This document shows positions 1-64,000 of a stretch of 64,000 bases of DNA, one piece after another (positions within the stretch are counted from its first letter, which is position 1; every line of letters begins with the position of its first letter). Location of the stretch: the NCBI GenBank assembly GCA_947367055.1, contig CANBCI010000003.1:24175-88174 (forward strand), given 5' to 3'. A program made the position numbers and the translations under genes. This stretch comes from an uncultured Alphaproteobacteria bacterium (lineage in GTDB: Bacteria > Pseudomonadota > Alphaproteobacteria > Rs-D84). The notes under the pieces are model-generated. The model saw only the letters and a program-made list of their open reading frames with translations, had not been told where the DNA came from and did not search any database.

Positions 1-24
1 AAAAGGCCGAAAAACCGGCCTTGT
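1..24 (-). terminator. Rho-independent terminator for CDS 54..797
   Basis: Minus strand reads GGCCG-gttttt-CGGCC followed by TTTT, immediately downstream of the minus-strand stop. Confidence 0.5.
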
Positions 25-53
25 AGCTAAAACATATAAAAATTTATTATAAT

Positions 54-797
54 TTAATCCAAAAGATAGTCTGGAAAATCGTGAATGACACCTTTATATT
101 TGACCACTCTACTTTTGAAATACTCGAAAAAATTATTTATAATCGCATTGTTCAAACTATATTTCGAAGTACCATACCTAAAAAAATGTTCGAACATATT
201 ACGAAAATTAGAATTAGGACTACTATATAATGGCACCCTTGCACCTTTGTATTTACCTATTTCGTCTGTGGTAATATCTCGACCTGGATGATCAATAAAA
301 TATTTCAAAACGACTTCTGCCTGAGAAATATGTACCCCTTCTTTGTTATGCCGCCTAAAATCTTTAACCAAATGCTTTTGATCGTTTTTAAAAATATATA
401 ATTTACGTTCTATGATATCCAACCTGTAAGAATTTTGGCCTGGATTGCACGAAGCAGCAAATGCTTTTTTCAAATCTTCGAAATTTACGGTAACATCATA
501 TGCTTCACACGTTTTTGCATCAGTTAATATAACGGATGAATCTCCATCAGTAATTGATACTTTCGGTTCAAAACCAATGTGTTCATCATATTTGGTTTCG
601 TGTTTTTTACGAAATTCCAACCCTCTTTCAAATAATGCTTCTAAGATTTCGGCCGCCACATGTATTTGTACCATTTGGCTTTTGCCTTCTTCAGATCCAG
701 GATCATTTTTGTAAAACGGACGAAATTTACTTACTTTTTTCCCATATTCATCGGTTGGGGCAACCCCAAAAGCAATGAATTCCAATGCTTCCGTCAA
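54..797 (-). CDS. hypothetical protein (possible nuclease/HEPN-like, maybe truncated)
   Basis: 247-aa ORF in an AT-rich island. It has an R-x6-H spacing (FRRHNKEGVH) reminiscent of a HEPN motif. No confident family assignment. About 590 bp of apparently non-coding DNA lies upstream. Confidence 0.45.
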   Translation of the reverse strand: MTEALEFIAFGVAPTDEYGKKVSKFRPFYKNDPGSEEGKSQMVQIHVAAEILEALFERGLEFRKKHETKYDEHIGFEPKVSITDGDSSVILTDAKTCEAYDVTVNFEDLKKAFAASCNPGQNSYRLDIIERKLYIFKNDQKHLVKDFRRHNKEGVHISQAEVVLKYFIDHPGRDITTDEIGKYKGARVPLYSSPNSNFRNMFEHFFRYGTSKYSLNNAIINNFFEYFKSRVVKYKGVIHDFPDYLLD

Positions 798-1388
798 AGA
801 AATATTGGTTTTAAGAACAGGTCTAAATTTATCGATGTTTAAAAATGCTAACGTAGGAATTGGTGGGAAAAGGCTTTGAACATAATCTGTTGATATTTAA
901 ACATCTTTTATGATATCTCTGTTTCCATAACACATTTCTCTCATCGCACTTTGGGTGGCGACCATGTCGTTTATTGCCCTTTGACGTTTCGCAGTAGCAA
1001 TATTTATATCTTTTTTGGAAAGCTGAATGTTTACAAAGAATCTTTTCTTAAAAGTATTTGCGCAACAATCAAACATGTTATATCTCTTAATATGAACTAT
1101 TTTACACCAACATATAATAGTTGCAATTAAATTCTGTGTACTGAACGAGCATATAAAAAATTTAGATCTTCGCGCTAAGGGGCCAATTAGTGTTTTTGTT
1201 TTTTGGGATATCGGAATTTATCTAAGGCACCTTAGGGTTCATTGCCTACCGAAATCATAAAACAACTCCTAGGGCTCCCCACCCGTCCACCACCAACCAC
1301 ACGACCAAGGGGTAAAATGTAGTATTTCTATCTTGAAAAATCTGTTTTTTTACCTATATACATACCGACAATAAAAAAAGGAAAAAAC

Positions 1389-2555
1389 ATGGACATATCA
1401 AATATTTACAATTTATCAGAAGAACTATTTGAAAAATACCAGGAAAATCCATTTCCAGATGATGAAATTCGCCCCGGTTTGCAAGAATTTGCTAAAAAAT
1501 TCAAGGAAGAAATAGCTGCTTTGCCAACACCATATGTTATGGCACTGGAAGGGGGCTATGGAACAGGAAAGACATATTTTATAACCAGGTTCTGCGAATA
1601 TCTAAAAAATATTAATTCTGAAGACGATGAATCTATTTTTTCAATATACTTAAATCTGTGGGAACATGATTATGTCGCAGATCCGTTCCCTGTAATTGCT
1701 TCACAAATAATATCAACATTGAATCCCGGCAAGGATTTACAAGATTCTGTAAAAGAAAAAGCAGTTAAAGTTACTAAAAACTTGATAAAATTGGGTGCAA
1801 AAATGTTCGGAAATTTAGATATTAGTGAATTGCTCCCTGATTTAGAACAAGACAAAAAAGACTTATCAGAATTCAAACAAGAAATACAAAGAATCATCGC
1901 TGAAAAAGGTAAAAAAGTTGTATTGGTGGTTGATGAACTAGATCGTTGCAAACCTGATTATGCGGTAAAAACATTGGAAACGATCAAACATTTTTTTGAT
2001 ATTGATGGCTTATTTGTAATCTTAACCACCAAATTAGATTTTATGGATAATATCTGTGAAGCGTATTATGGTCATCCGAATTGTGAAATCAATATGGGTG
2101 AAGGGTATATTCAAAAATTTGTTCAATCTAAGAAAATATTAAACCCAACTTCGACAGAAGATTATTTGTTCATAATAAACGGTATTTTAAACAAAGATAC
2201 TTTACCAGTTAGAATGCCTAATTTTGGACAAGTATTAGAAAGAGATTGTAGAGAAAATTTATCTGCGATAGATGCCTTTAAGAACAATATGGCAGAGCTA
2301 TTTAATTCTGCACAATTTTCAATCAGAAAAACAATAGATGTCTGCAAAGAAGTTTTAAATCTTATCAAAAGTCATAAAGAAGAAATTTGGGAAAGAAAAT
2401 TATATAAATACCCTGAATTCATTATTTCTAGGTATTTAAAAGTAAAACACATATTACCTGATAAAATATCTGATCCAGAAGTTAGATACGAGTACCCAGA
2501 TCAATCTGAATACATCAATAGAGGTGTGGATAACGTGCTTAAAAAATTATTGTGA
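1389..2555 (+). CDS. KAP family P-loop NTPase
   Basis: Walker A GGYGTGKTYF, and VVLVVDELDRCKPDYAVKTLETIKHFF, which matches the KAP NTPase Walker B and signature region. The RBS AAAAGGAAAAAACATG is present. No TM insert is evident. Confidence 0.8.
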   Translation: MDISNIYNLSEELFEKYQENPFPDDEIRPGLQEFAKKFKEEIAALPTPYVMALEGGYGTGKTYFITRFCEYLKNINSEDDESIFSIYLNLWEHDYVADPFPVIASQIISTLNPGKDLQDSVKEKAVKVTKNLIKLGAKMFGNLDISELLPDLEQDKKDLSEFKQEIQRIIAEKGKKVVLVVDELDRCKPDYAVKTLETIKHFFDIDGLFVILTTKLDFMDNICEAYYGHPNCEINMGEGYIQKFVQSKKILNPTSTEDYLFIINGILNKDTLPVRMPNFGQVLERDCRENLSAIDAFKNNMAELFNSAQFSIRKTIDVCKEVLNLIKSHKEEIWERKLYKYPEFIISRYLKVKHILPDKISDPEVRYEYPDQSEYINRGVDNVLKKLL

Positions 2556-2656
2556 ACCATAAGGCGTATTCAGCCAATTATTCAAAAATATCTCACATGT
2601 TTTATCCAAACTAGTAAAATCATTAGGATTTTCAACTCGATACAAGTGAGTTATCT

Positions 2657-2698
2657 CGAGCCAAGTTTTACAAACCGCTCCACCGGGGCGGTTTTTTG
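2657..2698. repeat. Direct repeat copy 1 (cgagccaagtttta[c/t]aaaccgc...cggggcg.tttt)
   Basis: About 40 nt that is roughly 85% identical to 4869..4908. Both copies include a terminator hairpin. Confidence 0.6.
2675..2698 (+). terminator. Rho-independent terminator after KAP NTPase
   Basis: CCGCTCC-acc-GGGGCGG hairpin followed by TTTTTTG. Confidence 0.55.
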
Positions 2699-2848
2699 TT
2701 GGGTTTCCAATACCTGCGCCCGGTTCGATAATTTGTGAATTAAAATCGCAAAATTTACCGAATTATCGAATAAGTTTTATAAAACAACTTGAACTAAATC
2801 ACAAAAAATTTTACCATTATTCCTAATATTAGAGGTAAAATTAACACT

Positions 2849-4108
2849 ATGGCTTTGTATAGATTTATATTAGATTACCAAAAATATACAAATTTTCATG
2901 AAACATATGGAAAATATGTTCGCACCCATTTTCATCCCGACAATGTTGTAACTATTGATACTACAAGTCAACAAAGTTCTCATAGCTCTCCTTTGTTTAG
3001 TAACAAAACGCCTGCATTCAAACTGCGTCCATTGACACCAGATTTTGTGGTTGATGAATTTATTACAAAATGCTGGATTGCATATATAATAAAAAATGAA
3101 CAAAAATATAAGTTTTGGCTGCCTATGGCAAAATTTATAGGAATTGTGGCTCTAATTTTTTATGCCGTATCATTTATCTGGCTAACTGACACAAAAGGAA
3201 ATTCTTTTTCTGAACTGTGGTATATATTAGCTTGCATAATAGGTATAGTGACACTGCTTATATGTGGTGTGGCTTGTACAATGGACGATAATTCAGTAAG
3301 GCTATCTGACGGAGAAAAAATACAACTTATTCGTTCCCGTACGCGTTACCCCTCAAACATATCTCAAGTTTTAAAAAATTTAAATTCTTCTTATCCACAA
3401 AATTCTCATAGTTTATATACAAACGCTAAAAAAACTGAAATAACAGACACAGAAATGACTGCAATGTTAAGGAAACTTAAAGAACATCATATTGATGGGA
3501 AAACTTTGGCAAATTATAAAGATGAAGAAAGAGAAAAATTGTTCATAGAACATTTCAGTGATGAAGAAAAAGGAAAAATTGCAAATGATAGATTTAATCA
3601 CAAATATATTTATCCTGCACGAAAAGATGTCTTAAACAAACTAATCAACGAAAGCGAATTTGAAGATAATTCAATAAAAACAAACCTGTTGGACAAAGTA
3701 AAATCGTTTGACGGTGCAATTTCAAAGGGCGAATTTGAAAGCATTGTTGACGAGATTATGGCTTTCAAAGAAAAGAAAAAGCGGATAGACAACCACGTTA
3801 AATATGAAGGACGTCTGAGCAACAAAGATATACAAACCATAAAAGAACACTTAGGATACGTGTGTATGGCTTGTGGGTTAGACCCAATTGAAGAATATGG
3901 CGAAAATATGAAGGGCATAATGGAAGCCCACCATAAAAAGCCCTATGCTGATATACAAGAAGGAGAAAGCCGAACTGTAGAACCTGATGATTTCCTTATT
4001 CTGTGCCCAAATTGCCACCGTTTAATACATAAACTAGGCTCGCCCGATGATTTGGATGGATTGAAAGAATTAGTCAACAAACCAACACGGTCTGCGTGGT
4101 GGGATTAG
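2849..4108 (+). CDS. membrane-anchored HNH endonuclease
   Basis: Two hydrophobic helices (FIGIVALIFYAVSFIWL and LWYILACIIGIVTLLICGVACTM). The C-terminal HNH motif is CMACG...EAHHKKP...N...LCPNCHRLIH. Confidence 0.8.
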   Translation: MALYRFILDYQKYTNFHETYGKYVRTHFHPDNVVTIDTTSQQSSHSSPLFSNKTPAFKLRPLTPDFVVDEFITKCWIAYIIKNEQKYKFWLPMAKFIGIVALIFYAVSFIWLTDTKGNSFSELWYILACIIGIVTLLICGVACTMDDNSVRLSDGEKIQLIRSRTRYPSNISQVLKNLNSSYPQNSHSLYTNAKKTEITDTEMTAMLRKLKEHHIDGKTLANYKDEEREKLFIEHFSDEEKGKIANDRFNHKYIYPARKDVLNKLINESEFEDNSIKTNLLDKVKSFDGAISKGEFESIVDEIMAFKEKKKRIDNHVKYEGRLSNKDIQTIKEHLGYVCMACGLDPIEEYGENMKGIMEAHHKKPYADIQEGESRTVEPDDFLILCPNCHRLIHKLGSPDDLDGLKELVNKPTRSAWWD

Positions 4109-4122
4109 GAAAGAGGTAAAAA

Positions 4123-4782
4123 ATGGTACTTGGAAGTGTCGCTGACATTATAACTGCACTTGGAACTGCCATAATGGCAGCGGTAGCAATTTTTGCCTTA
4201 CGTACTTGGCGGAAAGAATTTGTCGGGAAAAAGAAAATAGAACTAGCAGCACAAATTATGCAGTATGTATACGACATTCAAGATATGTTAATTGGTGTTA
4301 GATTGCCAACAATAGCCAAGACTGAATTAGACGATGCTTATGAATGGATAAAAAGAGAAACAGAACTGCATCCTGGTAACGCTGAAGTATATCCAGAAAG
4401 AGTTAAATATCTAGTTCCCCATAGGAGATTAAGTAAAAAACAAGAAATCATTAATAAATTTCGAAGATTACAGAATCCGGCATATATGTATTGGGGTAAA
4501 GAAATGATAGTGGCATTTGTCAAATTGACCGCTTACAACTTAAAAATTATGCAGGCATCTAAGCAATTATACTACGGTGAAGACACCCCAGAATACAAAC
4601 CATTATATGACATTATATTTTATGAAATTAAAGATAATAAAATGGACCCTAACGATAAAATCAATGCGGAAATCGACACAATTGTTGAAGAATTTAGAAT
4701 AAATTTAGAGCCACTTTATAAAGACAAAAAAACATCATGGAAAGCATTAGATTCAACGGGGAAAAAACAAACTGTCCAATAA
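4123..4782 (+). CDS. N-terminally membrane-anchored hypothetical protein
   Basis: N-terminal TM helix MVLGSVADIITALGTAIMAAVAIFAL. RBS GGAAAGAGGT is 15 nt after the HNH stop, suggesting a likely operon with the HNH gene. Confidence 0.6.
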   Translation: MVLGSVADIITALGTAIMAAVAIFALRTWRKEFVGKKKIELAAQIMQYVYDIQDMLIGVRLPTIAKTELDDAYEWIKRETELHPGNAEVYPERVKYLVPHRRLSKKQEIINKFRRLQNPAYMYWGKEMIVAFVKLTAYNLKIMQASKQLYYGEDTPEYKPLYDIIFYEIKDNKMDPNDKINAEIDTIVEEFRINLEPLYKDKKTSWKALDSTGKKQTVQ

Positions 4783-4868
4783 ATGTTATTCGCTTATATC
4801 AACGCAAATCGTACTATATAAATTTGAAAACAATTCATTAAGTTCCACTCGATAACCGCAAGATTCCC

Positions 4869-4908
4869 CGAGCCAAGTTTTATAAACCGCCCCATCGGGG
4901 CGATTTTG
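4869..4908. repeat. Direct repeat copy 2
   Basis: Matches 2657..2698. Confidence 0.6.
4885..4908 (+). terminator. Rho-independent terminator after HNH/TM operon
   Basis: GCCCC-atc-GGGGC hairpin followed by a T-run. Confidence 0.55.
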
Positions 4909-5041
4909 GTTGGTCGTGCGCATATTTTTTTGCGATATGCCGCAAAATTCGATCGCATCAATATTCTATTGATTTTTGCCATATTATCTGGGAAAATTTT
5001 GTTGCACAGGGTCAAAAATATATTCTGGAAAGGATTTGTAT

Positions 5042-5581
5042 ATGGCACACATCATCGCTGGATTTGGGGGCATCGGAAAAACAACATTGGCCAAAAAATA
5101 TAAAAACGTGGTGGATTTGGAATCCACGCCCTATAAATACATATTTCCAGATTATGACAACCTGGACACCAACACCAAAGAAGCTATTAAAGGCAAAGGT
5201 GCAATCAAAAAAGTTCTCAATCCGGATTTTCCAAACAATTATATCGCGGCAATCAAAGAAAACATGGACAAATACGATTACATCCTGGTTTGGTGTCACC
5301 CGGATGAGGCTCTGCCCCACTTGGATGCGGCGGGTATTGACTATGAACTATTCCTGCCGACACGCGACGCGTTGGATGAATATCGCCAGCGTTTCATAAA
5401 CCGCGGCAATTGTCCCGAATATGTAAACCGTGTCAGCAGCAAAGAAGATTATGATATGCGCCTGCCTCAATTTATGGCGACTGGAAAACCCATTGTGTTT
5501 CTGGGACCAGGCGAAACACTAACCAGCCACTTGCAAAACAATCCAGCATATGCCACGTTGATACCGCGCAACGGCATGTAA
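5042..5581 (+). CDS. small P-loop NTPase / kinase-like protein
   Basis: Walker A AGFGGIGKTT. ATG start with AAAGGA RBS. About 180 aa. Confidence 0.6.
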   Translation: MAHIIAGFGGIGKTTLAKKYKNVVDLESTPYKYIFPDYDNLDTNTKEAIKGKGAIKKVLNPDFPNNYIAAIKENMDKYDYILVWCHPDEALPHLDAAGIDYELFLPTRDALDEYRQRFINRGNCPEYVNRVSSKEDYDMRLPQFMATGKPIVFLGPGETLTSHLQNNPAYATLIPRNGM

Positions 5582-5603
5582 AAAGAGAAATAAAGGCGGC
5601 AGA

Positions 5604-5843
5604 ATGAAATACACAAACGGCGCGGGCACTTTTACCACAAGTCAGATGAGCATCGATGAAACCATACAAGAAACAATTGATGTCATTGATATTGCAATTG
5701 CAGTACTGAATAATGACGCCGACATACCGCACGCGTTAATCAATCTAAACGCGGCACAGACATATTTGGAACACATACGAAAAAAGTCGCAAATCGCCCT
5801 TGCCCATGTTCCGACAGAAATTCAAAACAAAGAATATTTATAG
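5604..5843 (+). CDS. hypothetical protein
   Basis: 79-aa ORF with RBS AGGCGG, followed by a terminator. Confidence 0.4.
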   Translation: MKYTNGAGTFTTSQMSIDETIQETIDVIDIAIAVLNNDADIPHALINLNAAQTYLEHIRKKSQIALAHVPTEIQNKEYL

Positions 5844-5855
5844 GCCAAAAACACA

Positions 5856-5884
5856 TAAAAAACCGGTTTTATAACCGGTTTTTC
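5856..5884. terminator. bidirectional terminator
   Basis: AAAAACCGGTTTT-ataa-CCGGTTTTT palindromic hairpins between convergent genes. Confidence 0.5.
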
Positions 5885-5911
5885 TATACCCATATATGAC
5901 AGAGCGTATTA

Positions 5912-6172
5912 TTATGCACGCCCCTGGTTAGCATTTGATGTATGTTTCGCAATATATTTGCGGGCCGCCTCTGACTTTGCCCAATAATACTGCAGTTCCT
6001 TTATTTTTTCTTCTTTTTTTGAATCATTTGATTTTCTGTATATTTCCAATCCATGCTTATAATAATTTTCAGACATCAACCAACTGCGCGCATCTTTTAA
6101 CGAGCTGAATGTGTGTCCATCCACGGTTTCCGTAATACAATGGCCACAATTGGAATAAATAACTTTTTTCAT
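5912..6172 (-). CDS. hypothetical protein
   Basis: ORF beginning MKKVIYSNCGHCI with an AAGGTG RBS. No recognisable domain. Confidence 0.4.
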   Translation of the reverse strand: MKKVIYSNCGHCITETVDGHTFSSLKDARSWLMSENYYKHGLEIYRKSNDSKKEEKIKELQYYWAKSEAARKYIAKHTSNANQGRA

Positions 6173-6241
6173 GTTTTTCACCTTTTTTGCTGTTTTAATT
6201 AAAAATATCACAAAAGTATTATTTTGTCAATAATTAGTTTT

Positions 6242-6844
6242 TTATAATCCGAACTTATACACCGCGCCAAGATATACCTGCGTTGCGTCAACATCGGTCG
6301 AACCATTATCATGGTCAACCTGGCCGAAATAAACGTACTTAAATCCCAAATCCAAATCAATGCGCGCGTTCAGGCGAAACAATACGCCAACCATCACCTG
6401 GCCGGATAAATCAAAGGCATTATCAAGATGTCCGGCCACTTCGCCCCATATACCGGAAAGCCCGACACCACCGCCCACATACGGTGCAAACGCATTGTCA
6501 AATTCGTACAACGCATAAACGTTCAGCATGTTCGCCCATATATCATATTCAAAATTAGTGTCATCTTTACTATACTGGGCCCCCATGTACAGTGTTTCAT
6601 ATTCCACCCGCAAATAATCCGTCAGGTTATTTCCCATTGTCGTGCCAAACCCCAGTCCGTTATCCAGATATTTCTGGCGCCAACCGGCATCATTTTTATA
6701 TGAATACGAACTGTGCTGATTCACATACAGGCGCACGCCCGCATAACTGTCGCGCGACGTGTTTCGGCAATCACATACCGGGCATTCATGCGCGCCCGCC
6801 GCGCCGCTTATCAAAACAAACAAAACAATAACTAACTTTTTCAT
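6242..6844 (-). CDS. outer-membrane beta-barrel protein (OmpA/OmpW-like porin family)
   Basis: Signal peptide MKKLVIVLFVLISGAAGA, alternating aromatic beta-strand pattern, C-terminal ...AVYKFGL. Confidence 0.7.
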   Translation of the reverse strand: MKKLVIVLFVLISGAAGAHECPVCDCRNTSRDSYAGVRLYVNQHSSYSYKNDAGWRQKYLDNGLGFGTTMGNNLTDYLRVEYETLYMGAQYSKDDTNFEYDIWANMLNVYALYEFDNAFAPYVGGGVGLSGIWGEVAGHLDNAFDLSGQVMVGVLFRLNARIDLDLGFKYVYFGQVDHDNGSTDVDATQVYLGAVYKFGL

Positions 6845-6984
6845 CCCGTTCCCCTGGGGGGTATTACCACTAAATGATTACAGAAAACCCCGTAAACACA
6901 ATATGATTATTATCCGCATGCGGACACCTGGGACAAAATAATTCGCTTTATTTCCTGTATTTTTATTTGTACAATATAAAAGCT

Positions 6985-8346
6985 ATGAAAAAAATCGAGA
7001 TTCCAGAAAGTATAAAAATTGAAGGCGGACACAAGCTGCGCGATGGCGCGTTTGTAAAAATCAGCGGTGCCAAGAACGAGGTTTTGGGCGCCATGTGTGC
7101 GGCCGTTTTAACCGACAAACCGGTAAAATTTACAAATGTCCCATATATAACGGACGTTATGGATTTAATTGATATAATGCAGGACATTGGCATCCGCACC
7201 CGGTATCAGCCAAATAAAAAAACGCTTGATATTCATGCGCAGCGAATAGAATCAAATGAACTGAACGAATCCGCATTAAAATTTCGGGCGTCATATTATA
7301 TATGGGGCGCCCTGTTGGGGCGATTTGCCAAAACGGGCGAATTTAATTCATTAAAAATCAAGGTTCCCGGCGGATGCGCCGGATTCGGCACAAACGGCAC
7401 GCGTCCGTTCGATTTTCATATAAACCTGCTGGAAAATGTGTTCGGCGCCACACTGCATGACACGGGCAAGAATCTGGAATTCATATTGCCCAAATCATTT
7501 GACGCAGGCGCCGAACCGATTTATTCCACAACGCGCGTTTCACACGGGGCAACATTTCATTGGATGCTGTCGGTGGCCCTGTCCCCGCATCTGAAGATGA
7601 TGTTTAATTCATCCCTGGAACCAGAGGTATCGCACCTGTTAAGTATTTTGAATAAAATGGGGGCAAATATCCGCGGCACAAATTCAGAGGCGATAACCAA
7701 CCTGGGCAATGCGGGCTTTCTGTTAAACGGCGGGGAATTTGAAATCATGCCGGACAGATTGGAAACCGGTTTTTATGCGCAATTGGCAATGGCGACAAAA
7801 TCAAAAATAAGCCTGATTGGAACCGATGCACCGTCATGCCGGCCATGGTTAAACACAATGATTGAAATCGCCGGAAAATCAAAGTGCAAAATCGGCAAAA
7901 GATCAATGGAATTTGATTTTCATAATTTACGCGATTTTACGGGTCGCAACATGATTATTTCCCCTATCCCGGGCAAGGGAACAGATATGCACCAAACATG
8001 GGCACCAGTATTGTCCATGGCGACCAGTCAATCAAAAATATACGATCCGATATACGAAAACCGCACGCGGCATTTGCCGGAACTGGCTAAATTTGGGTTG
8101 GATTCATCGTGCCGGGTGTTTGACATAAAAAATTCTGTCGCGCCAAAGTCCAGCGAGATTATAATAAACCCGTCCATATTGCGGCCTGCGGTTGCCCATG
8201 GCATGGACTTGCGCGGGACCGCGGCACTGATTATCGCGGCGGCAATGGCAAATGGTGAAAGCACACTGTATGACATCGGATATGCCCTGCGCGGATACCC
8301 GAATTTGATTCAGAATCTAAAAAATATTGGCATTCATGTGAAATAA
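6985..8346 (+). CDS. UDP-N-acetylglucosamine 1-carboxyvinyltransferase-like (EPT family, divergent MurA)
   Basis: KISGAKNEVL and the PGGCAG active-site Cys region resemble MurA ISGAKNAALP and PGGCxIG. Length is MurA-like, with an insertion after the Cys loop. Confidence 0.6.
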   Translation: MKKIEIPESIKIEGGHKLRDGAFVKISGAKNEVLGAMCAAVLTDKPVKFTNVPYITDVMDLIDIMQDIGIRTRYQPNKKTLDIHAQRIESNELNESALKFRASYYIWGALLGRFAKTGEFNSLKIKVPGGCAGFGTNGTRPFDFHINLLENVFGATLHDTGKNLEFILPKSFDAGAEPIYSTTRVSHGATFHWMLSVALSPHLKMMFNSSLEPEVSHLLSILNKMGANIRGTNSEAITNLGNAGFLLNGGEFEIMPDRLETGFYAQLAMATKSKISLIGTDAPSCRPWLNTMIEIAGKSKCKIGKRSMEFDFHNLRDFTGRNMIISPIPGKGTDMHQTWAPVLSMATSQSKIYDPIYENRTRHLPELAKFGLDSSCRVFDIKNSVAPKSSEIIINPSILRPAVAHGMDLRGTAALIIAAAMANGESTLYDIGYALRGYPNLIQNLKNIGIHVK

Positions 8347-8463
8347 AATTGGAATATCGTCCTATGGAAAATCACGACATATAGGGTAGACTAAATAACG
8401 GCTTACCAGAAAGGGCGAAGAGGCATCACCGAGAGAGTCGCCCACATATTCAAATTTCCACAA

Positions 8464-8829
8464 TTAAATACATGTATATTCATAAGAACGCGGCATCTTG
8501 TACATGTTTTGTGTCACCGCGTCAACGAATATAGGCAACACGCCAAATAATCCGCCCGGAATTATATCCAAAAATACGGCGGCCCCGTTCAATACAGGCT
8601 GAATAGTTGGCGCACCACATTCCGCGTTCTTGCTTTCAATCAATATTTCACCCTTTGAGGTTAGGGTTCTTTCCTCGCCCGGGCGTATTTTATACATTCC
8701 CATGGTGCCGGATGCGGTTATAATATCATCTGAATTATTGCGTATTGTAATGTCCCGATTTCGACCGATTCCCATCGCCCCGCATGATGCAAGAAACAAA
8801 ACAGAACAAATTAAAATAATATTTTTCAT
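8464..8829 (-). CDS. lipoprotein, hypothetical
   Basis: Signal peptide with lipobox LASC. Confidence 0.55.
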   Translation of the reverse strand: MKNIILICSVLFLASCGAMGIGRNRDITIRNNSDDIITASGTMGMYKIRPGEERTLTSKGEILIESKNAECGAPTIQPVLNGAAVFLDIIPGGLFGVLPIFVDAVTQNMYKMPRSYEYTCI

Positions 8830-8913
8830 GCGCGCCCTTTTCTTTTATACGGGATTATAATCCCATATAATATTCATATCAAGCGCCATATTTCCATTGT
8901 ATTAGATTTTTAG

Positions 8914-11900
<2,987 letters not shown>

Positions 11901-11967
11901 GTTTGATATTATATCACAAATTATCACATTAAAAAAACATAAAAAAACGGGACATTGCCCCGCTTTT

Positions 11968-13752
11968 TTATTCGCCGATAAAACCGCACGACTGCATCCG
12001 CCACAAGCGCGCATAAATTCCGCCGCGCCGCCTTATCAAATCCGCATGCCGCCCAGATTCCGCAACGCGCCCATTTTCCAGAACGATTATGCGGTCTACA
12101 TGCTTTAACGTGGACAGTCTATGCGCGATTATCAGACATGTCCGATTTCGCGTCAAATGTTCAATTGATTCTTGAACAACCGCCTCTGACTGGCTGTCCA
12201 GGGCAGATGTTGCCTCGTCCAGGACTAATATCGGCGCATCCTTTAGAAACGCACGTGCAATGGAAACCCGCTGGCGCTGACCGCCGGACAGTTTTATTCC
12301 GCGCGTACCGACAACGGTTTTGAATCCGCGCACGGTTTTCATGATAAAATCAAACGAATTTGAACGCCGTGCGGCATCCTGAATTTCGCCAAAACCCGCG
12401 TCCTCGCGGCCGTACCCTATGTTTTCACGCAATGTACGATTAAACATCGTTTCATCTTGGGGAACGAACGCGATATTGCGGCGCAGTGAATCCTGGGTCA
12501 CATCACGGATATTTTGCCCGTCAATCAGGATTTCGCCCCGCGTCGGGTCATAAAACCGCATAATCAGCCGGGCCAATGTCGTCTTGCCATTTCCAGACAA
12601 CCCAACAATGCCAATCTTTTCCCCGGGTGCGATTTTCAAATTAAGATTTTGCAAAACATATTCTTTTGCGTCCGGAAAACGAAACGACAGGTTTCGAACC
12701 ACAATTTCACCACGGGCCACATTTAATTCCGGCGCACCTGGCGCATCGCAAATCGTGACGGGGCGCACCAGTTCGCGATACGCGGACTTTGCGCTGCTGT
12801 ATCCCTTGACCATGGCCGGCACTTTTAGCAGCATTTCAAATACCATATCGGTCACGGTTTTATATGTCATGATACAGAACACCGCGTCACCCGCCGTCAT
12901 GTGCCCCCGCATCGCCAGCCATATGCACACCCCCATGCACGCAATAACCGCAAAATCCAAGATATAAGAACTGGGTATCCAGAAATAGCAATCCGCCAAT
13001 TCATGCTTTATTCCGATACGACGCAACCGTTCGCGCGCCGGGCGCAAAATTTCGCGTTCGCGACGCGCGCCCGCAAACAGTTTCACCGTTATGAAATTGG
13101 ACAAACTGTCGTTCAATGCCCCAGAAATATCGGAATGCAAATCAGCCCACTTGTCCGACCATTTTGCCAAAACCGGCATGGAATAAATTGTCCAGATTAC
13201 ACCGATTAAATTAAACCCAAAGAACATTGCCGCCAATAGTGGACTGGCCTGTATCAGCAGTATCGTCGACAATATCACAACACCAAACGAAACGGAAAAA
13301 GAAACCCAGCCCTCTGGCATGCAGGCATAAAACCCCTCGTTTATATAATCCATGTTGCGCGCAATTTTTCCGGGTTCCGTCTTTGAATAAAATGAAATCG
13401 ATTGCGAATTGACATAGGTCTGCAAATCCTCCGATATGTGCATGCGGGCGTATTCCTCTATCTTGCGTTCGAAAAAATAACGCAAAAACCACGCGACATG
13501 CACGGCCGCCATGACCGCGGCAAATCCAACCAGCAACGGCATCGCATACCCCAGCAAATTTTCCACCGGCGGATTCCCAATCCAATCAATTATGTATTTG
13601 CTAAATATCGGGTACAAGGAATACTGAACCAAGCGCGCAAACACCAGCGCACCAAAAAATCCCGCCAGCCAACCCTTTTTCGCAAACAGATATTTCGACC
13701 AAAAACGCCATAACGATTTCGGCAAGTTCGTATTTTTTATATATTTTTTCAT
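11968..13752 (-). CDS. ABC transporter permease/ATP-binding protein (MsbA-like exporter half-transporter)
   Basis: Six TM helices followed by an NBD with Walker A GLSGNGKTTL, signature LSGGQRQRVSIARA and Walker B ILVLDEATSALD. Confidence 0.9.
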   Translation of the reverse strand: MKKYIKNTNLPKSLWRFWSKYLFAKKGWLAGFFGALVFARLVQYSLYPIFSKYIIDWIGNPPVENLLGYAMPLLVGFAAVMAAVHVAWFLRYFFERKIEEYARMHISEDLQTYVNSQSISFYSKTEPGKIARNMDYINEGFYACMPEGWVSFSVSFGVVILSTILLIQASPLLAAMFFGFNLIGVIWTIYSMPVLAKWSDKWADLHSDISGALNDSLSNFITVKLFAGARREREILRPARERLRRIGIKHELADCYFWIPSSYILDFAVIACMGVCIWLAMRGHMTAGDAVFCIMTYKTVTDMVFEMLLKVPAMVKGYSSAKSAYRELVRPVTICDAPGAPELNVARGEIVVRNLSFRFPDAKEYVLQNLNLKIAPGEKIGIVGLSGNGKTTLARLIMRFYDPTRGEILIDGQNIRDVTQDSLRRNIAFVPQDETMFNRTLRENIGYGREDAGFGEIQDAARRSNSFDFIMKTVRGFKTVVGTRGIKLSGGQRQRVSIARAFLKDAPILVLDEATSALDSQSEAVVQESIEHLTRNRTCLIIAHRLSTLKHVDRIIVLENGRVAESGRHADLIRRRGGIYARLWRMQSCGFIGE

Positions 13753-13830
13753 AGCAATATAATCTTACCCCCCCCCCCCGAATTTTGTCAATGGGGAAAT
13801 GAAAAAAGGTGGTTTGCCACCGCCCTTTTT

Positions 13831-15615
13831 TTATTCGCCAATAAATCCGCCCGACTGCATACGCCACAGTCTGGCGTATTCACCGCCGCGCCGTAACAAT
13901 TGCGTATGCGTTCCCGATTCCAATATTTTTCCGTGATTTATAACAACAATCCTGTCCATGTTGCGCAGGGTGGACAACCTGTGCGCGATGGCGATTGTCG
14001 TGCGACCGGCGGACAAATCATCAAACGATTTTTGAATTGCGATTTCCGTCTCGCTATCCAGGGCCGATGTCGCCTCGTCCAGTACCAATATCGGCGCATC
14101 CTTTAGAAACGCGCGGGCGATTGCGACACGTTGACGCTGGCCGCCGGACAGTTTTATTCCGCGGTCCCCAACCATTGAATCATACTTCTTTTCGGTCGCC
14201 GCAATAAATTCGTGGGCGTTGGCCCGGCGTGCGGCGGCGCGAATTTCATTCAATGACGCATCCGCGCGGCCATAACCGATATTTTCACGCAGTGTACGAT
14301 TGAACATTGTCGGTTCCTGGGGGATAAAGGCGATACTCTCGCGCAGGGAATCCTGGGTCACGTCACGAATGTTTTGCCCGTCAATCAGAATTTCACCGCG
14401 TGTCGGATCATAAAACCGCATCAGCAGATTTACCAACGTCGTTTTTCCCGCGCCCGACGCCCCGACTAGGCCAACGCGTTCCCCGGGCTTTATCACCAAG
14501 TTAAAATCACGCAGCACCCATTTGTTTTTATACTTGAACCAGACGTGTTTAAATTCGATTTGGCCGCGCGTAACGACCAATGCCGGCGCATTCAGCGCAT
14601 CCTGTACGTCAATCGGAACAATCAGTTCATCATAGGATTTTTTCGCACTGCCGATTTTATCAACAATGTCCGGAATCATGTCGACAATTGCGCCGATTGA
14701 ACCCATAACGGAAAAATAAACCGATGTAGTAAATACGATTTCACTCAATTTCATTTCGCCACGCACAAACAAATACACACACAGAAACAACGTCGCACCG
14801 TACATTATATCCCAGACAATGCTGGGCACCGCCCAAAACAAACGCTGTACGTATGATGAATAAATTGAGTCACGAATACGCTTTGCACGCGGCGCGCGCA
14901 GATATTCGCGTTCCTTTTTGGCACCGGCAAACAATTTTACAATTGAAAAGTTTGATAAGCTGTCCACCAGTTTCCCCGACAGGGTTGAATATGATTCACT
15001 GGCCTGCTTGGACGCATTGTGCATTTTTTTCATCAGCGCCAGACTATAGACCAAACGAAATGCGAACACGCCCCCCAGAATCATCGCGACATAACGGTTT
15101 ATCCCGATAACCAATCCGACATTCAGCAGCATAATTAGCGTCAGCGCCGTCACCCGAAACAAGCGGTTTACAATAAACACTCCTTCGGAAACATAGTTTA
15201 TCTGGCTGTTGATTTTGCCGGCCATGCGCCCGGTCCAGAACGACATGGATTGATTCTGTGTATATTCGGTCAGAATTTCCGATATTTGATTTTTTATAAT
15301 CGGACTCAATCTTGAAAATAACATATCACGCAGGGTCATACCCAGTGTGAATGACATTTCCAGTCCAATAATCAGCAGCAGTGTCGGCAACGCATGCATA
15401 ATAAACGCCTGCATTCCGGTTACCGGATATTCAAACAATGCGATAAACCACCGCTGCGTCATGGGGAACCACATATTGCTGGAAATAGTCCAAAACATCG
15501 GTATTGACCATGCAATCAACAACGCCCAATGCCCGCGCGCGGCATACGACACGTAAAACCGCCACAATGACTTTGGCAACTGCGCCACAGATTTTGATTC
15601 TTTTGCCTGTTTCAT
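13831..15615 (-). CDS. ABC transporter permease/ATP-binding protein (paralog, likely heterodimer partner)
   Basis: GASGAGKTTL, LSGGQRQRVAIARA, ILVLDEATSALD. The C-terminus RLWRMQSGGFIGE is shared with the neighbouring gene. Confidence 0.9.
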   Translation of the reverse strand: MKQAKESKSVAQLPKSLWRFYVSYAARGHWALLIAWSIPMFWTISSNMWFPMTQRWFIALFEYPVTGMQAFIMHALPTLLLIIGLEMSFTLGMTLRDMLFSRLSPIIKNQISEILTEYTQNQSMSFWTGRMAGKINSQINYVSEGVFIVNRLFRVTALTLIMLLNVGLVIGINRYVAMILGGVFAFRLVYSLALMKKMHNASKQASESYSTLSGKLVDSLSNFSIVKLFAGAKKEREYLRAPRAKRIRDSIYSSYVQRLFWAVPSIVWDIMYGATLFLCVYLFVRGEMKLSEIVFTTSVYFSVMGSIGAIVDMIPDIVDKIGSAKKSYDELIVPIDVQDALNAPALVVTRGQIEFKHVWFKYKNKWVLRDFNLVIKPGERVGLVGASGAGKTTLVNLLMRFYDPTRGEILIDGQNIRDVTQDSLRESIAFIPQEPTMFNRTLRENIGYGRADASLNEIRAAARRANAHEFIAATEKKYDSMVGDRGIKLSGGQRQRVAIARAFLKDAPILVLDEATSALDSETEIAIQKSFDDLSAGRTTIAIAHRLSTLRNMDRIVVINHGKILESGTHTQLLRRGGEYARLWRMQSGGFIGE

Positions 15616-15640
15616 AAATCTTTCCCCATATTAGACCCAC

Positions 15641-15833
15641 CAAAACGGTCGTTTTGATTGGGCGTTTTTCATTTTTTACATATCCCGAAAATCCGGGATT
15701 TTTGCCCCAAGTGCTCGGCTATATGCAAACGACCGTTTTGATTGGGCAAGAAAAAAAAGTATAAAAATCCCGATAATCCGGGTTAAAAGTCGCAAATGCA
15801 CAACACTAAACAAACGGTCGTTTTAATTGTGCG
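15641..15833. repeat. about 85-bp tandem repeat (2.3 copies) containing palindrome AAACGnnCGTTT
   Basis: CAAAACGGTCGTTTTGATTGGGC occurs at 15641, 15725 (reverse-complement spacer) and 15810. Each copy is followed by a cccgaaaatccggg-type hairpin. Confidence 0.65.
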
Positions 15834-15885
15834 TGCCACCCGACCTTGGGCGGATTATATACATATCAAAAAAATTATTCAAGGT

Positions 15886-17655
15886 TTATTTCACAACAAT
15901 ATCATGAAATATTTCGGCCGGAATTGTGCCGCCGGTCACCTTTGACGACATTGGGGTAAAATCGTCATTACCGACCCAGACACCGACAATCATGTTATTT
16001 GTCGCGCCGACAAACCACGCGTCACGGTTGCCGTTGCTGGTGCCGGTTTTACCCCCCAGAACATTTTTACCCGCCGCGCGCCGTCCGGTTCCCCCCGCAC
16101 GCACCACATCGGCCAGCAATTGCGTCATATATTCAACCGTGTCCGGTTGCAACACCGGTATCGGATCGGACGGATTTCGTTCATAGAGAACATTTCCCAT
16201 CGGGTCTGTTATTTTTGTAATGGAATACGGACGCACCGACGCACCGTCATTCCAAATCACTGCATAAATCGTCGTCAAATCCAGCAATGTCATTTCCGAC
16301 GCCCCCAAAACCGTTGAATATTCACGACGCAACTTGGTGCCAACCCCCAAACGCCCCGCCATATCCAGCACCGCGTCAATTCCATAGGTTTCGGTTAACT
16401 TTAACGGAACGGAATTCACACTTTTTGAAAATGCGGTGGACAATTTTATATCGCCATAATAGCGTTCGTTATAATTCTTTGGATTATAATCGCCGATTGC
16501 AAACGGAGAATCATTCACATACGTGTCCGGCGTCATTCCGTTTTCCAATGCAACCAAATACACAACCGGCTTGAACGCACTGCCCGGCTGACGGGGGGCA
16601 ATGGCGCGATTAAACTGGCTGGTTTGATAATCCGCGCCGCCGGCCATGGCCCGCACCGCACCCGAATGCGTCATGGCGACAACCGCACCCTGATAATCAC
16701 CGACCTTTTGCGGCAAAATGGTGGCAACGCGTTCCTGTAACCCCATATCCAGCGTCGTGTACACATACATATCGGATTCAAAACCGCCGATGCGCGAACG
16801 CACCTCGTCCAGAACAAAGTCCGTCCAATAACGATAGGCATTTGTGTCGGGCGTGGGCGCGGCCGCCGACAAAGACTGCGCGGCGATGCGTGCCTGGTTT
16901 AATGTAATGTATCCCTGGCGCACCATTTCGGTCAAGACAACACGCGCGCGGGCAATGTTTTTTTCCGGATGCTGCAGCGGGCTGTATGTCGTCGGCGCCT
17001 TTAGCATGGCGGCAATCTGCGCGGCCTGGGCAATGGTCATATTATTTGCGGATGTTTGGAACATTGCGCGCGCGGCGGCGTCAATCCCGCGCATTCCGCC
17101 AACCAGTGACACGCGGTTCATGTATAAATCCAAAACCTGGTTTTTATTAAAACGATTTTCCAACCAGTACGATAATATCAGTTCCTGAATCTTGCGCGAT
17201 ATTGTTTTTTTCCGCGACAGGAATATGTTTTTCGCAGTCTGTTGCGTAATGGATGACCCGCCCGCCGCAATGCGCCCGTGAATCAGGTTTGACAACACCG
17301 CACGCGTAATGCCGCGCACATCAATTGGCCCGTGCTTAAAGAAACGTTTGTCCTCGATTGCGACAATTGCCTGCCACACATGGGGCGGCAATGTTTCAAC
17401 CGATACCGGCGCCCCCATTATGCGGTTTGACGCGCGAATTTCCGTCCCGTTTTTATCCAGAAATATAACCGCCGCGGGTCGTGTTTCATGCAATATCGCA
17501 TCCAATGACGGCATTTGCAGAAAAATCACCAGGACATACGCCGCCAACGCCACCACACACATCAGAAACAGATTCAACAAATAAATCAGCATACGCCGCC
17601 TGAACGAAGGGGCGGGCTTTTCATCAATTTTTCTAACTGCGGCGCGACGCGGCAT
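15886..17655 (-). CDS. class A penicillin-binding protein (transglycosylase/transpeptidase)
   Basis: GT51 motifs (ILSYWLENRFNKNQVLDLYMNRVSLVGG) and the transpeptidase SAFKP motif. Confidence 0.85.
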   Translation of the reverse strand: MPRRAAVRKIDEKPAPSFRRRMLIYLLNLFLMCVVALAAYVLVIFLQMPSLDAILHETRPAAVIFLDKNGTEIRASNRIMGAPVSVETLPPHVWQAIVAIEDKRFFKHGPIDVRGITRAVLSNLIHGRIAAGGSSITQQTAKNIFLSRKKTISRKIQELILSYWLENRFNKNQVLDLYMNRVSLVGGMRGIDAAARAMFQTSANNMTIAQAAQIAAMLKAPTTYSPLQHPEKNIARARVVLTEMVRQGYITLNQARIAAQSLSAAAPTPDTNAYRYWTDFVLDEVRSRIGGFESDMYVYTTLDMGLQERVATILPQKVGDYQGAVVAMTHSGAVRAMAGGADYQTSQFNRAIAPRQPGSAFKPVVYLVALENGMTPDTYVNDSPFAIGDYNPKNYNERYYGDIKLSTAFSKSVNSVPLKLTETYGIDAVLDMAGRLGVGTKLRREYSTVLGASEMTLLDLTTIYAVIWNDGASVRPYSITKITDPMGNVLYERNPSDPIPVLQPDTVEYMTQLLADVVRAGGTGRRAAGKNVLGGKTGTSNGNRDAWFVGATNNMIVGVWVGNDDFTPMSSKVTGGTIPAEIFHDIVVK

Positions 17656-17761
17656 GGGGCATAATCTCCTGTTGGGAAAAATTATACCACAAATGAAAAT
17701 ATCCCCGCCATAAAAAAGGAAATTAAAAATCCCCGCATGCGCGGGGTATTATTTATTTGTA

Positions 17762-18334
17762 TTACTTGTACACAACAACCATCGCGGTTCGCAGAACACT
17801 GTCGCCGAACATGTATCCGGTCTGCATTTCCGCCGCAATTGTGTCTGGTTCCGGCGCCGGGTTTGCATCTGCCGGAATCGGCATTATTTGAATCGCATTA
17901 TGAAACTGCGGATTTAATTTTTCCCCAACAGATTCAATTCGCGTAATCCCAATCTGGGCAAAGACAGATTCCAAGGCCCGGCTCATGGATTTTATGCCCT
18001 CGTCATCGGGGTTATGCTTTAACGCGGCGTCCACTGCATCCATAACCGGCAATATTTTCCCGGCGATTGACATTGCACGCGTGCGCGCCATGCTTTCCGC
18101 GTCAATCGCCGCACGACGACGCGTGTTTTCCAATTCGGCCGCCATGCGCAGATATTTGTCATTTAACTCGCGAACTTCCGCAATCAGGGTATCAACCTGA
18201 TTTTCGCACTTGTCACCGTCCGCCGGATTGGTTGAATTGCATTTGGCGCCCGCATTGGCCGCCGCATCATCATTTACGGCGACCGCCGCATCGTCCAGGG
18301 ATACTTCCTCTACCTTTACTTCTTTTTCTTCCAT
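17762..18334 (-). CDS. grpE: nucleotide exchange factor GrpE
   Basis: LRMAAELENTRRR coiled-coil region and C-terminal VLRTAMVVV. Confidence 0.85.
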   Translation of the reverse strand: MEEKEVKVEEVSLDDAAVAVNDDAAANAGAKCNSTNPADGDKCENQVDTLIAEVRELNDKYLRMAAELENTRRRAAIDAESMARTRAMSIAGKILPVMDAVDAALKHNPDDEGIKSMSRALESVFAQIGITRIESVGEKLNPQFHNAIQIMPIPADANPAPEPDTIAAEMQTGYMFGDSVLRTAMVVVYK

Positions 18335-18398
18335 GACTTTACCCGTTTTAAAAACTTGTGGGGGCGGCGGATTTGCCCCCGACGCCACCACTATATAA

Positions 18399-19103
18399 TT
18401 ATTTCACACTGGTTATTATAGGTATGAAATCATCCGGCGTCAAGGATGCGCCGCCAACCAACACGCCGTCAACATTCGCAATTGACATAATCTGCGCCGC
18501 ATTTGCACCCTTTACGCTTGCCCCATAGAGCACCGGCGTACCGCCCCGCCCCATTGATTCCAATGTTTTTGCAATCAGTGTGTGCGCCTCTGCAATCTCG
18601 GCGTCTGTCGGGGTCAGGCCCGCCCCAATCGCCCAGCGCGGTTCATACGCGATTATAACATCTGTGTCCGGCATATCCGGCACGGATTCGCGCACGCCCG
18701 ATTCAATAATGGCCATGGTTTTGCCGGCCTGTTTTTCTTCCATTGTTTCACCAACGCAAATAATCGGCGTCAGGCCATGCGTCAACGCGGCGGCCGCCTT
18801 TTCACGCACAATGTCGTTCGTTTCATTGTGATACATGCGCCGTTCACTGTGCCCAACAATTACATACTTTGCCCCCGCATCACGCAGCATTTGGGCCGAA
18901 ACCTCGCCGGTATAGGCACCCTTTTCATGCGTGCTTACATCCTGGGCCCCCAGCGCAACTGTTGAATCCGTCGGTTGAATCATTGTGAAGGGCACACACA
19001 ACACAACACGGTTGTTCGTTTCAACCGCCCCCAGGGCCGCAATCATTTCAGACAGCGCCGCGCGACTGCCGTTCATTTTCCAGTTTCCAGCAATTATTTT
19101 CAT
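18399..19103 (-). CDS. tpiA: triosephosphate isomerase
   Basis: MKIIAGNWKMNG, AYEPRWAIGAG and GGASL motifs. Confidence 0.9.
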   Translation of the reverse strand: MKIIAGNWKMNGSRAALSEMIAALGAVETNNRVVLCVPFTMIQPTDSTVALGAQDVSTHEKGAYTGEVSAQMLRDAGAKYVIVGHSERRMYHNETNDIVREKAAAALTHGLTPIICVGETMEEKQAGKTMAIIESGVRESVPDMPDTDVIIAYEPRWAIGAGLTPTDAEIAEAHTLIAKTLESMGRGGTPVLYGASVKGANAAQIMSIANVDGVLVGGASLTPDDFIPIITSVK

Positions 19104-19171
19104 ATTTTTTCCCCTTTTTTTAATTGATTTGTATTACATCGTTTTGCTATGGTAGCGCAAAAGGGGATCAA

Positions 19172-20587
19172 ATGCTAGAATATTTACGCAATGCGGCGGA
19201 AAAACCGCTGGCAAAAATTTTAATCGGAATTTTGGCCTTTTCTTTCGTGGGCTGGGGGGTTGCAGAATATATATTCGGCGGCGGAATGCAGAACGCGAAC
19301 ACATTGGCCCGCGTCGGGGACGAGGCCGTCACAATGCAGCAGTTTAATCTGGAAAAATCACGCGTAATGTCAAATATGACGCGTGAACAGCAACGGGCCG
19401 TCTATGCCGATCCGGCCGCCACAATGGCATTTTCAGACGGGATTATGGCCACGCTTGTCACGCAACAAATGGCGAATTCACGCGCCAATGATTTGGGCTT
19501 TGTCGTATCCGATGCGCGTATCGCGCGCGAAATCCGCGAATTCCCAGAATTTCAAATGAACGGCCAGTTTTCAACCGCAATGTTCGACGCGGTTTTGGCC
19601 CATTCCGGATATACCGAGGCGGACTTTGCCCGCCTCCTGCGCGACCAGATTTTGCGTTCAATGACATTAGGTTCCATGTCGGTTCCGTTGCCGGTGGCAA
19701 CTTTTGCGGCGGATGCCATGTACAATGCCCGCTATGGCATGCGCGACATCGAATACGCAACGGTGAAATTTTCCGATTTTAATGTCGGTACACCAACGGA
19801 CGCGGAACTGCGCGCATTTTATAATCAAAACCCGCATATAGTTCCGGAAACACGCACTGTGTCATATGTACTGATTCCGGCCGACATGTCCAAACCGGAT
19901 TCATACGACGCGGCATACAAAACCGCGCAAAGCGTCGAAGACGATATCATCGGCGGTGAATCTTTGTCAAAGGCGGCATCCGCGCACAAGGCGACATTCA
20001 AATCATTCAAGGCGTTTGATGCGGCGCATCGCCCGGCGGATGAACTGATGACCGACGCCATTGTCGCAAAAATATTTTCCATGGACGAAGGTGTGGAATC
20101 CGAACTGATTGAAACCCGTCGTGGTTTCGTCATCATCCGCGTTGACGCGGTTGCGCCCGCGCACAATGCCGAATTTGATAGCGTTAAAAAGAATCTGGTG
20201 GCGGATTGGACACGCGACGCCCAGCGCAAACAGGCATATGTAAAGGCGAACGAACTGCTGGTTGATTTGAACAAGGACGGCAAACTGTCTGGGAAAAAAT
20301 CGGCGACTGTTTCGCGCACATCGGGGGCGCCCGCGGCATTGCTGGTTTCGGCGTTCAACACACCGGCCGGCACAAACGCAATTGTACCGGACGCGGATGC
20401 GTTTTATGTTCTATCGGTAAAATCCGAAAAGGCGCCGAAAACCGATACAAAAAATATGGCGAACATAAAGAACGAACTGCAGAACATGTCAATCCGCATG
20501 CTAATGGATGATTACAATTCATTCCTGATGCGGACATACCCGGTAAAAATAAATTCCAAGGTGTACAATCGTTTCTTTAACAAATAA
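19172..20587 (+). CDS. periplasmic chaperone PpiD-like (SurA N-domain protein)
   Basis: N-terminal TM anchor. Overall architecture matches alphaproteobacterial PpiD-type proteins. ATG start with AAGGGG RBS. Confidence 0.6.
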   Translation: MLEYLRNAAEKPLAKILIGILAFSFVGWGVAEYIFGGGMQNANTLARVGDEAVTMQQFNLEKSRVMSNMTREQQRAVYADPAATMAFSDGIMATLVTQQMANSRANDLGFVVSDARIAREIREFPEFQMNGQFSTAMFDAVLAHSGYTEADFARLLRDQILRSMTLGSMSVPLPVATFAADAMYNARYGMRDIEYATVKFSDFNVGTPTDAELRAFYNQNPHIVPETRTVSYVLIPADMSKPDSYDAAYKTAQSVEDDIIGGESLSKAASAHKATFKSFKAFDAAHRPADELMTDAIVAKIFSMDEGVESELIETRRGFVIIRVDAVAPAHNAEFDSVKKNLVADWTRDAQRKQAYVKANELLVDLNKDGKLSGKKSATVSRTSGAPAALLVSAFNTPAGTNAIVPDADAFYVLSVKSEKAPKTDTKNMANIKNELQNMSIRMLMDDYNSFLMRTYPVKINSKVYNRFFNK

Positions 20588-20589
20588 AA

Positions 20590-20617
20590 ATGCGCCCCGA
20601 CATGGGGCGCGTTCTTT
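20590..20617 (+). terminator. Rho-independent terminator
   Basis: GCGCCCCGACATGGGGCGC hairpin followed by a T-run. Confidence 0.6.
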
Positions 20618-20669
20618 ATCCTATATTCTTATTGAATATTTCCGGTATTTTGACTAAATTTTATTATAT

Positions 20670-22724
20670 ATGAAAAAAGAACTGTTTGATTTTCTGACAA
20701 CCGACCTGCAGTTTATCAAGGGGGTCGGCCCGGTACTGGCCGCCCGTTTTGACGAGGTTTTGTCCGGCCGCCGCGTGATTGATTTTCTGCTGCACCGGCC
20801 GTCTTATGTCCGTGCGCGCGATGTCACCGAATGTATCACCGATGCGACGCCGGGCGATGTGGTGACGGTGCCGCTGCTGGTAAAATCGCATCGGGCGGGA
20901 CGCGTATTTCGCGGACGCCGTATTCCGACCCAAATTTTGTGCAACGATAAAATGGGCAATGCCGTCACGGTTCAGTTCTTTAATGCAAATTTTCTGGATT
21001 ACTGGTTAAAAAAACTGCCCGTCGGTCAATGGCGCATGGTCAGCGGGAAACTTGAAAAATCAACCCGCCCCACAATCAACCACCCCGAATTTATCGAAGA
21101 AATGCAAAACGCCGACCGTATTCCGTCGGCCCAGGTAATATACCCCGCGGGTGAAGGATTGACCCAGAAAACATTTGCGTCCGTGCGCGATCAAATTTTT
21201 GGGGCGCTGGCCGATAAAATATCCGCGGACGAAGACGCACGCCTGATTGAATTTTTTGACGCGTTGCGACATGTGCATTTTGCCGCGTCCGATGCGGATT
21301 TGGCACCGCAATCGGAATACATGGTAAAATTGGCGTATTGGGAACTGCTGGCGCAGCAATCGGCGATTGTAATCAGTCGGCGCAATCGTCAAAACACTAA
21401 AAACCGCCGCATTCCGCGCACGAAAAAATACGACTTGATGGAAAAATTCAATTCCGCCCTGCCCTTTGAAATGACGGGGGCGCAGGCACGGACATTAAAT
21501 GAAATTTTCGACGACATGTCTGGCGATATTCCGATGATGCGCCTGGTCCAGGGTGATGTTGGCAGTGGCAAAACAATCGTTGCAATGGCCGCCGCGGTAA
21601 AAATGGCAGAATCGGGCGAACAAACGGCATTTCTGGCGCCGACGGACACATTGGCCCAGCAGCATTTTGCAAAACTAAAACCCATGTGCGATAAAATCGG
21701 GATCGTGTGCGATATTTTGACCGGCCGGGACAAGGGTGCGGCGCGTCGTGAAAAACTGATATCATTGCGTTCCGGGCGCACACGCGTTGTCATCGGAACG
21801 CATGCCCTGTTTTCCACCGATGTCGAGTACAAGGATTTGGGTCTGGTCATAATTGACGAGCAACACCGCTTTGGCGTTTCCCAGCGCGAGGCACTGCGCG
21901 CCAAGGGTGCGAATCCGGATATGCTGGCGCTGTCAGCGACACCGATTCCGCGAACACTGTCCATGACGATATATGGCGACATGGATATATCGATTATAAA
22001 TGAAAAACCCGCCGGCCGCATTCCGATTAAAACGACAAAATTGTCGGCCGCGCGTATGGCCGAACTGATTGTGCGGATAAAGGCGCAGGTTGACAACGGC
22101 GCCAAGGTATTCTGGGTATGCCCGCTGGTCGAAGGGACGGAAACCACGGATATGTCCGCCGCCCAGGCGCGCTATGACGAATTAAAGAAATATTTCCCGA
22201 CGACCGGTTTGGTTCACGGCCAGATGGATAAAAAGCAGCGCGACCGCATAATGGCGGAATTTGCCGACGATAATTCAGGCATGCAAATATTGGTTGCAAC
22301 CACGGTGATAGAGGTTGGCATAGATGTCCCGCGCGCAACAATAATCGTAATTGAAAACGCGGAACGATTTGGTCTGGCGGCACTGCACCAGTTGCGCGGA
22401 CGCGTCGGGCGCGGCAATCTGCAATCGTACTGCATATTGGTCTTTGGACGCAACGCCAGCGAAGACGGGTTAAAGCGCCTGGAAATCCTGTGCGAAACGG
22501 ACGACGGATTCGTCATCGCAGAACAGGATTTGATGATGCGCGGCACGGGTGAACTGTTGGGCACCAGGCAAAGCGGCTGGATAAATTATCACTTTGTAAA
22601 TTATCGCGAACACCGTGATTTGTTCCGCCTGGCGACAAGTGCGGCGCGCGATATGGACACAATTGACGAATGGACGCGCGACCTGATGTATATTTTTGAC
22701 CGCGGGGCGACAATCAATGCGTAA
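20670..22724 (+). CDS. recG: ATP-dependent DNA helicase RecG
   Basis: Wedge domain, helicase motifs GDVGSGKT and DEQHRFG, TRG motif region. Confidence 0.95.
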   Translation: MKKELFDFLTTDLQFIKGVGPVLAARFDEVLSGRRVIDFLLHRPSYVRARDVTECITDATPGDVVTVPLLVKSHRAGRVFRGRRIPTQILCNDKMGNAVTVQFFNANFLDYWLKKLPVGQWRMVSGKLEKSTRPTINHPEFIEEMQNADRIPSAQVIYPAGEGLTQKTFASVRDQIFGALADKISADEDARLIEFFDALRHVHFAASDADLAPQSEYMVKLAYWELLAQQSAIVISRRNRQNTKNRRIPRTKKYDLMEKFNSALPFEMTGAQARTLNEIFDDMSGDIPMMRLVQGDVGSGKTIVAMAAAVKMAESGEQTAFLAPTDTLAQQHFAKLKPMCDKIGIVCDILTGRDKGAARREKLISLRSGRTRVVIGTHALFSTDVEYKDLGLVIIDEQHRFGVSQREALRAKGANPDMLALSATPIPRTLSMTIYGDMDISIINEKPAGRIPIKTTKLSAARMAELIVRIKAQVDNGAKVFWVCPLVEGTETTDMSAAQARYDELKKYFPTTGLVHGQMDKKQRDRIMAEFADDNSGMQILVATTVIEVGIDVPRATIIVIENAERFGLAALHQLRGRVGRGNLQSYCILVFGRNASEDGLKRLEILCETDDGFVIAEQDLMMRGTGELLGTRQSGWINYHFVNYREHRDLFRLATSAARDMDTIDEWTRDLMYIFDRGATINA

Positions 22725-24012
22725 AATTATTGCATTTTTTATAATGATATTACTTGCCGCAAATGCACGCGCCGCATCATTGATAAATGATACGGAAACG
22801 GAACGCGTTATCAGCGAACTGATTGCGCCATTGGGGCGGGCGGCGGATATTCCGCAATCGCGCCTAAAAATCAACATCATCAACGACGACGATTTCAATG
22901 CGTTTGTAATGGGCGGCGAAGATGTGTATGTGTACACCGGCCTGCTAAAAAAAATAAAATCGCCCGACGCGCTGCAGGCGGTGGTTGCGCATGAACTGGG
23001 GCATACGCTGGGCGGCCACATGGCCCAAATGTCCGCGCGAATGAATGCGGAACTAAAACGCACCATGCTGATTCAGGCACTGGGGATCGGCCTTATGGTG
23101 GCGGGCGGCGACCCGTCGCTGGGGGCCGGAGTCTTGGCGGGCTCCAGCGGCATTGCACAGCAATCGATGCTATCCTTTTCGCGCGACGAAGAAAGAATCG
23201 CGGACAACATGGGGTTGGATTTAATGGTTCGTGCGGGACAAAACCCGAACGGATTTATCGATGTGTTTTCACAAATGCGTGAAATAACGGGCGCGGCCGA
23301 ATCACGGATAAATCCAAACAGAATAAACCACCCCCTGACAAACGAGAGATTAAAAAATGTCCGCGAGCAAATCGCGTCATTAAAAAACATTCAAACACCG
23401 GACAAAAAAACAGATGCGGCGCGACGCGAAAAATACGAACTGGTTCGCGCAAAACTTATCGGTTATCTGGATTCGCCCGAACGGGTAAAAAACCTTTACC
23501 CCAATTCCGATAAATCAAATCCGGCGCTGTACGCGCGCGCGATTGCAAACATGCGCGGCGGGAATCTGGACGCCGCACGAATGGGGACAAAAACATTGAT
23601 ATCGCGTGCGCCCGACAATCCGTATTTTTACGAACTGCTGGGGGATATTGAATATCAGTTCGGCCACTATGACGACAGCATTGACGCATATGACAAATCA
23701 CTGGAACTGGCCGGTGACGCGCCACAAATTCAAACCGCCGCGGCGCTTGTCCTGGCGGAACGGGACAAACCGGGCGACCGGGCGCGCGCCCTGGATTTAT
23801 GCCGACGCGCGACATTGTCGGCACCGGCGCCGTTAACCTATTGGGTTATGGCGCGTGCATTTGATGATGGTCGTGCGGACTGGGCACGGGCGGAATATTA
23901 CAAAATGCTGGGCGATGATAAAAATGCAAAAAAATATGCGCGTCGCGCGCAAAAGACACTAAAAAAAGACAGCCCCGAATATATTAAATCCGGGGACATC
24001 CTGCATAAATAA
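22717..24012 (+). CDS. M48 family metalloprotease with TPR region (BepA/YfgC-like)
   Basis: Signal peptide, HELGH zinc motif, C-terminal TPR-like repeats. Confidence 0.8.
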   Translation: MRKIIAFFIMILLAANARAASLINDTETERVISELIAPLGRAADIPQSRLKINIINDDDFNAFVMGGEDVYVYTGLLKKIKSPDALQAVVAHELGHTLGGHMAQMSARMNAELKRTMLIQALGIGLMVAGGDPSLGAGVLAGSSGIAQQSMLSFSRDEERIADNMGLDLMVRAGQNPNGFIDVFSQMREITGAAESRINPNRINHPLTNERLKNVREQIASLKNIQTPDKKTDAARREKYELVRAKLIGYLDSPERVKNLYPNSDKSNPALYARAIANMRGGNLDAARMGTKTLISRAPDNPYFYELLGDIEYQFGHYDDSIDAYDKSLELAGDAPQIQTAAALVLAERDKPGDRARALDLCRRATLSAPAPLTYWVMARAFDDGRADWARAEYYKMLGDDKNAKKYARRAQKTLKKDSPEYIKSGDILHK

Positions 24013-24040
24013 AAATCCCGCAATGCGGGATTTGTTTATT
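24011..24040. terminator. terminator hairpin
   Basis: ATCCCGCAATGCGGGAT followed by a T-run. Confidence 0.5.
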
Positions 24041-24191
24041 ATCTGCAACCGCCGGTCGCGTTACCGATAATTTTGGAGATAGAAATATCCTTGTGCAGCA
24101 AGAAATCATATTCGCAGTTACCGGATTTATAAGAACCTGTGCAGGCGGCCAAAGTCATAACGGCAAACAAAGCCAACATTACTTTTTTCAT
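24039..24191 (-). CDS. small lipoprotein (50 aa)
   Basis: MKKVMLALFAVMTLAACTG lipobox. Below the 60-aa ORF-track cutoff. Found by manual translation. Confidence 0.4.
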   Translation of the reverse strand: MKKVMLALFAVMTLAACTGSYKSGNCEYDFLLHKDISISKIIGNATGGCR

Positions 24192-24256
24192 TTTTTCTCC
24201 TTTTCGTTAAAAAAGTACAGGGGCATTATATAGGAAATCATTCACATTGGCAAGAT

Positions 24257-24610
24257 TTATATAACATTTTTTGCCCAATAAACCCGCCACCCACAAACAA
24301 CGATTACATCAAATCGTGCGCCACCCAACCACCGCTGTTTCATCAGGTATGTTTCCGCCGCGCGCCGCAGACGCGCCGCCTGTGACGTGGTAATGGCCCG
24401 CCAGCCGGCATCTAATGTCGGGCGGCTTTTGACCTCTATAAAAACGATTGTGTTAGCGCGACGTGCAATTATATCTATTTCGGCACGGTTCGTATTTTTC
24501 CCGGTCACATACCGGCCGCACAAAATTTTATACCCATGAAGCCGCAGAAACATACGCGCAATAAATTCCGCACGCAATCCCGTTTTATACGAATTAAAAT
24601 CAGAACGCAT
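24257..24610 (-). CDS. YraN/UPF0102 family endonuclease-like protein
   Basis: Core matches UPF0102: GLRAEFIARMFLRLHGYKIL...EIDIIARRANTIVFIEVKSR. Confidence 0.7.
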   Translation of the reverse strand: MRSDFNSYKTGLRAEFIARMFLRLHGYKILCGRYVTGKNTNRAEIDIIARRANTIVFIEVKSRPTLDAGWRAITTSQAARLRRAAETYLMKQRWLGGARFDVIVVCGWRVYWAKNVI

Positions 24611-25373
24611 ACGGTTTTGCCTTGAAATTCTCGCGGGCGGCGTTGATATTTTTCGCCTCGTCCGTGGCGCGGCGGCCATTGTCGGTCAAATCAAGCGCAC
24701 CGTAATACGCCGTCATCATCGGGTCATAGGCATTACTGGTTGAAACCCATTTGTCCGAACCCGAATTTGGCGCACCGTATTTATCCAATACATTTTGCCA
24801 GAATGCCAGTATCTTTTTCTGGCGCTGGTTTTCAAATTTTTCAGCGTCGCCTTCCAATTCATTGACATCATTGTTATACACAACGCGCCACACCTGATTA
24901 TCGGTCGCATTGCTGGTAAAATACACGGTTATTGTTTCACCCGTGCTTTTACGTACCAGATGCAATTCCGACGCATACAGCAAACCACGACTGCGCGCCA
25001 AGGTGTTTATGCATTTTTCCAATTCGGCCGGAACAAAAATGTTTTGCTGGCGACATTCATAGTCAAGATTGTATTTCCAATCCTTTTGTATCGTGTAAAC
25101 AATACTGTTTTTTTCGCGCGGCGAATACAGACCACCGCCCTTGAAAAACAGGGTTTGAACATCTTCGAACGGCATCCCGAGCATGATGCCCGCAATATCA
25201 AACGAACCGACCCCGGCAGTGCCCGCACCGTCATTTATCATAACGCCCGCCGACGTGACATCAACATCACCACTGTCGACAATGGCAAAATTATTAAAGT
25301 CAAACGGATCGTCATCAGCATATACGGGAAATGCAAGAAATGCCGTCAAAAAAATCATCATTATTTTTTTCAT
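24600..25373 (-). CDS. secreted hypothetical protein
   Basis: Signal peptide MKKIMMIFLTAFLAFPVYA. Confidence 0.5.
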   Translation of the reverse strand: MKKIMMIFLTAFLAFPVYADDDPFDFNNFAIVDSGDVDVTSAGVMINDGAGTAGVGSFDIAGIMLGMPFEDVQTLFFKGGGLYSPREKNSIVYTIQKDWKYNLDYECRQQNIFVPAELEKCINTLARSRGLLYASELHLVRKSTGETITVYFTSNATDNQVWRVVYNNDVNELEGDAEKFENQRQKKILAFWQNVLDKYGAPNSGSDKWVSTSNAYDPMMTAYYGALDLTDNGRRATDEAKNINAARENFKAKPYAF

Positions 25374-25385
25374 TCTCGCCGCCCC

Positions 25386-26021
25386 CTATTGCACGATTGC
25401 GTCATCAACCCTGAAACGGAAAACCGCCGCGGGGTCCCCGCCGGATTCCAAATAACGCCCGACATCCATGTCGCGCCGCACACCCGGCGCGTCTATCACA
25501 TTCAGGAAAATACGCCCCCGCGTAATTTCCGGCAAAACATCAAAATTATTTGGTTCGCGCCACGTCTTTAGCTCATATTCAATAATCCAGTAATCACTGT
25601 TGTCATCCAGTTTATAAATTTCATCAAAAACACGAACCGTTCGCAGTCCCTTGTTCTCGGCAATGTCCTGAATTGTTTCGGCCTCGGTATCTGTCCACTT
25701 GTCAAACACGGTACGCGACGACATCCGACGCAATGCGGTTTGACCCGCAACGCGGCGGGCAATATCCTCGGTATCGGGGTTTGCATAAAAATATTCCACA
25801 ACATACTTTTTTATCAGCATGTCGCGTATCGTTGAATTCCCCAGTTCCGCATATCCCTGCGGGGCGCCGGGCCGCATGGCGGATTGATTGTTAACCTGGA
25901 AAAAATACGGTTCGACCGTTTGCTTTTCCGCCGCGTCATATATCGCACCCGTTAGAAACATGGCCGCGAACATCAGCCCAATCAACACAATCCCGAAAAA
26001 AAACGTCATCAGTTTTTTCAT
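25386..26021 (-). CDS. bitopic membrane protein, periplasmic domain, hypothetical
   Basis: N-terminal TM FFFGIVLIGLMFAAMFLTGAI. Confidence 0.5.
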   Translation of the reverse strand: MKKLMTFFFGIVLIGLMFAAMFLTGAIYDAAEKQTVEPYFFQVNNQSAMRPGAPQGYAELGNSTIRDMLIKKYVVEYFYANPDTEDIARRVAGQTALRRMSSRTVFDKWTDTEAETIQDIAENKGLRTVRVFDEIYKLDDNSDYWIIEYELKTWREPNNFDVLPEITRGRIFLNVIDAPGVRRDMDVGRYLESGGDPAAVFRFRVDDAIVQ

Positions 26022-26716
26022 CAGTTTATCTTGTACGCATTAAAATCCGCAATATAAAAGCCCATATATTGTGGATAAGATTTAATATTGCGCGCCACCT
26101 TGGCGAACGCAATAATATTTAGCGGCGCGGAAACATTTGAACGCACACTGACATTTATGCGCCATGTGCCGCCATTTTCACCGACACTGCCAAATGGCGA
26201 AATATCAATTGTATCAACATCAACAACCCATTTTTCCCCATTTGCCGCCCGCATTTGATAGTCCGGCACAATATCATATACAAATCGCGAAAATATATCT
26301 TCGCCGGTTGCACAATATATCGCGCATGATTTGTCGCCATACGGCGCATCGCGCCGCACGCCACATTCCGCAGTCCGGTCACAGGTCAACCACATAGCCT
26401 CGTTTTCCGATGCACTACCGGATATTGAAAACCAATTTTGAACAAAGTGGACAATGGCGGCCTCCTGCAGGGCACGGGTCGCGGCCAGTGTCTTTTGCCC
26501 ATGGTCATGCCCCACCAGTTGCCATTGGCCGGTATAACTGTTCACAGAAACCAGAAACGGATGCACACGCCCGGAACGCGACGCCCACAGCAACACGCCA
26601 CACACCAGCACAATCAATAAAAACGCAACCATTGCGCCAATTGCCATCACGCGGGCAATGGCCGTCGGCCTGCCCGCGGGAAACGCCGGTGTTTCAAAAT
26701 CGTCTGGGTAATTCAA
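26021..26716 (-). CDS. bitopic membrane protein, hypothetical
   Basis: Single TM VMAIGAMVAFLLIVLVCGVLLW. Start and stop overlap with the upstream gene. Confidence 0.5.
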   Translation of the reverse strand: MNYPDDFETPAFPAGRPTAIARVMAIGAMVAFLLIVLVCGVLLWASRSGRVHPFLVSVNSYTGQWQLVGHDHGQKTLAATRALQEAAIVHFVQNWFSISGSASENEAMWLTCDRTAECGVRRDAPYGDKSCAIYCATGEDIFSRFVYDIVPDYQMRAANGEKWVVDVDTIDISPFGSVGENGGTWRINVSVRSNVSAPLNIIAFAKVARNIKSYPQYMGFYIADFNAYKIN

Positions 26717-26752
26717 TTATTCCCCCGATTACGGATGTAAACAAACCCGTTC

Positions 26753-26899
26753 TTACGCCTGGTACACCATTATGCATGCACAGGGACTTAATTTTAATTC
26801 ATTATTGTCGTATCCGACACCGACCGGTTCCCGGTCATAAACCTGGCCGCACCCGGCCAAGGCCAATGCGACAAATACGCCCAAAATAATCTTTTTCAT
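26753..26899 (-). CDS. small lipoprotein (48 aa)
   Basis: MKKIILGVFVALALAGCG lipobox. Found by manual translation. Confidence 0.35.
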   Translation of the reverse strand: MKKIILGVFVALALAGCGQVYDREPVGVGYDNNELKLSPCACIMVYQA

Positions 26900-27054
26900 A
26901 TCTGCTTTCCCCTTTCCTATACATCTATAATCAAATTATAAAAAAATTGCAACCGCGCGGTCAAGCCCAAAAGGGATTAACCGTACAAAAATATTGACAC
27001 ACGAAAAAATTATACTAGAATGCGCCTTAATACACAAAAAAAGATACACATAAA

Positions 27055-27966
27055 ATGCAAGACAATATATCCGTACCGTATTTTGATAATTTTTATCAGA
27101 TTATGGATCGTCGCGGGCTTCCACTGACGAACATTTACTGGTCACAAACCAAAATGGGCACTCCGTCCGTCGGGACAGTGTACCTTATTCACGGTTATGG
27201 CGGCAGCCCGATTGAACCATGCATGAAAATCCCGATGAGGGTCGCATTAAAAAACGGGTTTGATGTCGTCGCGATAGAGGGCGCCGCCCTGTCCGCGACA
27301 TACGATTTCAAAAAAGATGTGACAAAAATGAACCTGGCGCGGCAAAAATCCGCACTATTAGAAGGATTGAATTTCTGCAAAGAAATGCCGGGGATAAATC
27401 ACAAAAACCGCATTGCGTGGTCCCATTCACTGTCATGTCGCGCATTATCGGATATGATTGTCGCAAACGAACCCGTAAAAAACTTTTTCAACGAACTCGT
27501 TCTGAACAATCCGTATTTCCTGCCGCCCAGCCGGGTAATTAAAACGCGGGAACGACTGATGCAGCGCGACCCCAGTGGCAAAATGTGGCAATCGGCGTTA
27601 AATCGCATGTCAATGCAAATACGGCAAATTGAAAACATGGAATTCAAGATACCGACGCGACTGCAAAATCTGGCGGTTCCGTTACCGCGCGACTGGGCCG
27701 AATTGGACGGCAATCTGCCGGACATAGCCAAACGCATGTCCAAATTTGTGGTCAACCTGCATATCTCGTTTGTGCTGGGGACGGCCGACGACATGGCCGA
27801 ATACGCACAAAATGTCCAAATATTCAACGAATTAAAGGTATCGAATAAAAACTTAATATCCATAGACGGGGCGAACCATTCGTTTGAAAACAAACTGGAC
27901 GAATACCAAAACAATGTGGATATAATTTTGAATCGTATAAGGGCCACATATATAAACGAGCTATAA
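27055..27966 (+). CDS. alpha/beta hydrolase fold protein
   Basis: VYLIHGYGGSP N-terminal motif and WSHSLS nucleophile-elbow-like motif. Confidence 0.55.
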   Translation: MQDNISVPYFDNFYQIMDRRGLPLTNIYWSQTKMGTPSVGTVYLIHGYGGSPIEPCMKIPMRVALKNGFDVVAIEGAALSATYDFKKDVTKMNLARQKSALLEGLNFCKEMPGINHKNRIAWSHSLSCRALSDMIVANEPVKNFFNELVLNNPYFLPPSRVIKTRERLMQRDPSGKMWQSALNRMSMQIRQIENMEFKIPTRLQNLAVPLPRDWAELDGNLPDIAKRMSKFVVNLHISFVLGTADDMAEYAQNVQIFNELKVSNKNLISIDGANHSFENKLDEYQNNVDIILNRIRATYINEL

Positions 27967-27990
27967 AAAACGCGGAAATTCCGCGTTTTT
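27966..27990. terminator. bidirectional terminator
   Basis: AAAAACGCGGAAATTCCGCGTTTTTT. Confidence 0.6.
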
Positions 27991-27992
27991 TA

Positions 27993-30281
27993 TTAAAACT
28001 GTGTTTCAAACGACAACAGGAATCGCTGTTCCCGGTCATAATCGTTCAGTTTCAACGGCCAACCCCAGCTAAAATTCATCGGCCCCATTGGTGTGTTCCA
28101 ATAAATTCCGACACCAACACTGGTTCGTATATCCTGGTCTATGTAATTGTCACGACACCCATAATACGGATGGCAAAACGTTTTTTCTTCGCGTGGGGGC
28201 TTGCCCAAAATACCGTAATCCGCAAAGATAAAGCCCTTTATCTGATATTCGTCCGGGATAAATATCGGGAAATTCAACTGTGTTGACCCGTTAAGTTTCC
28301 ACAATCCACCCAGCGAATACGTCTGGTACGCCCAGTTTCGCGATCCGACGCCCGCAATATCAAATCCGCGCAGTGTTTCACCACCCAGGAAATAACGATA
28401 CACACGCGATATGTATTCGCCGCCGACCGAATGTAACATCCCGAAATCCAGCGACGAACGCAACTGCCAACGGTCATCCCAGAATTTAACCATTCCGATA
28501 ATGTCCGCAGTGTAACGCATATAACTTTCGGTGCCGCCAAAACCGGTGTACGATATACCCAAATTACTTACTATGCCGGTATGCGTGTTCTGCTGAAAAT
28601 TTGTATCCAGATTGTAATAGCGGAAACTGGTGCCAAGCGTAAACAAATTCGCCGCATGCCAATCGCCCCCCAATTGCAAATCATAATTCTGGTCAAACGC
28701 CGCCGACAGACGCACACTCTGCGTCCAATGGTCCGTCAGGCGCCACCCCATGCGCCCGGCAATCGTCAATGAATCGCGGTCATAGCCAAAACTGCCCAGC
28801 GACGAATAGTCGTACATTGTATACGACACATCAAATCCGGCCGACAACGGGCGCCCGAACAAGTATGGTTCTGTAAAACTAAACAATGCCTGCTTTTGAT
28901 ATTGTGCAATTGAACCGCGCAGTTGCACAACCTGGCCACGGCCCATAAAATTGCTTTCCGTTATACCGGCATCAACCATAAAACCGTTTATGTTTGACCA
29001 ACCAAAACCACCGGACAATTCACCGGTCGGCTGTTCTTCAACCTTGATGTCCAGGTTCATCATATTCGCATCCGCGATACGCGTCGGAACAATCTGAACA
29101 TCCTTGAAATATCGCGTCCGCATCAAGTTCTGGCGCGTTTCTTCAATCGTCTGCAGGGAAAACGGGTCACCGGGCCGCATTGGTGTCAATTGTTCAATAA
29201 CACTGTCAAATGTGCGGACATTTCCCAAAATATTTATTGAATTTATATAAATGCGGTTCGTTTTTTGAATTTTGAATTTCAAGTCAATCGTACGCGTGTC
29301 ATCGTTCTTTTTCGCATCCGGTTCAACATTGATAAACGCATAGCCGTGATCACCGACCATGCCGCGCATTGCGGAAATCGTCTCTTCGACCTTGTCGATG
29401 TTGTAGACATCGCCGGTCTTCATTTTTATCATTTCCATCAGTTTTTCATCCGGCACATCCGGGAACGGATTATCAATGGAAAGCGCGCCGATTTTATAAA
29501 CCGGCCCCTCGTCCACGGTAAAGGTGACCGAATAATACTGGCGGTCGGGCGTAAAGACCCCATTTGCATTTTTAACCTGAAAATCGACATGGCCATTGCG
29601 CAGATAAAATTGACGCAGCATTTGCTGATCATATTGGATTCGGTCTTCGTCAAACACATCAAACTGCGTCATAAAACGCCACCAGGCATGTTCGCGCGAC
29701 AGTATGGCACCCCGCAAAGTCTTGTCACTAAATTTCTTGTTGCCTTCGAAATCAATATCGGTGATGTATGTCGGGTGTCCTTCGGTGATTTCATATACAA
29801 CATTAACGCGATTGTCACCCTGGTTTATTTTCTTTGGGTTGATGCGCGTGCCAAAATACCCCTTGCGCTGATAAATTACCAGCATGCGCTGCACATCGGA
29901 ACCAATTACGGATTCATCATAAGACGCGCGTTCCTTTAGCCGGATTTCCTTTTTCAAATCATCGGTCGAAACCTTGTCATTGCCTTCGACCGTCACCATG
30001 CCGACAATTGGCGCCTCCGCCACATCTATTTTCAGGACATTTCCGGACATATATACATTGATTTTTGAAAAATATCCGCTTTCCTGTAATTTCTTGGCAA
30101 TTTGATTGGTGCGTTCGGCGCCAACATTTTCACCGACCTTTACATCCGATAAAATACGGATTGATTCCGCATCCATACGACTGTTGCCGGCGACATCAAT
30201 TTTGGAAACCGTTGCGCCGTGCGCCGACGCAAACACCATAATTGAACATGCAACAAATAATAACCCAGATTCTTTTTTCAT
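27993..30281 (-). CDS. bamA: outer-membrane protein assembly factor BamA
   Basis: Signal peptide, POTRA repeats, Omp85 barrel with C-terminal ...SFETQF. Confidence 0.9.
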   Translation of the reverse strand: MKKESGLLFVACSIMVFASAHGATVSKIDVAGNSRMDAESIRILSDVKVGENVGAERTNQIAKKLQESGYFSKINVYMSGNVLKIDVAEAPIVGMVTVEGNDKVSTDDLKKEIRLKERASYDESVIGSDVQRMLVIYQRKGYFGTRINPKKINQGDNRVNVVYEITEGHPTYITDIDFEGNKKFSDKTLRGAILSREHAWWRFMTQFDVFDEDRIQYDQQMLRQFYLRNGHVDFQVKNANGVFTPDRQYYSVTFTVDEGPVYKIGALSIDNPFPDVPDEKLMEMIKMKTGDVYNIDKVEETISAMRGMVGDHGYAFINVEPDAKKNDDTRTIDLKFKIQKTNRIYINSINILGNVRTFDSVIEQLTPMRPGDPFSLQTIEETRQNLMRTRYFKDVQIVPTRIADANMMNLDIKVEEQPTGELSGGFGWSNINGFMVDAGITESNFMGRGQVVQLRGSIAQYQKQALFSFTEPYLFGRPLSAGFDVSYTMYDYSSLGSFGYDRDSLTIAGRMGWRLTDHWTQSVRLSAAFDQNYDLQLGGDWHAANLFTLGTSFRYYNLDTNFQQNTHTGIVSNLGISYTGFGGTESYMRYTADIIGMVKFWDDRWQLRSSLDFGMLHSVGGEYISRVYRYFLGGETLRGFDIAGVGSRNWAYQTYSLGGLWKLNGSTQLNFPIFIPDEYQIKGFIFADYGILGKPPREEKTFCHPYYGCRDNYIDQDIRTSVGVGIYWNTPMGPMNFSWGWPLKLNDYDREQRFLLSFETQF

Positions 30282-30282
30282 A

Positions 30283-31341
30283 TCAGTTCAATCCAAATAC
30301 GCGCGCCAAATCATTCCACATGGTCAAGACGAACAACGCCCCAATCAGCAACCATCCGCACGCAAACACAATTTCCATTCCGCGCCCGCCCAGTTTGCGA
30401 CGCGTCACCCCCTCTATTATCAATATCAGCAGATATCCGCCGTCCAAAACCGGCAACGGCAACAGATTTATAACACCCAAGTTAACAGATATCAATGCAA
30501 TTATTGATAAAAAGGCAAACAATCCCATCGCCATGGCCTTGCCCGATTCTTCTGCGATTGTGATAAAGGACCCCAGTTGCTTTGACGACCGTTCGCCCGT
30601 CACGATTTGCTTTAGCACAACCAACAATGTTTTTGAACGCTTGTACGTTTCACGCGCACCGGAATATAACGCGCCAAAAAATCCCTTTTTTCGAAATTCG
30701 GTTTTGCTGCCGTCCGCAATCAATCCCCAACGTTCTGCGGGGGCCAGTTTTACCTGAACCAATTTTTCACCGCGCACAATCAAAACATTTGCGTTTCGGT
30801 TTGACGCCACTTCTTTGGCAATAATCAGTTCGCCCCAGTTTGTAATCTTCGCCTCGTCAATACGGACGATTGTATCACCGGGTTTTACGCCCGCCTTGAA
30901 TGCGACGGATTCCTGAATAACCTGGCCCACGACCGGCAATTGGACATTCTTTGGTTGAAACATAAACAGCGCCGAATAAATCCCCCACGCCAACAGAAAG
31001 TTCATTGTGACACCGGCAATGAAAATTATAAATTGCTTCCACGCCGGCACCGACAGGAAATGCCCCTTTTTCTTGGCCGCGGGCAATTCGTCATATTTCT
31101 TGCGGTCGAACATGTCTTCCTGGCCATAGATTGAGACATATCCCCCCAGCGGCAATGCCGCCACCTGCCACTGTGTGCCACGGCGGTCGTGCCATTTGAT
31201 TAGCGCGGGCCCAAACCCAATGGAAAAGGTGTTTACACGCACACCGGCCCAACGCGCCGCCATAAAGTGCCCCAATTCATGAACAAACACCACAACGCCT
31301 AACACCACCAGCAGTGCGATAATGGTTAAAATGATATGCAT
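30283..31341 (-). CDS. rseP: RIP metalloprotease RseP (site-2 protease)
   Basis: HELGH in the first TM, PDZ domain, C-terminal LDGG motif. Confidence 0.9.
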   Translation of the reverse strand: MHIILTIIALLVVLGVVVFVHELGHFMAARWAGVRVNTFSIGFGPALIKWHDRRGTQWQVAALPLGGYVSIYGQEDMFDRKKYDELPAAKKKGHFLSVPAWKQFIIFIAGVTMNFLLAWGIYSALFMFQPKNVQLPVVGQVIQESVAFKAGVKPGDTIVRIDEAKITNWGELIIAKEVASNRNANVLIVRGEKLVQVKLAPAERWGLIADGSKTEFRKKGFFGALYSGARETYKRSKTLLVVLKQIVTGERSSKQLGSFITIAEESGKAMAMGLFAFLSIIALISVNLGVINLLPLPVLDGGYLLILIIEGVTRRKLGGRGMEIVFACGWLLIGALFVLTMWNDLARVFGLN

Positions 31342-31368
31342 GTGTCCCCTTTCCTTTTGTTAAAAACG

Positions 31369-31818
31369 TCACAAATCACCAGTCAGGCGATGTGCCGTGT
31401 AATTTTCAATCAATTTGCGCGTTGGCGCATAAATGTTTTTTGGCAACGCGTTCAAATCAAACCATTTCCAGCACACGATTTCGTCCGGTTCCATTGTACG
31501 CGGTTCGCCATCAAAACTGGTCGCCAAAAATCCCAGCGTCACAAAGTGCGCTGTGTCCGACACTTCGTTTGTGACCGAAATCAATTGCGCCGTTTTAAGT
31601 TCCAAACCCGTTTCTTCACGCAATTCGCGGGCGGCACCGTCAAACAACCCCTCGCCAAACTCAAACTTGCCACCCGGCATGGTCCATGTGCCCTCGCCGT
31701 GCAAATCGCTGTCCGCTAATTTTTCATCACTGTTGCGCAAGCCCATTAGAACCTGGTTGTCGGCATTCATGACCATTATGCCCATTCCGCAACGCGTGAC
31801 GCGTGGTTTTTCGCCCAT
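31369..31818 (-). CDS. NUDIX hydrolase
   Basis: Nudix box GGKFEFGEGLFDGAARELREETGLE. Confidence 0.75.
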   Translation of the reverse strand: MGEKPRVTRCGMGIMVMNADNQVLMGLRNSDEKLADSDLHGEGTWTMPGGKFEFGEGLFDGAARELREETGLELKTAQLISVTNEVSDTAHFVTLGFLATSFDGEPRTMEPDEIVCWKWFDLNALPKNIYAPTRKLIENYTAHRLTGDL

Positions 31819-31827
31819 ACCATACTC

Positions 31828-32478
31828 CTATAATGTCACCAACCATATAATCGGCAACACGTAAATCCAACCGTCAAACCGGTCCAGCACACCGCCATGG
31901 CCCGGAATCAGGCGTCCAAAATCCTTAATCCCCATGCGGCGCTTTATCATGCTGGCAGTTAAATCGCCATATTGACTTAACAGCGCAACACTGATTCCAA
32001 TCCACATCAATTGCGGCATAAATGTATCCGTCCCCAGCAGCCCGTACATAACCGCGGCCACTGTTCCGCATATAATGCCCGCAATCTGGCCCGACCATGT
32101 TTTGCCCGCGGACAACCGTTCCCACATTTTATCCCCGCCAATCAATTTTCCAAAGGCCCACGCCCCGATGTCCGCCGCCCCGATAATCAGCAGCAGCAAT
32201 AATATAATCCATGGCCGCGCACCGATAAAATACGCAGCCGCCAGCACAACAAACAGCCATGCGACAAACCCGCCAAACACCAACATGTTTTTATGCCGCC
32301 TGCGCACATCACGCGGCGTGCGATACAAACACCACAGCATTTCAGCAATCATGCCCAGCGCAATCAGCACCGCTAACACGCGCACGGCCGGAAAACCAAA
32401 ATATTGCAAAACCGCGGCCGCCCCCGCAATCAGCACCATAACGGCGCCTGCGATAATTCTCTGTGTTGTATTTGACAT
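31828..32478 (-). CDS. cdsA: phosphatidate cytidylyltransferase
   Basis: Polytopic. C-terminal GHGGVLDRFDG motif. Confidence 0.85.
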   Translation of the reverse strand: MSNTTQRIIAGAVMVLIAGAAAVLQYFGFPAVRVLAVLIALGMIAEMLWCLYRTPRDVRRRHKNMLVFGGFVAWLFVVLAAAYFIGARPWIILLLLLIIGAADIGAWAFGKLIGGDKMWERLSAGKTWSGQIAGIICGTVAAVMYGLLGTDTFMPQLMWIGISVALLSQYGDLTASMIKRRMGIKDFGRLIPGHGGVLDRFDGWIYVLPIIWLVTL

Positions 32479-32489
32479 GTCGCACCACC

Positions 32490-33245
32490 CTATTTTTTCT
32501 TTCCGGCGTAATTCGCCTTTTTACCGCCGCCAAAGCGCCGATTGCGTTTTGAAAATTCGTCCAGCGTGAATTGCCACAACTTTTCACTCTTTACAAAATC
32601 GGGCCAATGTTCCGGCACAAACAGCAATTCCGCATACGCCAGTTTCCACAACATGAAATTGGACAGGCGAAATTCATTACTGGTACGGACCATCAAATCC
32701 ACAGGCAACAAATCACCCGTATCCATAAAGGTTTCAAATGTATCACGATCAACCGGTTTTCCCGCGGCGATTGCGGCATTTACAGCATTGACAATTTCAT
32801 CGCGCCCGCCGTAATTCAACGCGAATACGACCGTGCCACCTGTATTTTCGGCGGATGCTTCCTCCAGCTTGTCACACAAATCCGCCAACTTTTTAGGCAG
32901 GCGCGCACGCGACCCTATAACACGATACCGCAGATTTTTTTCGACCGCATGCTTCATGTTCTTTTTCAGTTCGCTATAGAACAGCCCCATAAGATAATCA
33001 ACCTCTTCCTTGGAACGGTTCCAATTTTCCGTTGAAAAAATCCAAAATGTGATGGTTGACACGCCACGCGATATAAACCAATCAACCAGATTTTCAAAAT
33101 TGGCGATTCCGGCCTTGTGCCCCAGCAACGGCGGCAACCCGCGGTTTTCCGCCCACCGACGGTTCCCGTCGCAAATAAATGCAACATGCTGCGGAATTTT
33201 CGGCGCCGCAGATGTGGCGGTCTTTTTCTTTAGAAACTTAAACAT
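32490..33245 (-). CDS. uppS: undecaprenyl diphosphate synthase
   Basis: HVAFICDGNRRWA, and GGRDEI-like and FMLWK motifs. Confidence 0.9.
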   Translation of the reverse strand: MFKFLKKKTATSAAPKIPQHVAFICDGNRRWAENRGLPPLLGHKAGIANFENLVDWFISRGVSTITFWIFSTENWNRSKEEVDYLMGLFYSELKKNMKHAVEKNLRYRVIGSRARLPKKLADLCDKLEEASAENTGGTVVFALNYGGRDEIVNAVNAAIAAGKPVDRDTFETFMDTGDLLPVDLMVRTSNEFRLSNFMLWKLAYAELLFVPEHWPDFVKSEKLWQFTLDEFSKRNRRFGGGKKANYAGKKK

Positions 33246-33266
33246 TTCGTATCCCGGGTTGCATGA

Positions 33267-33827
33267 TTAAACGGACATAATGTCGTTTTCTTTTTGCTTT
33301 GCCAATGCGTCAACTTCCGCCGCACGCGCATCAAAGACCTTTTGAATGTCGTCTTCAAATTTGCGCTGATCATCTTCGGAAATTTCCTTGTCCGTGACGG
33401 CGCGCTTGATTTTGCCCATTGCATCCTGGCGAATATTGCGCATGGAAATCTTGGCTTCTTCGGCGTATTTGCCCGATACCTTGACCAATTCCTTGCGGCG
33501 TTCTTCGGTAAGCGGCGGCAGATTCAAACGAATAACACCGCCGGCCGTCATCGGATTCAAGCCCAGCCCCGAATCACGGATTGCCTTTTCCACGGCGGCG
33601 GCGTTGGATGCGTCCCATACCGTCACAGACAATGTCTGGTTGTCGGGTGCGGAAACCGTCGCCACCTGGTTCAGGGGCATATCCGCGCCATAAACCGGCA
33701 CGCGCACCCCGTCCAGCAAATGCACGGACGCACGTCCCGTGCGTAACCCGGCGAATTCATTTTTCAAAACTTCAATTGTTTGCAGTGTTTTTTGTTCGAC
33801 TTCGGCCTTTAAGGCTTGATAATCCAT
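33267..33827 (-). CDS. frr: ribosome recycling factor
   Basis: Full-length RRF similarity (LRTGRASVHLLDGVRVPVYG...). Confidence 0.9.
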   Translation of the reverse strand: MDYQALKAEVEQKTLQTIEVLKNEFAGLRTGRASVHLLDGVRVPVYGADMPLNQVATVSAPDNQTLSVTVWDASNAAAVEKAIRDSGLGLNPMTAGGVIRLNLPPLTEERRKELVKVSGKYAEEAKISMRNIRQDAMGKIKRAVTDKEISEDDQRKFEDDIQKVFDARAAEVDALAKQKENDIMSV

Positions 33828-33907
33828 ATTGGTCTCCTTAATTTAAAAAAAGATTAGCAAATTGATTTGACATTTGGCAAGAAGAAATATAGAATACAAT
33901 TCCGCAT

Positions 33908-33983
33908 GGGGTTGTAGCTCAGTTGGTAGAGCACTTGCATGGCATGCAAGGGGTCGTCGGTTCGAGTCCGATCAGCTCCACCA
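33908..33983 (+). tRNA. tRNA-Ala (GGC)
   Basis: Cloverleaf folded by hand: acceptor GGGGTTG/CAGCTCC with the G3:U70 Ala identity pair, anticodon loop ATGGCAT, T-loop TTCGAGT, CCA encoded. Confidence 0.8.
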
Positions 33984-33995
33984 AGAATGCAGTAT

Positions 33996-34073
33996 GGCGG
34001 GTGTAGCTCAGTTGGTTAGAGCACCGGTTTGTGGTACCGGTTGTCGCCGGTTCGAATCCGGTCACCCGCCCCA
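33996..34073 (+). tRNA. tRNA-His (GTG)
   Basis: G-1 extra nucleotide pairing with C73, anticodon loop TTGTGGT, T-loop TTCGAAT, CCA encoded. Confidence 0.8.
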
Positions 34074-34077
34074 TTAA
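34055..34077. repeat. attL-like: tRNA-His 3' end (23 bp) direct repeat copy 1
   Basis: AATCCGGTCACCCGCCCCATTAA. Confidence 0.7.
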
Positions 34078-34085
34078 AATGAAAA

Positions 34086-34108
34086 GACCACCGCAAGGTG
34101 GTGTTTTT
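34086..34108 (+). terminator. terminator after tRNA pair
   Basis: GACCACCGCAAGGTGGTG hairpin followed by TTTTT. Confidence 0.6.
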
Positions 34109-34233
34109 ATTTTAATCGCGATGTGTATTGGGTTCGAACCGGCCGGTTCGTGTGCGAAGTTGGCGAGAACAAGCATTGCGCAGTTCAAGCCTTACGAGCC
34201 GAAAGGGGCCCATCGCGAAGCGATGGGAATTAC

Positions 34234-34256
34234 AATCCGGTCACCCGCCCCATTAA
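34234..34256. repeat. 23-bp perfect direct repeat of tRNA-His 3' end (copy 2) within a tRNA-like fragment
   Basis: Identical 23-mer preceded by a GGTTCGAA T-loop-like fragment and followed by a terminator-like hairpin (GCCGCCGTTTGGCGGATTTTTT). Confidence 0.7.
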
Positions 34257-34346
34257 GAAAGCCGCCGTTTGGCGGATTTTTTAATGGGTGTGTGGCACCG
34301 TGATGAGATGCGTCCCAATACACAATCCGACCACAATCATAAAAAA

Positions 34347-34376
34347 CTTGAAAAACAAGGATTTTTGTACTATAAT
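34347..34376 (+). promoter_or_regulatory. consensus sigma70-type promoter
   Basis: TTGAAA, 17-bp spacer, TATAAT. Confidence 0.5.
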
Positions 34377-34505
34377 AAAAGCACAATTAAAACCACCGTT
34401 TTTTCGGTGGTATTTTTTACAAGCCAAACCACGCATGGTTCTCCTGATTTTATTTGCACAATTTAAACGGTCGTTTTTATAAAAAATAAAAACAGGAGAA
34501 TAACT

Positions 34506-35657
34506 ATGGAAAATTATCTTAATATGAAAGGCATTATCGATACATTGGCCTCAAATGAATTGAATAAAGACACAAATTTTTCCGGATTCAAAAATATTAA
34601 AGAAAATGGTTTTAATGCGCCTAATGGCATTGATCCTAAAACTTATTATAACAATGAAACAAACAATCTTATTAACATGATTGAACGGGCACGTGAAGAT
34701 GACTCGGATGAAGCAAAAAAATTTTTACAAAATGCCGACTTTATTGGAAAAATATTTGCCGGTGATATTAAAAGCCTGAGCCATATTTCATTATTGGAAA
34801 AAGTTATAGACTCTAAGGCTTTACTTATAAAAGTATTCACTTTTTTAGCATACAGACAATTGCCTAATGAAACAAAATATTATTTGTTAGTAACATTGGC
34901 CAATAATTATGTAACTATAATGCAAGGCGCGGACGCTACGCGCAGATTAGTAAATTTTCTAGTCAACAATGAAATATCGCTAGGTATGCAATCGGAAAAC
35001 GGGCTGACCTATCCCACAAAGGATCAGGTTATACGGATGATTTCCGATTACTTTAATCAAAAACTTGATGCATATTCAAACTATACCAAACAGGAAATAA
35101 GTTGGGATACAACAAGCCAACTTATGAATGACCTTAAGTGGGCATTAAATACTCTTGAAGAAAATTTTAATAAACCAGAATTATTAAATGAGATGAAAAA
35201 AACATATAATGCAGTGTTTAATGCCTCTAATACCAATTATATACCTTATAGGGGGTCATTAGAGCATGACATAGTAGATGCCAGGGAAAAAATAAGAAAC
35301 CTGGAAACAGAACTCAAAAACCAAAAAAGCTTGAAACTTGAGCTAGAAGATAAAATTAAGGGATTAGAAAAAAGTGTGGAATTAAAGACAAAAGAAAAGA
35401 ACAATTATGAAATTGACAACAAGAATTTGACAAAAGCTCTAAACGAACAACGTGGTGAAAATTTTATGCTGAAACAGGCATTGGAAAAAGAACAGCTTAA
35501 GACAAACAAGGCGGAAAATACGGCAACCAAAACACAGGAAAAACTGCAAAAACTAATCCAAGGGGTCGAAAATGTAAAATCCGGCCTGGGCAGTCGCGGC
35601 GTCAATAAATATAAAAAAATGGTTACACAAATCGCTGCACAAACAAAGGAAAAATAA
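34506..35657 (+). CDS. hypothetical protein with C-terminal coiled coil (effector-like)
   Basis: AT-rich, Asn/Lys-rich, long heptad-like C-terminal region (LETELKNQKSLKLELEDKIKGLEKSVELKTKEKNN...). RBS AGGAGAA. Confidence 0.6.
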   Translation: MENYLNMKGIIDTLASNELNKDTNFSGFKNIKENGFNAPNGIDPKTYYNNETNNLINMIERAREDDSDEAKKFLQNADFIGKIFAGDIKSLSHISLLEKVIDSKALLIKVFTFLAYRQLPNETKYYLLVTLANNYVTIMQGADATRRLVNFLVNNEISLGMQSENGLTYPTKDQVIRMISDYFNQKLDAYSNYTKQEISWDTTSQLMNDLKWALNTLEENFNKPELLNEMKKTYNAVFNASNTNYIPYRGSLEHDIVDAREKIRNLETELKNQKSLKLELEDKIKGLEKSVELKTKEKNNYEIDNKNLTKALNEQRGENFMLKQALEKEQLKTNKAENTATKTQEKLQKLIQGVENVKSGLGSRGVNKYKKMVTQIAAQTKEK

Positions 35658-35660
35658 CCT

Positions 35661-35690
35661 AACGCCCCAAACGGGGCGTTTCATTTGTTT
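35661..35690 (+). terminator. Rho-independent terminator
   Basis: AACGCCCCAAACGGGGCGTT followed by a T-run. Confidence 0.6.
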
Positions 35691-36090
35691 TAATACAATT
35701 TTTTCCTTTACTATTCAATATGCTTTACCTATAATCCAAATCGGATTTCAAACGGAAATTTGAAATTCGGGACTTAGAAACTCTAAAAAAAATCGATGTA
35801 AAAGCATCGTTAATCGCATGGCGGTAAAAATTTACCGCATGCCCCGACATCTTTGTCGGGTTGTTGTTAAGCGCATATATTTTATGCGTATGGCAATGGT
35901 ACACCTTGCCCCAAAGTTGCTAAATTCCCGACTGTCAAATAATGTTTGACGGTTTCTTTTTTTCCCGTAACGAAATCCGCACAAAATTAACACCGGACGG
36001 ATGCGCATGTCATATCCAAAGCATGCGAAATTAGGAAAACCGTTTTCTGATTGTTTGAACATCCGTCCAAAAGTATAAGGACAAACCACA

Positions 36091-36945
36091 ATGCGACCGC
36101 CCAAGGTATCGGTACTGACGCCAATATATAACACAAATCCGGAACATCTGCGCGAATGTATTGAATCCATATTGAACCAGACCTTTACGGATTTTGAGTT
36201 TCTGATACTGAACGACAGCCCAGATAACACGGAATTGGACAAGATTGTCGCATCATATGACGACAAACGCATCAAGTATATCAAGAATGAACGCAATATG
36301 GGCATCAGCGCGTCACGCAACAGGCTGCTGGAATTGGCGCGTGGGCAATACCTGGCGATATTTGATCATGACGACATATCAATGCCGACCCGCCTGGAAA
36401 AAGAGGCCGCATACCTGGATGCCAACCCCGATGTCGGTGTGGTTTCCGGCTTTATGGAATATTTTGACGGGGATACGACCCAATCAATCTGGAAAAATCC
36501 TGAACACGATTTGGATATAAAAATAATGATGTCATACGACTGCTGTGTTGCGCACAGCGCGTCAATGATACGCAAATCGGTTTTGGTCAATAACAATATA
36601 AAATACGAAGAATACTATTCCCCGTCCGAAGATTACAAGTTATGGGCGCGTTTAATGGGCGTTACGCATTTTTACAACATACAGGACATAGTTGTTCGTT
36701 ACCGTAATCATGACGCGCGAACCAGTGTCACCAGATGCGATTTAATGACCCGTCAGTGGAAAACAATATCATTAGAAATATGCAACCAGTTTCCGGTATA
36801 TCGCATAGCGCACATGCATCTGGATAAAAACGGCACGACGACGTTTCGGCTGCGTCTATTTGGGAAAATACCTTTGATAAAAGTGAAAAACAACTGGGTT
36901 CAACTGTTTGAATGCATTCCGATATTCAAGATTAAGTGGAATTAA
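36091..36945 (+). CDS. family 2 glycosyltransferase
   Basis: VSVLTPIYN...LRECIESILNQTFTDFEFLILNDSPDN plus DHDD, the GT-A DxD region. Confidence 0.8.
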   Translation: MRPPKVSVLTPIYNTNPEHLRECIESILNQTFTDFEFLILNDSPDNTELDKIVASYDDKRIKYIKNERNMGISASRNRLLELARGQYLAIFDHDDISMPTRLEKEAAYLDANPDVGVVSGFMEYFDGDTTQSIWKNPEHDLDIKIMMSYDCCVAHSASMIRKSVLVNNNIKYEEYYSPSEDYKLWARLMGVTHFYNIQDIVVRYRNHDARTSVTRCDLMTRQWKTISLEICNQFPVYRIAHMHLDKNGTTTFRLRLFGKIPLIKVKNNWVQLFECIPIFKIKWN

Positions 36946-36957
36946 AAGGGACAAATC

Positions 36958-37866
36958 ATGCAAACTGATAAAAAAAGACTGTTTATATTCGCATCTTATG
37001 ACAAGGATAATATTGTTGATGATGCGCTGATGTATTATTTGCAATCATTGTCAAATCTGGGTGACATTGTGTTCACAATGGATAACGAACTGTCGGATAC
37101 CGAACTATATAAAGTGCAAAACATCCCGAACATGCTGCACGCAACGGCGCTGCGCCATGGTGAATATGACTTCGGCTCATACAAACGCGGTTATCAATGG
37201 GCGCGCGAAAATAAAATTCTGGATAAATACGATTGGGTATATTTTGTAAACGATTCCGTATTTGGCCCAATGTTTGATTTGGGGCCGGTTCTTGAAAAAA
37301 TGGAACAAAAAAACGCGGGCAACGCATTCGGCATGATCGGATTGCATAGCGCAAAAGATGAAATATCCAAATATCCGGATCATGTGCAGTCTTGGTTTGT
37401 GGGAATCGTGGCGCCAATTTGCAACGCGCAATGGTTCACAGAATTTATGAATCAAATAACGCGCCAAGAAACAAAGGCGCAAATTGTATGGAAATATGAA
37501 GTGGGACTTAGTCAGTTATTGGTCTCGCACGGGATAAAATTGGGACGCTTTGAAGAAAAGGTCAGCGGCTTAAAAATATATGACGGGTATATTTTGGGGT
37601 TGCCATTTGTAAAAAAACTGGCGCTTAATAACGTAAAATATAAAACGTTGAAAAAATACAGTTCGGTTGGGATATTCAGTCCAATGATAGAAAGCATCAA
37701 CCGTTTGGATTTGCAAAAATCACAATTTAAGCAATTATGGAAAATAAAATTATTTAACAAAATAACAATGCTAATGATGGAATGCCGCGATGACGGCAGT
37801 GAATATCGTCTGTGGATATTCAAAATTATTCCTATTCGTTTTTTAAGATACAAGGATAAAAGATGA
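36958..37866 (+). CDS. putative glycan-synthesis protein (RgpF/rhamnan-synthesis-like, tentative)
   Basis: Operon context between the GT2 and the acetyltransferase genes. Weak recollection of RgpF-like motifs. Confidence 0.45.
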   Translation: MQTDKKRLFIFASYDKDNIVDDALMYYLQSLSNLGDIVFTMDNELSDTELYKVQNIPNMLHATALRHGEYDFGSYKRGYQWARENKILDKYDWVYFVNDSVFGPMFDLGPVLEKMEQKNAGNAFGMIGLHSAKDEISKYPDHVQSWFVGIVAPICNAQWFTEFMNQITRQETKAQIVWKYEVGLSQLLVSHGIKLGRFEEKVSGLKIYDGYILGLPFVKKLALNNVKYKTLKKYSSVGIFSPMIESINRLDLQKSQFKQLWKIKLFNKITMLMMECRDDGSEYRLWIFKIIPIRFLRYKDKR

Positions 37867-38552
37867 AAAAACTATTAAAGAAAATGTTGCGTCGTCGTAA
37901 AACATATTCATTCGACAAAAGTAATCAAATTTTTCGTGGCAATGCAGTGTGTAACACACGTATCAGACATTTGGATATAAACATAAAAGGAAAAAACAAT
38001 AAGATACATATACACGAACACGCAGGATTTGAAATAAAATGCCATATAGATATATCCGGCGATGGTAATGAAATATTTATCGGCAATTCGTATATAGGGA
38101 ACTTTACAATCATAATCAGAAACGCCGACAATTGCAGATGCACCTGGGGCGACAGAACAACGGCGACCGGTGTTCTTATTGTATTTGCGGAATCAGGAAC
38201 AAACCTGACCATAGGTAACGACTGCATGCTGGCCAATGCAGACATACGTGTTTCAGATGGCCATACAATTTATGACATTAAATCCAATCGTGTACTGAAC
38301 CATTGCACCAATCATGTAGTTATCGGCAATCACTGCTGGATTGGTCAAGGATGTCTATTAACCAAAAATGCCAAACTGTGTGACAATATAATCGTTGGCG
38401 CCCACAGTGTTGTAACCAAAGATTTTAATATTCCATACGTAATTATCGCTGGCCAACCTGCCAAAATTATAAAAACAGGCGTTGGATTTTCCGAAGCAGC
38501 ACCATCTGCCTTTGGCGAGTATTATACACAAGATAAAAGTATTGGGACATAA
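37863..38552 (+). CDS. hexapeptide-repeat (left-handed beta-helix) acyltransferase
   Basis: NHVVIGNHCWIGQGCLLTKNAKLCDNIIVGAHSVV hexapeptide repeats. Confidence 0.75.
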   Translation: MKKLLKKMLRRRKTYSFDKSNQIFRGNAVCNTRIRHLDINIKGKNNKIHIHEHAGFEIKCHIDISGDGNEIFIGNSYIGNFTIIIRNADNCRCTWGDRTTATGVLIVFAESGTNLTIGNDCMLANADIRVSDGHTIYDIKSNRVLNHCTNHVVIGNHCWIGQGCLLTKNAKLCDNIIVGAHSVVTKDFNIPYVIIAGQPAKIIKTGVGFSEAAPSAFGEYYTQDKSIGT

Positions 38553-39656
38553 ATGAATAAAAATGTACTTATAACATTATGGTTTGCAGACGGTTTCCAC
38601 GGCGGGGTCAAATATTCAGCTGAATTGGGGAACCATTTGCATTCTTTGGGGTATACAGTATATCTATGTGGCGTTGTCACAACAGATGAGATGGTCGATT
38701 TTTTTGCACAATACAATGTCCGACTATACAACATTAAAAATTTTCCAACAGATATAAACTTTGATTTGGTATGGGCTCATCATTGGCCTATTATGCCATA
38801 TCTTATCAGAAAAGACATAAAATATCGACGTTTGGTAAATTCTTCCATAAGTCAATTTTTATTGCTGGAACGGTTGCTATCGTTTCATGAGAATGTTGAT
38901 ATGTGCATAACATTGGGCCGCCAGCAAAAGCAGTTGTACATAACAAAATACGGAGTTCCCGCCGATAAGATAGAAGTATTGCCAAACATGGCACCCGATG
39001 AATTTTTTGAATACAATTACTCGTCACACGCTATATTACGCAGTATCGCAATTGTCACAAATCATCCGCCACGCGAAATATTGGATTCGGTCAAAAAATT
39101 AAAACGGCGCGGATTTAATGTCGTTATATATGGCGACTGCAAAGGTGGGCGCCCCGTAAACATAACACCGGAAGTATTGGCCAAACACGATGTAATCATC
39201 ACAATTGGTAAAACAGTTCAATATTCACTGGCAATGGGAATACCGGTATATAACTATGACGTATTTGGCGGTAGCGGATACATAACGCCACAAAATATTG
39301 ACGAAGAAGAATTGCATAATTTTTCAGGTCGCAGTCATCGCACCAAAAAAAGTGCGGCACAAATTGTTGATGAAATAATAAACAATTACGAAATGGCTCA
39401 TAAATTATCGCAACAATTAAAAGTCATTGCAAAAGAACGCTATAGTTTATCCGCCAAAATCAACAACATCTTAAAACGATTGAAATCAAAAAAGCCCGTA
39501 AAACACATTATCGAAAACAACACTAACAGGTTCTTATTTGATTATTGTGAAATGGTGGTTTGCAACGGCACTGCCCATAAATCAAAATATTCAAAAAAAA
39601 CTAATGAAAGCAGCCTTGGGCGTCTGTGGCGACATATTCGTACGCGGAAAATATAA
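38553..39656 (+). CDS. glycosyltransferase (GT-B fold, GT1/GT4-like)
   Basis: Start overlaps the upstream stop (ATAAATG). C-terminal half resembles the GT-B nucleotide-sugar binding domain. Low-confidence family call. Confidence 0.5.
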   Translation: MNKNVLITLWFADGFHGGVKYSAELGNHLHSLGYTVYLCGVVTTDEMVDFFAQYNVRLYNIKNFPTDINFDLVWAHHWPIMPYLIRKDIKYRRLVNSSISQFLLLERLLSFHENVDMCITLGRQQKQLYITKYGVPADKIEVLPNMAPDEFFEYNYSSHAILRSIAIVTNHPPREILDSVKKLKRRGFNVVIYGDCKGGRPVNITPEVLAKHDVIITIGKTVQYSLAMGIPVYNYDVFGGSGYITPQNIDEEELHNFSGRSHRTKKSAAQIVDEIINNYEMAHKLSQQLKVIAKERYSLSAKINNILKRLKSKKPVKHIIENNTNRFLFDYCEMVVCNGTAHKSKYSKKTNESSLGRLWRHIRTRKI

Positions 39657-39685
39657 AGACCCTGCAAACGCAGGGTACTTAATAT

Positions 39686-40198
39686 TCATGCGGCAAGTCC
39701 GCAAACACGCCAATACTTTACACTGCCATTGGCATTGCTGGATTGGCATGAAGCGTTCAAAATATTGCCCTGCACGGTAAAGGCGGTTGATGTTCTGTTG
39801 CGAAATGCAAACAGGTTTATATTATTGTTTGCCGTTTGACATTCGCCGCATAAAAACACATGGTAATTTGCATCCGACATTTCAATCGGCATTGTTATCG
39901 TCTGGGCGCTGGTGCGTCCACCTTGTTCCACCCAGCCGGATTTATATTTCCGGTACCATGTGTATTCATTATCCGACGTGGGCGTTTGCCATTCAACCAC
40001 ATAATCTATATCGGCCGGCAATGTGCCGCCCCCGGCTGGCAATGCATCCGCACGCGCCAATGCAATGCCGCCCGGCGTCGCACCGTCGTGTACCCGCAGC
40101 GTCTTGCCGGTTGTATCATAGGTCACCTCGCCTTCTAGGCCGGTGAATTCTTTGTGTTCGTCAGCGTTGCCACGACGAATCTGAATCGCTCTGGACAT
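39686..40198 (-). CDS. phage tail fibre N-terminal domain protein
   Basis: MSRAIQIRRGNADEHKEFTGLEGEVTYDTTGKTLRVHDGATPGG matches the conserved tail-fibre/tropism-determinant N-terminal motif. RBS AAGGAAGGAG. Confidence 0.6.
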   Translation of the reverse strand: MSRAIQIRRGNADEHKEFTGLEGEVTYDTTGKTLRVHDGATPGGIALARADALPAGGGTLPADIDYVVEWQTPTSDNEYTWYRKYKSGWVEQGGRTSAQTITMPIEMSDANYHVFLCGECQTANNNINLFAFRNRTSTAFTVQGNILNASCQSSNANGSVKYWRVCGLAA

Positions 40199-40260
40199 TT
40201 TTCTCCTTCCTTTTGCCCAGTTTTCCGATTGTTTGAAACTGCATAAAAAATTGCGGCGGC

Positions 40261-40530
40261 CTATTTCATGACCGCCGTCTTGATAAGCGTGACATCTTCT
40301 TTTATTCCGTCGATTTTCGACTGCAACTGGCCGATGCCGGTTTCCAGTATCGTCGTCCGCGTTTCCAGTGCGGCTATACGGTTGTCGGCGCGTTCCAGTT
40401 CCGCCAGTGACGAATCCTGGCGCGCGACCCAGTAAATCAGCCCCGCAACAAAGGCAATCAAAAACCAACTGTCGCGCAGGAAATCAACCACGCCCATAAA
40501 ATTTTGTTCATTTGACATTATGTTCTGCAA
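40261..40530 (-). CDS. phage membrane protein with coiled coil (hypothetical)
   Basis: One TM (WFLIAFVAGLIYWV) plus a coiled coil. Confidence 0.4.
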   Translation of the reverse strand: MQNIMSNEQNFMGVVDFLRDSWFLIAFVAGLIYWVARQDSSLAELERADNRIAALETRTTILETGIGQLQSKIDGIKEDVTLIKTAVMK

Positions 40531-40571
40531 AACGCGCCGCCGATACGTATATAACCGGCGGCGCGAAAAAA

Positions 40572-40763
40572 TTACTTGCCCCTCTCTATTAAATGCTCAA
40601 TTTGGTGAACCAGGGCGCGTTGCGCTTCCAGGCCGCGCAATTCCGCATCCGACGCACCCGGCCCCAGAACACGTTCAATTGTTATGCGGCGCAAATGCTG
40701 CATAACCGCCGCGCCCGCCGCCGTCGCAAAGGCCCGGGCAAAATTTTGTTCTATATCCCGCAT
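40572..40763 (-). CDS. hypothetical small protein
   Basis: 63-aa ORF between phage genes. Confidence 0.3.
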   Translation of the reverse strand: MRDIEQNFARAFATAAGAAVMQHLRRITIERVLGPGASDAELRGLEAQRALVHQIEHLIERGK

Positions 40764-40778
40764 TTAGTTTCCTCCTGT

Positions 40779-42014
40779 TTACAATACTTGTTGCTCGGCC
40801 GCGGCCATTCGAACAATCGGCGCGACGTATTTCAATTCAGCATCACTGTGCAGAACAATTTTTTCAATTTCGCCACGGCGCGACAATATCTGCAGGCCGC
40901 GATCCACCAACGGTCGAATAAATTCATGCAGCAACCGCCCGTATGTCGCCCCCAATATCCGAACCATATCGGCGTTTCGCGCCAGAATTTCCGTCGCGGT
41001 CATTTCTTTTTCCGACAGCAAGCCCAATCTGTCCGCCAATAATGCATGCCGAATACGTTCGCGCAAATCTTTTAATATCAGTTGCGACACATCAAAGTCC
41101 GCCCCCGACGCCAATGGCGTCAGTCCCGATGACCCGACCGCCTTGGGTATAATTGCGCCCGGTGTCAAATTTATATTAGCCAGGTTGATTACACCGTCAT
41201 CGTCGGCCTGCCATATGCCGGAAACGGCGATTGTCGCATTTTTCAGAACTAGTTCCACTACCTTGTTTGCGGTCTTGATATCCGGCAATGCACGCAACAC
41301 CGGCCCGCGGCCATACATTTCGCCACTGGCGACCGACCAACGGAATATCAAATACGGATTTGTTTCAAACCGCCCGTGCGCAACAATATTGTTTTCAATA
41401 TCGCCGCCGACATCCAACCATGCGGTAAAATCCTGGCCGATCAGGGCTTGGACCAAATTAAGCGGAATCTGCGGGTCTTTTTTTATCGCATCGCGCAGGC
41501 TTGCCGGTGGTGTCCATTCGGGGTATTTTTCCATGACATCCGCGGCCGGCATTGTCGCCGTATGGAACACGGCATCCTTTAATATCGCAATATCCGTCAT
41601 CGGAATTGCGGTAAAGGTGAACGCGGACGCCGCGCCAATCGGGTTTTCTGCCATAAACAGGCACGCCGTACCCAACACAACTAAATCCATATAACACTGA
41701 TGAACAGTCGTATAAAAATTGGAATCATTCAAATTCGCCCGCAACGCGTCCGTTGCCTGGGCGGCATCGGGTGACGCATCACTTTCCGGCATCAGCGATA
41801 TCCACATAGATTCCGGCGGTGTCAGCAACGAATACATTGATGCCGCCAGATTGTCGGCGGCGTCGCTTGCGGTTGCGTCAAACAGCATCGCCACATCATC
41901 GTCGGCCGTCGGCATTGTGTACTTTCGCGCACTGTCCCAGCGGGCAAGCCATGGCGCACGTGCATCCAGCGCGCGTCGATACATCTGTTGCAGATGTTTT
42001 ATGTCATTTGTCAT
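40779..42014 (-). CDS. T7-like head-to-tail connector (portal) protein
   Basis: N-terminus LDARAPWLARWDSARKYTMP resembles T7 gp8 LKNDRAPYETRAQNCAQYTIP. Central E.YGR...TA.EI...PLV blocks also align. Shorter than gp8. Confidence 0.65.
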   Translation of the reverse strand: MTNDIKHLQQMYRRALDARAPWLARWDSARKYTMPTADDDVAMLFDATASDAADNLAASMYSLLTPPESMWISLMPESDASPDAAQATDALRANLNDSNFYTTVHQCYMDLVVLGTACLFMAENPIGAASAFTFTAIPMTDIAILKDAVFHTATMPAADVMEKYPEWTPPASLRDAIKKDPQIPLNLVQALIGQDFTAWLDVGGDIENNIVAHGRFETNPYLIFRWSVASGEMYGRGPVLRALPDIKTANKVVELVLKNATIAVSGIWQADDDGVINLANINLTPGAIIPKAVGSSGLTPLASGADFDVSQLILKDLRERIRHALLADRLGLLSEKEMTATEILARNADMVRILGATYGRLLHEFIRPLVDRGLQILSRRGEIEKIVLHSDAELKYVAPIVRMAAAEQQVL

Positions 42015-42296
42015 ATATTCTCCTTTTTTCTTTGCAAAGAAATGTTGTTTGTATTATGATTCCCATGTCGCCGGGAATTCCGGTGATGGGGTTTGGAAAC
42101 CCGATAATCAGCGTCGCAAACACAACATAACGCAATGCGTCAATTTTGTTATTGCGATGAAAAAATACTCCTGGCACCGGGTCAGGAGGGTTGCGGAATA
42201 TTAAAAATACGCAACACAATTACTGATTAGTTGTTTCCAACCTCCTGACCGTCAAAAAATGACGGTTTTAGTTTGACTAAAACCAGGAGTTTGAAA

Positions 42297-42773
42297 ATGA
42301 AAAAACTGTTATTTATTAGCATAATATTTTTTATGCCAAGTGCCGGATTTGCGCTAGCGGTTGTGGATAGATGTAAAATGTTCTTTTGCATAACAAACCC
42401 GACACGCACCGCCCACTGTGACAGTATTTGCAGCACATGTTCTTCTGGAACAACCACATCAACCACAAACGGTGTCATAACTAAAACGCGAAAAGAACTG
42501 GTATATGACGCATGTCCGACAACAGAAGGCCAAACAATAGATTGCAACTGCGAAACTACATATACTTACTCTTGCGCAGAGGGATATTATGGCACACCGA
42601 ACAATTCGCTGCTCGGGTGCACCAGTTGCGTTAGCGCAACCGGCAACGCAAACGCCACATCAAAAGCGGGCGCAACCGCAATCACTGATTGCTATATACC
42701 AAATGGCACCACCGATACAGACGCCGGCGGCACTTATACGATTACCGGCGGCGACTGCAAATATTCATCATAG
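42297..42773 (+). CDS. secreted Cys-rich, Thr/Ser-rich small protein
   Basis: Signal peptide MKKLLFISIIFFMPSAGFA, 16 Cys. AT-rich pocket inside the phage region. RBS GGAG. Confidence 0.55.
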   Translation: MKKLLFISIIFFMPSAGFALAVVDRCKMFFCITNPTRTAHCDSICSTCSSGTTTSTTNGVITKTRKELVYDACPTTEGQTIDCNCETTYTYSCAEGYYGTPNNSLLGCTSCVSATGNANATSKAGATAITDCYIPNGTTDTDAGGTYTITGGDCKYSS

Positions 42774-43616
42774 TTTAAACTTGGTGTTCGCCTGTATCGG
42801 GCGCGATATAAATCCGCACGCATGCACCGCGGTAAATTCGGCGCATATCGCGCCCGCCACCGCATCCAGACCGTCGTCATGCGTGGTTGCCCCAACCGGC
42901 ATCCAGCCAATCATCTCGGCAATCAAGGGGGTTTGCGTGACGCGGCGGTGCGCATGCAGCCGCCCCGTTGTCAAAACCGGTTCAATTGCATTCAAGATTC
43001 TGTCCGCCTTGTTTGCGTGATTTGCAATTTTATTCACAACAACAGACACGCCGCGTCGCATTGCCGCGTCACGCATTATTTCCGGCAACGCATTTCCGAT
43101 TCCGTTTGTTTCAATCGTTATCCGGCGCATATGGTGGTGCGCCATAAATTCCAAAACCATTTCGCATTGCCGCGCCAACGGGTGCAATTCTTCGTCCCCG
43201 ACAACCAGGTACAGCACATCATGAATATATATATGCCGGTTTTTATCATCACGATATATCATAACGCAGACACTGCCGTCGGATTTTTTACGCCCCGACG
43301 ACGGGTCCCAGTAAATTGCGGCCCCGGTCATTAATGCATCGCCTATCTTTGCGGTGCGCAAATCAAACTCCGCATCATATATGTCCAACGCATCCGGATC
43401 CAGACGCGCCCTGTCAGGGGCAATGTATTCCAGCATCATTTGCGCGGCAAAGTGACGCGGGCCCACAACCTCTCGCAATTGTGCGATTGCAGGCGGCGGG
43501 AATTTTTCCGGCCACGCCGGGTTTCCGGCCGCGTCCACTATTGGAATTTTTAATTTCTGGTAGCCTTGCAAAAAAGGCGTTGAAAAAGCAAAATTTTCAT
43601 ATACTATATTTGGCAT
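42768..43616 (-). pseudogene. phage terminase large subunit, C-terminal nuclease domain fragment
   Basis: RNase-H-like terminase nuclease motifs (VCVMIYRDD..., ITIETNGIG, HDDGLDAVAGAI). No ATPase domain present. Start overlaps the dnaB start. Confidence 0.65.
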
Positions 43617-45165
43617 GGACTTTACTCCAAAAAATTTGCCCACCAATCTGGAAGCGGAACAGGCAGTTCTGGCCGCCGTGCTGATGAACAACCGCGCACT
43701 GGAACGCGTGTCGGAATTTCTAAAGGCGGAACATTTCTCGCACCCCGCGCACCAGGAAATTTACAAACTGGCCGAACGGCAATTTTCGGCGGGCATACCA
43801 TTTGATATAATCACCGCAAAAAACTACCTGGAACAACAGGGCGTGCTGGAATCGGTCGGCGGGGTTGATTACCTGGCCGAACTGTCCGGGGCGGGCGCAA
43901 CCGTTGTCAATGTGGAACAATACGGCCGCATAGTCTATGAAAACGCCCTGCGACGCGATTTGATAAACCTGGGGCAATCAATAACCGACAATGCGTTCAT
44001 CGAAGACCTGGATAATCCGGTTTCGCGCCAAATTGAAATGGCGGAACAAAAATTGTTCGAAATGGCCACCGCCGGCGCATCTGAACGCGAAATATCGTCA
44101 ATCGCAACCGCGTTGCAATCCGCCCTGCAAGAGGCGGAAATCGCCTACAAGGCAGACGGCCAATTATCAGGTCTGACAACGGGCCTGACGGCATTGGATA
44201 AATCAATCAGCGGTCTGCACCATTCCGATTTGATTATCATCGCGGGCCGACCGGCCATGGGTAAAACAACATTGGCGATGAACATTGCATTCAATGCGGC
44301 GTCTGCAATATCGTACGGCCGCGCAAACCCGCAATACAAGGGGGCCGTCGCATTTTTCAGTCTTGAAATGTCGTCATCGCAGTTGGCCGCGCGTGTTTTG
44401 TCGTCCCAATCCAAGATTCCCGCATCCGCAATGCGCGAAGGGAACCTGACCGACGAAGACATGTTAAAAATGTCCCAGTATTCCGCGGCAATCGGAAATG
44501 TGCCGTTGTATATTGACGACACGCCCGGAATGTCTGTGCCGATGATTCGCACGCGGGCGCGTCGCCTGGCCCGCAAATGTGGTGGTATCGCATTGATTGT
44601 GATTGACTACCTGCAACTTATGACATCGCCCGGCGGCAAACGCAATGACAATCGCGTTCAGGAAATCTCCGAAATCACCCGCGGCCTTAAAATGCTGGCC
44701 AAGGAATTGGATGTACCTGTAATCGCCCTGTCCCAGTTATCGCGTAGTGTTGAATCCCGTGATGACAAACGCCCACAGTTGGCGGACTTGCGTGAATCCG
44801 GATCTATTGAGCAGGACGCCGACATCGTCATGTTCACATACCGCGAAGAATACTATCTGGAAAACCGCGACCCGTCACAAAGATTGTCGGGCAACGCAAA
44901 CGCGAACATCATTGAAAGTTATAACAAGCGTCTGGAACGCGCCCGTGACCGCGCGGACATTATCATCGGTAAAAACCGCCACGGCCGTCCGGAAACCGTA
45001 CGCACCGCATTCTACGGCAACTACAGTCTATTCGACAATCTGGACGAGATGGAGGCACGCGGTCAAAACCCGTTTGACGCCGCCGCCACCGCCGCACCCC
45101 AGGCACCGATTGACCAAATCGATAATTTCGATGTCTCCGCAATTCCGGACGACATGGACATGTAA
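43615..45165 (+). CDS. dnaB: replicative DNA helicase DnaB
   Basis: N-terminal LEAEQAVLAAVL domain, Walker A GRPAMGKTTLAMN, and the H2, H3 and H4 motifs. Confidence 0.9.
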   Translation: MDFTPKNLPTNLEAEQAVLAAVLMNNRALERVSEFLKAEHFSHPAHQEIYKLAERQFSAGIPFDIITAKNYLEQQGVLESVGGVDYLAELSGAGATVVNVEQYGRIVYENALRRDLINLGQSITDNAFIEDLDNPVSRQIEMAEQKLFEMATAGASEREISSIATALQSALQEAEIAYKADGQLSGLTTGLTALDKSISGLHHSDLIIIAGRPAMGKTTLAMNIAFNAASAISYGRANPQYKGAVAFFSLEMSSSQLAARVLSSQSKIPASAMREGNLTDEDMLKMSQYSAAIGNVPLYIDDTPGMSVPMIRTRARRLARKCGGIALIVIDYLQLMTSPGGKRNDNRVQEISEITRGLKMLAKELDVPVIALSQLSRSVESRDDKRPQLADLRESGSIEQDADIVMFTYREEYYLENRDPSQRLSGNANANIIESYNKRLERARDRADIIIGKNRHGRPETVRTAFYGNYSLFDNLDEMEARGQNPFDAAATAAPQAPIDQIDNFDVSAIPDDMDM

Positions 45166-45229
45166 TTATTTTCTTGCGTCACTCTTAAATTTTGACTAAC
45201 ATTTTGTCAAGATATTAAGGAGGTTTGTA

Positions 45230-46237
45230 ATGGCCCAAGAAGAAATAATTTTTCCAAATAACATCAGAAACATTCGTCTGTCACGCGGCATGAAAATGAC
45301 CGAACTGGCGCGGCGTTCAAATTTGTCTTTGTCTGCTGTTTCAAAAATTGAAAAGGGGGTTCGCCGCCTTAATCAAAAGCAGTTGTTAAATATTTGCAAT
45401 ATTCTGGGTTGCAAACTGTCCGACATATTCATCAAGGAAAACGATGACGTCGCCGACCAGTGGCAAAATGAAATCAAGCGCAGACTGACCGACAACGAAG
45501 ACAGCGGTCTTAAAATATTCGGCAGCGGCTTGCGCAAAATCCGCCAACAGGCCGGCAAAACCATTGCCCAGGCCGCCCGTGATGCCGGCATGACCCTATC
45601 CGTTTATCACAAGATAGAGGTTGGTCAACGCGAAGTCTATGAAAACGAAATTGAACCATTGGCGAAATCATTTGCCATGAATGTTGAAACAATGTTTGAT
45701 AAAGTCGCGAACCTGTATAAATCCGGCGAATTAAACAAACAAATCAGCAAGGTCAAAGAACGTGTCAAATCAGTATTGGTTCCGGGCAATCCGATGTCCG
45801 GGCTGGATATGCACGGTGGACTGTACGGCGCAAAACTGTATGACAGCGCGCGCAAAAAACTGGTTCCGGTATTCGGCACCCCGGAGGGCAAGGCAATCGC
45901 ATTCAAGAAATCGGACGCAACAATGATTGTCGCCCCCATCGCATTGGAGGGCCGCAAGGGAATTTACGCCGTCGTTCCGAATTCAAAAAGACTGGGCGGA
46001 TTTATCCCCGAATCATCATATGTTTTTGCAGATGCGTTGACCGCGCCGGCGGCCGGTGACATGGCGGTATGCATTGACACCGATTTTGACGCATTGGATG
46101 CGGATGCGGTCGCAAATGCACAAATCGTCATGGTAAAATCCGATGCCAAGGGCAAACTTTACGGCCAGGTTTCATCACCGGATGAAAAAATTATCGGCAA
46201 AACCATGCACAAGGTAATAATGATTGTGATGGAATAA
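45230..46237 (+). CDS. tandem XRE-family HTH transcriptional regulator (phage-repressor-like)
   Basis: Two Cro/C1-type HTH units (residues about 10-65 and 95-150) and a C-terminal beta-rich domain, possibly a degenerate S24. Confidence 0.65.
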   Translation: MAQEEIIFPNNIRNIRLSRGMKMTELARRSNLSLSAVSKIEKGVRRLNQKQLLNICNILGCKLSDIFIKENDDVADQWQNEIKRRLTDNEDSGLKIFGSGLRKIRQQAGKTIAQAARDAGMTLSVYHKIEVGQREVYENEIEPLAKSFAMNVETMFDKVANLYKSGELNKQISKVKERVKSVLVPGNPMSGLDMHGGLYGAKLYDSARKKLVPVFGTPEGKAIAFKKSDATMIVAPIALEGRKGIYAVVPNSKRLGGFIPESSYVFADALTAPAAGDMAVCIDTDFDALDADAVANAQIVMVKSDAKGKLYGQVSSPDEKIIGKTMHKVIMIVME

Positions 46238-46259
46238 ACAACCACAGGAGGGGGTCGTC

Positions 46260-46937
46260 ATGCTAGCAAAGGCCAGCGTTATCGCACAAAGGTTATTAAA
46301 CCTTTACCGCCAAGAACATGTGATTTTCGGCGGTTGGGCGGCAATAAATCCGATATTTGTCGCGGATGCAACCCCCGATGTCATGGCGGAACTGCGTCAA
46401 ATGCCCACGGGGAAAATATTGCTGCGGCATATTGAAAACCTGCGCAGCGGCAAAACCCCGATGGATACGATTGAACGCGATTTGCTGCCCTATGGCGGTT
46501 TGATGACGGAATCTGTTGCAACAATAACACTTACCACTGCGGAATGGAACGAACTGGAACACGGGCTTGATAATTTCACCCCCGATCAGTCCGGGCTGGA
46601 CGCAATTGAAAACCTGAATGTCGTAAAGAAATTCGGCGACCAATGGCTGGTCGCAATTCGCGCGGCACTGAATGCGAAACCGCAATTGCTGGAAAAATGG
46701 GCCGCCGTCACCCAGACATATCGCGCGTACTATCTGTGGAAAGTCGCCAGCGACATGATTAACCAACCGCTGACCGACCGTGCCCGCGCCCAATTACAGG
46801 CAGATATGCCGGAATACGAAACATACCTGCCTATGTTTGGTGATGCGGGAACGGAACTGCTGTCAAAATTGCGCCTTGCAATCAGCGGTGTAAAACACAC
46901 CACGCAATCAGACGACACGATTTTTGCCGACAATTAA
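46260..46937 (+). CDS. hypothetical protein
   Basis: 225-aa ORF with RBS GGAGGGGG. No recognised domain. Confidence 0.45.
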   Translation: MLAKASVIAQRLLNLYRQEHVIFGGWAAINPIFVADATPDVMAELRQMPTGKILLRHIENLRSGKTPMDTIERDLLPYGGLMTESVATITLTTAEWNELEHGLDNFTPDQSGLDAIENLNVVKKFGDQWLVAIRAALNAKPQLLEKWAAVTQTYRAYYLWKVASDMINQPLTDRARAQLQADMPEYETYLPMFGDAGTELLSKLRLAISGVKHTTQSDDTIFADN

Positions 46938-47551
46938 TCATCTTCACCCGTGCGGTATATGGTGTCCATCGTATGCGGCGTACCGATATAAATCATGGCC
47001 CCCGTCGGCGACAATATAAAATCCAACTCGCGCAAGCGTTCACGCATATTTTCACGTTTTTGTGCGGTGTTGCATGTATTTGGTACTTCTATGTCGTCAC
47101 AGATTATTAAGTCCGCACGCATACCGGTTATGTTTCCGGAAATTCCCTGGCATATTACGGACGGTTCGCGGATTCCTATCGGTCGGTTCACAGTGATGCG
47201 TCCCGCAGCCCATTCGCGCCTTATTTGTGGAACCAAGTCCACGCATTTCGGATGATTTTCCAATATATTGCGTACATGCGACACCATTCGCGACGCCAGT
47301 CCGCTTTCCGCAGATAAAATCAATATGCGCGTTTCGGGCCGCATATATAAAACACATGCGGCAAAAATACCGACAACTGTAGATTTTCCGGAATGTCGAA
47401 ACGCGGTCAGCAATCCGCGATGCGGCGCATCGCACCAAATATGCACCAAGAATTCCATAATCTGTCTATGGTGCCGCGGCGTTGTTAGTCCCAGAATATT
47501 ATTCCACTCGTCCAGAAATTTACAAAACTCCGTAGTCATCGCGATTTTCAT
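46934..47551 (-). pseudogene. phage terminase large subunit, N-terminal ATPase domain fragment
   Basis: Walker A FRHSGKST and Walker B LIICDDIE. Ends ...GTPHTMD at a stop abutting the convergent gene. Confidence 0.65.
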
Positions 47552-48080
47552 TCGGTGCCGGATCCGTTATGCTGCCATAGTCATTGATTAGTTCCGGCAA
47601 TGCGTTTTCCAAAACCTGCAACAGATTGTTATAAAGCCCCAGCACGCCGCCGCCTGATAATTTGTCTTCGATTAAGTTAACCGTATAATCCAGAAAATGC
47701 TTTATATTGTCATGAGTATTCGCCCATTCGGTCAAATCGACATCAACACTTCGCAGGTCCAGCAACGCATTAAGCAAAAAATTAAAATCGGCGTTCAAAT
47801 GTTCCGGATCTATCTTGGCGGTGGGCTGATAATCAACAACCCGCGACAAGGCGATTTTCCGAAAAATGTCAATATGCGCGCCTTTGCCCGGTGCGTTCAA
47901 GATAACAACATTGCCGCCATTGAATTCATCATTCGGATATACGGCATATTGATCGTCACCCAACAGCTTGTCATCAATACTAACATGAATATCGGCGGCT
48001 TGAAAGAACGGAAACGCGAACAGAAATTCATTCGTTTCACCATCGCCGATATATGAAATCTTGTACATTTCATCCCCCAC
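47520..48080 (-). CDS. phage hypothetical protein
   Basis: ORF in the structural cluster. Confidence 0.4.
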   Translation of the reverse strand: MGDEMYKISYIGDGETNEFLFAFPFFQAADIHVSIDDKLLGDDQYAVYPNDEFNGGNVVILNAPGKGAHIDIFRKIALSRVVDYQPTAKIDPEHLNADFNFLLNALLDLRSVDVDLTEWANTHDNIKHFLDYTVNLIEDKLSGGGVLGLYNNLLQVLENALPELINDYGSITDPAPNENRDDYGVL

Positions 48081-48081
48081 A

Positions 48082-48429
48082 TTATCCGATTAACGAATCA
48101 AAGCGCCCCAACAGGGATTTCAACAAATTCGGTTTTTGAACTTTTATCTTGCTCAATTTTTCCAAATTGTTGCGCCGTTTTTCATTATACGGTTCCTCTG
48201 TTTCGGATTTTAAGCGTTTTAGAACCGCCCCTTCGGTCACACCGCCGTTTGACATTCCGGCCGCGCCGTATTTCGCGCGTTGTGCCGCCAGATTCTTTTT
48301 TACCAAATTGACCTTGGCCTTTTCGTCCGCCGCCATTTGTTCCAGAATTTTCTGGCGTTCGTTTTTGGCTTCTTTTTTTGCTTTTTTATAATCCAAGATA
48401 TCTGTCACCTCTGATATGGTCTGCCCCAT
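48082..48429 (-). CDS. phage hypothetical basic coiled-coil protein
   Basis: Lys/Glu-rich 115 aa. Confidence 0.4.
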   Translation of the reverse strand: MGQTISEVTDILDYKKAKKEAKNERQKILEQMAADEKAKVNLVKKNLAAQRAKYGAAGMSNGGVTEGAVLKRLKSETEEPYNEKRRNNLEKLSKIKVQKPNLLKSLLGRFDSLIG

Positions 48430-48448
48430 TTTTTACTCCTTTGTAGAA

Positions 48449-50161
48449 TTAAACGGTATATCGTCCGTTAATCGTCACGGACAATATGGTCGCCGGCAAC
48501 TGCTCATCGCTGTGCACGGTCCATGATGCCGACATGCAATCATATTGCGTCCCCAGGCAATTTATGGATACGTCACCAGAAAATCCGGCGGCGTTTGTTT
48601 CATAAATCCGGTCCGGCAATGTTACACGTTCGCCGTTTATAAATATTGTTTTCGTATTTAAAATACGCGCAGATATTTTTCGCAACCGTATGCGCGACAC
48701 GCTGTGCCCGGACGCATACATCGGCAACGCGGATGCCCGGAAAGAAAAATTATACTGCCCGGCGTCTTTAAGTGCGCCGTCGGCAAACTTTTCTATTAAA
48801 AACGCATCGCCGCGTTCAACGATGACATACGTCTCGCCATCCATTACGGCGACGGCTTTGAACTGGCCGCTGGTTTTATAGCGACCCCACGCCGAAATCC
48901 CCAATGCTGAATTTTGGTTCAGTACGGCCATTGCCCCGTCCGCCATAACCACGAACAATTGCCGCGTCTTGTCATTATATGCAACGTCGACGGGATTGTT
49001 CATCAGATGCTTTGAAAACGCACATAAATCGTTCGCGTTGTAATTTTCCCCCAACTCGTCCAGACTTAATTCACGTATGTCCTTTTGACTGGCGGAAATG
49101 AAAACAGTTGCGCCCTCTATCTTTTGCGGCGGCAGATAACGCGATGCGACACTGCCGACAGACGTGTGCTGTTTTATGTCCACCGCCGACGGCGTAAGGG
49201 GTTTGTTTGATATGGCCCATTCGCCGACCGTGGTCAATATCTGCAGATTTTCACTGCTGACGACGGTGCAGATTTGCTGGCGCTGCTGCGATAACAATGT
49301 GATAAATATCGCCTCGTCATCAAGGCCGGTTCCCATATTAAAGTTCGTATGCCGGCCGACCTGTGACATCCAAACGCCACTGGGCCATGTTTTAGACCCA
49401 CCAAAAACCAATCTATCCTGGTGAAATGTTATGCTGCATGGCCAACCGCGCCGGTTACTGAATGCGGATTCACGCCAATCAGATACCGGGCCTGATGGCA
49501 AACTGTATGTGCCGTTCGTATAAGCCACCACATTAGTCGGGCTTTCGTACGAATTGATTATCCACTGCTTGCCATTTATTTCCAGACGTGATCCGACGCT
49601 CTCGGCCGTCCAGAAACTTTGGTTTGTGGTAAGGTTCGCAAAATTATTCCCCGATGCCGTACTTATCGTGATTGTGATGCCTTCGGAATCGTCAAAGCGC
49701 ATAAACGGCATATTCAAAGTCATATCGGCATCATTACGCGCAAATCCGAACGGCCTTAAATTAAACTCGTTACCGTTCTTTGACAATGTCTGCGGCTGAT
49801 AATCCGGATGAACAAAAATTATCGTTCCAAATCTTTGCGCATACTGCAGGCGGCCCAAATCCTCCTTGCTCCATGGGGCCAATATGCTTTTTATACGAAC
49901 GCCATTGGAATAAACCCCGATGTTCGTTGAACTCAAGACCAGCAAATAATTCTCATCTTCCTGAACAGAAAACGGAATCAGGCGCGTTGCGCCCCATGCT
50001 GTCGCCACCGACACGGTGCCACGACGACGCGTCAGTCCGCCACCGGCCAAAACATCCATGTTTTCCAGAAACGAAACACCGCGTATGTCATCGCGCGCAA
50101 AAAATTCCGGGGCAACTTCGCCATATGCGAATGAATTTTGTGTCTTTATAAAATCTGCCAT
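48449..50161 (-). CDS. T7 gp12-like tail tubular protein B (shortened)
   Basis: N-terminal N..GGEV.P...R.D..G...LEN...GGL..RRG pattern resembles the gp12 N-terminus. Sits downstream of a gp11-like gene. Confidence 0.5.
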   Translation of the reverse strand: MADFIKTQNSFAYGEVAPEFFARDDIRGVSFLENMDVLAGGGLTRRRGTVSVATAWGATRLIPFSVQEDENYLLVLSSTNIGVYSNGVRIKSILAPWSKEDLGRLQYAQRFGTIIFVHPDYQPQTLSKNGNEFNLRPFGFARNDADMTLNMPFMRFDDSEGITITISTASGNNFANLTTNQSFWTAESVGSRLEINGKQWIINSYESPTNVVAYTNGTYSLPSGPVSDWRESAFSNRRGWPCSITFHQDRLVFGGSKTWPSGVWMSQVGRHTNFNMGTGLDDEAIFITLLSQQRQQICTVVSSENLQILTTVGEWAISNKPLTPSAVDIKQHTSVGSVASRYLPPQKIEGATVFISASQKDIRELSLDELGENYNANDLCAFSKHLMNNPVDVAYNDKTRQLFVVMADGAMAVLNQNSALGISAWGRYKTSGQFKAVAVMDGETYVIVERGDAFLIEKFADGALKDAGQYNFSFRASALPMYASGHSVSRIRLRKISARILNTKTIFINGERVTLPDRIYETNAAGFSGDVSINCLGTQYDCMSASWTVHSDEQLPATILSVTINGRYTV

Positions 50162-50176
50162 AAGAAATCCCCCGTA

Positions 50177-50695
50177 TTAAAAGCGCGTGTTTATCAATGA
50201 AAATGCACCAATCTCCACACCGGTCGAGGTTGTGCTGTCTATAAACTTGGCGGACTGAATTTCAGATTCATACAATGCGACAAGCATTCTGAACACGGTT
50301 TGATCGCCGGTCAAAGGTATGCAAAATTCCATCGCCAGTTTTGTCGCGGCAAGGGATGCAAAATAGCTGGGAAAATTCTCAACCGGAACACGCACAACCG
50401 CCGAAATATGTGCCGTATCAGACCGGGCCAAAATTTTGTTTCCCACAATTTGCCCGTCGCATTTCAAGATGCGGATGCAATCGGCGGGAATTAAAAAATC
50501 GCCGTCGGCATTTTTTACCAAATCAACATTACGCGTGGCAAATCGCCACGGATGCGACGCAATCAAAGCATCAACCACCGGGTCAAACAGTGTCCGCGCC
50601 AGACGCGACGCCGCACTGTCGTCACTTAAAGACTGCACCGGTTGTTCGCCCAGTTTCAGCAACGCCATCGAACACAAATCTATTTTGGTAAGCAT
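50177..50695 (-). CDS. T7 gp11-like tail tubular protein A
   Basis: LGEQPVQSLSDDSAASRLARTLFDPVVDALIASHPWRF aligns with gp11 [38 protein letters not shown]. Similar length. Confidence 0.6.
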   Translation of the reverse strand: MLTKIDLCSMALLKLGEQPVQSLSDDSAASRLARTLFDPVVDALIASHPWRFATRNVDLVKNADGDFLIPADCIRILKCDGQIVGNKILARSDTAHISAVVRVPVENFPSYFASLAATKLAMEFCIPLTGDQTVFRMLVALYESEIQSAKFIDSTTSTGVEIGAFSLINTRF

Positions 50696-50780
50696 TTTTG
50701 CCTCTATTGTTTATCAAGTACAACAAACGGGCCGCCGACATAACGACGGCGGCCCGACACAAAAAACCAATTGCTATGCG

Positions 50781-51014
50781 TTAAGACAACGCCGCCGTTT
50801 TTACAACACCCGAATCAATCGAGATCTTTTTCATTCCCGTATTATCAGACGCGTTGATAATCACAATGTCGCCGGCATTCATCAATGTTTTAACATTGTC
50901 AAAATAACCGTTGGCTGTTATTGCGGTCATCGTTTCCGATGTCGCCGCATAATGCCACAGTGTGAATCCGTTCGCATATGCGATGACCGACAAATTCTTG
51001 TTTTGAAACGCCAT
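50781..51014 (-). CDS. phage hypothetical small protein
   Basis: 77-aa ORF between the capsid and gp11-like genes. Confidence 0.35.
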   Translation of the reverse strand: MAFQNKNLSVIAYANGFTLWHYAATSETMTAITANGYFDNVKTLMNAGDIVIINASDNTGMKKISIDSGVVKTAALS

Positions 51015-51036
51015 TTTTCTTTCCTTTGGTTAATTG

Positions 51037-51894
51037 TTATTTATTCTGGGCGGTTTGAGAAGCATCGGCCACAACTTTCACATCGCTGCACTTTACACGG
51101 ATAATTCCGTCGTTATCAATCAACACCGCGCCCTGGGACATGCTGTTGCTGATAAAGTGTGCGGCGCGTTCGCCATGCCATGAAATATCTGTTTTGACTT
51201 CCTGGCCGCATGCATGACCAATGCTGGACGCATGATATATAAAGCAATCGCGCTTGTTGCTGGTGACCGGCAAACCGTTATGCAGTACCCATGTGATGCC
51301 CAGCCATTTGCGGCTTTCGAAACCGTTGACCAGTGGTGAATCCGCCCCGACATAATCTGCGGAAATAAATTCATCCATTGACAACAGTTCATTCCACTGA
51401 TGCACGCCGACAACCGCGAAACGACGACCGTCATCGGGAACATCGGCGGCATTTAATTTTTCAACCGCGCTTAAAATCAGGTCTTTGGTAAGTTCGGTTG
51501 TGTAATCACCAACACTGGTTGTCGCCGTGTTCATAGCGTCGATAATCAGTTCATCGGTTTTGCGCCCCAGGGCATATGCACCGGCACTGGCAACAACACG
51601 ACGCTCATCAACATTGGTTTTCAATTCATCCAACGCATCAACCCAATCGCCGGCATAATAATCCTGCAAAACGCATTCAACCGGTTCATGGTTCAAATTC
51701 ATCACGGGAACAATACCGTGGCGAGACTTTGTGCTGGCGGTGCCGCGCCCAACTTTCTGGAAAGTTGTCGACGCGCCGACAACACCGGATTTACTGCGAA
51801 TTGTGGAACGCAGTTTTGTGCCCATCTGCTGATATGCCAAATGGACATCGGCTTCAAATTGTTTCACGAAGACTTGATCTATGGAAACAGACAT
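51037..51894 (-). CDS. T7-like major capsid protein
   Basis: Start MSVSIDQV with AAAGGAA RBS. F.K.F...RS.IRSKSG..F..VGRGTA resembles the gp10A N-terminus. C-terminal block resembles gp10 ...HRSAVG.... Confidence 0.65.
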   Translation of the reverse strand: MSVSIDQVFVKQFEADVHLAYQQMGTKLRSTIRSKSGVVGASTTFQKVGRGTASTKSRHGIVPVMNLNHEPVECVLQDYYAGDWVDALDELKTNVDERRVVASAGAYALGRKTDELIIDAMNTATTSVGDYTTELTKDLILSAVEKLNAADVPDDGRRFAVVGVHQWNELLSMDEFISADYVGADSPLVNGFESRKWLGITWVLHNGLPVTSNKRDCFIYHASSIGHACGQEVKTDISWHGERAAHFISNSMSQGAVLIDNDGIIRVKCSDVKVVADASQTAQNK

Positions 51895-52126
51895 AACAAA
51901 TTCCTTTTGATTAAAAATTAAAAACAGGCGCAAAATCGCGCCGATGAAATTTTGTTTTCTGGTTGTGCAATCAATGCGCCATGAAACAAAACGGTACCGG
52001 GGTCCAAATCGGATTGCCCCGGAATTTATGTTCAGTCGCACTGTGAAATTCACACGCATGCAACTGAACATAAAAAAATCCCCGTACGGGGATAAAAATA
52101 AAACCCCCGCAATGCGGGGGAAAACA

Positions 52127-52489
52127 TTATTTTTTCTTTGCAACCGGTTTTTTGGCGGCAACTTTTTTAGCAGCTGGTTTCGCAACTACTTTTTTCGCGG
52201 CCGGTTTTTTTGCAACAACTTTCTTTGCAACCGGTTTTTTAGCGGCAACTTTTTTCGCCGCCGGTTTCGCAACTACTTTCTTTGCAGCCGGCTTTTTAGC
52301 AGGCGCAGCTTTTTTAGCAACAACTTTTTTTGCAACCGGTTTCGCGGCAACTTTTTTCGCCGCCGGTTTCGCAACTACTTTTTTCGCGGCCGGCTTTTTA
52401 GCAGGCGCAGCTTTTTTAGCAACCGGTTTCGCCGCCGGCTTTTTAGCGGCAGGTTTCTTCGCGGCTGGCTTTAAGAATGTGAATGCCAT
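52127..52489 (-). CDS. histone H1-like Lys/Ala-repeat DNA-binding protein
   Basis: MAFTFLKPAAKKPAAKK... followed by about 110 aa of (K/P/A/V) repeats. RBS AGGGAGAG. Confidence 0.6.
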   Translation of the reverse strand: MAFTFLKPAAKKPAAKKPAAKPVAKKAAPAKKPAAKKVVAKPAAKKVAAKPVAKKVVAKKAAPAKKPAAKKVVAKPAAKKVAAKKPVAKKVVAKKPAAKKVVAKPAAKKVAAKKPVAKKK

Positions 52490-52596
52490 TCTTCTCTCCC
52501 TTATTTTTATTTTCCTTATAGAACAAATTATTTTTTGTTCATACTTATATTTTATATGAAACATAAAAATTAGTAAAGAAGAAAGTGCAATTTTTT

Positions 52597-53253
52597 CTAT
52601 GAATACAACTTTTTAAAACCGTTTTCTATTTTTCGAACATATTCCGGGTCGGCATCACGCCAATATTTCGGGTCACGCATCATGCGTCGTAAATCACCGT
52701 CGGTCAAATTTTCAGCCACGCTTTTATCCGTTTCCACACTTGGTTCCATTGACTGCATCATCTTGTAGACGCTTTGGATTCCCTGGGCTGTGGCGCATAA
52801 TTCTTCAAACGCATCACTGGGTAAAAACTTTTCACCGAATGTATTTATCGCCTGCAATGCATCATTCATTTTTTCACGCGACCCGAAAAATTTTTCCAGT
52901 TCCGCGATTGCTGTCGTCTCGTTTTGCATCCGGAACAAATCAGACAAAACCGGCGACAAAAATTCTTCGGCAATGGAATAGATTTGTTCGACTTGCTTTG
53001 ACGTCAATCCGATTTCATGAAATTTTTCGCGCAATTGCTCATCATCAAACAGTGCGTTTGACGGATACTCCGCCGCCGTTTCCGGCACACCTATTGCGCG
53101 TTTGAAGCGCATACGCGTTGCATCATCCGAATCATCTGTCGGCACAGAAATCATTGTGCCCATCTTTTTTTCCAATTCACGATATGATTTAATCAGTGCC
53201 TCTTCGTTTAATGTTCCGTTTTCATTCAGAAATTTTTCTGGAATTTTTTCCAT
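52597..53253 (-). CDS. putative capsid scaffolding/assembly protein
   Basis: Acidic, helical. Sits immediately upstream of the capsid gene in the gp9 position. Confidence 0.4.
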   Translation of the reverse strand: MEKIPEKFLNENGTLNEEALIKSYRELEKKMGTMISVPTDDSDDATRMRFKRAIGVPETAAEYPSNALFDDEQLREKFHEIGLTSKQVEQIYSIAEEFLSPVLSDLFRMQNETTAIAELEKFFGSREKMNDALQAINTFGEKFLPSDAFEELCATAQGIQSVYKMMQSMEPSVETDKSVAENLTDGDLRRMMRDPKYWRDADPEYVRKIENGFKKLYS

Positions 53254-53443
53254 CTTCACGTCCTTTGGTTTCACTAGATTTTCGCAGAAAATATATTCCG
53301 CCCAATGTAAATATTGCCTGCAGCATTGCAAACATGTCCGTATCGCCGACCAAATATGCGGCGACCGCGGATAAAATTCCGACGCCTGACATGATGTAGG
53401 TTTTTTTATCGGCCAGGAATCCCCCGCTTATAATTTTTCGCAT
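53222..53443 (-). CDS. holin-like small membrane protein
   Basis: Two hydrophobic helices (GVGILSAVAAYLVG and FAMLQAIFTLGGIYFL) with a charged C-terminus. Adjacent to the endolysin. Start uncertain. Confidence 0.3.
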   Translation of the reverse strand: MRKIISGGFLADKKTYIMSGVGILSAVAAYLVGDTDMFAMLQAIFTLGGIYFLRKSSETKGREDGKNSRKISE

Positions 53444-53453
53444 TTCGCCCCCA

Positions 53454-53861
53454 TTACAGATAAAACAGCAGCCCGTCCACATCAGCGATATAACCACGCG
53501 CACGCGCCCAATCCGGCATTTGCGTCGACATATGAAATCGCGTTGCCCCACTACAACAATCCGGCAGGTTTCCGCGCATCATTCGCGACACCACCCGCAG
53601 ACACATTTCAAATCCGCGACAGTTCACATCAATATCCGACACCGCACAATCGTCCGGCGCATTAAAAATTTCGCAATCGCGCACAACATCTATAACACTT
53701 CGGTTTGTTTTGCGTGCATTGTTCGCAATCATTGATGCAAGCGCCTCAACCACCGCCAGCGACGATGCGTTTGTTTGCGCGTATACCACGCGCGCAATTT
53801 CATAAATTGGACGCAGACTTTCATCCGGGTTTTTAATCAGTGTCAATTGCATGTGCATCAT
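53454..53861 (-). CDS. SleB-like cell-wall hydrolase (phage endolysin candidate)
   Basis: IARVVYAQTNASSLAVVEALASMIANNA...SVIDVV and C-terminal CCSGATRFHMST resemble the Hydrolase_2/SleB family. AAGGG RBS. Confidence 0.55.
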   Translation of the reverse strand: MMHMQLTLIKNPDESLRPIYEIARVVYAQTNASSLAVVEALASMIANNARKTNRSVIDVVRDCEIFNAPDDCAVSDIDVNCRGFEMCLRVVSRMMRGNLPDCCSGATRFHMSTQMPDWARARGYIADVDGLLFYL

Positions 53862-54019
53862 CCCTTGGCTAGAAAAATAAAAACCCGTACGCATGTGTAC
53901 GGGTAAAAAAACACCCCGGTTCGGGGCAAAAACAATCTGTGCTGTTTATGTTTTATATAATATCATAAATCGGTCAAAAAGTCAAGCATATATTTTCAAA
54001 CCCGGGGAAACCGCGGCAT

Positions 54020-54685
54020 TCACATCGTTATTTCATCCCCGTAAACCAGCAGATATTCCGCACCGCGCCGCAGAACAAGTGCGCCGCATTCGTTAATCTC
54101 AATCAACTGCGCGGGCATTCCCTGATATTTTATATTTTCATTCAGTCCCGCCGCAAAATCCATCCAGCGCGAACGCACCGTCTGAAAATCGGCATGTATC
54201 CATTTGTCCAATTTGCGCATCAAAACCTGCAACAGGTCATTGCGCGTCACCGTTGCATAATTTTCCATTTTGGTTGTTTTATAGCTTTCAACCGTCGGAT
54301 TTGATTTTATATTGATTCCGATTCCGACAATGACAAAACGACCGGAATACTCAATCAACGTGCCGGAAATTTTCATGCCGTCGATTAAAATATCATTGGG
54401 CCACTTGATTGTCGGCCGCGCACCAAATGACGCAATTGATTCCGCAATTGCGACGGCAACCGAATACGACAGACGCGGGTCACGTTCTTCGCAGTCAAAG
54501 ATAAAACTGACATACAAATTGCCATGATGCGAAACCCATGTGCGCCGATAGCGCCCGCGCCCGGCCGACTGTGCATCGGCGACAACCGCGATGTGATCCG
54601 CGGCATCGCCCCGCGCAATAAGTTCGTGCGCATACGTCTGCGTGCTGGGGATTTTATCAAAAGACAAAACTTTATATGTGGCCAA
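54020..54685 (-). CDS. birA: biotin--[acetyl-CoA-carboxylase] ligase
   Basis: GRGRYRRTW motif. BPL catalytic domain without an N-terminal HTH. Confidence 0.85.
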   Translation of the reverse strand: MATYKVLSFDKIPSTQTYAHELIARGDAADHIAVVADAQSAGRGRYRRTWVSHHGNLYVSFIFDCEERDPRLSYSVAVAIAESIASFGARPTIKWPNDILIDGMKISGTLIEYSGRFVIVGIGINIKSNPTVESYKTTKMENYATVTRNDLLQVLMRKLDKWIHADFQTVRSRWMDFAAGLNENIKYQGMPAQLIEINECGALVLRRGAEYLLVYGDEITM

Positions 54686-55109
54686 GGCTGTACACTCCGT
54701 TGGTATTTATTATAAAATCGCGCCCGTAGGTTTTGCGCAATTGATAAATTGCGGTATCAATTGTATGTGTTGCCGCATCCGGCGCATATCCCATCGCCTG
54801 TTTTAATTCGTCCCCTGTCATTGCGCCGCGCCGCCGCAACCAGACGACAATTTGACTTTGCATTCTGGGCAAACGAACATTTTTTCCAAACACATCGCGA
54901 ATAACCCCGGAATTATCCAGCGCATCCAAAATCATCGTTTTTAATTCCAAAGAATTTAGCGGCGCCTTGATTTTCAAATCATCAAAATTCACCTCGGCAT
55001 TACTTGGGCTTTCAACCAATACGGCATGCAGATTGCCTAAAATATGCCGCCATATATCATCCGATGAAAAAATACGCACACCTTTTAACATATATAAAAC
55101 ATAGCCCAT
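54672..55109 (-). CDS. winged-helix (OmpR/trans_reg_C-like) DNA-binding protein
   Basis: C-terminal LPRMQSQIVVWLRRRGAMTGDELKQAMGYAPDAATHTIDTAIYQLRK resembles the OmpR-type wHTH. Confidence 0.45.
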   Translation of the reverse strand: MGYVLYMLKGVRIFSSDDIWRHILGNLHAVLVESPSNAEVNFDDLKIKAPLNSLELKTMILDALDNSGVIRDVFGKNVRLPRMQSQIVVWLRRRGAMTGDELKQAMGYAPDAATHTIDTAIYQLRKTYGRDFIINTNGVYSLGHI

Positions 55110-55180
55110 GCCGCCCCCTTATGTCCATAAAAAAGACCACAATGGGGAAGCATTGTGGTCCGGGGTGTCGAAACATATAA

Positions 55181-55435
55181 TCAAGCGGCCTTGTCAAACC
55201 CTTGATCAACAGGGTCTATAAATTTAGTAAAGTCCTGAATTTTAGATCCTGTGGAAGACAGTATTTTTGAAATACTGTTTGTCGAAGGCCATCTTGGTTG
55301 ACCTTCTTTGGACCAGCGCTTGCTTTTGTTAAAGGTCGTTGGGTCCAATCCGCTGCACTTTGCCAATCCCGAACAAGACATACCGTGTTCTGTGGCAAAT
55401 TTCTCTATTGCACGCCATACATCTTCATGGGTCAT
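55181..55435 (-). CDS. small HTH DNA-binding protein
   Basis: 84 aa. WRAIEKFATEHGMSCSGLAKCSGLDPTTFNKSKR is HTH-like. Confidence 0.45.
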   Translation of the reverse strand: MTHEDVWRAIEKFATEHGMSCSGLAKCSGLDPTTFNKSKRWSKEGQPRWPSTNSISKILSSTGSKIQDFTKFIDPVDQGFDKAA

Positions 55436-55606
55436 TTTTATTCTCCTCTGGTTATCCGGGTCGACTTTCCCGGTTTTTCATCCTACCTGCTGTTGATTTT
55501 ATTCCATCATTTTCGCATTAACAATAAGTACCATTTCCTAAAAAACCGCAGAAATCCGCCTTAAAATAGGATTTTGAACACATTTTAATAATCCCTAAAA
55601 AAATTT

Positions 55607-55647
55607 TTGACAATTTGCTTGACAAATTAAATAAAATGTATTACATT
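55607..55647 (+). promoter_or_regulatory. candidate sigma70 promoter (duplicated TTGACA)
   Basis: TTGACA at 55607 and 55619, with 17 bp to TACATT. Confidence 0.35.
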
Positions 55648-55654
55648 TCGATTC

Positions 55655-55848
55655 GTCAAAGGGAACAAAACCGATGACTGGCCACGCAAGTGACCATGGG
55701 GCCCGGGGATTCAGACTCCCTCCTACATTCTCTCTCCTCTGGACTCTGGGCCTCAAAAACACTTTTTAGAATGCCTATTTCTTTTTCTCCTTTCCTTCCT
55801 TTCTGGGCATTCGGAAACACCGCCGGGAAACCGGCGGCGTTTTTATTA
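55655..55848 (+). ncRNA. candidate CU-rich small RNA
   Basis: Promoter upstream. Pyrimidine-rich body with repeated CUCC/CCUCC motifs, ending in a strong intrinsic terminator (CACCGCCGGgaaaCCGGCGGCG + TTTTT). No downstream plus-strand gene. Confidence 0.25.
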
Positions 55849-55855
55849 AATTATA

Positions 55856-55884
55856 AAAGAAAAACGCCCGATTGGGCGTTTGAT
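55856..55884 (-). terminator. Rho-independent terminator of parC
   Basis: AAACGCCCAATCGGGCGTTT followed by a T-run on the minus strand. Confidence 0.6.
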
Positions 55885-55886
55885 TA

Positions 55887-58118
55887 TTATTTGCTGAACT
55901 TTCCACTGCGCGGGAAACCGACCGGAATCGTGCGTCCCTGTGATGCACGCTTGCCAACCCACGGTTGCCAATCATCCAATTTGGTCACACCGCGCCCGGT
56001 TGTCCAACCGAACCCGTCCGCCGCATCAAAGAACATGACATCCAAAACATATGTGCGTTCAGCATTATATTTCTGTAATATCACCCCCTTGCCGCGCGTC
56101 ATTTCCGGAATTTCAGCGGTCGCAAATATCAGCAACTTGTCATTAGAACCCGACATCGCCACCATGTCACCCGACACGCGCGCACACATTATCGCCGGAT
56201 TTTGCGCATCGGTATTCATAACCTGCTTTCCGGTGCGTGTTTGCGCCATGCAATTGTCACCTGACACAATAAAGCCGGTCCCATGACGCCCCACCACCAG
56301 GTATTTTGCATTCACATCCAAAACAAAGGCGTTTACAATCTGTTCGTCGGCGGCAATGTCCGCCATCATGCGCACCGATTCACCAAACCCGCGCGCCGAC
56401 GGCAATTCATTTGCGGCCAAAGTGAACATTTTGCCCCCGCTGCCGAACAAATTGATTTTGTCCGTACTCATGGCATGGAATGCAGTCTGCAATTCGTCAC
56501 CTTCTTTGAATTTCAAATCCAAATTATTCAAATCCAGGTGCCCCTTGGCGGCGCGTATCCAACCCATTGTCGACAATATGATTGTCAGGGGTTCTTTTTC
56601 GATAAACTCGTCCGCATTAACGACAATTTCTTCGGTCTGTTCCGCCCAAGTCGTACGCCGACGACCCAATGCCGTCTTTTTATCATAGCGCTTTTTTATA
56701 TCTGCAAACCAAGCCTTTAATTGTTCACACTGCATCTGGTCGCTGGCCAACAATTCCTGCAACTGCTTTTGTTCCGCGCGCAATTCCGCATCTTCGCGGC
56801 GAATTTCCATTTCCTCCAACTTGCGCAGCGAACGCAGGCGCGTGTTCAAAATCGCCTCTACCTGAACATCGGTCAAATTAAATTCCGAAACCAAAACCGC
56901 CTTGGCATCGTCTTCGTTTCTGATAATCTCAATAACGCGATCCAGATTCAAATACACGACCAGCAATCCGCCCAGTATCTCCAACCGGCGCGCAATATTG
57001 GCAAGGCGCCAATTCGTACGACGCAACAAAACATTTTTCTGATGCGCAATAAATTCACGCAAAGTGTCCCCAATACCCATTACGCGCGGCGCGCCATTGG
57101 AATCGATAACGTTGAAATTCATGTTGAACCGATATTCCAAATCGGTCATCGCAAACAAATGCGCCATCATTTTGTCGACCGGGACATTGCGGTTTTTCGG
57201 CGTGATTACAATGCGCACATCGGTCGTGGATTCGTCGGCAATATCTTCAACCAGCGGCAACTTTTTCGCATCAATTAGCGCCGCAATCTGTTCCACCAGT
57301 TTTGATTTTATAATTCCATACGGAATTTCGGTGATAACGACCTGCTCGGCCCCGCGGTCAAGTTTTTCCACATCCCACTTTGCACGGACGCGAAACGCGC
57401 CGCGGCCGGTTTCATAATTTTTAACAATTGTGTCAAAGCTGTCGATAAGCACGCCGCCCGTCGGAAAATCGGGGCCAATCATCTTTTTCATGATTTGTGC
57501 GGTTGTGGCGTCCGGCTTGTCCACCACCAGGGCCAGCGCATCACAAACCTCTGCCACGTTGTGGGTCGGAATGTTCGTCGCCATACCAACGGCAATTCCC
57601 ATACCGCCGTTTGCCAGCAGGTTCGGAAACGCACCCGGCATGACAACCGGTTCAACCGTGGTGCCGTCAAAATTCGGCATCATATCAACACTGTTTTCGT
57701 CCAGCCCCTCCATAATCAGCATGGCGGCATCGGTCATCTTTGATTCGGTATAACGATACGCAGCCTGCGGATCGCCGTCAATATTGCCAAAGTTGCCCTG
57801 CCCGTCGATAAGCGGATAACGCACGGAAAAATCCTGGGCCAGGCGAACCATTGCATCATACACCGAACTGTCCCCGTGCGGATGATAGTGACCCAAAACA
57901 TCACCAACAACGGTCGCACATTTACGAAACGCCGCATTTGGCGACAATTTTTGGCGCAACATGGAATACAAAATGCGCCGATGCACAGGTTTTAACCCGT
58001 CACGAACATCGGGCAACGCGCGCGAAACAATCGTGCTGACGGCATATGACAAATAGCGTTCGGACAATGCGTCCGACAACTGCTGTGAATCTATATTTTC
58101 GATAATTTCCTTACTCAT
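55887..58118 (-). CDS. parC: DNA topoisomerase IV subunit A
   Basis: Type IIA topoisomerase A-subunit N-terminus (...[21 protein letters not shown]). Active-site Tyr region. About 745 aa, which is ParC-sized rather than GyrA-sized. Confidence 0.85.
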
Positions 58119-58194
58119 AACATGAGTGAATTTAGAACATTTGCAAAAAAATAACAACCAAAAAAAATGGCCGGTTTGGCCATAAAAATTAAAA

Positions 58195-58473
58195 TCAATG
58201 CCCTATTTTATGCTTAATTTCACGAATCCGCGCCAATATTTCCTTCAAATCGGCATCGGTTGCGGCCGGCGCGGGGCGATTTGACACCTCGTCCGCCAAG
58301 ACGATGCACAGCGTCGCCAACAGTGCATTTTCCGGCAACGGCCCGATTTTATCCAGAATTTCACGCGCGCGCGCATCCACCATTTTCCCCAGCTCGACCA
58401 GACGGCTTTCCTGGCCGTCCTCGCACCCCATGGGATAATTTTTATTTACAATCGGGATTGATACAACACTCAT
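58195..58473 (-). CDS. hypothetical protein
   Basis: 92-aa ORF. Confidence 0.35.
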
Positions 58474-58679
58474 TTCAACTTCTTTAATATAGAGACTGAT
58501 TTATCAATAATTTCGGTTGCCCGCGCATTTTTATCCCGCAGGTTTTTTACCTGCTCGGTCAGGATTGCCACCTCCAAATCCGTTTGCTTGCCCGCACTAA
58601 CCGCGGCGGCGCGCAGGGATGCGGCCATTTCTTCAACTGCGTTTAATTCTTGAAAGATTTGCTGTTTTATATCTGCCAT
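58470..58679 (-). CDS. hypothetical coiled-coil protein
   Basis: 69 aa, overlapping stop and start with the downstream ORF. Confidence 0.35.
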   Translation of the reverse strand: MADIKQQIFQELNAVEEMAASLRAAAVSAGKQTDLEVAILTEQVKNLRDKNARATEIIDKSVSILKKLK

Positions 58680-58714
58680 GATTACAGTTTAAGATATTTT
58701 TTATATGCGTTCAA

Positions 58715-58740
58715 CCCCAAAATGTGATATAATGGCCGCG
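58715..58740 (+). promoter_or_regulatory. extended -10 promoter
   Basis: TGaTATAAT at about 58726-58734. Confidence 0.4.
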
Positions 58741-58762
58741 TGCAGGCGTAGGGGGCCTATTG

Positions 58763-59689
58763 ATGAAGACTAAAATCATATATATTTCCGGTAATGAAGT
58801 GTTTGAAATGGCGGATATTCGCGCCGCATTTGAAGAGGTTCGCGCCACACTAAACCTTGGCGCAGACACCGTTTTATTTGGTGTCCCGGTTGATGCAGAC
58901 GATGCATTGGCACAAAATACCACAACGCAAATCGCACCCGCAACTGCACCTGTCCAGACCGTGACCGCTGCTGAAATCGTCACAACAGATGCGCCCACCG
59001 ACACCGCACCCGCGGTATCCGATACGCCGGCAACACCGGCCGCAGATACGGTCGATGTACCCGTAAAAAAGAAAAAATCATCCACGCGTCGCGCATCGGC
59101 CCGCGCAACGGCCACGCCGGCCACGGAAACAACACCGACCGATGTTGATTCAGGTGAAACGGCGCAGACCGACACCGTGGTTCCAATTCTGTCTGTTTTG
59201 GCGGCGCAAACCGCGTCCGTTGAAAATGATGATACACAACCAGTAATTTCGGATGTGACGGATATTCCGACCGAATCCGACGCAATTACAGAAATGATTA
59301 CGGATGACGCACCCGAGGTGACACGCGAAAAAACATTGGAAGAATTATTGGAATCCATGACCCCCTTGCGCGAAGATACCCACGAAGATGCGGCCCGCGC
59401 CATTGCCGACCCGACGCCCGCCACAACCGAAGTTGAAATAAGCGATGCGGATGCGACACTGGAACAACTGGCATCGGAATTTGCACAAAACGAAGATAAA
59501 ATTGTCACGACCATAAAAAACGAAACACATGGAAAAATCGGCAAACTAAAAAATATTCTGCCCTTCAAAAAGGCCAAACGCGATGACACCGGAATAATGG
59601 GCGACCTGTTTGGGTGGGCCGGAATCGCCGCCAATGACGAAGACTTTGCCATTCCCGGTTTCTTTACAACAACCGCCGCAAAAAAATAG
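58763..59689 (+). CDS. acidic Thr/Pro/Ala-rich low-complexity protein
   Basis: Structured N-terminus, long acidic T/P/A-rich middle, basic patch KKKKSSTRRASARA, conserved-looking C-terminus MGDLFGWAGIAANDEDF. Confidence 0.5.
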   Translation: MKTKIIYISGNEVFEMADIRAAFEEVRATLNLGADTVLFGVPVDADDALAQNTTTQIAPATAPVQTVTAAEIVTTDAPTDTAPAVSDTPATPAADTVDVPVKKKKSSTRRASARATATPATETTPTDVDSGETAQTDTVVPILSVLAAQTASVENDDTQPVISDVTDIPTESDAITEMITDDAPEVTREKTLEELLESMTPLREDTHEDAARAIADPTPATTEVEISDADATLEQLASEFAQNEDKIVTTIKNETHGKIGKLKNILPFKKAKRDDTGIMGDLFGWAGIAANDEDFAIPGFFTTTAAKK

Positions 59690-59706
59690 GCGTAAAATGA
59701 GTATTT

Positions 59707-60666
59707 ATGAACACGGATGCAGTTTATAGATTACTGACAAATTCCGGATTCCGCATACTTGGCGGCAATGGCGATGCATTATTTATCGAAGATCCGTCAT
59801 GTATCCTGCGCAGTTTTCAAACCTTTATTGAATATGCGTGGATTGTGATATGCGCATTGACCGCATTGTTGATAATGGGTTGGGCAATATCGATGATCCG
59901 CGGTTCCAAAAATGATATTTTTACAAATTTGCGCAATCTTACACTTATATTCGGAACGCTTGGATTGGCGGTTCCAATTGTAAATGCGATATGGGGCGGC
60001 GATTTATTTGCGCGCGGATGCCGTCAAATAACCGTTTCAGTAAGCGAGATATCTAAAATTCTGGATGCACGAAACGCGCAAATGACACGGCGCGGCAACG
60101 ACCTTTATGAACAATTTTATATCGAAGATACCGGCGTCGTTTATAATGGTGCGCCCCCTATGGACTTTAATGAAACACAGTATTCAAAATCTCCGCTCGC
60201 GGCGGCCGGCACCCCGGCACATGTCACCGCAACTGTTTCCGCCGGCCAAGATTATGTTGCATACGCGACGGATTCTGGCCAATCATATCGGCGCATCGGC
60301 GGTTCGCGTTCATGGCGCAATAAAAATCCGGGAAACATACGATATTCCGATTTTGCGCGCCGCGCGGGCGCTATCGGTACGGCGGGCGGGTTTGCAGTAT
60401 TTCCAGACGAGGAAACCGGCATGCGCGCAATTGCGGCATTGTTACGTTCCAATTCATATAATAAATTGACTGTTGCGGGCGCAATCAGCCGCTATGCCCC
60501 GCCGTTTGAAAACGACACCGCCGCATACCACAGAAAAATTGAAAAATTAACCGGACTTTCCGTCAACAAACGAATGGCAGATTTAAGCGACGCCCAGTTG
60601 CAACAGGTTGCCAACGCCATTCGCACCATAGAAGGCTGGACACCCGGCCGCACGGAAAACATATAA
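59707..60666 (+). CDS. membrane protein, hypothetical
   Basis: Two TM helices near the N-terminus. C-terminal WRNKNPGNIRYSDFARRAGAIG motif region. Confidence 0.5.
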   Translation: MNTDAVYRLLTNSGFRILGGNGDALFIEDPSCILRSFQTFIEYAWIVICALTALLIMGWAISMIRGSKNDIFTNLRNLTLIFGTLGLAVPIVNAIWGGDLFARGCRQITVSVSEISKILDARNAQMTRRGNDLYEQFYIEDTGVVYNGAPPMDFNETQYSKSPLAAAGTPAHVTATVSAGQDYVAYATDSGQSYRRIGGSRSWRNKNPGNIRYSDFARRAGAIGTAGGFAVFPDEETGMRAIAALLRSNSYNKLTVAGAISRYAPPFENDTAAYHRKIEKLTGLSVNKRMADLSDAQLQQVANAIRTIEGWTPGRTENI

Positions 60667-60678
60667 GGGGAACCAATC

Positions 60679-61302
60679 ATGCAGACACATCGCATGGGAA
60701 TTTTATATAAAATACTGATGGCGACAATGCTGGTCATTATCGTCATTCTGATTTACTTTCTGGCGGGCGGCCGCACACCCCGCATCGGCACAGCGCGCAG
60801 CGTCACGTCCCCAAATCTGACTTCCACAGAACAGGTTGAAATCGACGAAAACGATGACGCGTTTTCAGACGGCCTGGGGCGACCGGATGCAGTATCACAT
60901 AATGCCGCCGATGAATTTGGCGCCGGCGTTGTGTCGGTTGAAACATTCAACCGTGACATAAACGATGACGGACGCCCCGACAGAATAACACGCACACGCA
61001 TTGAAAACGGAACGGCGCATTTTCACTATGAATATAAAATTGAAATAAACGGACGCGACGGGTTCCGCGACATAACCCCGGCGGGATTTCGCACCACCGA
61101 AGGCGAACCGTGCGCCCTGCAAAAATTACGTTTTTCGTTTCGGCCCGACTTTCACGTAACCAAGGTGTCACGCAAATGGGCAGATTCATGGGACACGTCG
61201 ACCCCGGCCGAAAAAACAGTATACAGCATTCGCGACGGAAACTTGGAAATCACCGAAACCAGTCAAATGAAATCAATATGTAATGTTGCAGAATTACTGT
61301 AA
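60679..61302 (+). CDS. membrane-anchored hypothetical protein
   Basis: N-terminal TM LMATMLVIIVILIYFLAG. Confidence 0.5.
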   Translation: MQTHRMGILYKILMATMLVIIVILIYFLAGGRTPRIGTARSVTSPNLTSTEQVEIDENDDAFSDGLGRPDAVSHNAADEFGAGVVSVETFNRDINDDGRPDRITRTRIENGTAHFHYEYKIEINGRDGFRDITPAGFRTTEGEPCALQKLRFSFRPDFHVTKVSRKWADSWDTSTPAEKTVYSIRDGNLEITETSQMKSICNVAELL

Positions 61303-61974
61303 TAAAAATTTGTTCCGCGCGGAATGAACAACCCCGCCGGCAACCAGTATATGATCAAACACATCCACGCCTATGTCATTCAATGTCAGGCGTATTTTGT
61401 TTGTCATGTCAATATCTTCGCTGGAAAAACCGTTTTCCGACGCCGGATGATTATGTGCAAAGATAACATTACGTGCATGAAAATCCAAGACATGTGAAAC
61501 AATTTCACGAACACAAACATTCGCCCAGTCCAATGTGCCGACGCTATGCGTTTCATCCTCTATCAAGCGCATGTCCGCGTCCAGGTAAAAAATATGAAAC
61601 TCCTCTACATCGCGCGCGCCCAGATATAATTTGCAGTAATTGGCTAAAACCGTATGGTCATGAAAGACGGCCTCTTTCTTCATCTGGCTGCGATATTCCG
61701 ACAATTTGAAATCACGCAACACCTTTAGCAGGATTGCCGTGTTTTTACCGACCCCGTCAACAGACATCAATTCTTGCAGCGGTGCGTTTAATATTTGATA
61801 TACAGACCCAAATTTGTTTAACAACAATCGCACGGTCGGACGCACATCACAACGCGGACGCCATGATGCCAGCATCAGCTCCAATTTGTCCGCATCGGTT
61901 GTCTTGCCATCCAAAAAATCCTGGCGCAGACGTTCGCGATGCCCTTCATGCGCCAATTTGTTTTTATCCGCCAA
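61294..61974 (-). CDS. radC: RadC-like JAB/MPN domain protein
   Basis: HhH N-domain (SVDGVGKNTAILL) and JAMM motif FAHNHPASENGFSSED. Confidence 0.85.
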   Translation of the reverse strand: MADKNKLAHEGHRERLRQDFLDGKTTDADKLELMLASWRPRCDVRPTVRLLLNKFGSVYQILNAPLQELMSVDGVGKNTAILLKVLRDFKLSEYRSQMKKEAVFHDHTVLANYCKLYLGARDVEEFHIFYLDADMRLIEDETHSVGTLDWANVCVREIVSHVLDFHARNVIFAHNHPASENGFSSEDIDMTNKIRLTLNDIGVDVFDHILVAGGVVHSARNKFLLQ

Positions 61975-61992
61975 CTTTGCCCCCGCCGCGCC

Positions 61993-62754
61993 TTAAACCA
62001 TTTTTTCGGTAAAGATTATCGCACCGTCTTCGGTTATGCCGATTGTATGCTCCCACTGCGCCGACAGACCGCCGTCCACCGTACGCGCCGTCCAACCGTC
62101 CGCATCAATTTTACAATCGGGGCGGCCCGTGTTAATAATCGGTTCTATTGTAAACACCAATCCTGGCACCATTTTAACTTTGTCCCAGCACTTGTCATAA
62201 AATGAATAAATCTGCGGATCATCATGCATGACTTTGCCAATACCATGCCCGACAAAATCACGCGATATTGAAAACCCGTGCGGTTTGACCACCGCCTCTA
62301 TCGTTTTGCCGATTTCAGACAACGGAACCCCCGGCGCACATACGGCAATCGCCGCGTTCAGGGCGTCCTGGCATGTCTGAACCAATTCGCGCGCGCGCGG
62401 CGCGACATTGCCAATCATAAACATACGCGACGCGTCACCGTGAAAACCCTTGTACTCCGCCGTCAAATCGACATTGACAATGTCCCCGTCTTTTAACACG
62501 ACATCATCACTGGGTATACCGTGCACAATGACATCATTGACAGACGTGCAAATATTTTTCGGATACCCCTGATACCCCAGGTCCGACGAACGCGCACCGT
62601 TTTCTTTCAGAAACATTGCGACCATGCGGTCTATTTCACCGGTCGAAATTCCCGCCTTGATATGCGGCGAAATAAAGTCAAAGCAACGCGCGACCAAATC
62701 GCCCGACGCGCGCAGTCTCTTAAAATCCTTTGGTGCATAAACAGATGCCAGCAT
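61993..62754 (-). CDS. map: type I methionine aminopeptidase
   Basis: Metal ligands in DIVNVDL, HGDASRMF, FVGHGIG and TIEPIIN blocks. Confidence 0.9.
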   Translation of the reverse strand: MLASVYAPKDFKRLRASGDLVARCFDFISPHIKAGISTGEIDRMVAMFLKENGARSSDLGYQGYPKNICTSVNDVIVHGIPSDDVVLKDGDIVNVDLTAEYKGFHGDASRMFMIGNVAPRARELVQTCQDALNAAIAVCAPGVPLSEIGKTIEAVVKPHGFSISRDFVGHGIGKVMHDDPQIYSFYDKCWDKVKMVPGLVFTIEPIINTGRPDCKIDADGWTARTVDGGLSAQWEHTIGITEDGAIIFTEKMV

Positions 62755-62757
62755 GTT

Positions 62758-63747
62758 TTATTTCCTTCTTTTTATTGCGAGTTTTGCCGCCCGCACCGAC
62801 AGTTTCAATAAAAAATCGCGCAACAAAATTTCCGCCGGCATGCCGGTGGTTCGCAATTGCTTTTCCAGTTCGTTCAAGCGGATTAAAACGGCGCTTATCT
62901 CGTCTGCGGGCCATATTTTCACGGCATGATTAAATTTTTCCGCGACTTTCCAAAACAGTCGCGGCAACTGCCCGTCCACCACCGCCGTCAACAATTTCTT
63001 AAAGTGCATGTCCAGCATCCGAACCAACATATTCGGTTCCGCATTGTCGTACAATAATCTGTCCAGCGCAGTCATGGTTTGCTGAATATGCCCCGCGGTC
63101 AAAGAATACAGGAAATCATCCGTATCCGCCGCCCCCGTATCCGGCAGGCATTTTTCCACGTCACTCAATTCGACTATTTTTTTATCATCCACATACAGCG
63201 CTATTTTTGCCAAGAAGCCGCGCGTAATACCGCGGTCACCGCCCAGGTGCGTCGTCATATACGTCATTGCGTCCGGTGTAATCTGCGAAATACCGGCCTC
63301 GGCCGACAATTCCTTGCGGATAAGTGCGGCCAGCGACCGCGCATCATCTGTATAGCACGCCAATGCCGCGATTTTGTCGTCCCCTTCAAACAATGCACGC
63401 AATCCGCCGCCCGCGCGCAAATCCCCCGCGGCAACAATAACCGTGGCACACAGCCCCGGATGTTCAATCAGTTCCGCCACCTGCTTTGCGCATGCGTCGC
63501 CCGCATTTGAAATCAATACCAATTTGCGGCCGCCAAACATTGACGGGCTGCAACTTTCCGCGAACAGTGCATCCTGTTTTTCGCGCAATTCGTCGGAATC
63601 CAGCGCAAACATATTGTCGCGTTCAATCTGCAGTTTTTCAATCGCACGGTCACAAAACTCATCAACCTGGCCGGCGTCGGGCCCGTAAATCAAAACCGCA
63701 CGAATGGTTTCGATTCCCTTGTTAAAATCCTCTTCTTTCCACTTCAT
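62758..63747 (-). CDS. holA: DNA polymerase III delta subunit
   Basis: N-terminal VLIYGPDAGQ and overall delta-subunit pattern. Confidence 0.8.
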   Translation of the reverse strand: MKWKEEDFNKGIETIRAVLIYGPDAGQVDEFCDRAIEKLQIERDNMFALDSDELREKQDALFAESCSPSMFGGRKLVLISNAGDACAKQVAELIEHPGLCATVIVAAGDLRAGGGLRALFEGDDKIAALACYTDDARSLAALIRKELSAEAGISQITPDAMTYMTTHLGGDRGITRGFLAKIALYVDDKKIVELSDVEKCLPDTGAADTDDFLYSLTAGHIQQTMTALDRLLYDNAEPNMLVRMLDMHFKKLLTAVVDGQLPRLFWKVAEKFNHAVKIWPADEISAVLIRLNELEKQLRTTGMPAEILLRDFLLKLSVRAAKLAIKRRK

Positions 63748-64000
63748 TGTTTATCCGATGTCGCGGTTGAATATCTGTATGTTTCTGCGATTGCACGCGT
63801 GCCTATCTTTTCCGCCAAAACAGATATTGTATTTTTAACCGCATTGTTATAAGACGCGTTCGCCGCCACCAGATAGCGCACAAAGGTATACGATTCCGCG
63901 GCCGATTCAACACCCGATGCAATTTGCTTCCCGTCGCGTGTCAAAGTATAGGTTGCCCGAACGGATATTTCCTGCCATGTGGCGTCGCCGGTCGGTTCCA
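63744..64000 (-). CDS. 3'-terminal fragment of an unidentified ORF that continues beyond the window edge (N-terminus outside the window)
   Basis: Open frame runs to the window edge. The visible 66-residue C-terminal segment gives no family assignment. Confidence 0.35.
   Translation of the reverse strand, partial: EPTGDATWQEISVRATYTLTRDGKQIASGVESAAESYTFVRYLVAANASYNNAVKNTISVLAEKIGTRAIAETYRYSTATSDKQ

Follow-up and report, generated by a model that had tools for sequence, protein, structure and literature searches.

SNIPE (PD-lambda-1), a nuclease bound to the membrane, cuts phage DNA while it is being injected; its nuclease domain is its most conserved part and its N-terminal region the least conserved, and 7% of its homologues carry two transmembrane (TM) helices (PMC13190303). 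Zorya and Kiwa are membrane-embedded sensors with DNA-targeting effectors (PMC12904381). Anti-phage defence by KAP NTPases was proven experimentally and required Walker B, and EF_KAP carries an effector region of some 300 aa fused at its C-terminus (PMC13552941). Ragucci et al. analysed 16 nuclease-NTPase defence operons, which were co-conserved and whose proteins form complexes (10.1101/2025.07.10.664194).

The locus described here lies in the window, the whole 64,000-nt stretch of DNA analysed, and contains three genes on the forward strand: KAP388 (1389-2555, 388 aa), HNH-TM (2849-4108, 419 aa) and TM219 (4123-4782, 219 aa). An earlier note had reported these co-oriented ORFs, and their coordinates, strands and lengths were reproduced exactly from the ORF list. 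GC content was 0.29-0.38 across positions 1-5000 compared with 0.45-0.56 from about 9000 (window composition), in agreement with the AT-rich island noted before; the segment, AT-rich and horizontally acquired, also kept the defence-island-like character ascribed to it. The best explanation, which we consider probable, was a composite tRNA-Asn island with at least two independent modules, one being KAP388 and the other HNH-TM with TM219. We infer a defence function and a mechanism for both modules from context and analogy.

Repeats and a proposed tRNA-Asn integration

Two att-like direct repeats of 65 nt on the forward strand (repeat 1, 2631-2695; repeat 2, 4843-4907) were 78% identical and bracketed HNH-TM and TM219. 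Each consisted of an arm, a core equal to a tRNA-Asn 3' end (CTCGAGCCA at 2655-2663 in repeat 1, CCCGAGCCA at 4867-4875 in repeat 2) and a hairpin. The hairpin of repeat 1 (2672-2694, followed by a T-tract) was an intrinsic terminator between the KAP and HNH genes (-19 kcal/mol, z -2.5); that of repeat 2 (4888-4902) was weak and degraded (z -0.43). Repeat 1 showed homology to the tRNA-Asn 3' end and terminator of L082, L084 and L088 (L numbers denote the loci compared). The tRNA-Asn 3' end and terminator lay immediately 5' of HNH-TM in L082, and tRNA-Asn was located about 210 nt upstream of HNH-TM in L084. A copy of repeat 1 was also present upstream of HNH-TM in L205, L206, L209 and L210, while repeat 2 matched positions 86-133 of L082 and a copy after TM219B in L204-L207, where both repeat copies again bracketed the HNH-TM and TM219 unit.

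The KAP cassette (1332-2669, forward strand), a blastn homology block including the KAP gene and the island right arm, showed 84.7% nucleotide homology to L088-L091, where it matched the right end of an island integrated at tRNA-Asn. The homology to L088 stopped at 2669, that is, at repeat 1. In L088 itself, the KAP gene was followed by the same arm plus CTCGAGCCA and then by that locus's own tRNA-Asn downstream sequence, representing attR. KAP388 and HNH-TM are separate transcription units, because the strong terminator hairpin lies between them. They also appear, from these alignments, to be separate acquisitions, with KAP388 at the end of another tRNA-Asn-integrating island and HNH-TM acquired together with TM219.

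No intact tRNA-Asn or integrase was found within the window. As these would lie outside it, the integration model was reconstructed from other loci; the intact tRNA-Asn and the left part of the island presumably lie to the left of the window. Under this model, positions 1-6200 would be the right part of a composite island that grew as one element after another integrated at the tRNA-Asn 3' end. KAP388, with its own terminator, would be the cargo gene at the end of one integrative island, and HNH-TM and TM219 would form a 2.2-kb bicistron between tRNA-Asn 3'-end/terminator copies. An AT-rich orphan ORF without family match (54-797, reverse strand, 247 aa, GC 0.31-0.37) is cargo of the KAP-bearing island. 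The cargo at 4976-6211 is outside both modules and comprises an orphan P-loop protein between repeat 2 and the core genes (4976 or 5042 to 5581, forward strand), a 79-aa orphan ORF (5604-5843, forward strand), a bidirectional hairpin (5857-5884) and a 99-aa orphan ORF (5912-6211, reverse strand). The first core-genome gene of the right flank encoded an OMP beta-barrel (6242-6844, reverse strand; Pfam OMP_b-brl, 1.3e-17), syntenic with the OMP gene after the HNH-TM/TM219B unit in L204-L207 (62% aa identity).

KAP388 and its relation to the nuclease gene

KAP388 matched Pfam KAP_NTPase (PF07693) at 1.7e-29 and 103.5 bits (gathering cut-off 20). Its Walker A (G58xGKT62), Walker B (D182E183) and D185R186C187 residues were invariant across 30 orthologues, and a hydropathy scan gave no TM segment, so that Pfam, conservation and hydropathy all agreed with the original description of a KAP NTPase with Walker A and a DELDRC signature but no TM insert. 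The protein is a soluble KAP variant without a fused effector domain. Classical KAP proteins, as described by Aravind and colleagues in 2004, reportedly have TM helices inserted in the NTPase domain, whereas KAP388 has none. The suggested PADLOC check placed the protein in a defence-candidate family, PDC-S20 (4.4e-47 over positions 9-331 of the 464-position model); KAP388 lacks roughly the final 130 positions. Judged by this match, KAP388 appears to be a member of a single-gene candidate family and, as such, an already known candidate. Like PDC-S20 and the validated KAP proteins it keeps Walker A/B and DRC, but it is shorter (388 aa) and has no TM helices. KAP388 might need a partner, because the fused effector region of validated KAP defence proteins, such as the ~300-aa C-terminal region of EF_KAP, is missing. 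An identity with QatABCD was rejected: QatA scored 45 bits, with its cut-off at 600, and the match covered residues 154-207 only, and no QatB, QueC-like QatC or TatD-type QatD was found in the flanks with Pfam and PADLOC.

KAP388 was observed in five contexts and, like PDC-S20, stands alone in defence islands, no partner being conserved across the five. The four contexts outside the window had no HNH-TM; their adjoining genes were HindVP R-M and metK in one, DpnII, AIPR and Gabija in another, and a serine recombinase and a 1378-aa protein in a third, the remaining one being a DpnII/TM219 island (L179-L181). A large serine recombinase was close to KAP388 in three of the five contexts. KAP388 may act alone as an NTP-hydrolysing defence switch.

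The earlier note had proposed that KAP388, HNH-TM and TM219 form one defence system, in which the KAP protein senses infection and activates the membrane nuclease. The genes are adjacent and on the same strand, an arrangement shared with nuclease-NTPase pairs, an established class of defence operon; KAP388 itself carries no effector domain, a different PDC-S20 KAP adjoins the same HNH-TM/TM219 unit in L206, and KAP388 occurs in one island with a TM219 in L179-L181. However, the terminator and att-like repeat separate the KAP and HNH genes, and the homology of the KAP cassette ends at that repeat, which speaks against a sensor-effector pair. A KAP neighbour was present in only 2 of about 16 HNH-TM lineages (the window and L206), with no KAP nearby in about 14, and HNH-TM was missing from four of the five KAP388 lineages, being near KAP388 in the window only. 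Both KAP neighbours lay outside the left repeat, and they were different proteins on opposite strands, the L206 protein having 522 aa and 34% identity to KAP388. The KAP388 and TM219 genes of L179 were 1.5 kb apart with two opposite-strand genes between them, and no conserved order or spacing of KAP and HNH-TM was seen at any locus compared. Nuclease-NTPase operons are co-conserved, whereas here the two genes are split and co-occurred in 2/16 and 1/5 lineages. Septu (PtuA/PtuB) and Gabija are among such operons; PADLOC gave no match to these or to other nuclease-NTPase models. The neighbourhood-conservation check, set beforehand as the refutation test, thus found the KAP-HNH-TM trio not to be conserved in other genomes, and nothing in the analysis favoured abortive infection specifically. 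We regard a single three-gene system as highly unlikely: the KAP-HNH adjacency is probably a by-product of integration and not functional coupling. The locus illustrates well how elements integrating in tandem at a tRNA hotspot can yield operon-like gene adjacencies, and is a caution for guilt-by-adjacency searches for defence systems.

Against the independence of the modules, two different PDC-S20 KAPs beside the same unit (window and L206), together with the proximity of KAP388 and TM219 in L179, represent more coincidence than strict independence predicts.

The predicted membrane-anchored nuclease and its partner

HNH-TM was composed of a variable N-terminal region (residues 1-88), a two-TM hairpin (about 94-145), a G/S-rich disordered linker (146-196), a conserved helical domain (197-335), the McrA-like zinc-finger HNH core (336-396) and, last, a C-terminal tail with WWD at its end. 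The two TM helices claimed for the protein were present, but in its N-terminal third and not in a central position. They were predicted in 61 of the 64 family members, with a loop poor in K/R, indicating a predicted N-in/C-in topology. Among the 64 members, conservation was 16% over the TM hairpin and climbed to 74% over the HNH core, and the predicted structure had a pLDDT of about 90 over residues 200-415. The motif residues C339xxC342, H361H362 and C386xxC389H390...H394 were all found, and were invariant across the 64 homologues except C386 and C389 (at least 90%). The score against Pfam HNH (PF01844) was 19.1 bits, under the 21.4 threshold. The HNH assignment was made on the basis of motif conservation and a marginal profile match, over the HNH core only, to E. 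coli McrA (PDB 6ghc, E 0.075), the nearest solved structure by profile search. In this alignment the CxxC...HH...CxxCH...H core was matched, but the position of the canonical Asn was occupied by the invariant Asp381, and the Asn of CPNCH did not have the role first given to it. The idea of a membrane-anchored nuclease stood, and the family it belongs to is an unnamed one. For the helical domain, fold searches returned nothing specific.

The TM hairpin was retained in 20 of 27 wider relatives; by contrast, 85 of 86 proteins sharing the HNH core alone had none. Anchoring appears to be a trait of this clade, and its retention in 61/64 members and 20/27 wider relatives indicates that it is under selection. 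The family is rare and was absent from the phage collections searched. Its neighbours across loci included type I/II R-M and PDC candidates and were frequently housekeeping genes. A frameshift in the G/S linker, identical in three assemblies (L204-L206), split the TM anchor from an intact nuclease ORF; this is either a lineage pseudogene or a tolerated free nuclease domain, and the latter would weaken a pure membrane-sequestration model.

The gap between HNH-TM and TM219 was 14 nt with the Shine-Dalgarno sequence AAGAGG; TM219 does start close behind the HNH stop codon as noted earlier, though not after 15 nt. A gap of 14-15 nt recurred across loci. The two genes are a bicistron with TM219 as the second cistron, and they are a recurrent pair. 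TM219 had the N-terminal TM anchor attributed to it, a single helix by hydropathy and predicted structure, followed by a predicted cytoplasmic helical bundle (pLDDT 86). Its family shared the invariant motifs W-x-x-EF-x-GKKKIELA and NLEPLY, and fold searches returned generic four-helix-bundle matches and nothing specific. The B-type N-terminus was the type found beside HNH-TM, following it in 6/6 lineages compared with 0/4 for the A-type (Fisher p 0.0048). Together, HNH-TM and TM219 make up an undescribed two-gene unit, in which a predicted HNH nuclease tethered to the membrane is paired with a helical protein that has a membrane anchor.

The domain layout of HNH-TM parallels that of SNIPE, with domains unrelated to SNIPE's. 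Like SNIPE, it is one polypeptide with a predicted N-terminal inner-membrane anchor, a cytoplasmic middle domain and a C-terminal nuclease that is the most conserved part, the N-terminal region being variable. However, SNIPE has a GIY-YIG nuclease and a DUF4041 middle domain, whereas HNH-TM has a zinc-finger HNH nuclease, the G/S-rich linker, a frequent TM219 partner and a naturally split variant. Neither DUF4041 nor GIY-YIG (T5orf172-type) was found in HNH-TM with Pfam at E<=0.1, and the SNIPE/PD-lambda-1 model was not among the four weak hits of PADLOC. With Zorya and Kiwa the unit shares the concept of membrane-localised sensing and DNA targeting, and it would be a minimal two-protein membrane unit; in HNH-TM, however, the nuclease itself is the membrane protein, and PADLOC detected no homology to ZorA-E or KwaA/B.

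With its linker, helical domain and McrA-like nuclease on the predicted cytoplasmic side, HNH-TM may cut foreign DNA at the membrane during entry. Spatial or partner specificity would come from the tether and the variable N-terminus by a SNIPE-like logic, possibly combined with McrA-like substrate selectivity, and TM219 would be an optional, exchangeable membrane-anchored accessory. More tentatively, and with less than even expectation, HNH-TM with B-type TM219 as a swappable membrane co-factor could be an undescribed family of inner-membrane-tethered HNH nucleases that arrived by convergence at what SNIPE does, the destruction of phage or plasmid DNA on entry; the N-terminal/TM module and TM219 bundle would set the target range, and slippage in the coding repeats of the G/S linker might serve as an on/off or release switch.

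An unlikely alternative is that HNH-TM works as an McrA-like type IV (modification-dependent) restriction nuclease, which would take its specificity from DNA modification and for which the anchor would be secondary. McrA is the nearest solved relative of its core, the distant sequence relatives include DUF3578-HNH proteins, one annotated as 5-methylcytosine-specific restriction enzyme A, and the intact free nuclease ORF of L204-L206 suggests that the nuclease is not intrinsically toxic. But the McrA match is marginal and confined to the core, and the conservation of the TM hairpin implies selection for anchoring; the N-terminal modified-DNA-binding domain of McrA is replaced by the TM hairpin, linker and a novel helical domain, with no modified-cytosine-binding domain or other DNA-binding fold recognised by Pfam and fold searches. 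If TM219 instead neutralised the nuclease, the two would form a toxin-immunity or addiction pair stabilising the island, as the tight, recurrent gap and the constant position of B-type TM219 after HNH-TM might suggest. This is very improbable, with HNH-TM intact and no TM219 downstream in about 10 of 16 lineages, TM219 frameshifted beside an intact HNH-TM in L082, and A-type TM219 occurring without any HNH-TM. Membership of the type II toxin-antitoxin class was rejected, as obligate co-occurrence fails. Scarcely credible is a homing-type mobility nuclease that drives mini-island insertion beside tRNA genes: HNH-TM frequently came as the first gene downstream of a tRNA, namely tRNA-Asn in L082 and L084, tRNA-His in L002 and tRNA-Gln in L010, and the 2.2-kb unit is repeat-flanked without an integrase, but a membrane anchor and long linker are ill-suited to a chromosomal homing nuclease, the repeats fit the attL/attR pattern of integrase-mediated tRNA insertion, and the fetched flanks of HNH-TM in L003 and L104 had no tRNA.

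If HNH-TM does defend by cutting DNA at the membrane, the spatial self/non-self discrimination known so far from SNIPE would have arisen on two or more occasions with unrelated nuclease and middle domains, which would make it a general design principle. The unit would then also offer a compact, testable 2.2-kb module from uncultured gut Alphaproteobacteria, in which hardly any immunity has been characterised.

The TM219 of the window was itself an A/B recombinant, B-type over aa 1-28 and A-type over aa 46-219, which suggests that its cytoplasmic bundle acts like a swappable cassette.

The KAP gene and its neighbours

Three co-oriented ORFs were confirmed in the AT-rich island, all on the + strand at the positions listed in the earlier note: the KAP NTPase gene (KAP388, 388 aa) at 1389-2555, the gene for an HNH protein with two transmembrane helices (HNH-TM, 419 aa) at 2849-4108, and the gene for a small membrane protein (TM219, 219 aa) at 4123-4782. 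The contrast in composition also held, with a GC content of 0.29-0.38 over 1-5000 and 0.45-0.56 past approximately 9 kb, the region that holds ligA (8926-10932) to the right of the island. The observation itself was thus confirmed, but the proposal that KAP, HNH and small membrane protein form a single defence or abortive-infection system was not supported. The locus is probably a composite island at tRNA-Asn in which two modules, independent of each other, lie side by side. One is a KAP NTPase of an already known candidate family; the other, HNH-TM/TM219, appears by comparison with known systems to be an undescribed module that is SNIPE-like yet non-homologous to SNIPE.

KAP388 matched the Pfam KAP domain with an E-value of 1.7e-29 and 103.5 bits (cut-off 20). 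It carried Walker A and the D-R-C signature with no TM segment found, as previously described; both motifs and Walker B were invariant across 30 KAP orthologues. When PADLOC, Pfam and NCBIfam profiles were searched, KAP388 was assigned to the PADLOC single-gene candidate for defence PDC-S20 (4.4e-47, model positions 9-331 of 464), with partial, weak matches to QatA and PifA, and no named system was found for HNH-TM or TM219. A literature search on 'PDC-S20' found no paper. Anti-phage defence by KAP P-loop NTPases has been demonstrated by experiment, with Walker B being needed (2026 study, PMC13552941); however, the proteins validated there have fused C-terminal regions, which KAP388 lacks. Small serine recombinases served as markers for defence systems in that study, and a large serine recombinase was present in 3 of the 5 KAP388 contexts.

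All window island proteins were used as tblastn and phmmer queries against 210 fetched loci, those numbered with L below. KAP388 orthologues fell into five lineages, and HNH-TM was present only in that of the window. The other four contained HindVP R-M genes ahead of KAP, then metK (L088-91); DpnII R-M, AIPR, KAP and Gabija (L092-93); a serine recombinase, DUF2924, KAP and a 1378-aa protein (L094-96); and DpnII R-M, TM219, two reverse genes and KAP (L179-181), where in L179 a distance of 1.5 kb separated KAP388 from a TM219. Conversely, a KAP gene lay in the flanks of HNH-TM in 2 of approximately 16 lineages, the window's own contig and L206, and the remaining HNH-selected loci (1.59 Mb) contained zero KAP; the adjacency expected of one system was therefore not conserved. 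The L206 gene encoded another PDC-S20 KAP (522 aa, 34% identity) on the opposite strand, beyond the left att copy and adjoining HipA. The occurrence of two different PDC-S20 KAPs by one HNH-TM unit, together with L179, exceeds what strict independence would predict. Co-localisation in defence islands explains this better than a functional linkage of KAP and HNH-TM, because orientation and spacing varied and att boundaries intervened; a functional link of KAP to the HNH-TM/TM219 unit is highly improbable.

Boundaries and tRNA-Asn-derived repeats

A terminator and an att-like repeat separated the KAP gene from the HNH gene. The terminator hairpin (2672-2694) lay past the stop codon of KAP and ahead of the HNH start codon; it had a GC-rich 10-bp stem and a T-tract and folded at -19 kcal/mol (z = -2.5), and a weaker copy was found at 4888-4902, 3' of TM219. 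HNH-TM and TM219 were flanked by the two copies of a direct repeat of 65 nt, at 2631-2695 and at 4843-4907 (78% identity). Its homologue in L082, L084 and L088 was the 3' end of tRNA-Asn(GTT) (...GCCCGAGCCA) with its terminator, and the HNH-TM gene lay directly 3' of this tRNA in L082 and L084. An integron attC reading of the repeats was rejected, as they copy the tRNA-Asn 3' end and terminator. In the window copies the tRNA-end portion was 7-9 nt long (2655-2663 and 4867-4875) and was followed by downstream sequence. No tRNA was present within window 1-9000, and both copies are therefore best read as scars of the att type.

At the nucleotide level the window matched L088-L091 only over 1332-2669 (KAP 87% aa identity). 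The L088 island began at tRNA-Asn and had KAP as its last gene; at its end stood the arm also present in the window (TTTTCAACTCGATACA..GAGTTATCTCGAGCCA), after which came the DNA native to the 3' side of tRNA-Asn in L088, making this junction an attR. This layout and the homology limit at 2669 indicate that KAP388 is the last cargo gene of an island that integrates at tRNA-Asn, and that HNH-TM was already present downstream of the tRNA. In L204-L207 these two att-like copies likewise enclosed HNH-TM/TM219, and the next gene was a syntenic OMP gene (62% identity). The right flank of the window island contained, with ligA, a gene for a 459-aa EPSP_synthase-family (MurA/AroA-like) protein (6967-8346). 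L084 also had ligA and an OMP gene in the vicinity of tRNA-Asn and HNH-TM, but in another order and orientation, so synteny with this flank was only loose.

HNH-TM and TM219

The HNH-TM family comprised approximately 75 clusters, with proteins of 385-437 aa, and came from Alphaproteobacteria of gut and rumen that are uncultured. Both TM helices claimed for the window protein were present, at about aa 94-145. In the HNH motif, H361/H362 and H390/H394 were invariant and both CxxC pairs invariant or nearly so among 64 homologues, but an invariant Asp381 aligned at the canonical Asn position and the Pfam HNH score (19.1 bits) was under the 21.4 threshold. A variable N-terminal region with two variants was followed by the two-TM hairpin (61/64 members) and a G/S-rich linker, after which came a conserved helical domain and then the HNH core. 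The hairpin loop was short and K/R-poor, predicting an N-in/C-in topology. Mean pairwise identity was 54% in the helical domain and 74% in the HNH core, and conservation of the TM hairpin was 16%. When 1.84 billion representatives were searched exhaustively with a profile, only 41 were retrieved at E<=1e-30. In an intermediate shell of relatives, 20/27 had TM segments (exactly two in 17), whereas 85/86 of the proteins with the HNH core alone in common had none, indicating that anchoring is a selected trait of the clade.

The AF2 model of HNH-TM had a pLDDT of about 90 over residues 200-415. Fold searches gave nothing specific, with no Foldseek match in the PDB at E<0.25; the closest solved relative by profile was McrA (6ghc), marginally (E 0.075). 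HNH-TM neighbours included type I and type II R-M genes, PDC candidates and also many housekeeping genes. A phage or prophage origin was considered and rejected, GenBank phages and IMG/VR yielding no TM219 and HNH-core matches only.

TM219 had the single N-terminal TM helix described in the earlier note; its start was 14 nt, not 15, past the HNH stop and was preceded by a Shine-Dalgarno AAGAGG. Motifs W-x-x-EF-x-GKKKIELA and NLEPLY were invariant across the approximately 60 clusters of the family. Subfamily B lay directly 3' of HNH-TM in 6/6 lineages (window N-terminus, L002, L082, L101, L204-207 and L208-210), and subfamily A lay away from HNH-TM in 4/4 cases (L177, L178, L179 and the additional copy of L208), in many cases adjoining R-M genes (Fisher p = 0.0048). 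Over residues 1-28 the window TM219 shared 57-86% identity with B, compared with 14-39% for A; over residues 46-219 it shared 56-72% with A, compared with 28-33% for B. By these identities the protein is an A/B recombinant, with the crossover inside the invariant W-x-x-EF-x-GKKKIELA motif. Beside HNH-TM, the window TM219 keeps just the TM helix of the B type. The TM219 model (pLDDT 86) was a helix continuing from the TM segment plus a helical bundle, with generic four-helix-bundle matches only. Intact HNH-TM without TM219 was found in about 10 lineages, and TM219 was frameshifted in L082. The second TM219 of L208 (6296-6753), an A type that shared its contig with an HNH-TM/TM219B pair, was also frameshifted; it lay 3' of an ICEA-family gene and two MTase genes, again adjacent to R-M.

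A literature search turned up no account of TM-HNH proteins as a defence family. SNIPE is anchored in the membrane; its N-terminus varies, its middle domain binds DNA and its nuclease is conserved. It cuts phage DNA during injection, and deletion of its TM is toxic (PMC13190303). HNH-TM parallels SNIPE in architecture and in its pattern of conservation, but has HNH rather than GIY-YIG, lacks DUF4041 and consists of unrelated domains. On this parallel layout with unrelated domains, we propose that HNH-TM may be a convergent membrane-tethered nuclease at the DNA entry point, possibly with McrA-like substrate selectivity, and that TM219 would be an optional accessory. Counter-evidence to this proposal came from L204-L206, where HNH-TM was split into 174-aa and 218-aa ORFs by a frameshift within the G/S linker (L206 3964-5129, also L204 and L205); three independent assemblies had the identical frameshift. 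The nuclease ORF was intact, with an internal Met start (MDNALKSM). This lineage could represent a pseudogene, switching at a slippage-prone repeat, or a tolerated free nuclease.

Other cargo and variable slots

Past the second att-like repeat, window 4976-6211 contained orphan cargo that may be another small module. The first gene encoded a P-loop protein with the motif GxxGxGKT, which matched Zeta_toxin weakly (E 0.008) and probably starts at 5042, giving 179 aa. It was accompanied by a 79-aa ORF, to which L089 had a 48% identical homologue, and by a 99-aa ORF in convergent orientation, with a bidirectional hairpin (5857-5884) between these two ORFs. L092 and L179 shared a backbone of large serine recombinase, DUF2924, Dam MTase, N4/N6 MTase and DpnII, followed further on by KAP388 and then LppC. 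The slot in this backbone held AIPR in one and TM219 with two reverse genes in the other, an example of cassette turnover in these islands; L092 additionally had Gabija 3' of KAP. The 1378-aa ORF of L094 (8454-12590), 284 nt 3' of the KAP388 orthologue, had no Pfam or PADLOC match and is a large uncharacterised island gene between recombinase genes.

Window 33267-35657 is a second variable tRNA-adjacent slot of this genome. After frr (33267-33827, - strand), tRNA-Ala (33908-33983) and tRNA-His (33997-34073), it contained an orphan ORF of 383 aa (34506-35657, GC 0.31-0.32) with no Pfam or PADLOC match. The same frr-tRNA-Ala-tRNA-His synteny was found in L002, where the slot was filled by HNH-TM and TM219B.

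Follow-up and report, generated by a model that had tools for sequence, protein, structure and literature searches.

The second copy of a 23-bp sequence behind the tRNA-His gene, which a first-pass annotation had read as an att-like scar of a genomic-island insertion, is probably the obligatory 3′ end of a structured module that is linked to the tRNA gene and resembles in layout the RtT repeats of Escherichia coli. The duplication lies within a 64-kb stretch of DNA (hereafter the window) whose frr protein affiliates the host with uncultured gut alphaproteobacteria of the Candidatus Enterousia group. Modules of this type share a general order, which begins with a terminator and continues with an imperfect inverted copy of the last 28 nt of the tRNA in front, a copy of the 5′ strand of its T stem plus TTCG, a family-specific covarying body placed at T-loop position 57/58, and finally a copy of tRNA positions 58-76. 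The AT-rich island farther downstream arrived separately and later, and its insertion cut short the next module.

The repeat pair behind tRNA-His

The features discussed below are as follows (window coordinates and strand):

33908-33983, +, tRNA-Ala(GGC), first of a tRNA pair (ARAGORN; Rfam tRNA, 65.1 bits)
33996-34073, +, tRNA-His(GTG), including the encoded G-1 and CCA (ARAGORN, 33997-34073; Rfam, 68.9 bits)
34055-34077, +, repeat copy 1, the last 19 nt of tRNA-His (34055-34073) plus 4 nt of trailer
34074-34115, +, bidirectional intrinsic terminator behind tRNA-His, with a GC hairpin (34087-34102) between complementary A-rich and T-rich arms
34118-34143, +, head, an imperfect inverted copy of tRNA-His nt 49-76, GCGATGTGTATTGGGTTCGAACCGGC (inverted repeat I1)
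34142-34150, +, GCCGGTTCG, repeating in direct orientation the T-stem 5′ strand of tRNA-His and TTCG (the first four T-loop bases)
34151-34233, +, family-A body, 83 nt (covariance model R1, 142.9 bits, E=5e-37)
34234-34252, +, module tail, the last 19 nt of tRNA-His (58-76, CCA included), identical to 34055-34073
34234-34256, +, repeat copy 2, the module tail (34234-34252) plus the TTAA that starts the next terminator
34257-34308, +, second terminator (hairpin 34262-34275) and 26 nt of a family-B module (34283-34308) cut by the island, 92-95% identical to the start of a complete B module in the related locus L004
34309-40246, +, AT-rich insertion forming the context outside the module, absent from L004 and without flanking tail repeats

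The 23-mer AATCCGGTCACCCGCCCCATTAA has two exact matches in the window, at 34055-34077 and 34234-34256. The first of these corresponds to tRNA-His positions 58-76 plus 4 nt of the trailer. No third copy exists in the 64 kb even when up to three mismatches are allowed, and 100 shuffled sequences gave none. A search with the 14-mer core at two mismatches returned the same two window sites and no others. The T-loop-like fragment that had been reported ahead of the second copy is present as GGTTCGAA at 34131-34138, and terminator-like hairpins occur 3′ of both copies (34087-34102 and 34262-34275), including the second hairpin that had been described after copy 2. The repeat pair and its neighboring features are therefore confirmed where the first-pass annotation had placed them, and they are far beyond what chance would produce. 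The interval enclosed by the two 23-mers measures 156 bp. ARAGORN and the Rfam tRNA model call no tRNAs other than those for Ala and His.

Organization of the module

The intact module spans 34116-34252 on the tRNA strand, beginning 43 nt past tRNA-His and directly after the terminator at 34074-34115. This terminator is nearly identical to the one that precedes the same type of module in the related locus L008. The head forms one side of inverted repeat I1, whose 47-nt arms are 74% complementary, and it could pair either with the tail of its own module or with the tRNA tail across the terminator. The MFE fold pairs 34118-34134 with 34234-34248. The GCCGGTTCG segment and nucleotides 34136-34142 form a GAACCGG/CCGGTTC apex hairpin. 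Because the GCCGGTTCG copy precedes the body and the copy of nt 58-76 trails it, the body falls precisely between T-loop positions 57 and 58 of the tRNA segment that is copied. Within the body, a long hairpin (about 34159-34197) is followed by GAAAGGGG, by a second hairpin (34209-34228), and by GGGAATTAC.

When folded as a single strand in the orientation of the tRNA, the head and tail re-create a helix like that of the acceptor and T stem, from which the body branches out. The window unit by itself is no more stable than shuffled sequence in a single-sequence fold (z = -1.0). No promoter-like site is found within 34078-34233. The unit also lacks the makeup of a tRNA pseudogene, given that nt 49-76 alone are copied, that the D and anticodon arms are absent, and that the body is unrelated to tRNA. 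The tail of a unit usually runs into the same trailer or terminator that follows the tRNA itself, and in the window this second terminator leads into the truncated family-B module, such that the local array consists of an intact A unit and then a truncated B unit.

Covariation in the body

The helices of the body covary strongly. Covariance model R1, which describes family A, recovers 18 strong members, all of them on the tRNA strand and directly behind tRNAs. Although somewhat inflated by the use of a model-fitted alignment, the values for family A in the R1-fitted alignment are 94.2% of cells paired and changes on both sides in 19 of the 31 pairs (73 cells). None of 500 shuffles reaches the observed values, and slid controls yield at most 7 such cells. 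An earlier MAFFT/RNAalifold analysis of family A had identified compensatory pairs at 13 of 31. Family B was assessed with a plain MAFFT alignment that was not model-fitted, and there 97.2% of cells are paired, with 8 compensatory pairs and 0 of 500 shuffles reaching these values.

Some of this covariation tracks the host tRNA. In helix 1, which is the apex hairpin at GCCGGTTCG, a CG to UA covariation follows the host T stem, and helices 1 and 2 of family B likewise covary with the host variant. On the tRNA strand, G-U outnumbers A-C by 19 to 6, and this excess points to the tRNA strand as the one that folds. The structure could equally be read in single-stranded DNA or in RNA.

Units behind tRNA-His in related species

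Our comparison set comprised 80 loci from related species, and tRNA-His was found in 70 of them. An exact look-up of the frr protein for contigs of the same species returned none longer than 1.6 kb. At 37 of the 70 tRNA-His loci, the last 14-19 nt of the gene recur downstream in one to four additional copies, spaced 135-470 bp apart; several of the other 33 loci stop at a contig edge. The extra tails match the tRNA variant of their host (GGTCAC, GGTCAT, GGTCGC, or GGTTAT; AATCC, AATCT, or AGTCC). In L014, the tail carries a C-to-T change by which pairing to an A in the head is restored.

Among the sequences between the copies, at least three body families can be distinguished, named A, B, and C, together with a less common family D. 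Arrays vary among close relatives, and truncated or interrupted copies are common. For example, L004 carries a B unit followed by a truncated B unit, and L008 carries an A unit followed by a B unit. The head and terminator types recombine independently of the body type (L060, L072), and L017 and L009 resemble an empty and a filled site. A search of viral contigs for the body motifs of families B and C gave 0 matches.

Modules behind other tRNA genes

Model R1 also finds A-type units behind tRNA-Ala, where they have a tRNA-Ala tail and also carry GTCGGTTCG (L051, L052, L008), and a degenerate unit resides behind tRNA-Gln in L029. A metagenome scan that used the 3′ domain of the A body alone as the query, with no tail sequence, returned at least 120 stretches. 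A total of 74 metagenome units lie no more than 200 nt downstream of a tRNA gene, and these genes represent 22 isoacceptors, namely His and 21 others. The specificities are Met, Pro (three), Leu (two), Arg (three), His, Ser (two), Lys (two), Gly, Val (two), Gln (two), Glu, and Thr.

The 19 nt that follow the body agree with the upstream tRNA at 18.1 of 19 positions on average across the 74 units, 51 of which match perfectly, compared with 11.1 for non-cognate pairs. The cognate 7-mer comprising the T-stem 5′ strand and TTCG precedes the body in 46 of the 74 units versus 17.5% of non-cognate pairs, and this rule extends even to the unusual GGTCCG of tRNA-Met. The energy of the duplex between head and tail is modestly better when the two are cognate (-10.5 versus -8.8 kcal/mol, p = 3e-6). 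Thus, it is a general rule that the ends of the module are copied from whichever tRNA is located upstream.

The body always follows GGTTCG and contains two subterminal hairpins, after which come about 19 nt identical to the target, and cognate sequence is present on the 5′ side as well. We considered the idea of an IS200/IS605-type element or a TnpB guide RNA, and neither TnpA nor TnpB was recognized by eye in the translations of cargo ORFs. The ORFs near units include, as judged by eye, look-alikes of a metallopeptidase, a histidine phosphatase, a lysozyme-like protein, an HNH protein, a PLD-type nuclease, and an AAA/VWA pair. The same reading of translations recognized no transposase or recombinase among the cargo ORFs beside units.

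Similarity to RtT RNA and to other known systems

The tyrT locus of E. coli carries 178-bp repeats that each end in 19 nt of tRNA-Tyr, and these have been known for decades together with RtT RNA. The 19-nt tail in these repeats was reportedly first described by Egan and Landy in 1978 and by Rossi et al. in 1981. The tyrT operon encodes rtT RNA in one of its repeat units (PMC3318445). Members of the RtT family adjoin tRNA genes in Pasteurellaceae and have been detected on Northern blots (PMC4986893), and the mode of action of RtT RNA was still described as unknown in a 2024 preprint.

As a positive control, we examined the tyrT locus of E. coli K-12, where four units match the Rfam RtT model (RF00391) with 133-138 bits. 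Each unit proceeds through GGGGAAGG, ATGAGAA, C/GCTTC, AAGGTTCGA, the body, and AATCCTTCCCCCACCACCA. The first of these elements is an inverted copy of the T-stem 3′ strand and the acceptor 3′ strand, AAGGTTCGA is a direct copy of the T-stem 5′ strand plus TTCGA, and AATCCTTCCCCCACCACCA is the tRNA-Tyr tail. Both the RtT unit and the window module therefore reside directly behind a tRNA gene on the same strand, are repeated in tandem, and end with the last 19 nt of the tRNA, CCA included, before the same trailer. In both, the 5′ inverted tRNA copy pairs with the tail, which in RtT is the outer helix of the Rfam consensus structure. RtT and the Enterousia modules also share the copy of the T-stem 5′ strand, the motif GGATGAGAAC...GGTTCGA, and a unit size of about 130-180 nt.

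However, the bodies are unlike, and the Enterousia modules have at least three body families. A strong intrinsic terminator stands in front of every Enterousia unit but not in front of the E. coli units. Furthermore, one and the same body occurs behind 22 isoacceptors in the present family, and the host is a gut alphaproteobacterium with a reduced genome. The RF00391 covariance model (gathering threshold 45 bits) gives no match at E<=10 on 33990-34450 and none at E<=1 on 25 related loci, and in the opposite direction the E. coli tyrT locus has no significant match to the R1 or nhmmer profiles. Because no statistical homology was detected, the link to RtT rests on architecture and on short shared motifs. 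The window module is thus described as RtT-like in architecture and not as a demonstrated member of RF00391.

Several other systems are also reminiscent of these modules. The ssrA islands of Dehalococcoides have 20-bp repeats, an insertion point midway along the T loop, and a CcrB-like serine recombinase (PMC3146451). These islands and cis-mobilizable elements resemble the present units in having direct repeats of the 3′ end of an RNA gene and in their tandem accretion downstream (PMC3146451). In those islands, serine recombinases reside beside attL, and the repeats bound many kilobases with integration genes, whereas those of the present units enclose a covarying non-coding stretch of 156 bp that also contains the tRNA end as an inverted copy. 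The classical attL/attR pair of tyrosine integrases likewise places a partial copy of a tRNA 3′ end downstream of the intact tRNA, but here no integrase was found, the copy is split at T-loop position 57/58, an inverted copy is added, and the unit is far too small. The tRNA-like domains of tmRNA and YrlA also combine an acceptor-like helix with CCA, T-arm elements, and a large non-tRNA insert. In contrast to these RNAs, the modules have no tag reading frame, and the identity of their tail changes with the neighboring tRNA.

ARAGORN calls no tmRNA, the Rfam tmRNA_permuted model scores 14.9 bits, and the YrlA model matches just the tRNA itself. No known RNA family besides tRNA is found, with tmRNA_permuted, YrlA, MicX, and others at chance level. 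A by-eye check of the aligned units for a hammerhead, group II intron ends, an integron attC site, and tmRNA tag frames led us to reject each of these candidates because the required conserved positions vary or are absent.

The AT-rich island and the phage remnant

From roughly 34300 to 40000, the GC content of the window falls from about 50% to 36-42%. The closest relative, L004 (about 89% nucleotide identity), follows the window collinearly as far as the tRNA-His region and picks up again at window position 40247, and therefore 34309-40246 is an insertion. Its left edge is located 52 bp past copy 2, inside the second (B) module after 26 nt (34283-34308). L004 has a similar truncated module with a different cut point. 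No copy of the tail is found at the far end of the island, even with three mismatches. Searches for the same island in other species found distant glycosyltransferase paralogues at most.

The frr gene lies upstream at 33267-33827 on the minus strand. The genes of the island are, in order, a 383-aa ORF without a Pfam match (34506-35657), two family-2 glycosyltransferases, one of which is RgpF-like, a hexapeptide acyltransferase, and a family-4 glycosyltransferase. An ORF of 170 aa with an Mtd_N domain is also present in the island (39686-40198, minus strand). Upstream of the first island gene, a near-consensus promoter-like sequence, TTGAAA-17-TATAAT, has a terminator-like hairpin (34392-34411) no more than about 15 nt behind it, and a short leader or attenuator is a possible reading of this segment (34348-34411). 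Another strongly AT-rich stretch, with 30-36% GC, occupies window positions 1-5000, and related species carry glycosyltransferase paralogues about 8 kb from frr on the side of that stretch.

Beyond the island is a T7-type portal gene (40779-42014; PF12236, E=5e-84), followed by a terminase C-terminal fragment, both on the minus strand. This remnant region (40779-43691) adjoins dnaB (43615-45165), and it is kept beside dnaB in L004, L006, and L010 with 72-89% nucleotide identity. Because it is retained in relatives that do not have the island, the remnant is old and lies outside the island. Judged from this conservation, the portal and terminase sequences are an old retained phage remnant and not a recent prophage.

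These findings bear directly on the proposal that the 23-mer pair is the att scar of the island. The AT-rich segment does begin about 50 bp beyond copy 2 and is absent from L004, but the repeats bound 156 bp rather than the island. The distal copy that such a scar calls for is absent from the 64-kb window, and the left edge falls at an arbitrary point inside the second module. A phage remnant does follow, as had been noted, but it is conserved by dnaB in L004, L006, and L010. The suggested signature of a tyrosine recombinase found no counterpart either, in that motif scans and tblastn searches with Xer-type and large serine recombinases revealed no tyrosine or serine recombinase homologue in the window, although very divergent enzymes would escape such searches. 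Moreover, L004 has the duplicated tail without the island, and L008 has an A module without the island, such that the same duplication occurs in relatives both with and without islands, an outcome that the first-pass annotation itself had named as refuting its reading. What survives of the insertion reading, apart from the island itself, is that elements in relatives attach at the end of the tRNA-His tail.

Recombination at tRNA-His tails in relatives

The viral contig L085/L092 ends in an array of A units, and the same phage in its free form (L093-L095) diverges after ...GCACAGTAAGGTGCCCCAT. Comparison of the integrated form in L092 with L093-L095 defines attR and attP and places the crossover in GCCCCAT and not in the T loop. 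An adjacent ORF of 519 aa encodes a large serine recombinase, in which both a Resolvase and a Recombinase domain are present. In L095 (19752-21311, minus strand), the frame of the phage recombinase spans the attP crossover, with the junction at 19851, and therefore integration alters its C-terminus. A blastn comparison of the attP arms of the phage with all loci revealed no similarity.

At a second locus, L068 (reverse complement, 10811-13921), tandem large serine recombinases of 509 and 527 aa abut the tRNA-His tail. This pair recalls the CcrA/CcrB and DsiA/DsiB pairs, the latter from the ssrA islands. No distal repeat was found within 9.7 kb in L068. Serine-integrase elements in relatives thus use the end of the tail as attB. 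Motif scans and tblastn searches for integrases in the 80 loci otherwise revealed just housekeeping Xer-like genes located far off (L014, L078).

Exchange is also evident in the T loop. L021 (reverse complement, 11667-11747) carries a hybrid gene with a tRNA-His 5′ part and a tRNA-Ala 3′ part, joined in the T loop as GCCGGTTCG|AGTCCGATCAGCTCCACCA. The hybrid gene is flanked by two cargo segments of roughly 0.9 kb, each with the same terminator, and it is direct evidence of T-loop to T-loop recombination between different tRNA genes. In addition, 595 bp downstream of the tail are 97% identical between L009 (reverse complement, 10993-11587) and L017 (10811-11405), compared with 78% for core genes. 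The shared segment leads into a PLD-type nuclease gene, and a similarity this high indicates that cargo was recently transferred horizontally at tRNA-His tails. Given the phage junction and the observations at L068, L021, and L009/L017, the tails and T loops are active recombination points, and therefore an origin of the units as miniature integrative elements stays a live rival.

Possible functions and origins of the modules

We consider an RtT-like module the probable explanation for the second 23-mer. If it behaves like the tyrT repeats of E. coli, from which RtT RNA arises, the module would be transcribed by read-through from the tRNA operon. Because it imitates an acceptor helix, a CCA end, and a trailer, it might then be excised by the tRNA-processing machinery. 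Arrays would grow, shrink, and shuffle through recombination between repeated tails, terminators, and T-loop sequences, and the repeated tails may double as attachment sites for serine-integrase elements. The main arguments against the read-through and release step are the terminator before each unit and the lack of a promoter-like site. This RtT-like account is also without an explanation for the presence of one body behind many tRNAs with flanks that match each time.

It is unlikely, though a possibility to be taken seriously, that each unit is instead a miniature non-autonomous integrative element similar to cis-mobilizable elements. A recombinase acting in trans would have put 179 bp (tail, terminator, head, and body) into the T loop of tRNA-His, and the unit would have brought a replacement tRNA end and terminator that displaced the original tail, making the 23-mers attL and attR. 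Such a process would match the Dehalococcoides ssrA islands with their CcrB-like serine recombinase (PMC3146451), and serine-recombinase elements do occupy the same site in L068 and in the phage of L092/L095. The T-loop hybrid of tRNA-His and tRNA-Ala between two cargo genes in L021, the empty and filled appearance of L017 and L009, the differing arrays and common truncated copies in close relatives, and the patchy distribution (37 of 70 loci) are all as expected for a mobile unit. However, a recombinase is found beside units in none of the 80 loci except L068, none was found in the window, and the phage crosses over at GCCCCAT rather than in the T loop. An integrase model also leaves unexplained the inverted copy, the cognate T-stem 5′ strand, and the same body behind 22 isoacceptors. 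Covarying helices are not expected of arms that bind protein as double-stranded DNA, and the E. coli counterpart is a processed RNA.

Two further explanations fare worse. The notion that the pair is a tyrosine-recombinase att scar of the AT-rich island or a prophage is hardly credible, even though the island is absent from L004, starts 52 bp after copy 2, and is followed by phage-type genes. The copies enclose a conserved 156-bp module with no third copy in the window, the left edge of the island lies within a truncated B module at a cut point unlike that of L004, and the portal and terminase sequences stand by dnaB in species that do not have the island, with no integrase found. It is very improbable, too, that the unit is a decaying tandem duplicate of tRNA-His, or a neutral relic without function, that has been kept similar by gene conversion. 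The head, the T-stem copy, and the tail are indeed all derived from tRNA, the tails follow the host variants, and many copies are truncated or interrupted. Yet the body is not derived from tRNA, it is conserved with many compensatory changes across species whose core genes are only about 75% identical, and the same body occurs behind unrelated tRNAs.

A broader and quite doubtful speculation is that RtT-like modules constitute an unrecognized class of tRNA-gene-targeting elements, in which a structured core settles behind nearly any tRNA and copies its 3′ end in both orientations. This might proceed by recombination directed to the T loop. Alternatively, the core might serve as an RNA scaffold and the 19-nt tail as a guide that is identical to the target. 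If modules do target tRNA genes in this manner, then the tyrT repeats of E. coli would represent a fossil left by this process.

The RtT layout now forms a large, diverse, and strongly structured family in an unrelated gut lineage with reduced genomes. With its dozens of partner tRNAs, its three or more body families, and its clear covariation, it offers a comparative handle on the function and the spread of these modules. Duplicated tRNA 3′ ends are routinely taken as att scars, and to do so here would misplace the boundary of the island and invent an integrase. The repeated tails may also represent spare attachment sites for phages with serine integrases.

Other repeats near the same tRNA genes

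Three additional arrangements were seen at these loci. In L023, L020, L024, L042, and L054 (e.g., L023 reverse complement, 10716-10792), a conserved 49-nt insert separates tRNA-Ala from an unbroken 28-nt copy of its own 3′ end, from the T stem to CCA. This is a body-less form of the same kind of duplication. In L025, L077, L045, L008 (the tRNA-Ala unit), L074, L064, L047, and L035, tails are split by hairpin inserts of 28-44 nt or by a D-type body after GGTCACCCG, which suggests nested insertion into tails. Just past the tRNA-His terminator, L036 and L016 carry another kind of repeat, about 140 bp long and bounded by inverted ends, CTGGATTGCCACG...CGTGGCGATCCAG, which is present in two copies in L036 and looks like a miniature inverted-repeat element.

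Follow-up and report, generated by a model that had tools for sequence, protein, structure and literature searches.

A T7-like podovirus-type gene cluster retained beside birA in Rs-D84, an order of gut Alphaproteobacteria

Introduction

Beside birA, the 64 kb stretch of DNA analysed here (the window) carries a run of T7-like phage genes, raising the question of whether they are the remains of an old, decaying prophage or a domesticated particle-producing element, both of which had been put forward in a preliminary description of the locus. The cluster is fixed at this position in Rs-D84, the order of gut Alphaproteobacteria to which Candidatus Enterousia and its relatives belong and whose genomes measure ~0.75-1.0 Mb; the genome size and lifestyle of Enterousia-type hosts point to extreme reduction and probable dependence on other cells (PMC12306168). 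It encodes head proteins (portal, scaffold and capsid), a short tail (tubes A and B), a large terminase in two pieces, lysis proteins (an endolysin, a holin-like protein and a membrane-anchored coiled-coil protein) and four small conserved proteins, while integrase, phage replication genes, small terminase and internal core (ejection) proteins are absent from the cluster. No prior description of it was found in the searched literature. Order-wide retention of the intact cluster at one chromosomal site suggests that the bacteria use it, and on balance we favour a podovirus-type particle cluster of T7-like descent that has been domesticated and is passed on vertically, with a GTA-like role under antitermination control as the likeliest form.

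Results

Head, tail and lysis genes

Relatives were gathered by a terminase-C profile search of GTDB species genomes, which yielded 237, and the locus counts below use the best 80 of these. Their labels read Candidatus Enterousia or uncultured Alphaproteobacteria/Rickettsiales, save for a few that are generic or seem to stem from mis-binning. All of the genomes are metagenome-assembled from uncultured organisms, a circular 958,618-bp chromosome included. Values of dN/dS come from comparing the window with its closest relative (dS 0.28-0.85). Features lie on the minus strand unless stated otherwise.

Profile searches back the earlier assignments of portal, scaffold, capsid, gp11-like and gp12-like proteins, and with them the T7-like ancestry. 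The T7 gp8-like portal (40779-42014; PF12236, E 5e-84) is intact in 76/77 loci (dN/dS 0.020), the major capsid protein of T7/HTVC010P podovirus type (51037-51894; PF19821, E 4e-70) is full length in 70/72 loci (81-92% identity across species; dN/dS 0.024), and the T7 gp9-like scaffolding protein (52597-53256; PF05396, E 3e-10) is full length in 58/60. Podoviruses with a PF19821 capsid, such as pelagiphage EXVC031P, are the relatives of the cluster. Between scaffold and capsid, a Lys/Ala-rich histone-H1-like protein (52127-52489; PF07382 HC2 and NF038053 matched weakly, under their cut-offs) is encoded in 60 loci; this insertion is confined to the present lineage, the gene being absent from the scaffold-capsid position in MT838907 and in Skermanella mucosa (CP086106.1). 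A 77-aa protein encoded in the gap between capsid and tube A (50781-51014) is intact in 71/71 loci (dN/dS 0.10) and has homologues at the equivalent position in both of these relatives, and a 63-aa protein encoded after the portal gene (40572-40763; intact in 75/75 loci) shares 48% identity with the product of an EXVC031P gene sited between portal and scaffold.

The tail comprises tubular protein A, a gp11-like adaptor (50177-50695; PF17212 and phrog_394, E 1e-33; intact in 70/72 loci), and tubular protein B, a gp12-like nozzle (48449-50161; phrog_376, E 5e-83; intact in 70/71 loci; dN/dS 0.052). In T7 the slot after the tail tube encodes gp13-16, and T7-like phages require internal core proteins for DNA ejection. 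Here that slot is occupied by a charged, apparently helical 115-aa protein (48082-48429; intact in 70/70 loci), which found no family match in profile searches; no other protein of the cluster is a candidate for an internal or ejection role, and a 202-aa protein of Skermanella in the same position resembles it in charge and position. As the preliminary description had noted, large internal core proteins, small terminase and full-length fibre are missing and the gene order is permuted relative to T7. These absences extend to the whole window, and the order is close to that of intact-terminase relatives save for swapped adjacent blocks.

The fibre genes are variable accessories. The protein previously recognised as a tail-fibre N-domain (47520-48080; 186 aa) does match the T7 tail-attachment domain (phrog_1640, E 2e-11; its Pfam PF03906 match falls under the family cut-off), and its gene occurs in only 45 of ~72 loci. 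A second, fibre-like protein with an Mtd_N domain (39686-40195; PF18454, E 1e-12) is encoded in only ~12-15 loci, every one of which also has the N-domain gene. The Mtd_N gene adjoins a variable glycosyltransferase island, and in about one third of species the cluster has no fibre gene at all.

The endolysin-like hydrolase (53454-53894), earlier read as a SleB-family hydrolase, matches phrog_938 endolysin (E 4e-7) and is homologous (E 1e-11) to a Skermanella protein bearing PF07486 Hydrolase_2; neither Pfam nor NCBIfam returned a match. Translation probably starts at Met15 (53852), the point from which orthologues are conserved. The adjacent 73-aa membrane protein (53222-53443), the proposed holin, is kept across loci with a median identity of 76% and has two hydrophobic segments, a charged C-terminus and no family match in profile searches; we call it holin-like on its position and these sequence features. 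The last conserved gene (40261-40530; intact in 73/76 loci) encodes a membrane-anchored coiled-coil protein, and in Skermanella a protein of like build follows the terminase, upstream of endolysin and holin.

A large terminase split around dnaB

The preliminary description had overlooked the small genes at 50781-51014, 40572-40763 and 40261-40530, the histone-H1-like gene at 52127-52489, a split large terminase and the block of genes that splits it. The terminase is present as two ORFs parted by 3.2 kb of opposite-strand sequence, and the break falls inside the ATPase domain. The N-terminal piece (46934-47551; phrog_38 positions 272-459, E 3e-41) retains the core of the ATPase (Walker A, Walker B, motif III), and the C-terminal piece (42768-43616; phrog_38 positions 468-700, E 6e-38; PF17289 and PF22530) the ATPase lid and RNase-H-like nuclease. 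Catalytic motifs of the N-terminal piece are unchanged in 73 orthologues and the piece is full length in 71/74 loci, while the C-terminal piece forms a stand-alone ORF of 279-282 aa in >100 protein clusters and 80/80 loci, with YWDPS, ETNGIG and HDDGLDA invariant. Each half shows dN/dS of 0.041, and the intact terminases of relatives (470-501 aa, 43-46% identity) are colinear with both. Since few genes of the cluster are as well conserved as the portal and both terminase pieces, selection would appear to act on DNA packaging itself.

The inserted block (43615-46937, plus strand) begins with dnaB (43615-45165, plus strand), a replicative helicase of the cellular type that passes the NF006606 equivalog cut-off (606 bits against 540) and falls short of the phage_DnaB model (408 against 499); its dN/dS is 0.018. 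It is followed by a regulator (45230-46237, plus strand; PF01381, two matched stretches) with two XRE-type HTH domains, the N-terminal one nearly invariant across the order, and a C-terminal domain for which assignment was attempted and none obtained. This regulator, a candidate for control of the cluster, has dN/dS of 0.038. The final gene (46260-46937, plus strand; intact in 74/74 loci) encodes an orphan 225-aa all-helical protein with 1265 homologues, of which the 120 listed all come from this clade and carry no Pfam domain, and its AlphaFold model (pLDDT 79) found no fold match in the PDB. Its stop codon overlaps that of the N-terminal terminase piece in TTAA. At the other end of the block, the dnaB promoter (TTGAAA, spacer, TACTAT; 43580-43607, plus strand) lies within the first codons of the C-terminal piece on the other strand and is near-invariant in 61 loci. 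The dnaB ATG is just 7 nt past the -10 element, so the mRNA is probably leaderless. Synonymous-codon entropy across the first ~25 codons of the C-terminal piece is 0.12-0.45, compared with a mean of 0.75.

Conservation and selection across relatives

Genes of the cluster are intact, purifying selection on them is strong, and throughout the order their divergence has gone hand in hand with that of dnaB. Among the best 80 of 237 relatives, gene order, split terminase and dnaB block are identical in every covering locus, with birA as neighbour, and ORFs are intact in ~96% of loci. Cluster dN/dS is 0.02-0.10, capsid and portal being on par with dnaB, and gene distances follow those of dnaB, itself inside the cluster (Mantel r 0.63-0.78; 0/500 permutations as high); the capsid is more conserved than dnaB. 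A cryptic prophage in neutral erosion could account for the lack of integrase, replication genes, core proteins, small terminase and full fibre, for the interrupted terminase gene and for tail-gene deletions in three related species (L037, L046 and L063), losses which mean that the function is dispensable in some lineages. However, erosion is barely credible for a locus whose site and order are unchanged in the best 80 of 237 relatives, whose ORFs remain intact at dN/dS values like that of dnaB with dS up to 0.85, whose terminase pieces both keep invariant catalytic motifs and whose cis-regulatory elements are conserved. The comparison with relatives that the preliminary description had called for, now made at a single syntenic site, thus contradicts its decaying prophage and fits its domesticated particle-producing element.

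The embedding of dnaB between the terminase halves, with its promoter in terminase codons, would make deletion of the region costly, and the cluster might accordingly be a functionless passenger retained through embedded essential genes (dnaB and perhaps the regulator) and promoters overlapping its coding sequence. Such linkage guards against deletion but not against point mutations: structural genes up to 10 kb from dnaB are all intact at dN/dS of 0.02-0.10, whereas the synonymous constraint of the dnaB promoter spans only ~25 codons, and we regard a passenger as very improbable. Nor does the cluster look mobile. Thirty-six IMG/VR contigs carrying it are classed as viral, and more distant relatives with intact terminases occur on viral contigs and in Skermanella, observations that would suit an active temperate phage or helper-dependent satellite repeatedly re-infecting these hosts. 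Most of the IMG/VR contigs, however, are cut-outs that begin exactly at the capsid gene and include the dnaB block; no integrase, att-type repeat or replication module was found, every species examined (best 80 of 237) has the cluster at one and the same chromosomal site and divergence tracks that of dnaB, all of which makes continuing mobility most unlikely.

Control signals

The top promoter-like site of the region lies just past the birA stop codon (53957-53985; TTGACT, 17 nt spacer and the extended -10 TG-n-TATTAT), and its CTTGAC and TG-n-TAnnAT elements show hardly any variation, if any, in 22/22 aligned leaders. Between this leader promoter and the first gene are two tandem hairpins resembling intrinsic terminators (53883-53928, comprising 53912-53928 and 53883-53904), and one or two such hairpins occur in the leader in 21/21 loci covering the region; their background rate in coding sequence is 0.03 per kb. 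Two more follow the histone-like gene in tandem (52078-52120, comprising 52104-52120 and 52078-52093), at least one being present in the scaffold-capsid interval in 58/60 loci. A further hairpin of 16 bp (AAATATTCAGTCNGA, loop, TCNGACTGAATATTT, T run; 52025-52074) stands ~170 nt upstream of the capsid ATG, recurs as a strict pattern at fixed distance in 50/66 loci and shows compensatory double changes in 11/16 pairs (RNAalifold), with G-U wobbles on the sense strand; it has no Rfam match, and a GGAYAATCC-type motif lies downstream of it in 59 loci. Terminator-like hairpins also follow the capsid and 77-aa genes (50731-50750; 54/71 loci), a position analogous to that of the T7 terminator after gene 10, and the coiled-coil gene (40254-40277; 46/74 loci).

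A strong invariant promoter would thus fire into two tandem terminators and meet others ahead of the capsid gene and past the pair of capsid and 77-aa genes, and because of this arrangement full expression of the cluster would probably require a processive antiterminator; none was identified for the cluster. Alternatively, promoter and terminators of the leader might mark out a small RNA, or might simply serve to terminate birA. In phage lambda, late genes are controlled by the PR' promoter, the tR' terminator and the Q antiterminator. The Enterousia cluster is similar in having a strong, constitutive-looking promoter, terminators at once and a long lysis-morphogenesis operon with further terminators; neither a Q-like protein nor a Q-binding element was identified, and the two are alike in architecture only. 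The Caulobacter GTA cluster, in which internal terminators are bypassed by a dedicated antiterminator, resembles this promoter-plus-terminators layout too (PMC11150451). Neither a terminator nor a conserved promoter turned up between the two terminase pieces, so that the late transcript would have to cross the dnaB, double-HTH and orphan genes antisense, together with the dnaB promoter, before reaching the C-terminal terminase piece, the portal and the last two genes. Particle production would thereby be coupled to shut-down of the replicative helicase.

Discussion

GTA-like particle manufacture is probably the use to which these genes are put: a subpopulation of cells would produce DNA-filled podovirus-like particles and lyse. 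RcGTA, an HK97-type siphovirus-like particle, delivers its DNA by way of recipient uptake functions. Delivery by the Enterousia particle, if any, would probably lean on similar functions, because ejection proteins are missing. In common with the RcGTA and CcGTA clusters (Rhodogtaviriformidae), the cluster is chromosomal, vertically inherited, ~14 kb long and under purifying selection, and combines head, tail, terminase and lysis genes without integration or replication genes. Unlike RcGTA, it is of unrelated ancestry, with T7-type portal, scaffold, capsid and tail tube, a split terminase and an essential host gene within it, and its function is inferred; no regulator resembling GafA or GafYZ was identified for it. 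A GTA-like element of probable podovirus-like morphology, claimed by its authors as the first of its kind, is FpGTA of Faecalibacterium prausnitzii, for which packaging of host DNA was shown experimentally (PMC12946183). Its likeness to the proposed Enterousia element is one of description (a gut host, GTA-like character, podovirus-like build); its host is of a different phylum (Firmicutes), and its genes lie at two loci.

A domesticated particle or lysis system might also serve ends other than gene transfer, for example programmed lysis of a subpopulation to release its contents, particles directed at competitors or the animal host, or disposal or storage of DNA. The missing ejection proteins, and fibres missing in about a third of species, argue against efficient DNA delivery; the lysis genes come first after the promoter, and the extremely reduced hosts probably depend on other cells (PMC12306168). 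Yet the terminase pieces and portal are among the best conserved genes, which argues that DNA packaging is selected, and the complete nozzle of tubes A and B is kept, so that we think such a use unlikely while giving it some weight.

The cluster can also be compared with related phages and cassettes. EXVC031P (OQ414635.1), a Pelagibacter phage, has homologues of capsid (44.5% identity), portal, scaffold, tubes A and B, fibre N-domain and 63-aa protein. It is, however, a free phage of 34 kb that encodes large proteins (783 and 1247 aa) behind tube B, where T7 has its core proteins, and carries many genes with no Enterousia counterpart, whereas the Enterousia cluster lacks all of these and is chromosomally fixed; no match to the Enterousia terminase was found in EXVC031P. 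Compact cassettes in Skermanella and on ~24 intact-terminase IMG/VR contigs share the gene set and, nearly, its order (portal, scaffold, capsid, small protein, tube A, tube B, charged protein, fibre/spike, terminase, membrane coiled-coil protein, endolysin, holin). Like the Enterousia cluster they are without large core proteins, and their capsids are 54-61% identical to its own; they differ in a single 501-aa terminase, the portal before the scaffold, a full tailspike and the lack of both dnaB block and histone-like gene. The Skermanella relative combines its Hydrolase_2 endolysin with a weak match to PF11351 (GTA_holin_3TM), a further likeness to GTAs.

A T7-type virion module with a divided large terminase

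Profile searches of the ORFs, a check proposed in the preliminary description, place its structural genes where it had put them. All lie on the minus strand, between 39.7 and 53.9 kb, and the T7-like, Autographiviridae-type virion module is complete for a gp8-type portal (40779-42014; PF12236, E 5e-84), a gp9-type scaffold (52597-53256; PF05396), a gp10-type capsid (51037-51894; PF19821, E 4e-70) and a gp11/gp12 tail tube, formed by tail tubular proteins A (50177-50695; PF17212) and B (48449-50161; phrog_376, E 5e-83). The same searches recognize a T7 fibre N-domain protein (47520-48080) and an Mtd_N fibre-like protein (39686-40195), while endolysin-like and holin-like genes occupy the right end of the cluster, the former matching a PHROG endolysin profile (E 4e-7). 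They also agree on what is missing: no internal core or ejection protein (gp14, gp15, gp16) was detected in the cluster or the rest of the 64 kb window, nor did the searches detect a small terminase or a full fibre, and the sole gene between tube B and the fibre and terminase genes encodes a 115-aa protein. What the otherwise correct gene list had overlooked is the large terminase, which is present as two ORFs. Integrase, excisionase, phage polymerase and primase were likewise not found by profile searches of the cluster and the window, and the window yielded no phage single-subunit RNA polymerase or DNA replication genes. The gene set covers what assembly of a short-tailed, DNA-filled particle and lysis of the cell require, and goes no further.

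Between scaffold and capsid, upstream of tandem terminators, lies a histone-H1-like gene (52127-52489, minus strand) whose Lys/Ala-rich product carries AAKKPAAKK repeats. It is present in Enterousia relatives and does not occur at that position in the human-faecal contig MT838907 or in Skermanella. Speculatively, the protein might condense DNA for or during packaging.

Conservation at a single chromosomal site

Related loci were collected by running a profile of the downstream terminase ORF (terminase-C) against one-genome-per-species GTDB contigs, and the best 80 of 237 relatives were kept. Apart from a few generic or apparently mis-binned labels, these 80 are assigned to Candidatus Enterousia or to uncultured Alphaproteobacteria/Rickettsiales, and they include a circular long-read chromosome of 958,618 bp; all the genomes are metagenome-assembled, and the arrangement recurs in 80 independent assemblies. 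At every locus covering the region, the chromosomal site and gene order are identical: birA, endolysin, holin, scaffold, capsid, tube A, tube B, 115-aa gene, the fibre N-domain gene where present and the upstream terminase ORF (terminase-N), followed by an orphan gene, a double-HTH gene and dnaB on the opposite strand, and then by terminase-C and the portal. Of the marks of a temperate prophage, no integrase was found and a search for repeats at the junctions of the dnaB block gave none; presence is not variable either, since the comparison with relatives suggested earlier places the cluster at a single site in all those examined. Database searches with the capsid gave 3850 relatives; the best 120 of them are 79-98% identical, and those with a named source are annotated as Alphaproteobacteria bacterium, on contigs of up to 969 kb.

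The ORFs are intact in about 96% of loci overall, with full-length capsid in 70/72, tube A in 70/72, tube B in 70/71, the 115-aa gene in 70/70, portal in 76/77, terminase-N in 71/74 and terminase-C in 80/80. Three small ORFs are also kept nearly everywhere the region is covered, namely a 77-aa ORF after the capsid (71/71), a 63-aa ORF after the portal (75/75) and then a membrane coiled-coil gene (73/76). Between the window and its closest relative (dS 0.28-0.85), dN/dS across the cluster ranges from 0.02 to 0.10, with values of 0.024 for the capsid, 0.020 for the portal, 0.041 for each terminase piece and 0.052 for tube B, as compared with 0.018 for dnaB. For capsid, portal, tube B and each of the terminase pieces, pairwise protein distances track those of dnaB, a linked gene (Mantel r 0.63-0.78, with 0 of 500 permutations as high), and the capsid is on average more conserved than dnaB.

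The preliminary description had seen here either an old, decaying prophage or a domesticated particle-producing element. The former view is contradicted by the synteny in 80 genomes, the intact ORFs, the low dN/dS and the invariant catalytic motifs of the terminase; together with the co-divergence, they form a pattern that a neutral, eroding prophage cannot produce. The cluster takes up about 1.5% of a genome of roughly 0.9 Mb, and its capsid has been kept more faithfully than the replicative helicase despite extreme genome reduction, and on these grounds it is a strong candidate for a T7-like phage that was domesticated independently.

Tail-gene deletions were seen in three species only (loci L037, L046 and L063), where tube A, tube B and the 115-aa gene are removed or truncated while terminase-C and the dnaB block stay in place; in L037 the capsid match is truncated as well. 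These natural partial knock-outs could show the cost of losing the particle.

A packaging terminase in two pieces

Against the PHROG terminase profile, terminase-N (46934-47551, minus strand) covers positions 272-459 and terminase-C (42768-43616, minus strand) positions 468-700. The terminase is thus not a single chain carrying ATPase and nuclease: the window, like 80/80 relatives, has two ORFs, and the 3.2 kb between them (43615-46937) is filled by three opposite-strand genes: a 225-aa orphan, a regulator with two XRE-type HTH domains, and dnaB. When the two pieces were joined as one query, more than 100 protein clusters showed terminase-C as a stand-alone protein of 279-282 aa, and undivided terminases (470-501 aa, as in Skermanella) matched at only 43-46% identity. 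The intact proteins are colinear with the two pieces and locate the break about ten residues past motif III, within the ATPase domain, where a short 'IY' motif is duplicated with one copy on each side. The Walker A, Walker B and motif III residues of terminase-N are invariant among orthologues, as are the YWDPS, ETNGIG and HDDGLDA motifs of terminase-C.

Two routes to a continuous chain were considered and rejected. Protein splicing by a split intein is at odds with the colinear alignment and with the combined length of the pieces, which at 487 aa equals that of intact homologues, so that an intein could not be accommodated. The gene might instead be rebuilt if the 3.2 kb block underwent programmed excision, but a search of the block junctions found no direct or inverted repeats, no recombinase was found within the block, and the junction sequences vary among species. 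On the simplest reading the terminase consists of two polypeptides that assemble non-covalently. Its division inside the ATPase domain, with both halves under strong purifying selection, is an oddity that lends itself to testing.

A host replication operon nested in the cluster

A phage origin of the inserted dnaB was rejected, as the protein is accepted by the NCBIfam equivalog for the cellular replicative helicase and rejected by the model for phage DnaB. The block and the terminase share sequence at both junctions. At one, the stop codons of terminase-N and the orphan gene overlap (TTAA); at the other, the start codons of terminase-C and dnaB overlap (CATG), and the terminase-C ribosome-binding site (GGAG) sits inside dnaB codons 2-5. 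On the opposite strand the dnaB promoter is near-invariant, reading TTGAAA, spacer, TACTAT, seven bases and ATG, a spacing that implies a leaderless dnaB mRNA. The promoter is embedded in the start of terminase-C, where it accounts for a sharp drop in synonymous variation over the opening ~25 codons (0.12-0.45, versus a mean of 0.75). An essential host operon nested in a phage-derived cluster, with overlapping promoter and ribosome-binding signals, is likewise amenable to experiment.

In three loci (L059, L071 and L079) dnaB starts ~32 nt further downstream with its own ribosome-binding site while the embedded promoter is retained, so that leaderless and leadered versions of the junction coexist in the clade.

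The orphan 225-aa protein has no match in Pfam, NCBIfam or PHROG, its homologues, among those listed, are confined to the Enterousia/Rs-D84 clade, and its all-helical AlphaFold model (pLDDT 79) has no match in the PDB, the best Foldseek hit having an E value of 2. The first HTH of the double-HTH regulator is nearly invariant. For its C-terminus a LexA/CI-type S24 domain was considered, since the sequence gave that impression; profile searching against the PDB matched the HTH only, hhalign gave 6% probability against a small LexA/CI/UmuD alignment, the would-be catalytic Ser position is occupied by S, T or Q, and a single-sequence AlphaFold model (pLDDT 37) was unusable.

Promoter, terminators and a covarying RNA hairpin

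Directly after the birA stop codon lies a consensus-like promoter (CTTGACT, 17 nt, TG-n-TATTAT), and 22/22 aligned leaders agree fully or almost fully at its core positions. A short, conserved leader and then a tandem pair of terminators, each a hairpin with a T run, separate it from the ribosome-binding site and start of the endolysin gene. Terminator-like hairpins occur in the leader at 21/21 loci, a recurrence that rests on a per-locus scan of the coding strand, since the hairpins are misaligned in the whole-leader alignment and consensus folding is uninformative. They recur in the scaffold-capsid gap (58/60 loci, often two or more), after the capsid and 77-aa pair (54/71) and after the last gene (46/74), compared with a rate of 0.03 per kb within coding sequence; their positions are fixed while their sequences differ between species.

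A different element, a 16-bp hairpin about 170 nt before the capsid ATG, has invariant outer arms (TTCAGT / ACTGAA). Compensatory double changes in 11 of its 16 pairs, together with G-U wobbles on the sense strand, point to an RNA structure, and a GGAYAATCC-type motif follows it in 59 loci. An Rfam scan matched two tRNAs and nothing else, leaving the hairpin without a match.

The late genes of phage lambda, a long operon for lysis and morphogenesis, are preceded by a strong promoter with terminators in its path. In the Caulobacter GTA cluster, GafZ allows RNA polymerase past internal terminators (PMC11150451). The present cluster resembles both in its succession of promoter, terminators and an operon with more terminators, and from this layout we predict control by processive antitermination. 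The double-HTH and orphan proteins are candidate antiterminators by position only. This lambda-like architecture, with its covarying RNA hairpin, is a further feature open to direct test.

Across the dnaB block, the cluster sense strand holds next to no terminator-like hairpins (0.038 per kb in 71 loci), and the dnaB 5' codons show neither a conserved signal for an internal terminase-C promoter nor a local dip in synonymous variation. Given these two results, the most economical account is that a late transcript from upstream would read through to terminase-C, the portal and the last two genes. Such a transcript would be antisense to dnaB and would cross the dnaB promoter, and late expression and helicase expression may be mutually antagonistic as a result. 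In the other direction the dnaB operon has no terminator-like hairpin past the orphan-gene stop.

Relatives and rearrangements

Among cultured phages the closest is Pelagibacter phage EXVC031P (capsid identity 44.5%), which has in common with the cluster the portal, scaffold, both tube proteins, a fibre N-domain and the 63-aa gene, and differs from it in encoding proteins of 783 and 1247 aa after tube B, the slot occupied in T7 by the core proteins. Closer relatives, with 54-63% capsid identity, are found on the contig MT838907, on about 24 IMG/VR contigs and in Skermanella mucosa, whose 6.4 Mb chromosome carries one as a cassette. The order in this cassette is portal, scaffold, capsid, small protein, tube A, tube B, a charged 202-aa protein, tailspike, a 106-aa protein, an intact 501-aa terminase, a membrane coiled-coil protein, a Hydrolase_2 protein homologous to the endolysin-like gene product, a protein with a weak GTA_holin_3TM hit, and host genes. 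Since relatives with an intact terminase already lack the large core proteins, the loss of these proteins predates the Enterousia lineage. Compared with Skermanella, Enterousia has gained the histone-H1-like gene that separates scaffold from capsid, carries the dnaB block as an insertion in the terminase, and keeps only the N-domain of the spike or none of it; in addition, two blocks have changed places, one made up of the portal and 63-aa genes and the other of the coiled-coil, endolysin and holin genes.

At the Skermanella locus (CP086106.1, 4969801-4991306; L144) the cassette is compact, at about 13 kb. Its tailspike is of the pectate-lyase type, a HigA-like/zinc-finger XRE pair has been inserted after the scaffold gene and ahead of the capsid gene, and host genes lie on its right flank. 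The wider Skermanella-type family may also be domesticated.

IMG/VR holds 36 contigs with the same cluster including the dnaB block. Most start exactly at the capsid gene and hence look like provirus cut-outs, not free viral genomes.

Packaging, lysis and the gene transfer agent question

We consider it very probable that the cluster is domesticated and functional. Three traits of a gene transfer agent (GTA) are found: the cluster is phage-derived, chromosomal and vertically inherited, as judged from its site and order in 80 genomes and from distances to linked dnaB; it is under purifying selection at host-like rates; and it has no genes for autonomous replication, integration or excision, dnaB being cellular. 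A fourth, a head too small for the whole locus, may well be wanting, as free relatives with the PF19821 capsid family have genomes of about 31-37 kb. If the cluster is indeed domesticated and functional, a GTA-like role is somewhat favoured. DNA packaging itself appears to be selected, as the terminase pieces and portal are among the most constrained genes, and packaging is likely unspecific, given that no small terminase was found; this lack is compatible with random packaging of host DNA and proves nothing. Phage-style injection is unlikely, since ejection proteins are missing and fibres are missing in about a third of species, and the particles or the lysis could serve something other than transfer, a use we hold to be unlikely. 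DNA delivery, if any, would need functions of the recipient, as has been described for RcGTA.

The known GTAs are few and, as far as is known, those of alphaproteobacteria that have been studied in depth share a single siphovirus-like ancestor. FpGTA of Faecalibacterium, called the first podovirus-like GTA by its authors in 2026, is the only podovirus-like candidate in the literature searched (PMC12946183). The hosts of the present cluster have been reported as genome-reduced gut bacteria that have shed the TCA cycle and respiration, phage-like genes not being mentioned (PMC12306168), and the cluster does not appear in the literature searched on Enterousia, Rs-D84, split terminases and GTAs of T7-like or podovirus type. 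Domesticated phage particle systems are known; what is unusual here is the two-piece terminase and the nested essential operon.

The boldest reading, which we rate as rather improbable, is a new, independently evolved GTA family built on a T7-type podovirus, with a two-piece motor and a hard-wired replication interlock, both unprecedented. The packaging motor would be assembled from separately encoded pieces split within the ATPase domain. In the interlock, antitermination would send the late transcript antisense through the cell's presumed only dnaB and its leaderless promoter, switching the helicase off, and normal dnaB transcription would conversely suppress leaky late expression. Were this reading true, retention in ~0.9 Mb genomes would imply that DNA exchange, or another role of the particle, is close to essential for these gut symbionts. 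The hosts are abundant, uncultured bacteria of the human and livestock gut; if particles are made, they bear on DNA exchange among genome-reduced gut bacteria and on the reading of viromes and provirus predictors, the region being already tagged as viral in IMG/VR.

Neighbouring DNA

Outside the cluster the window consists of ordinary housekeeping DNA (including ligA, murA, PBP1, grpE, tpiA, recG, bamA, rseP, birA, parC, zapA and map) and two low-GC islands. The first island (1-5600; GC 0.32-0.35 versus about 0.48 elsewhere) encodes a KAP-family P-loop NTPase (1389-2555) and three ORFs without a family match (2849-4108, 4123-4782, 4976-5581), and may be a defence island or otherwise horizontally acquired. 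At 24257-26716 (minus strand) a YraN-like nuclease gene (UPF0102) is followed by three genes, one with a VirB8-like domain; this set (families F4, F2, F3 and F5) lies near the cluster in many relatives, usually beside bamA. A 145-aa ORF (54672-55109, minus strand) without a family match overlaps the birA start and is 55% identical in the few loci that reach there. The terminase-C/portal gap, only about 30 bp in most relatives, is ~750 bp in the window and contains a 166-aa Cys-rich ORF (42273-42773, plus strand) with a signal-peptide-like N-terminus, a homologue of which occurs in few loci (for example L087). The second island (34506-39656, plus strand; GC 0.37-0.40) carries glycosyltransferases and directly follows tRNA-Ala and tRNA-His (33908-34073). 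In relatives the DNA past the last conserved cluster gene is highly variable, often with different glycosyltransferases, and in the window the island adjoins the Mtd_N fibre-like gene, placing a surface-glycan locus beside a candidate receptor-binding gene.
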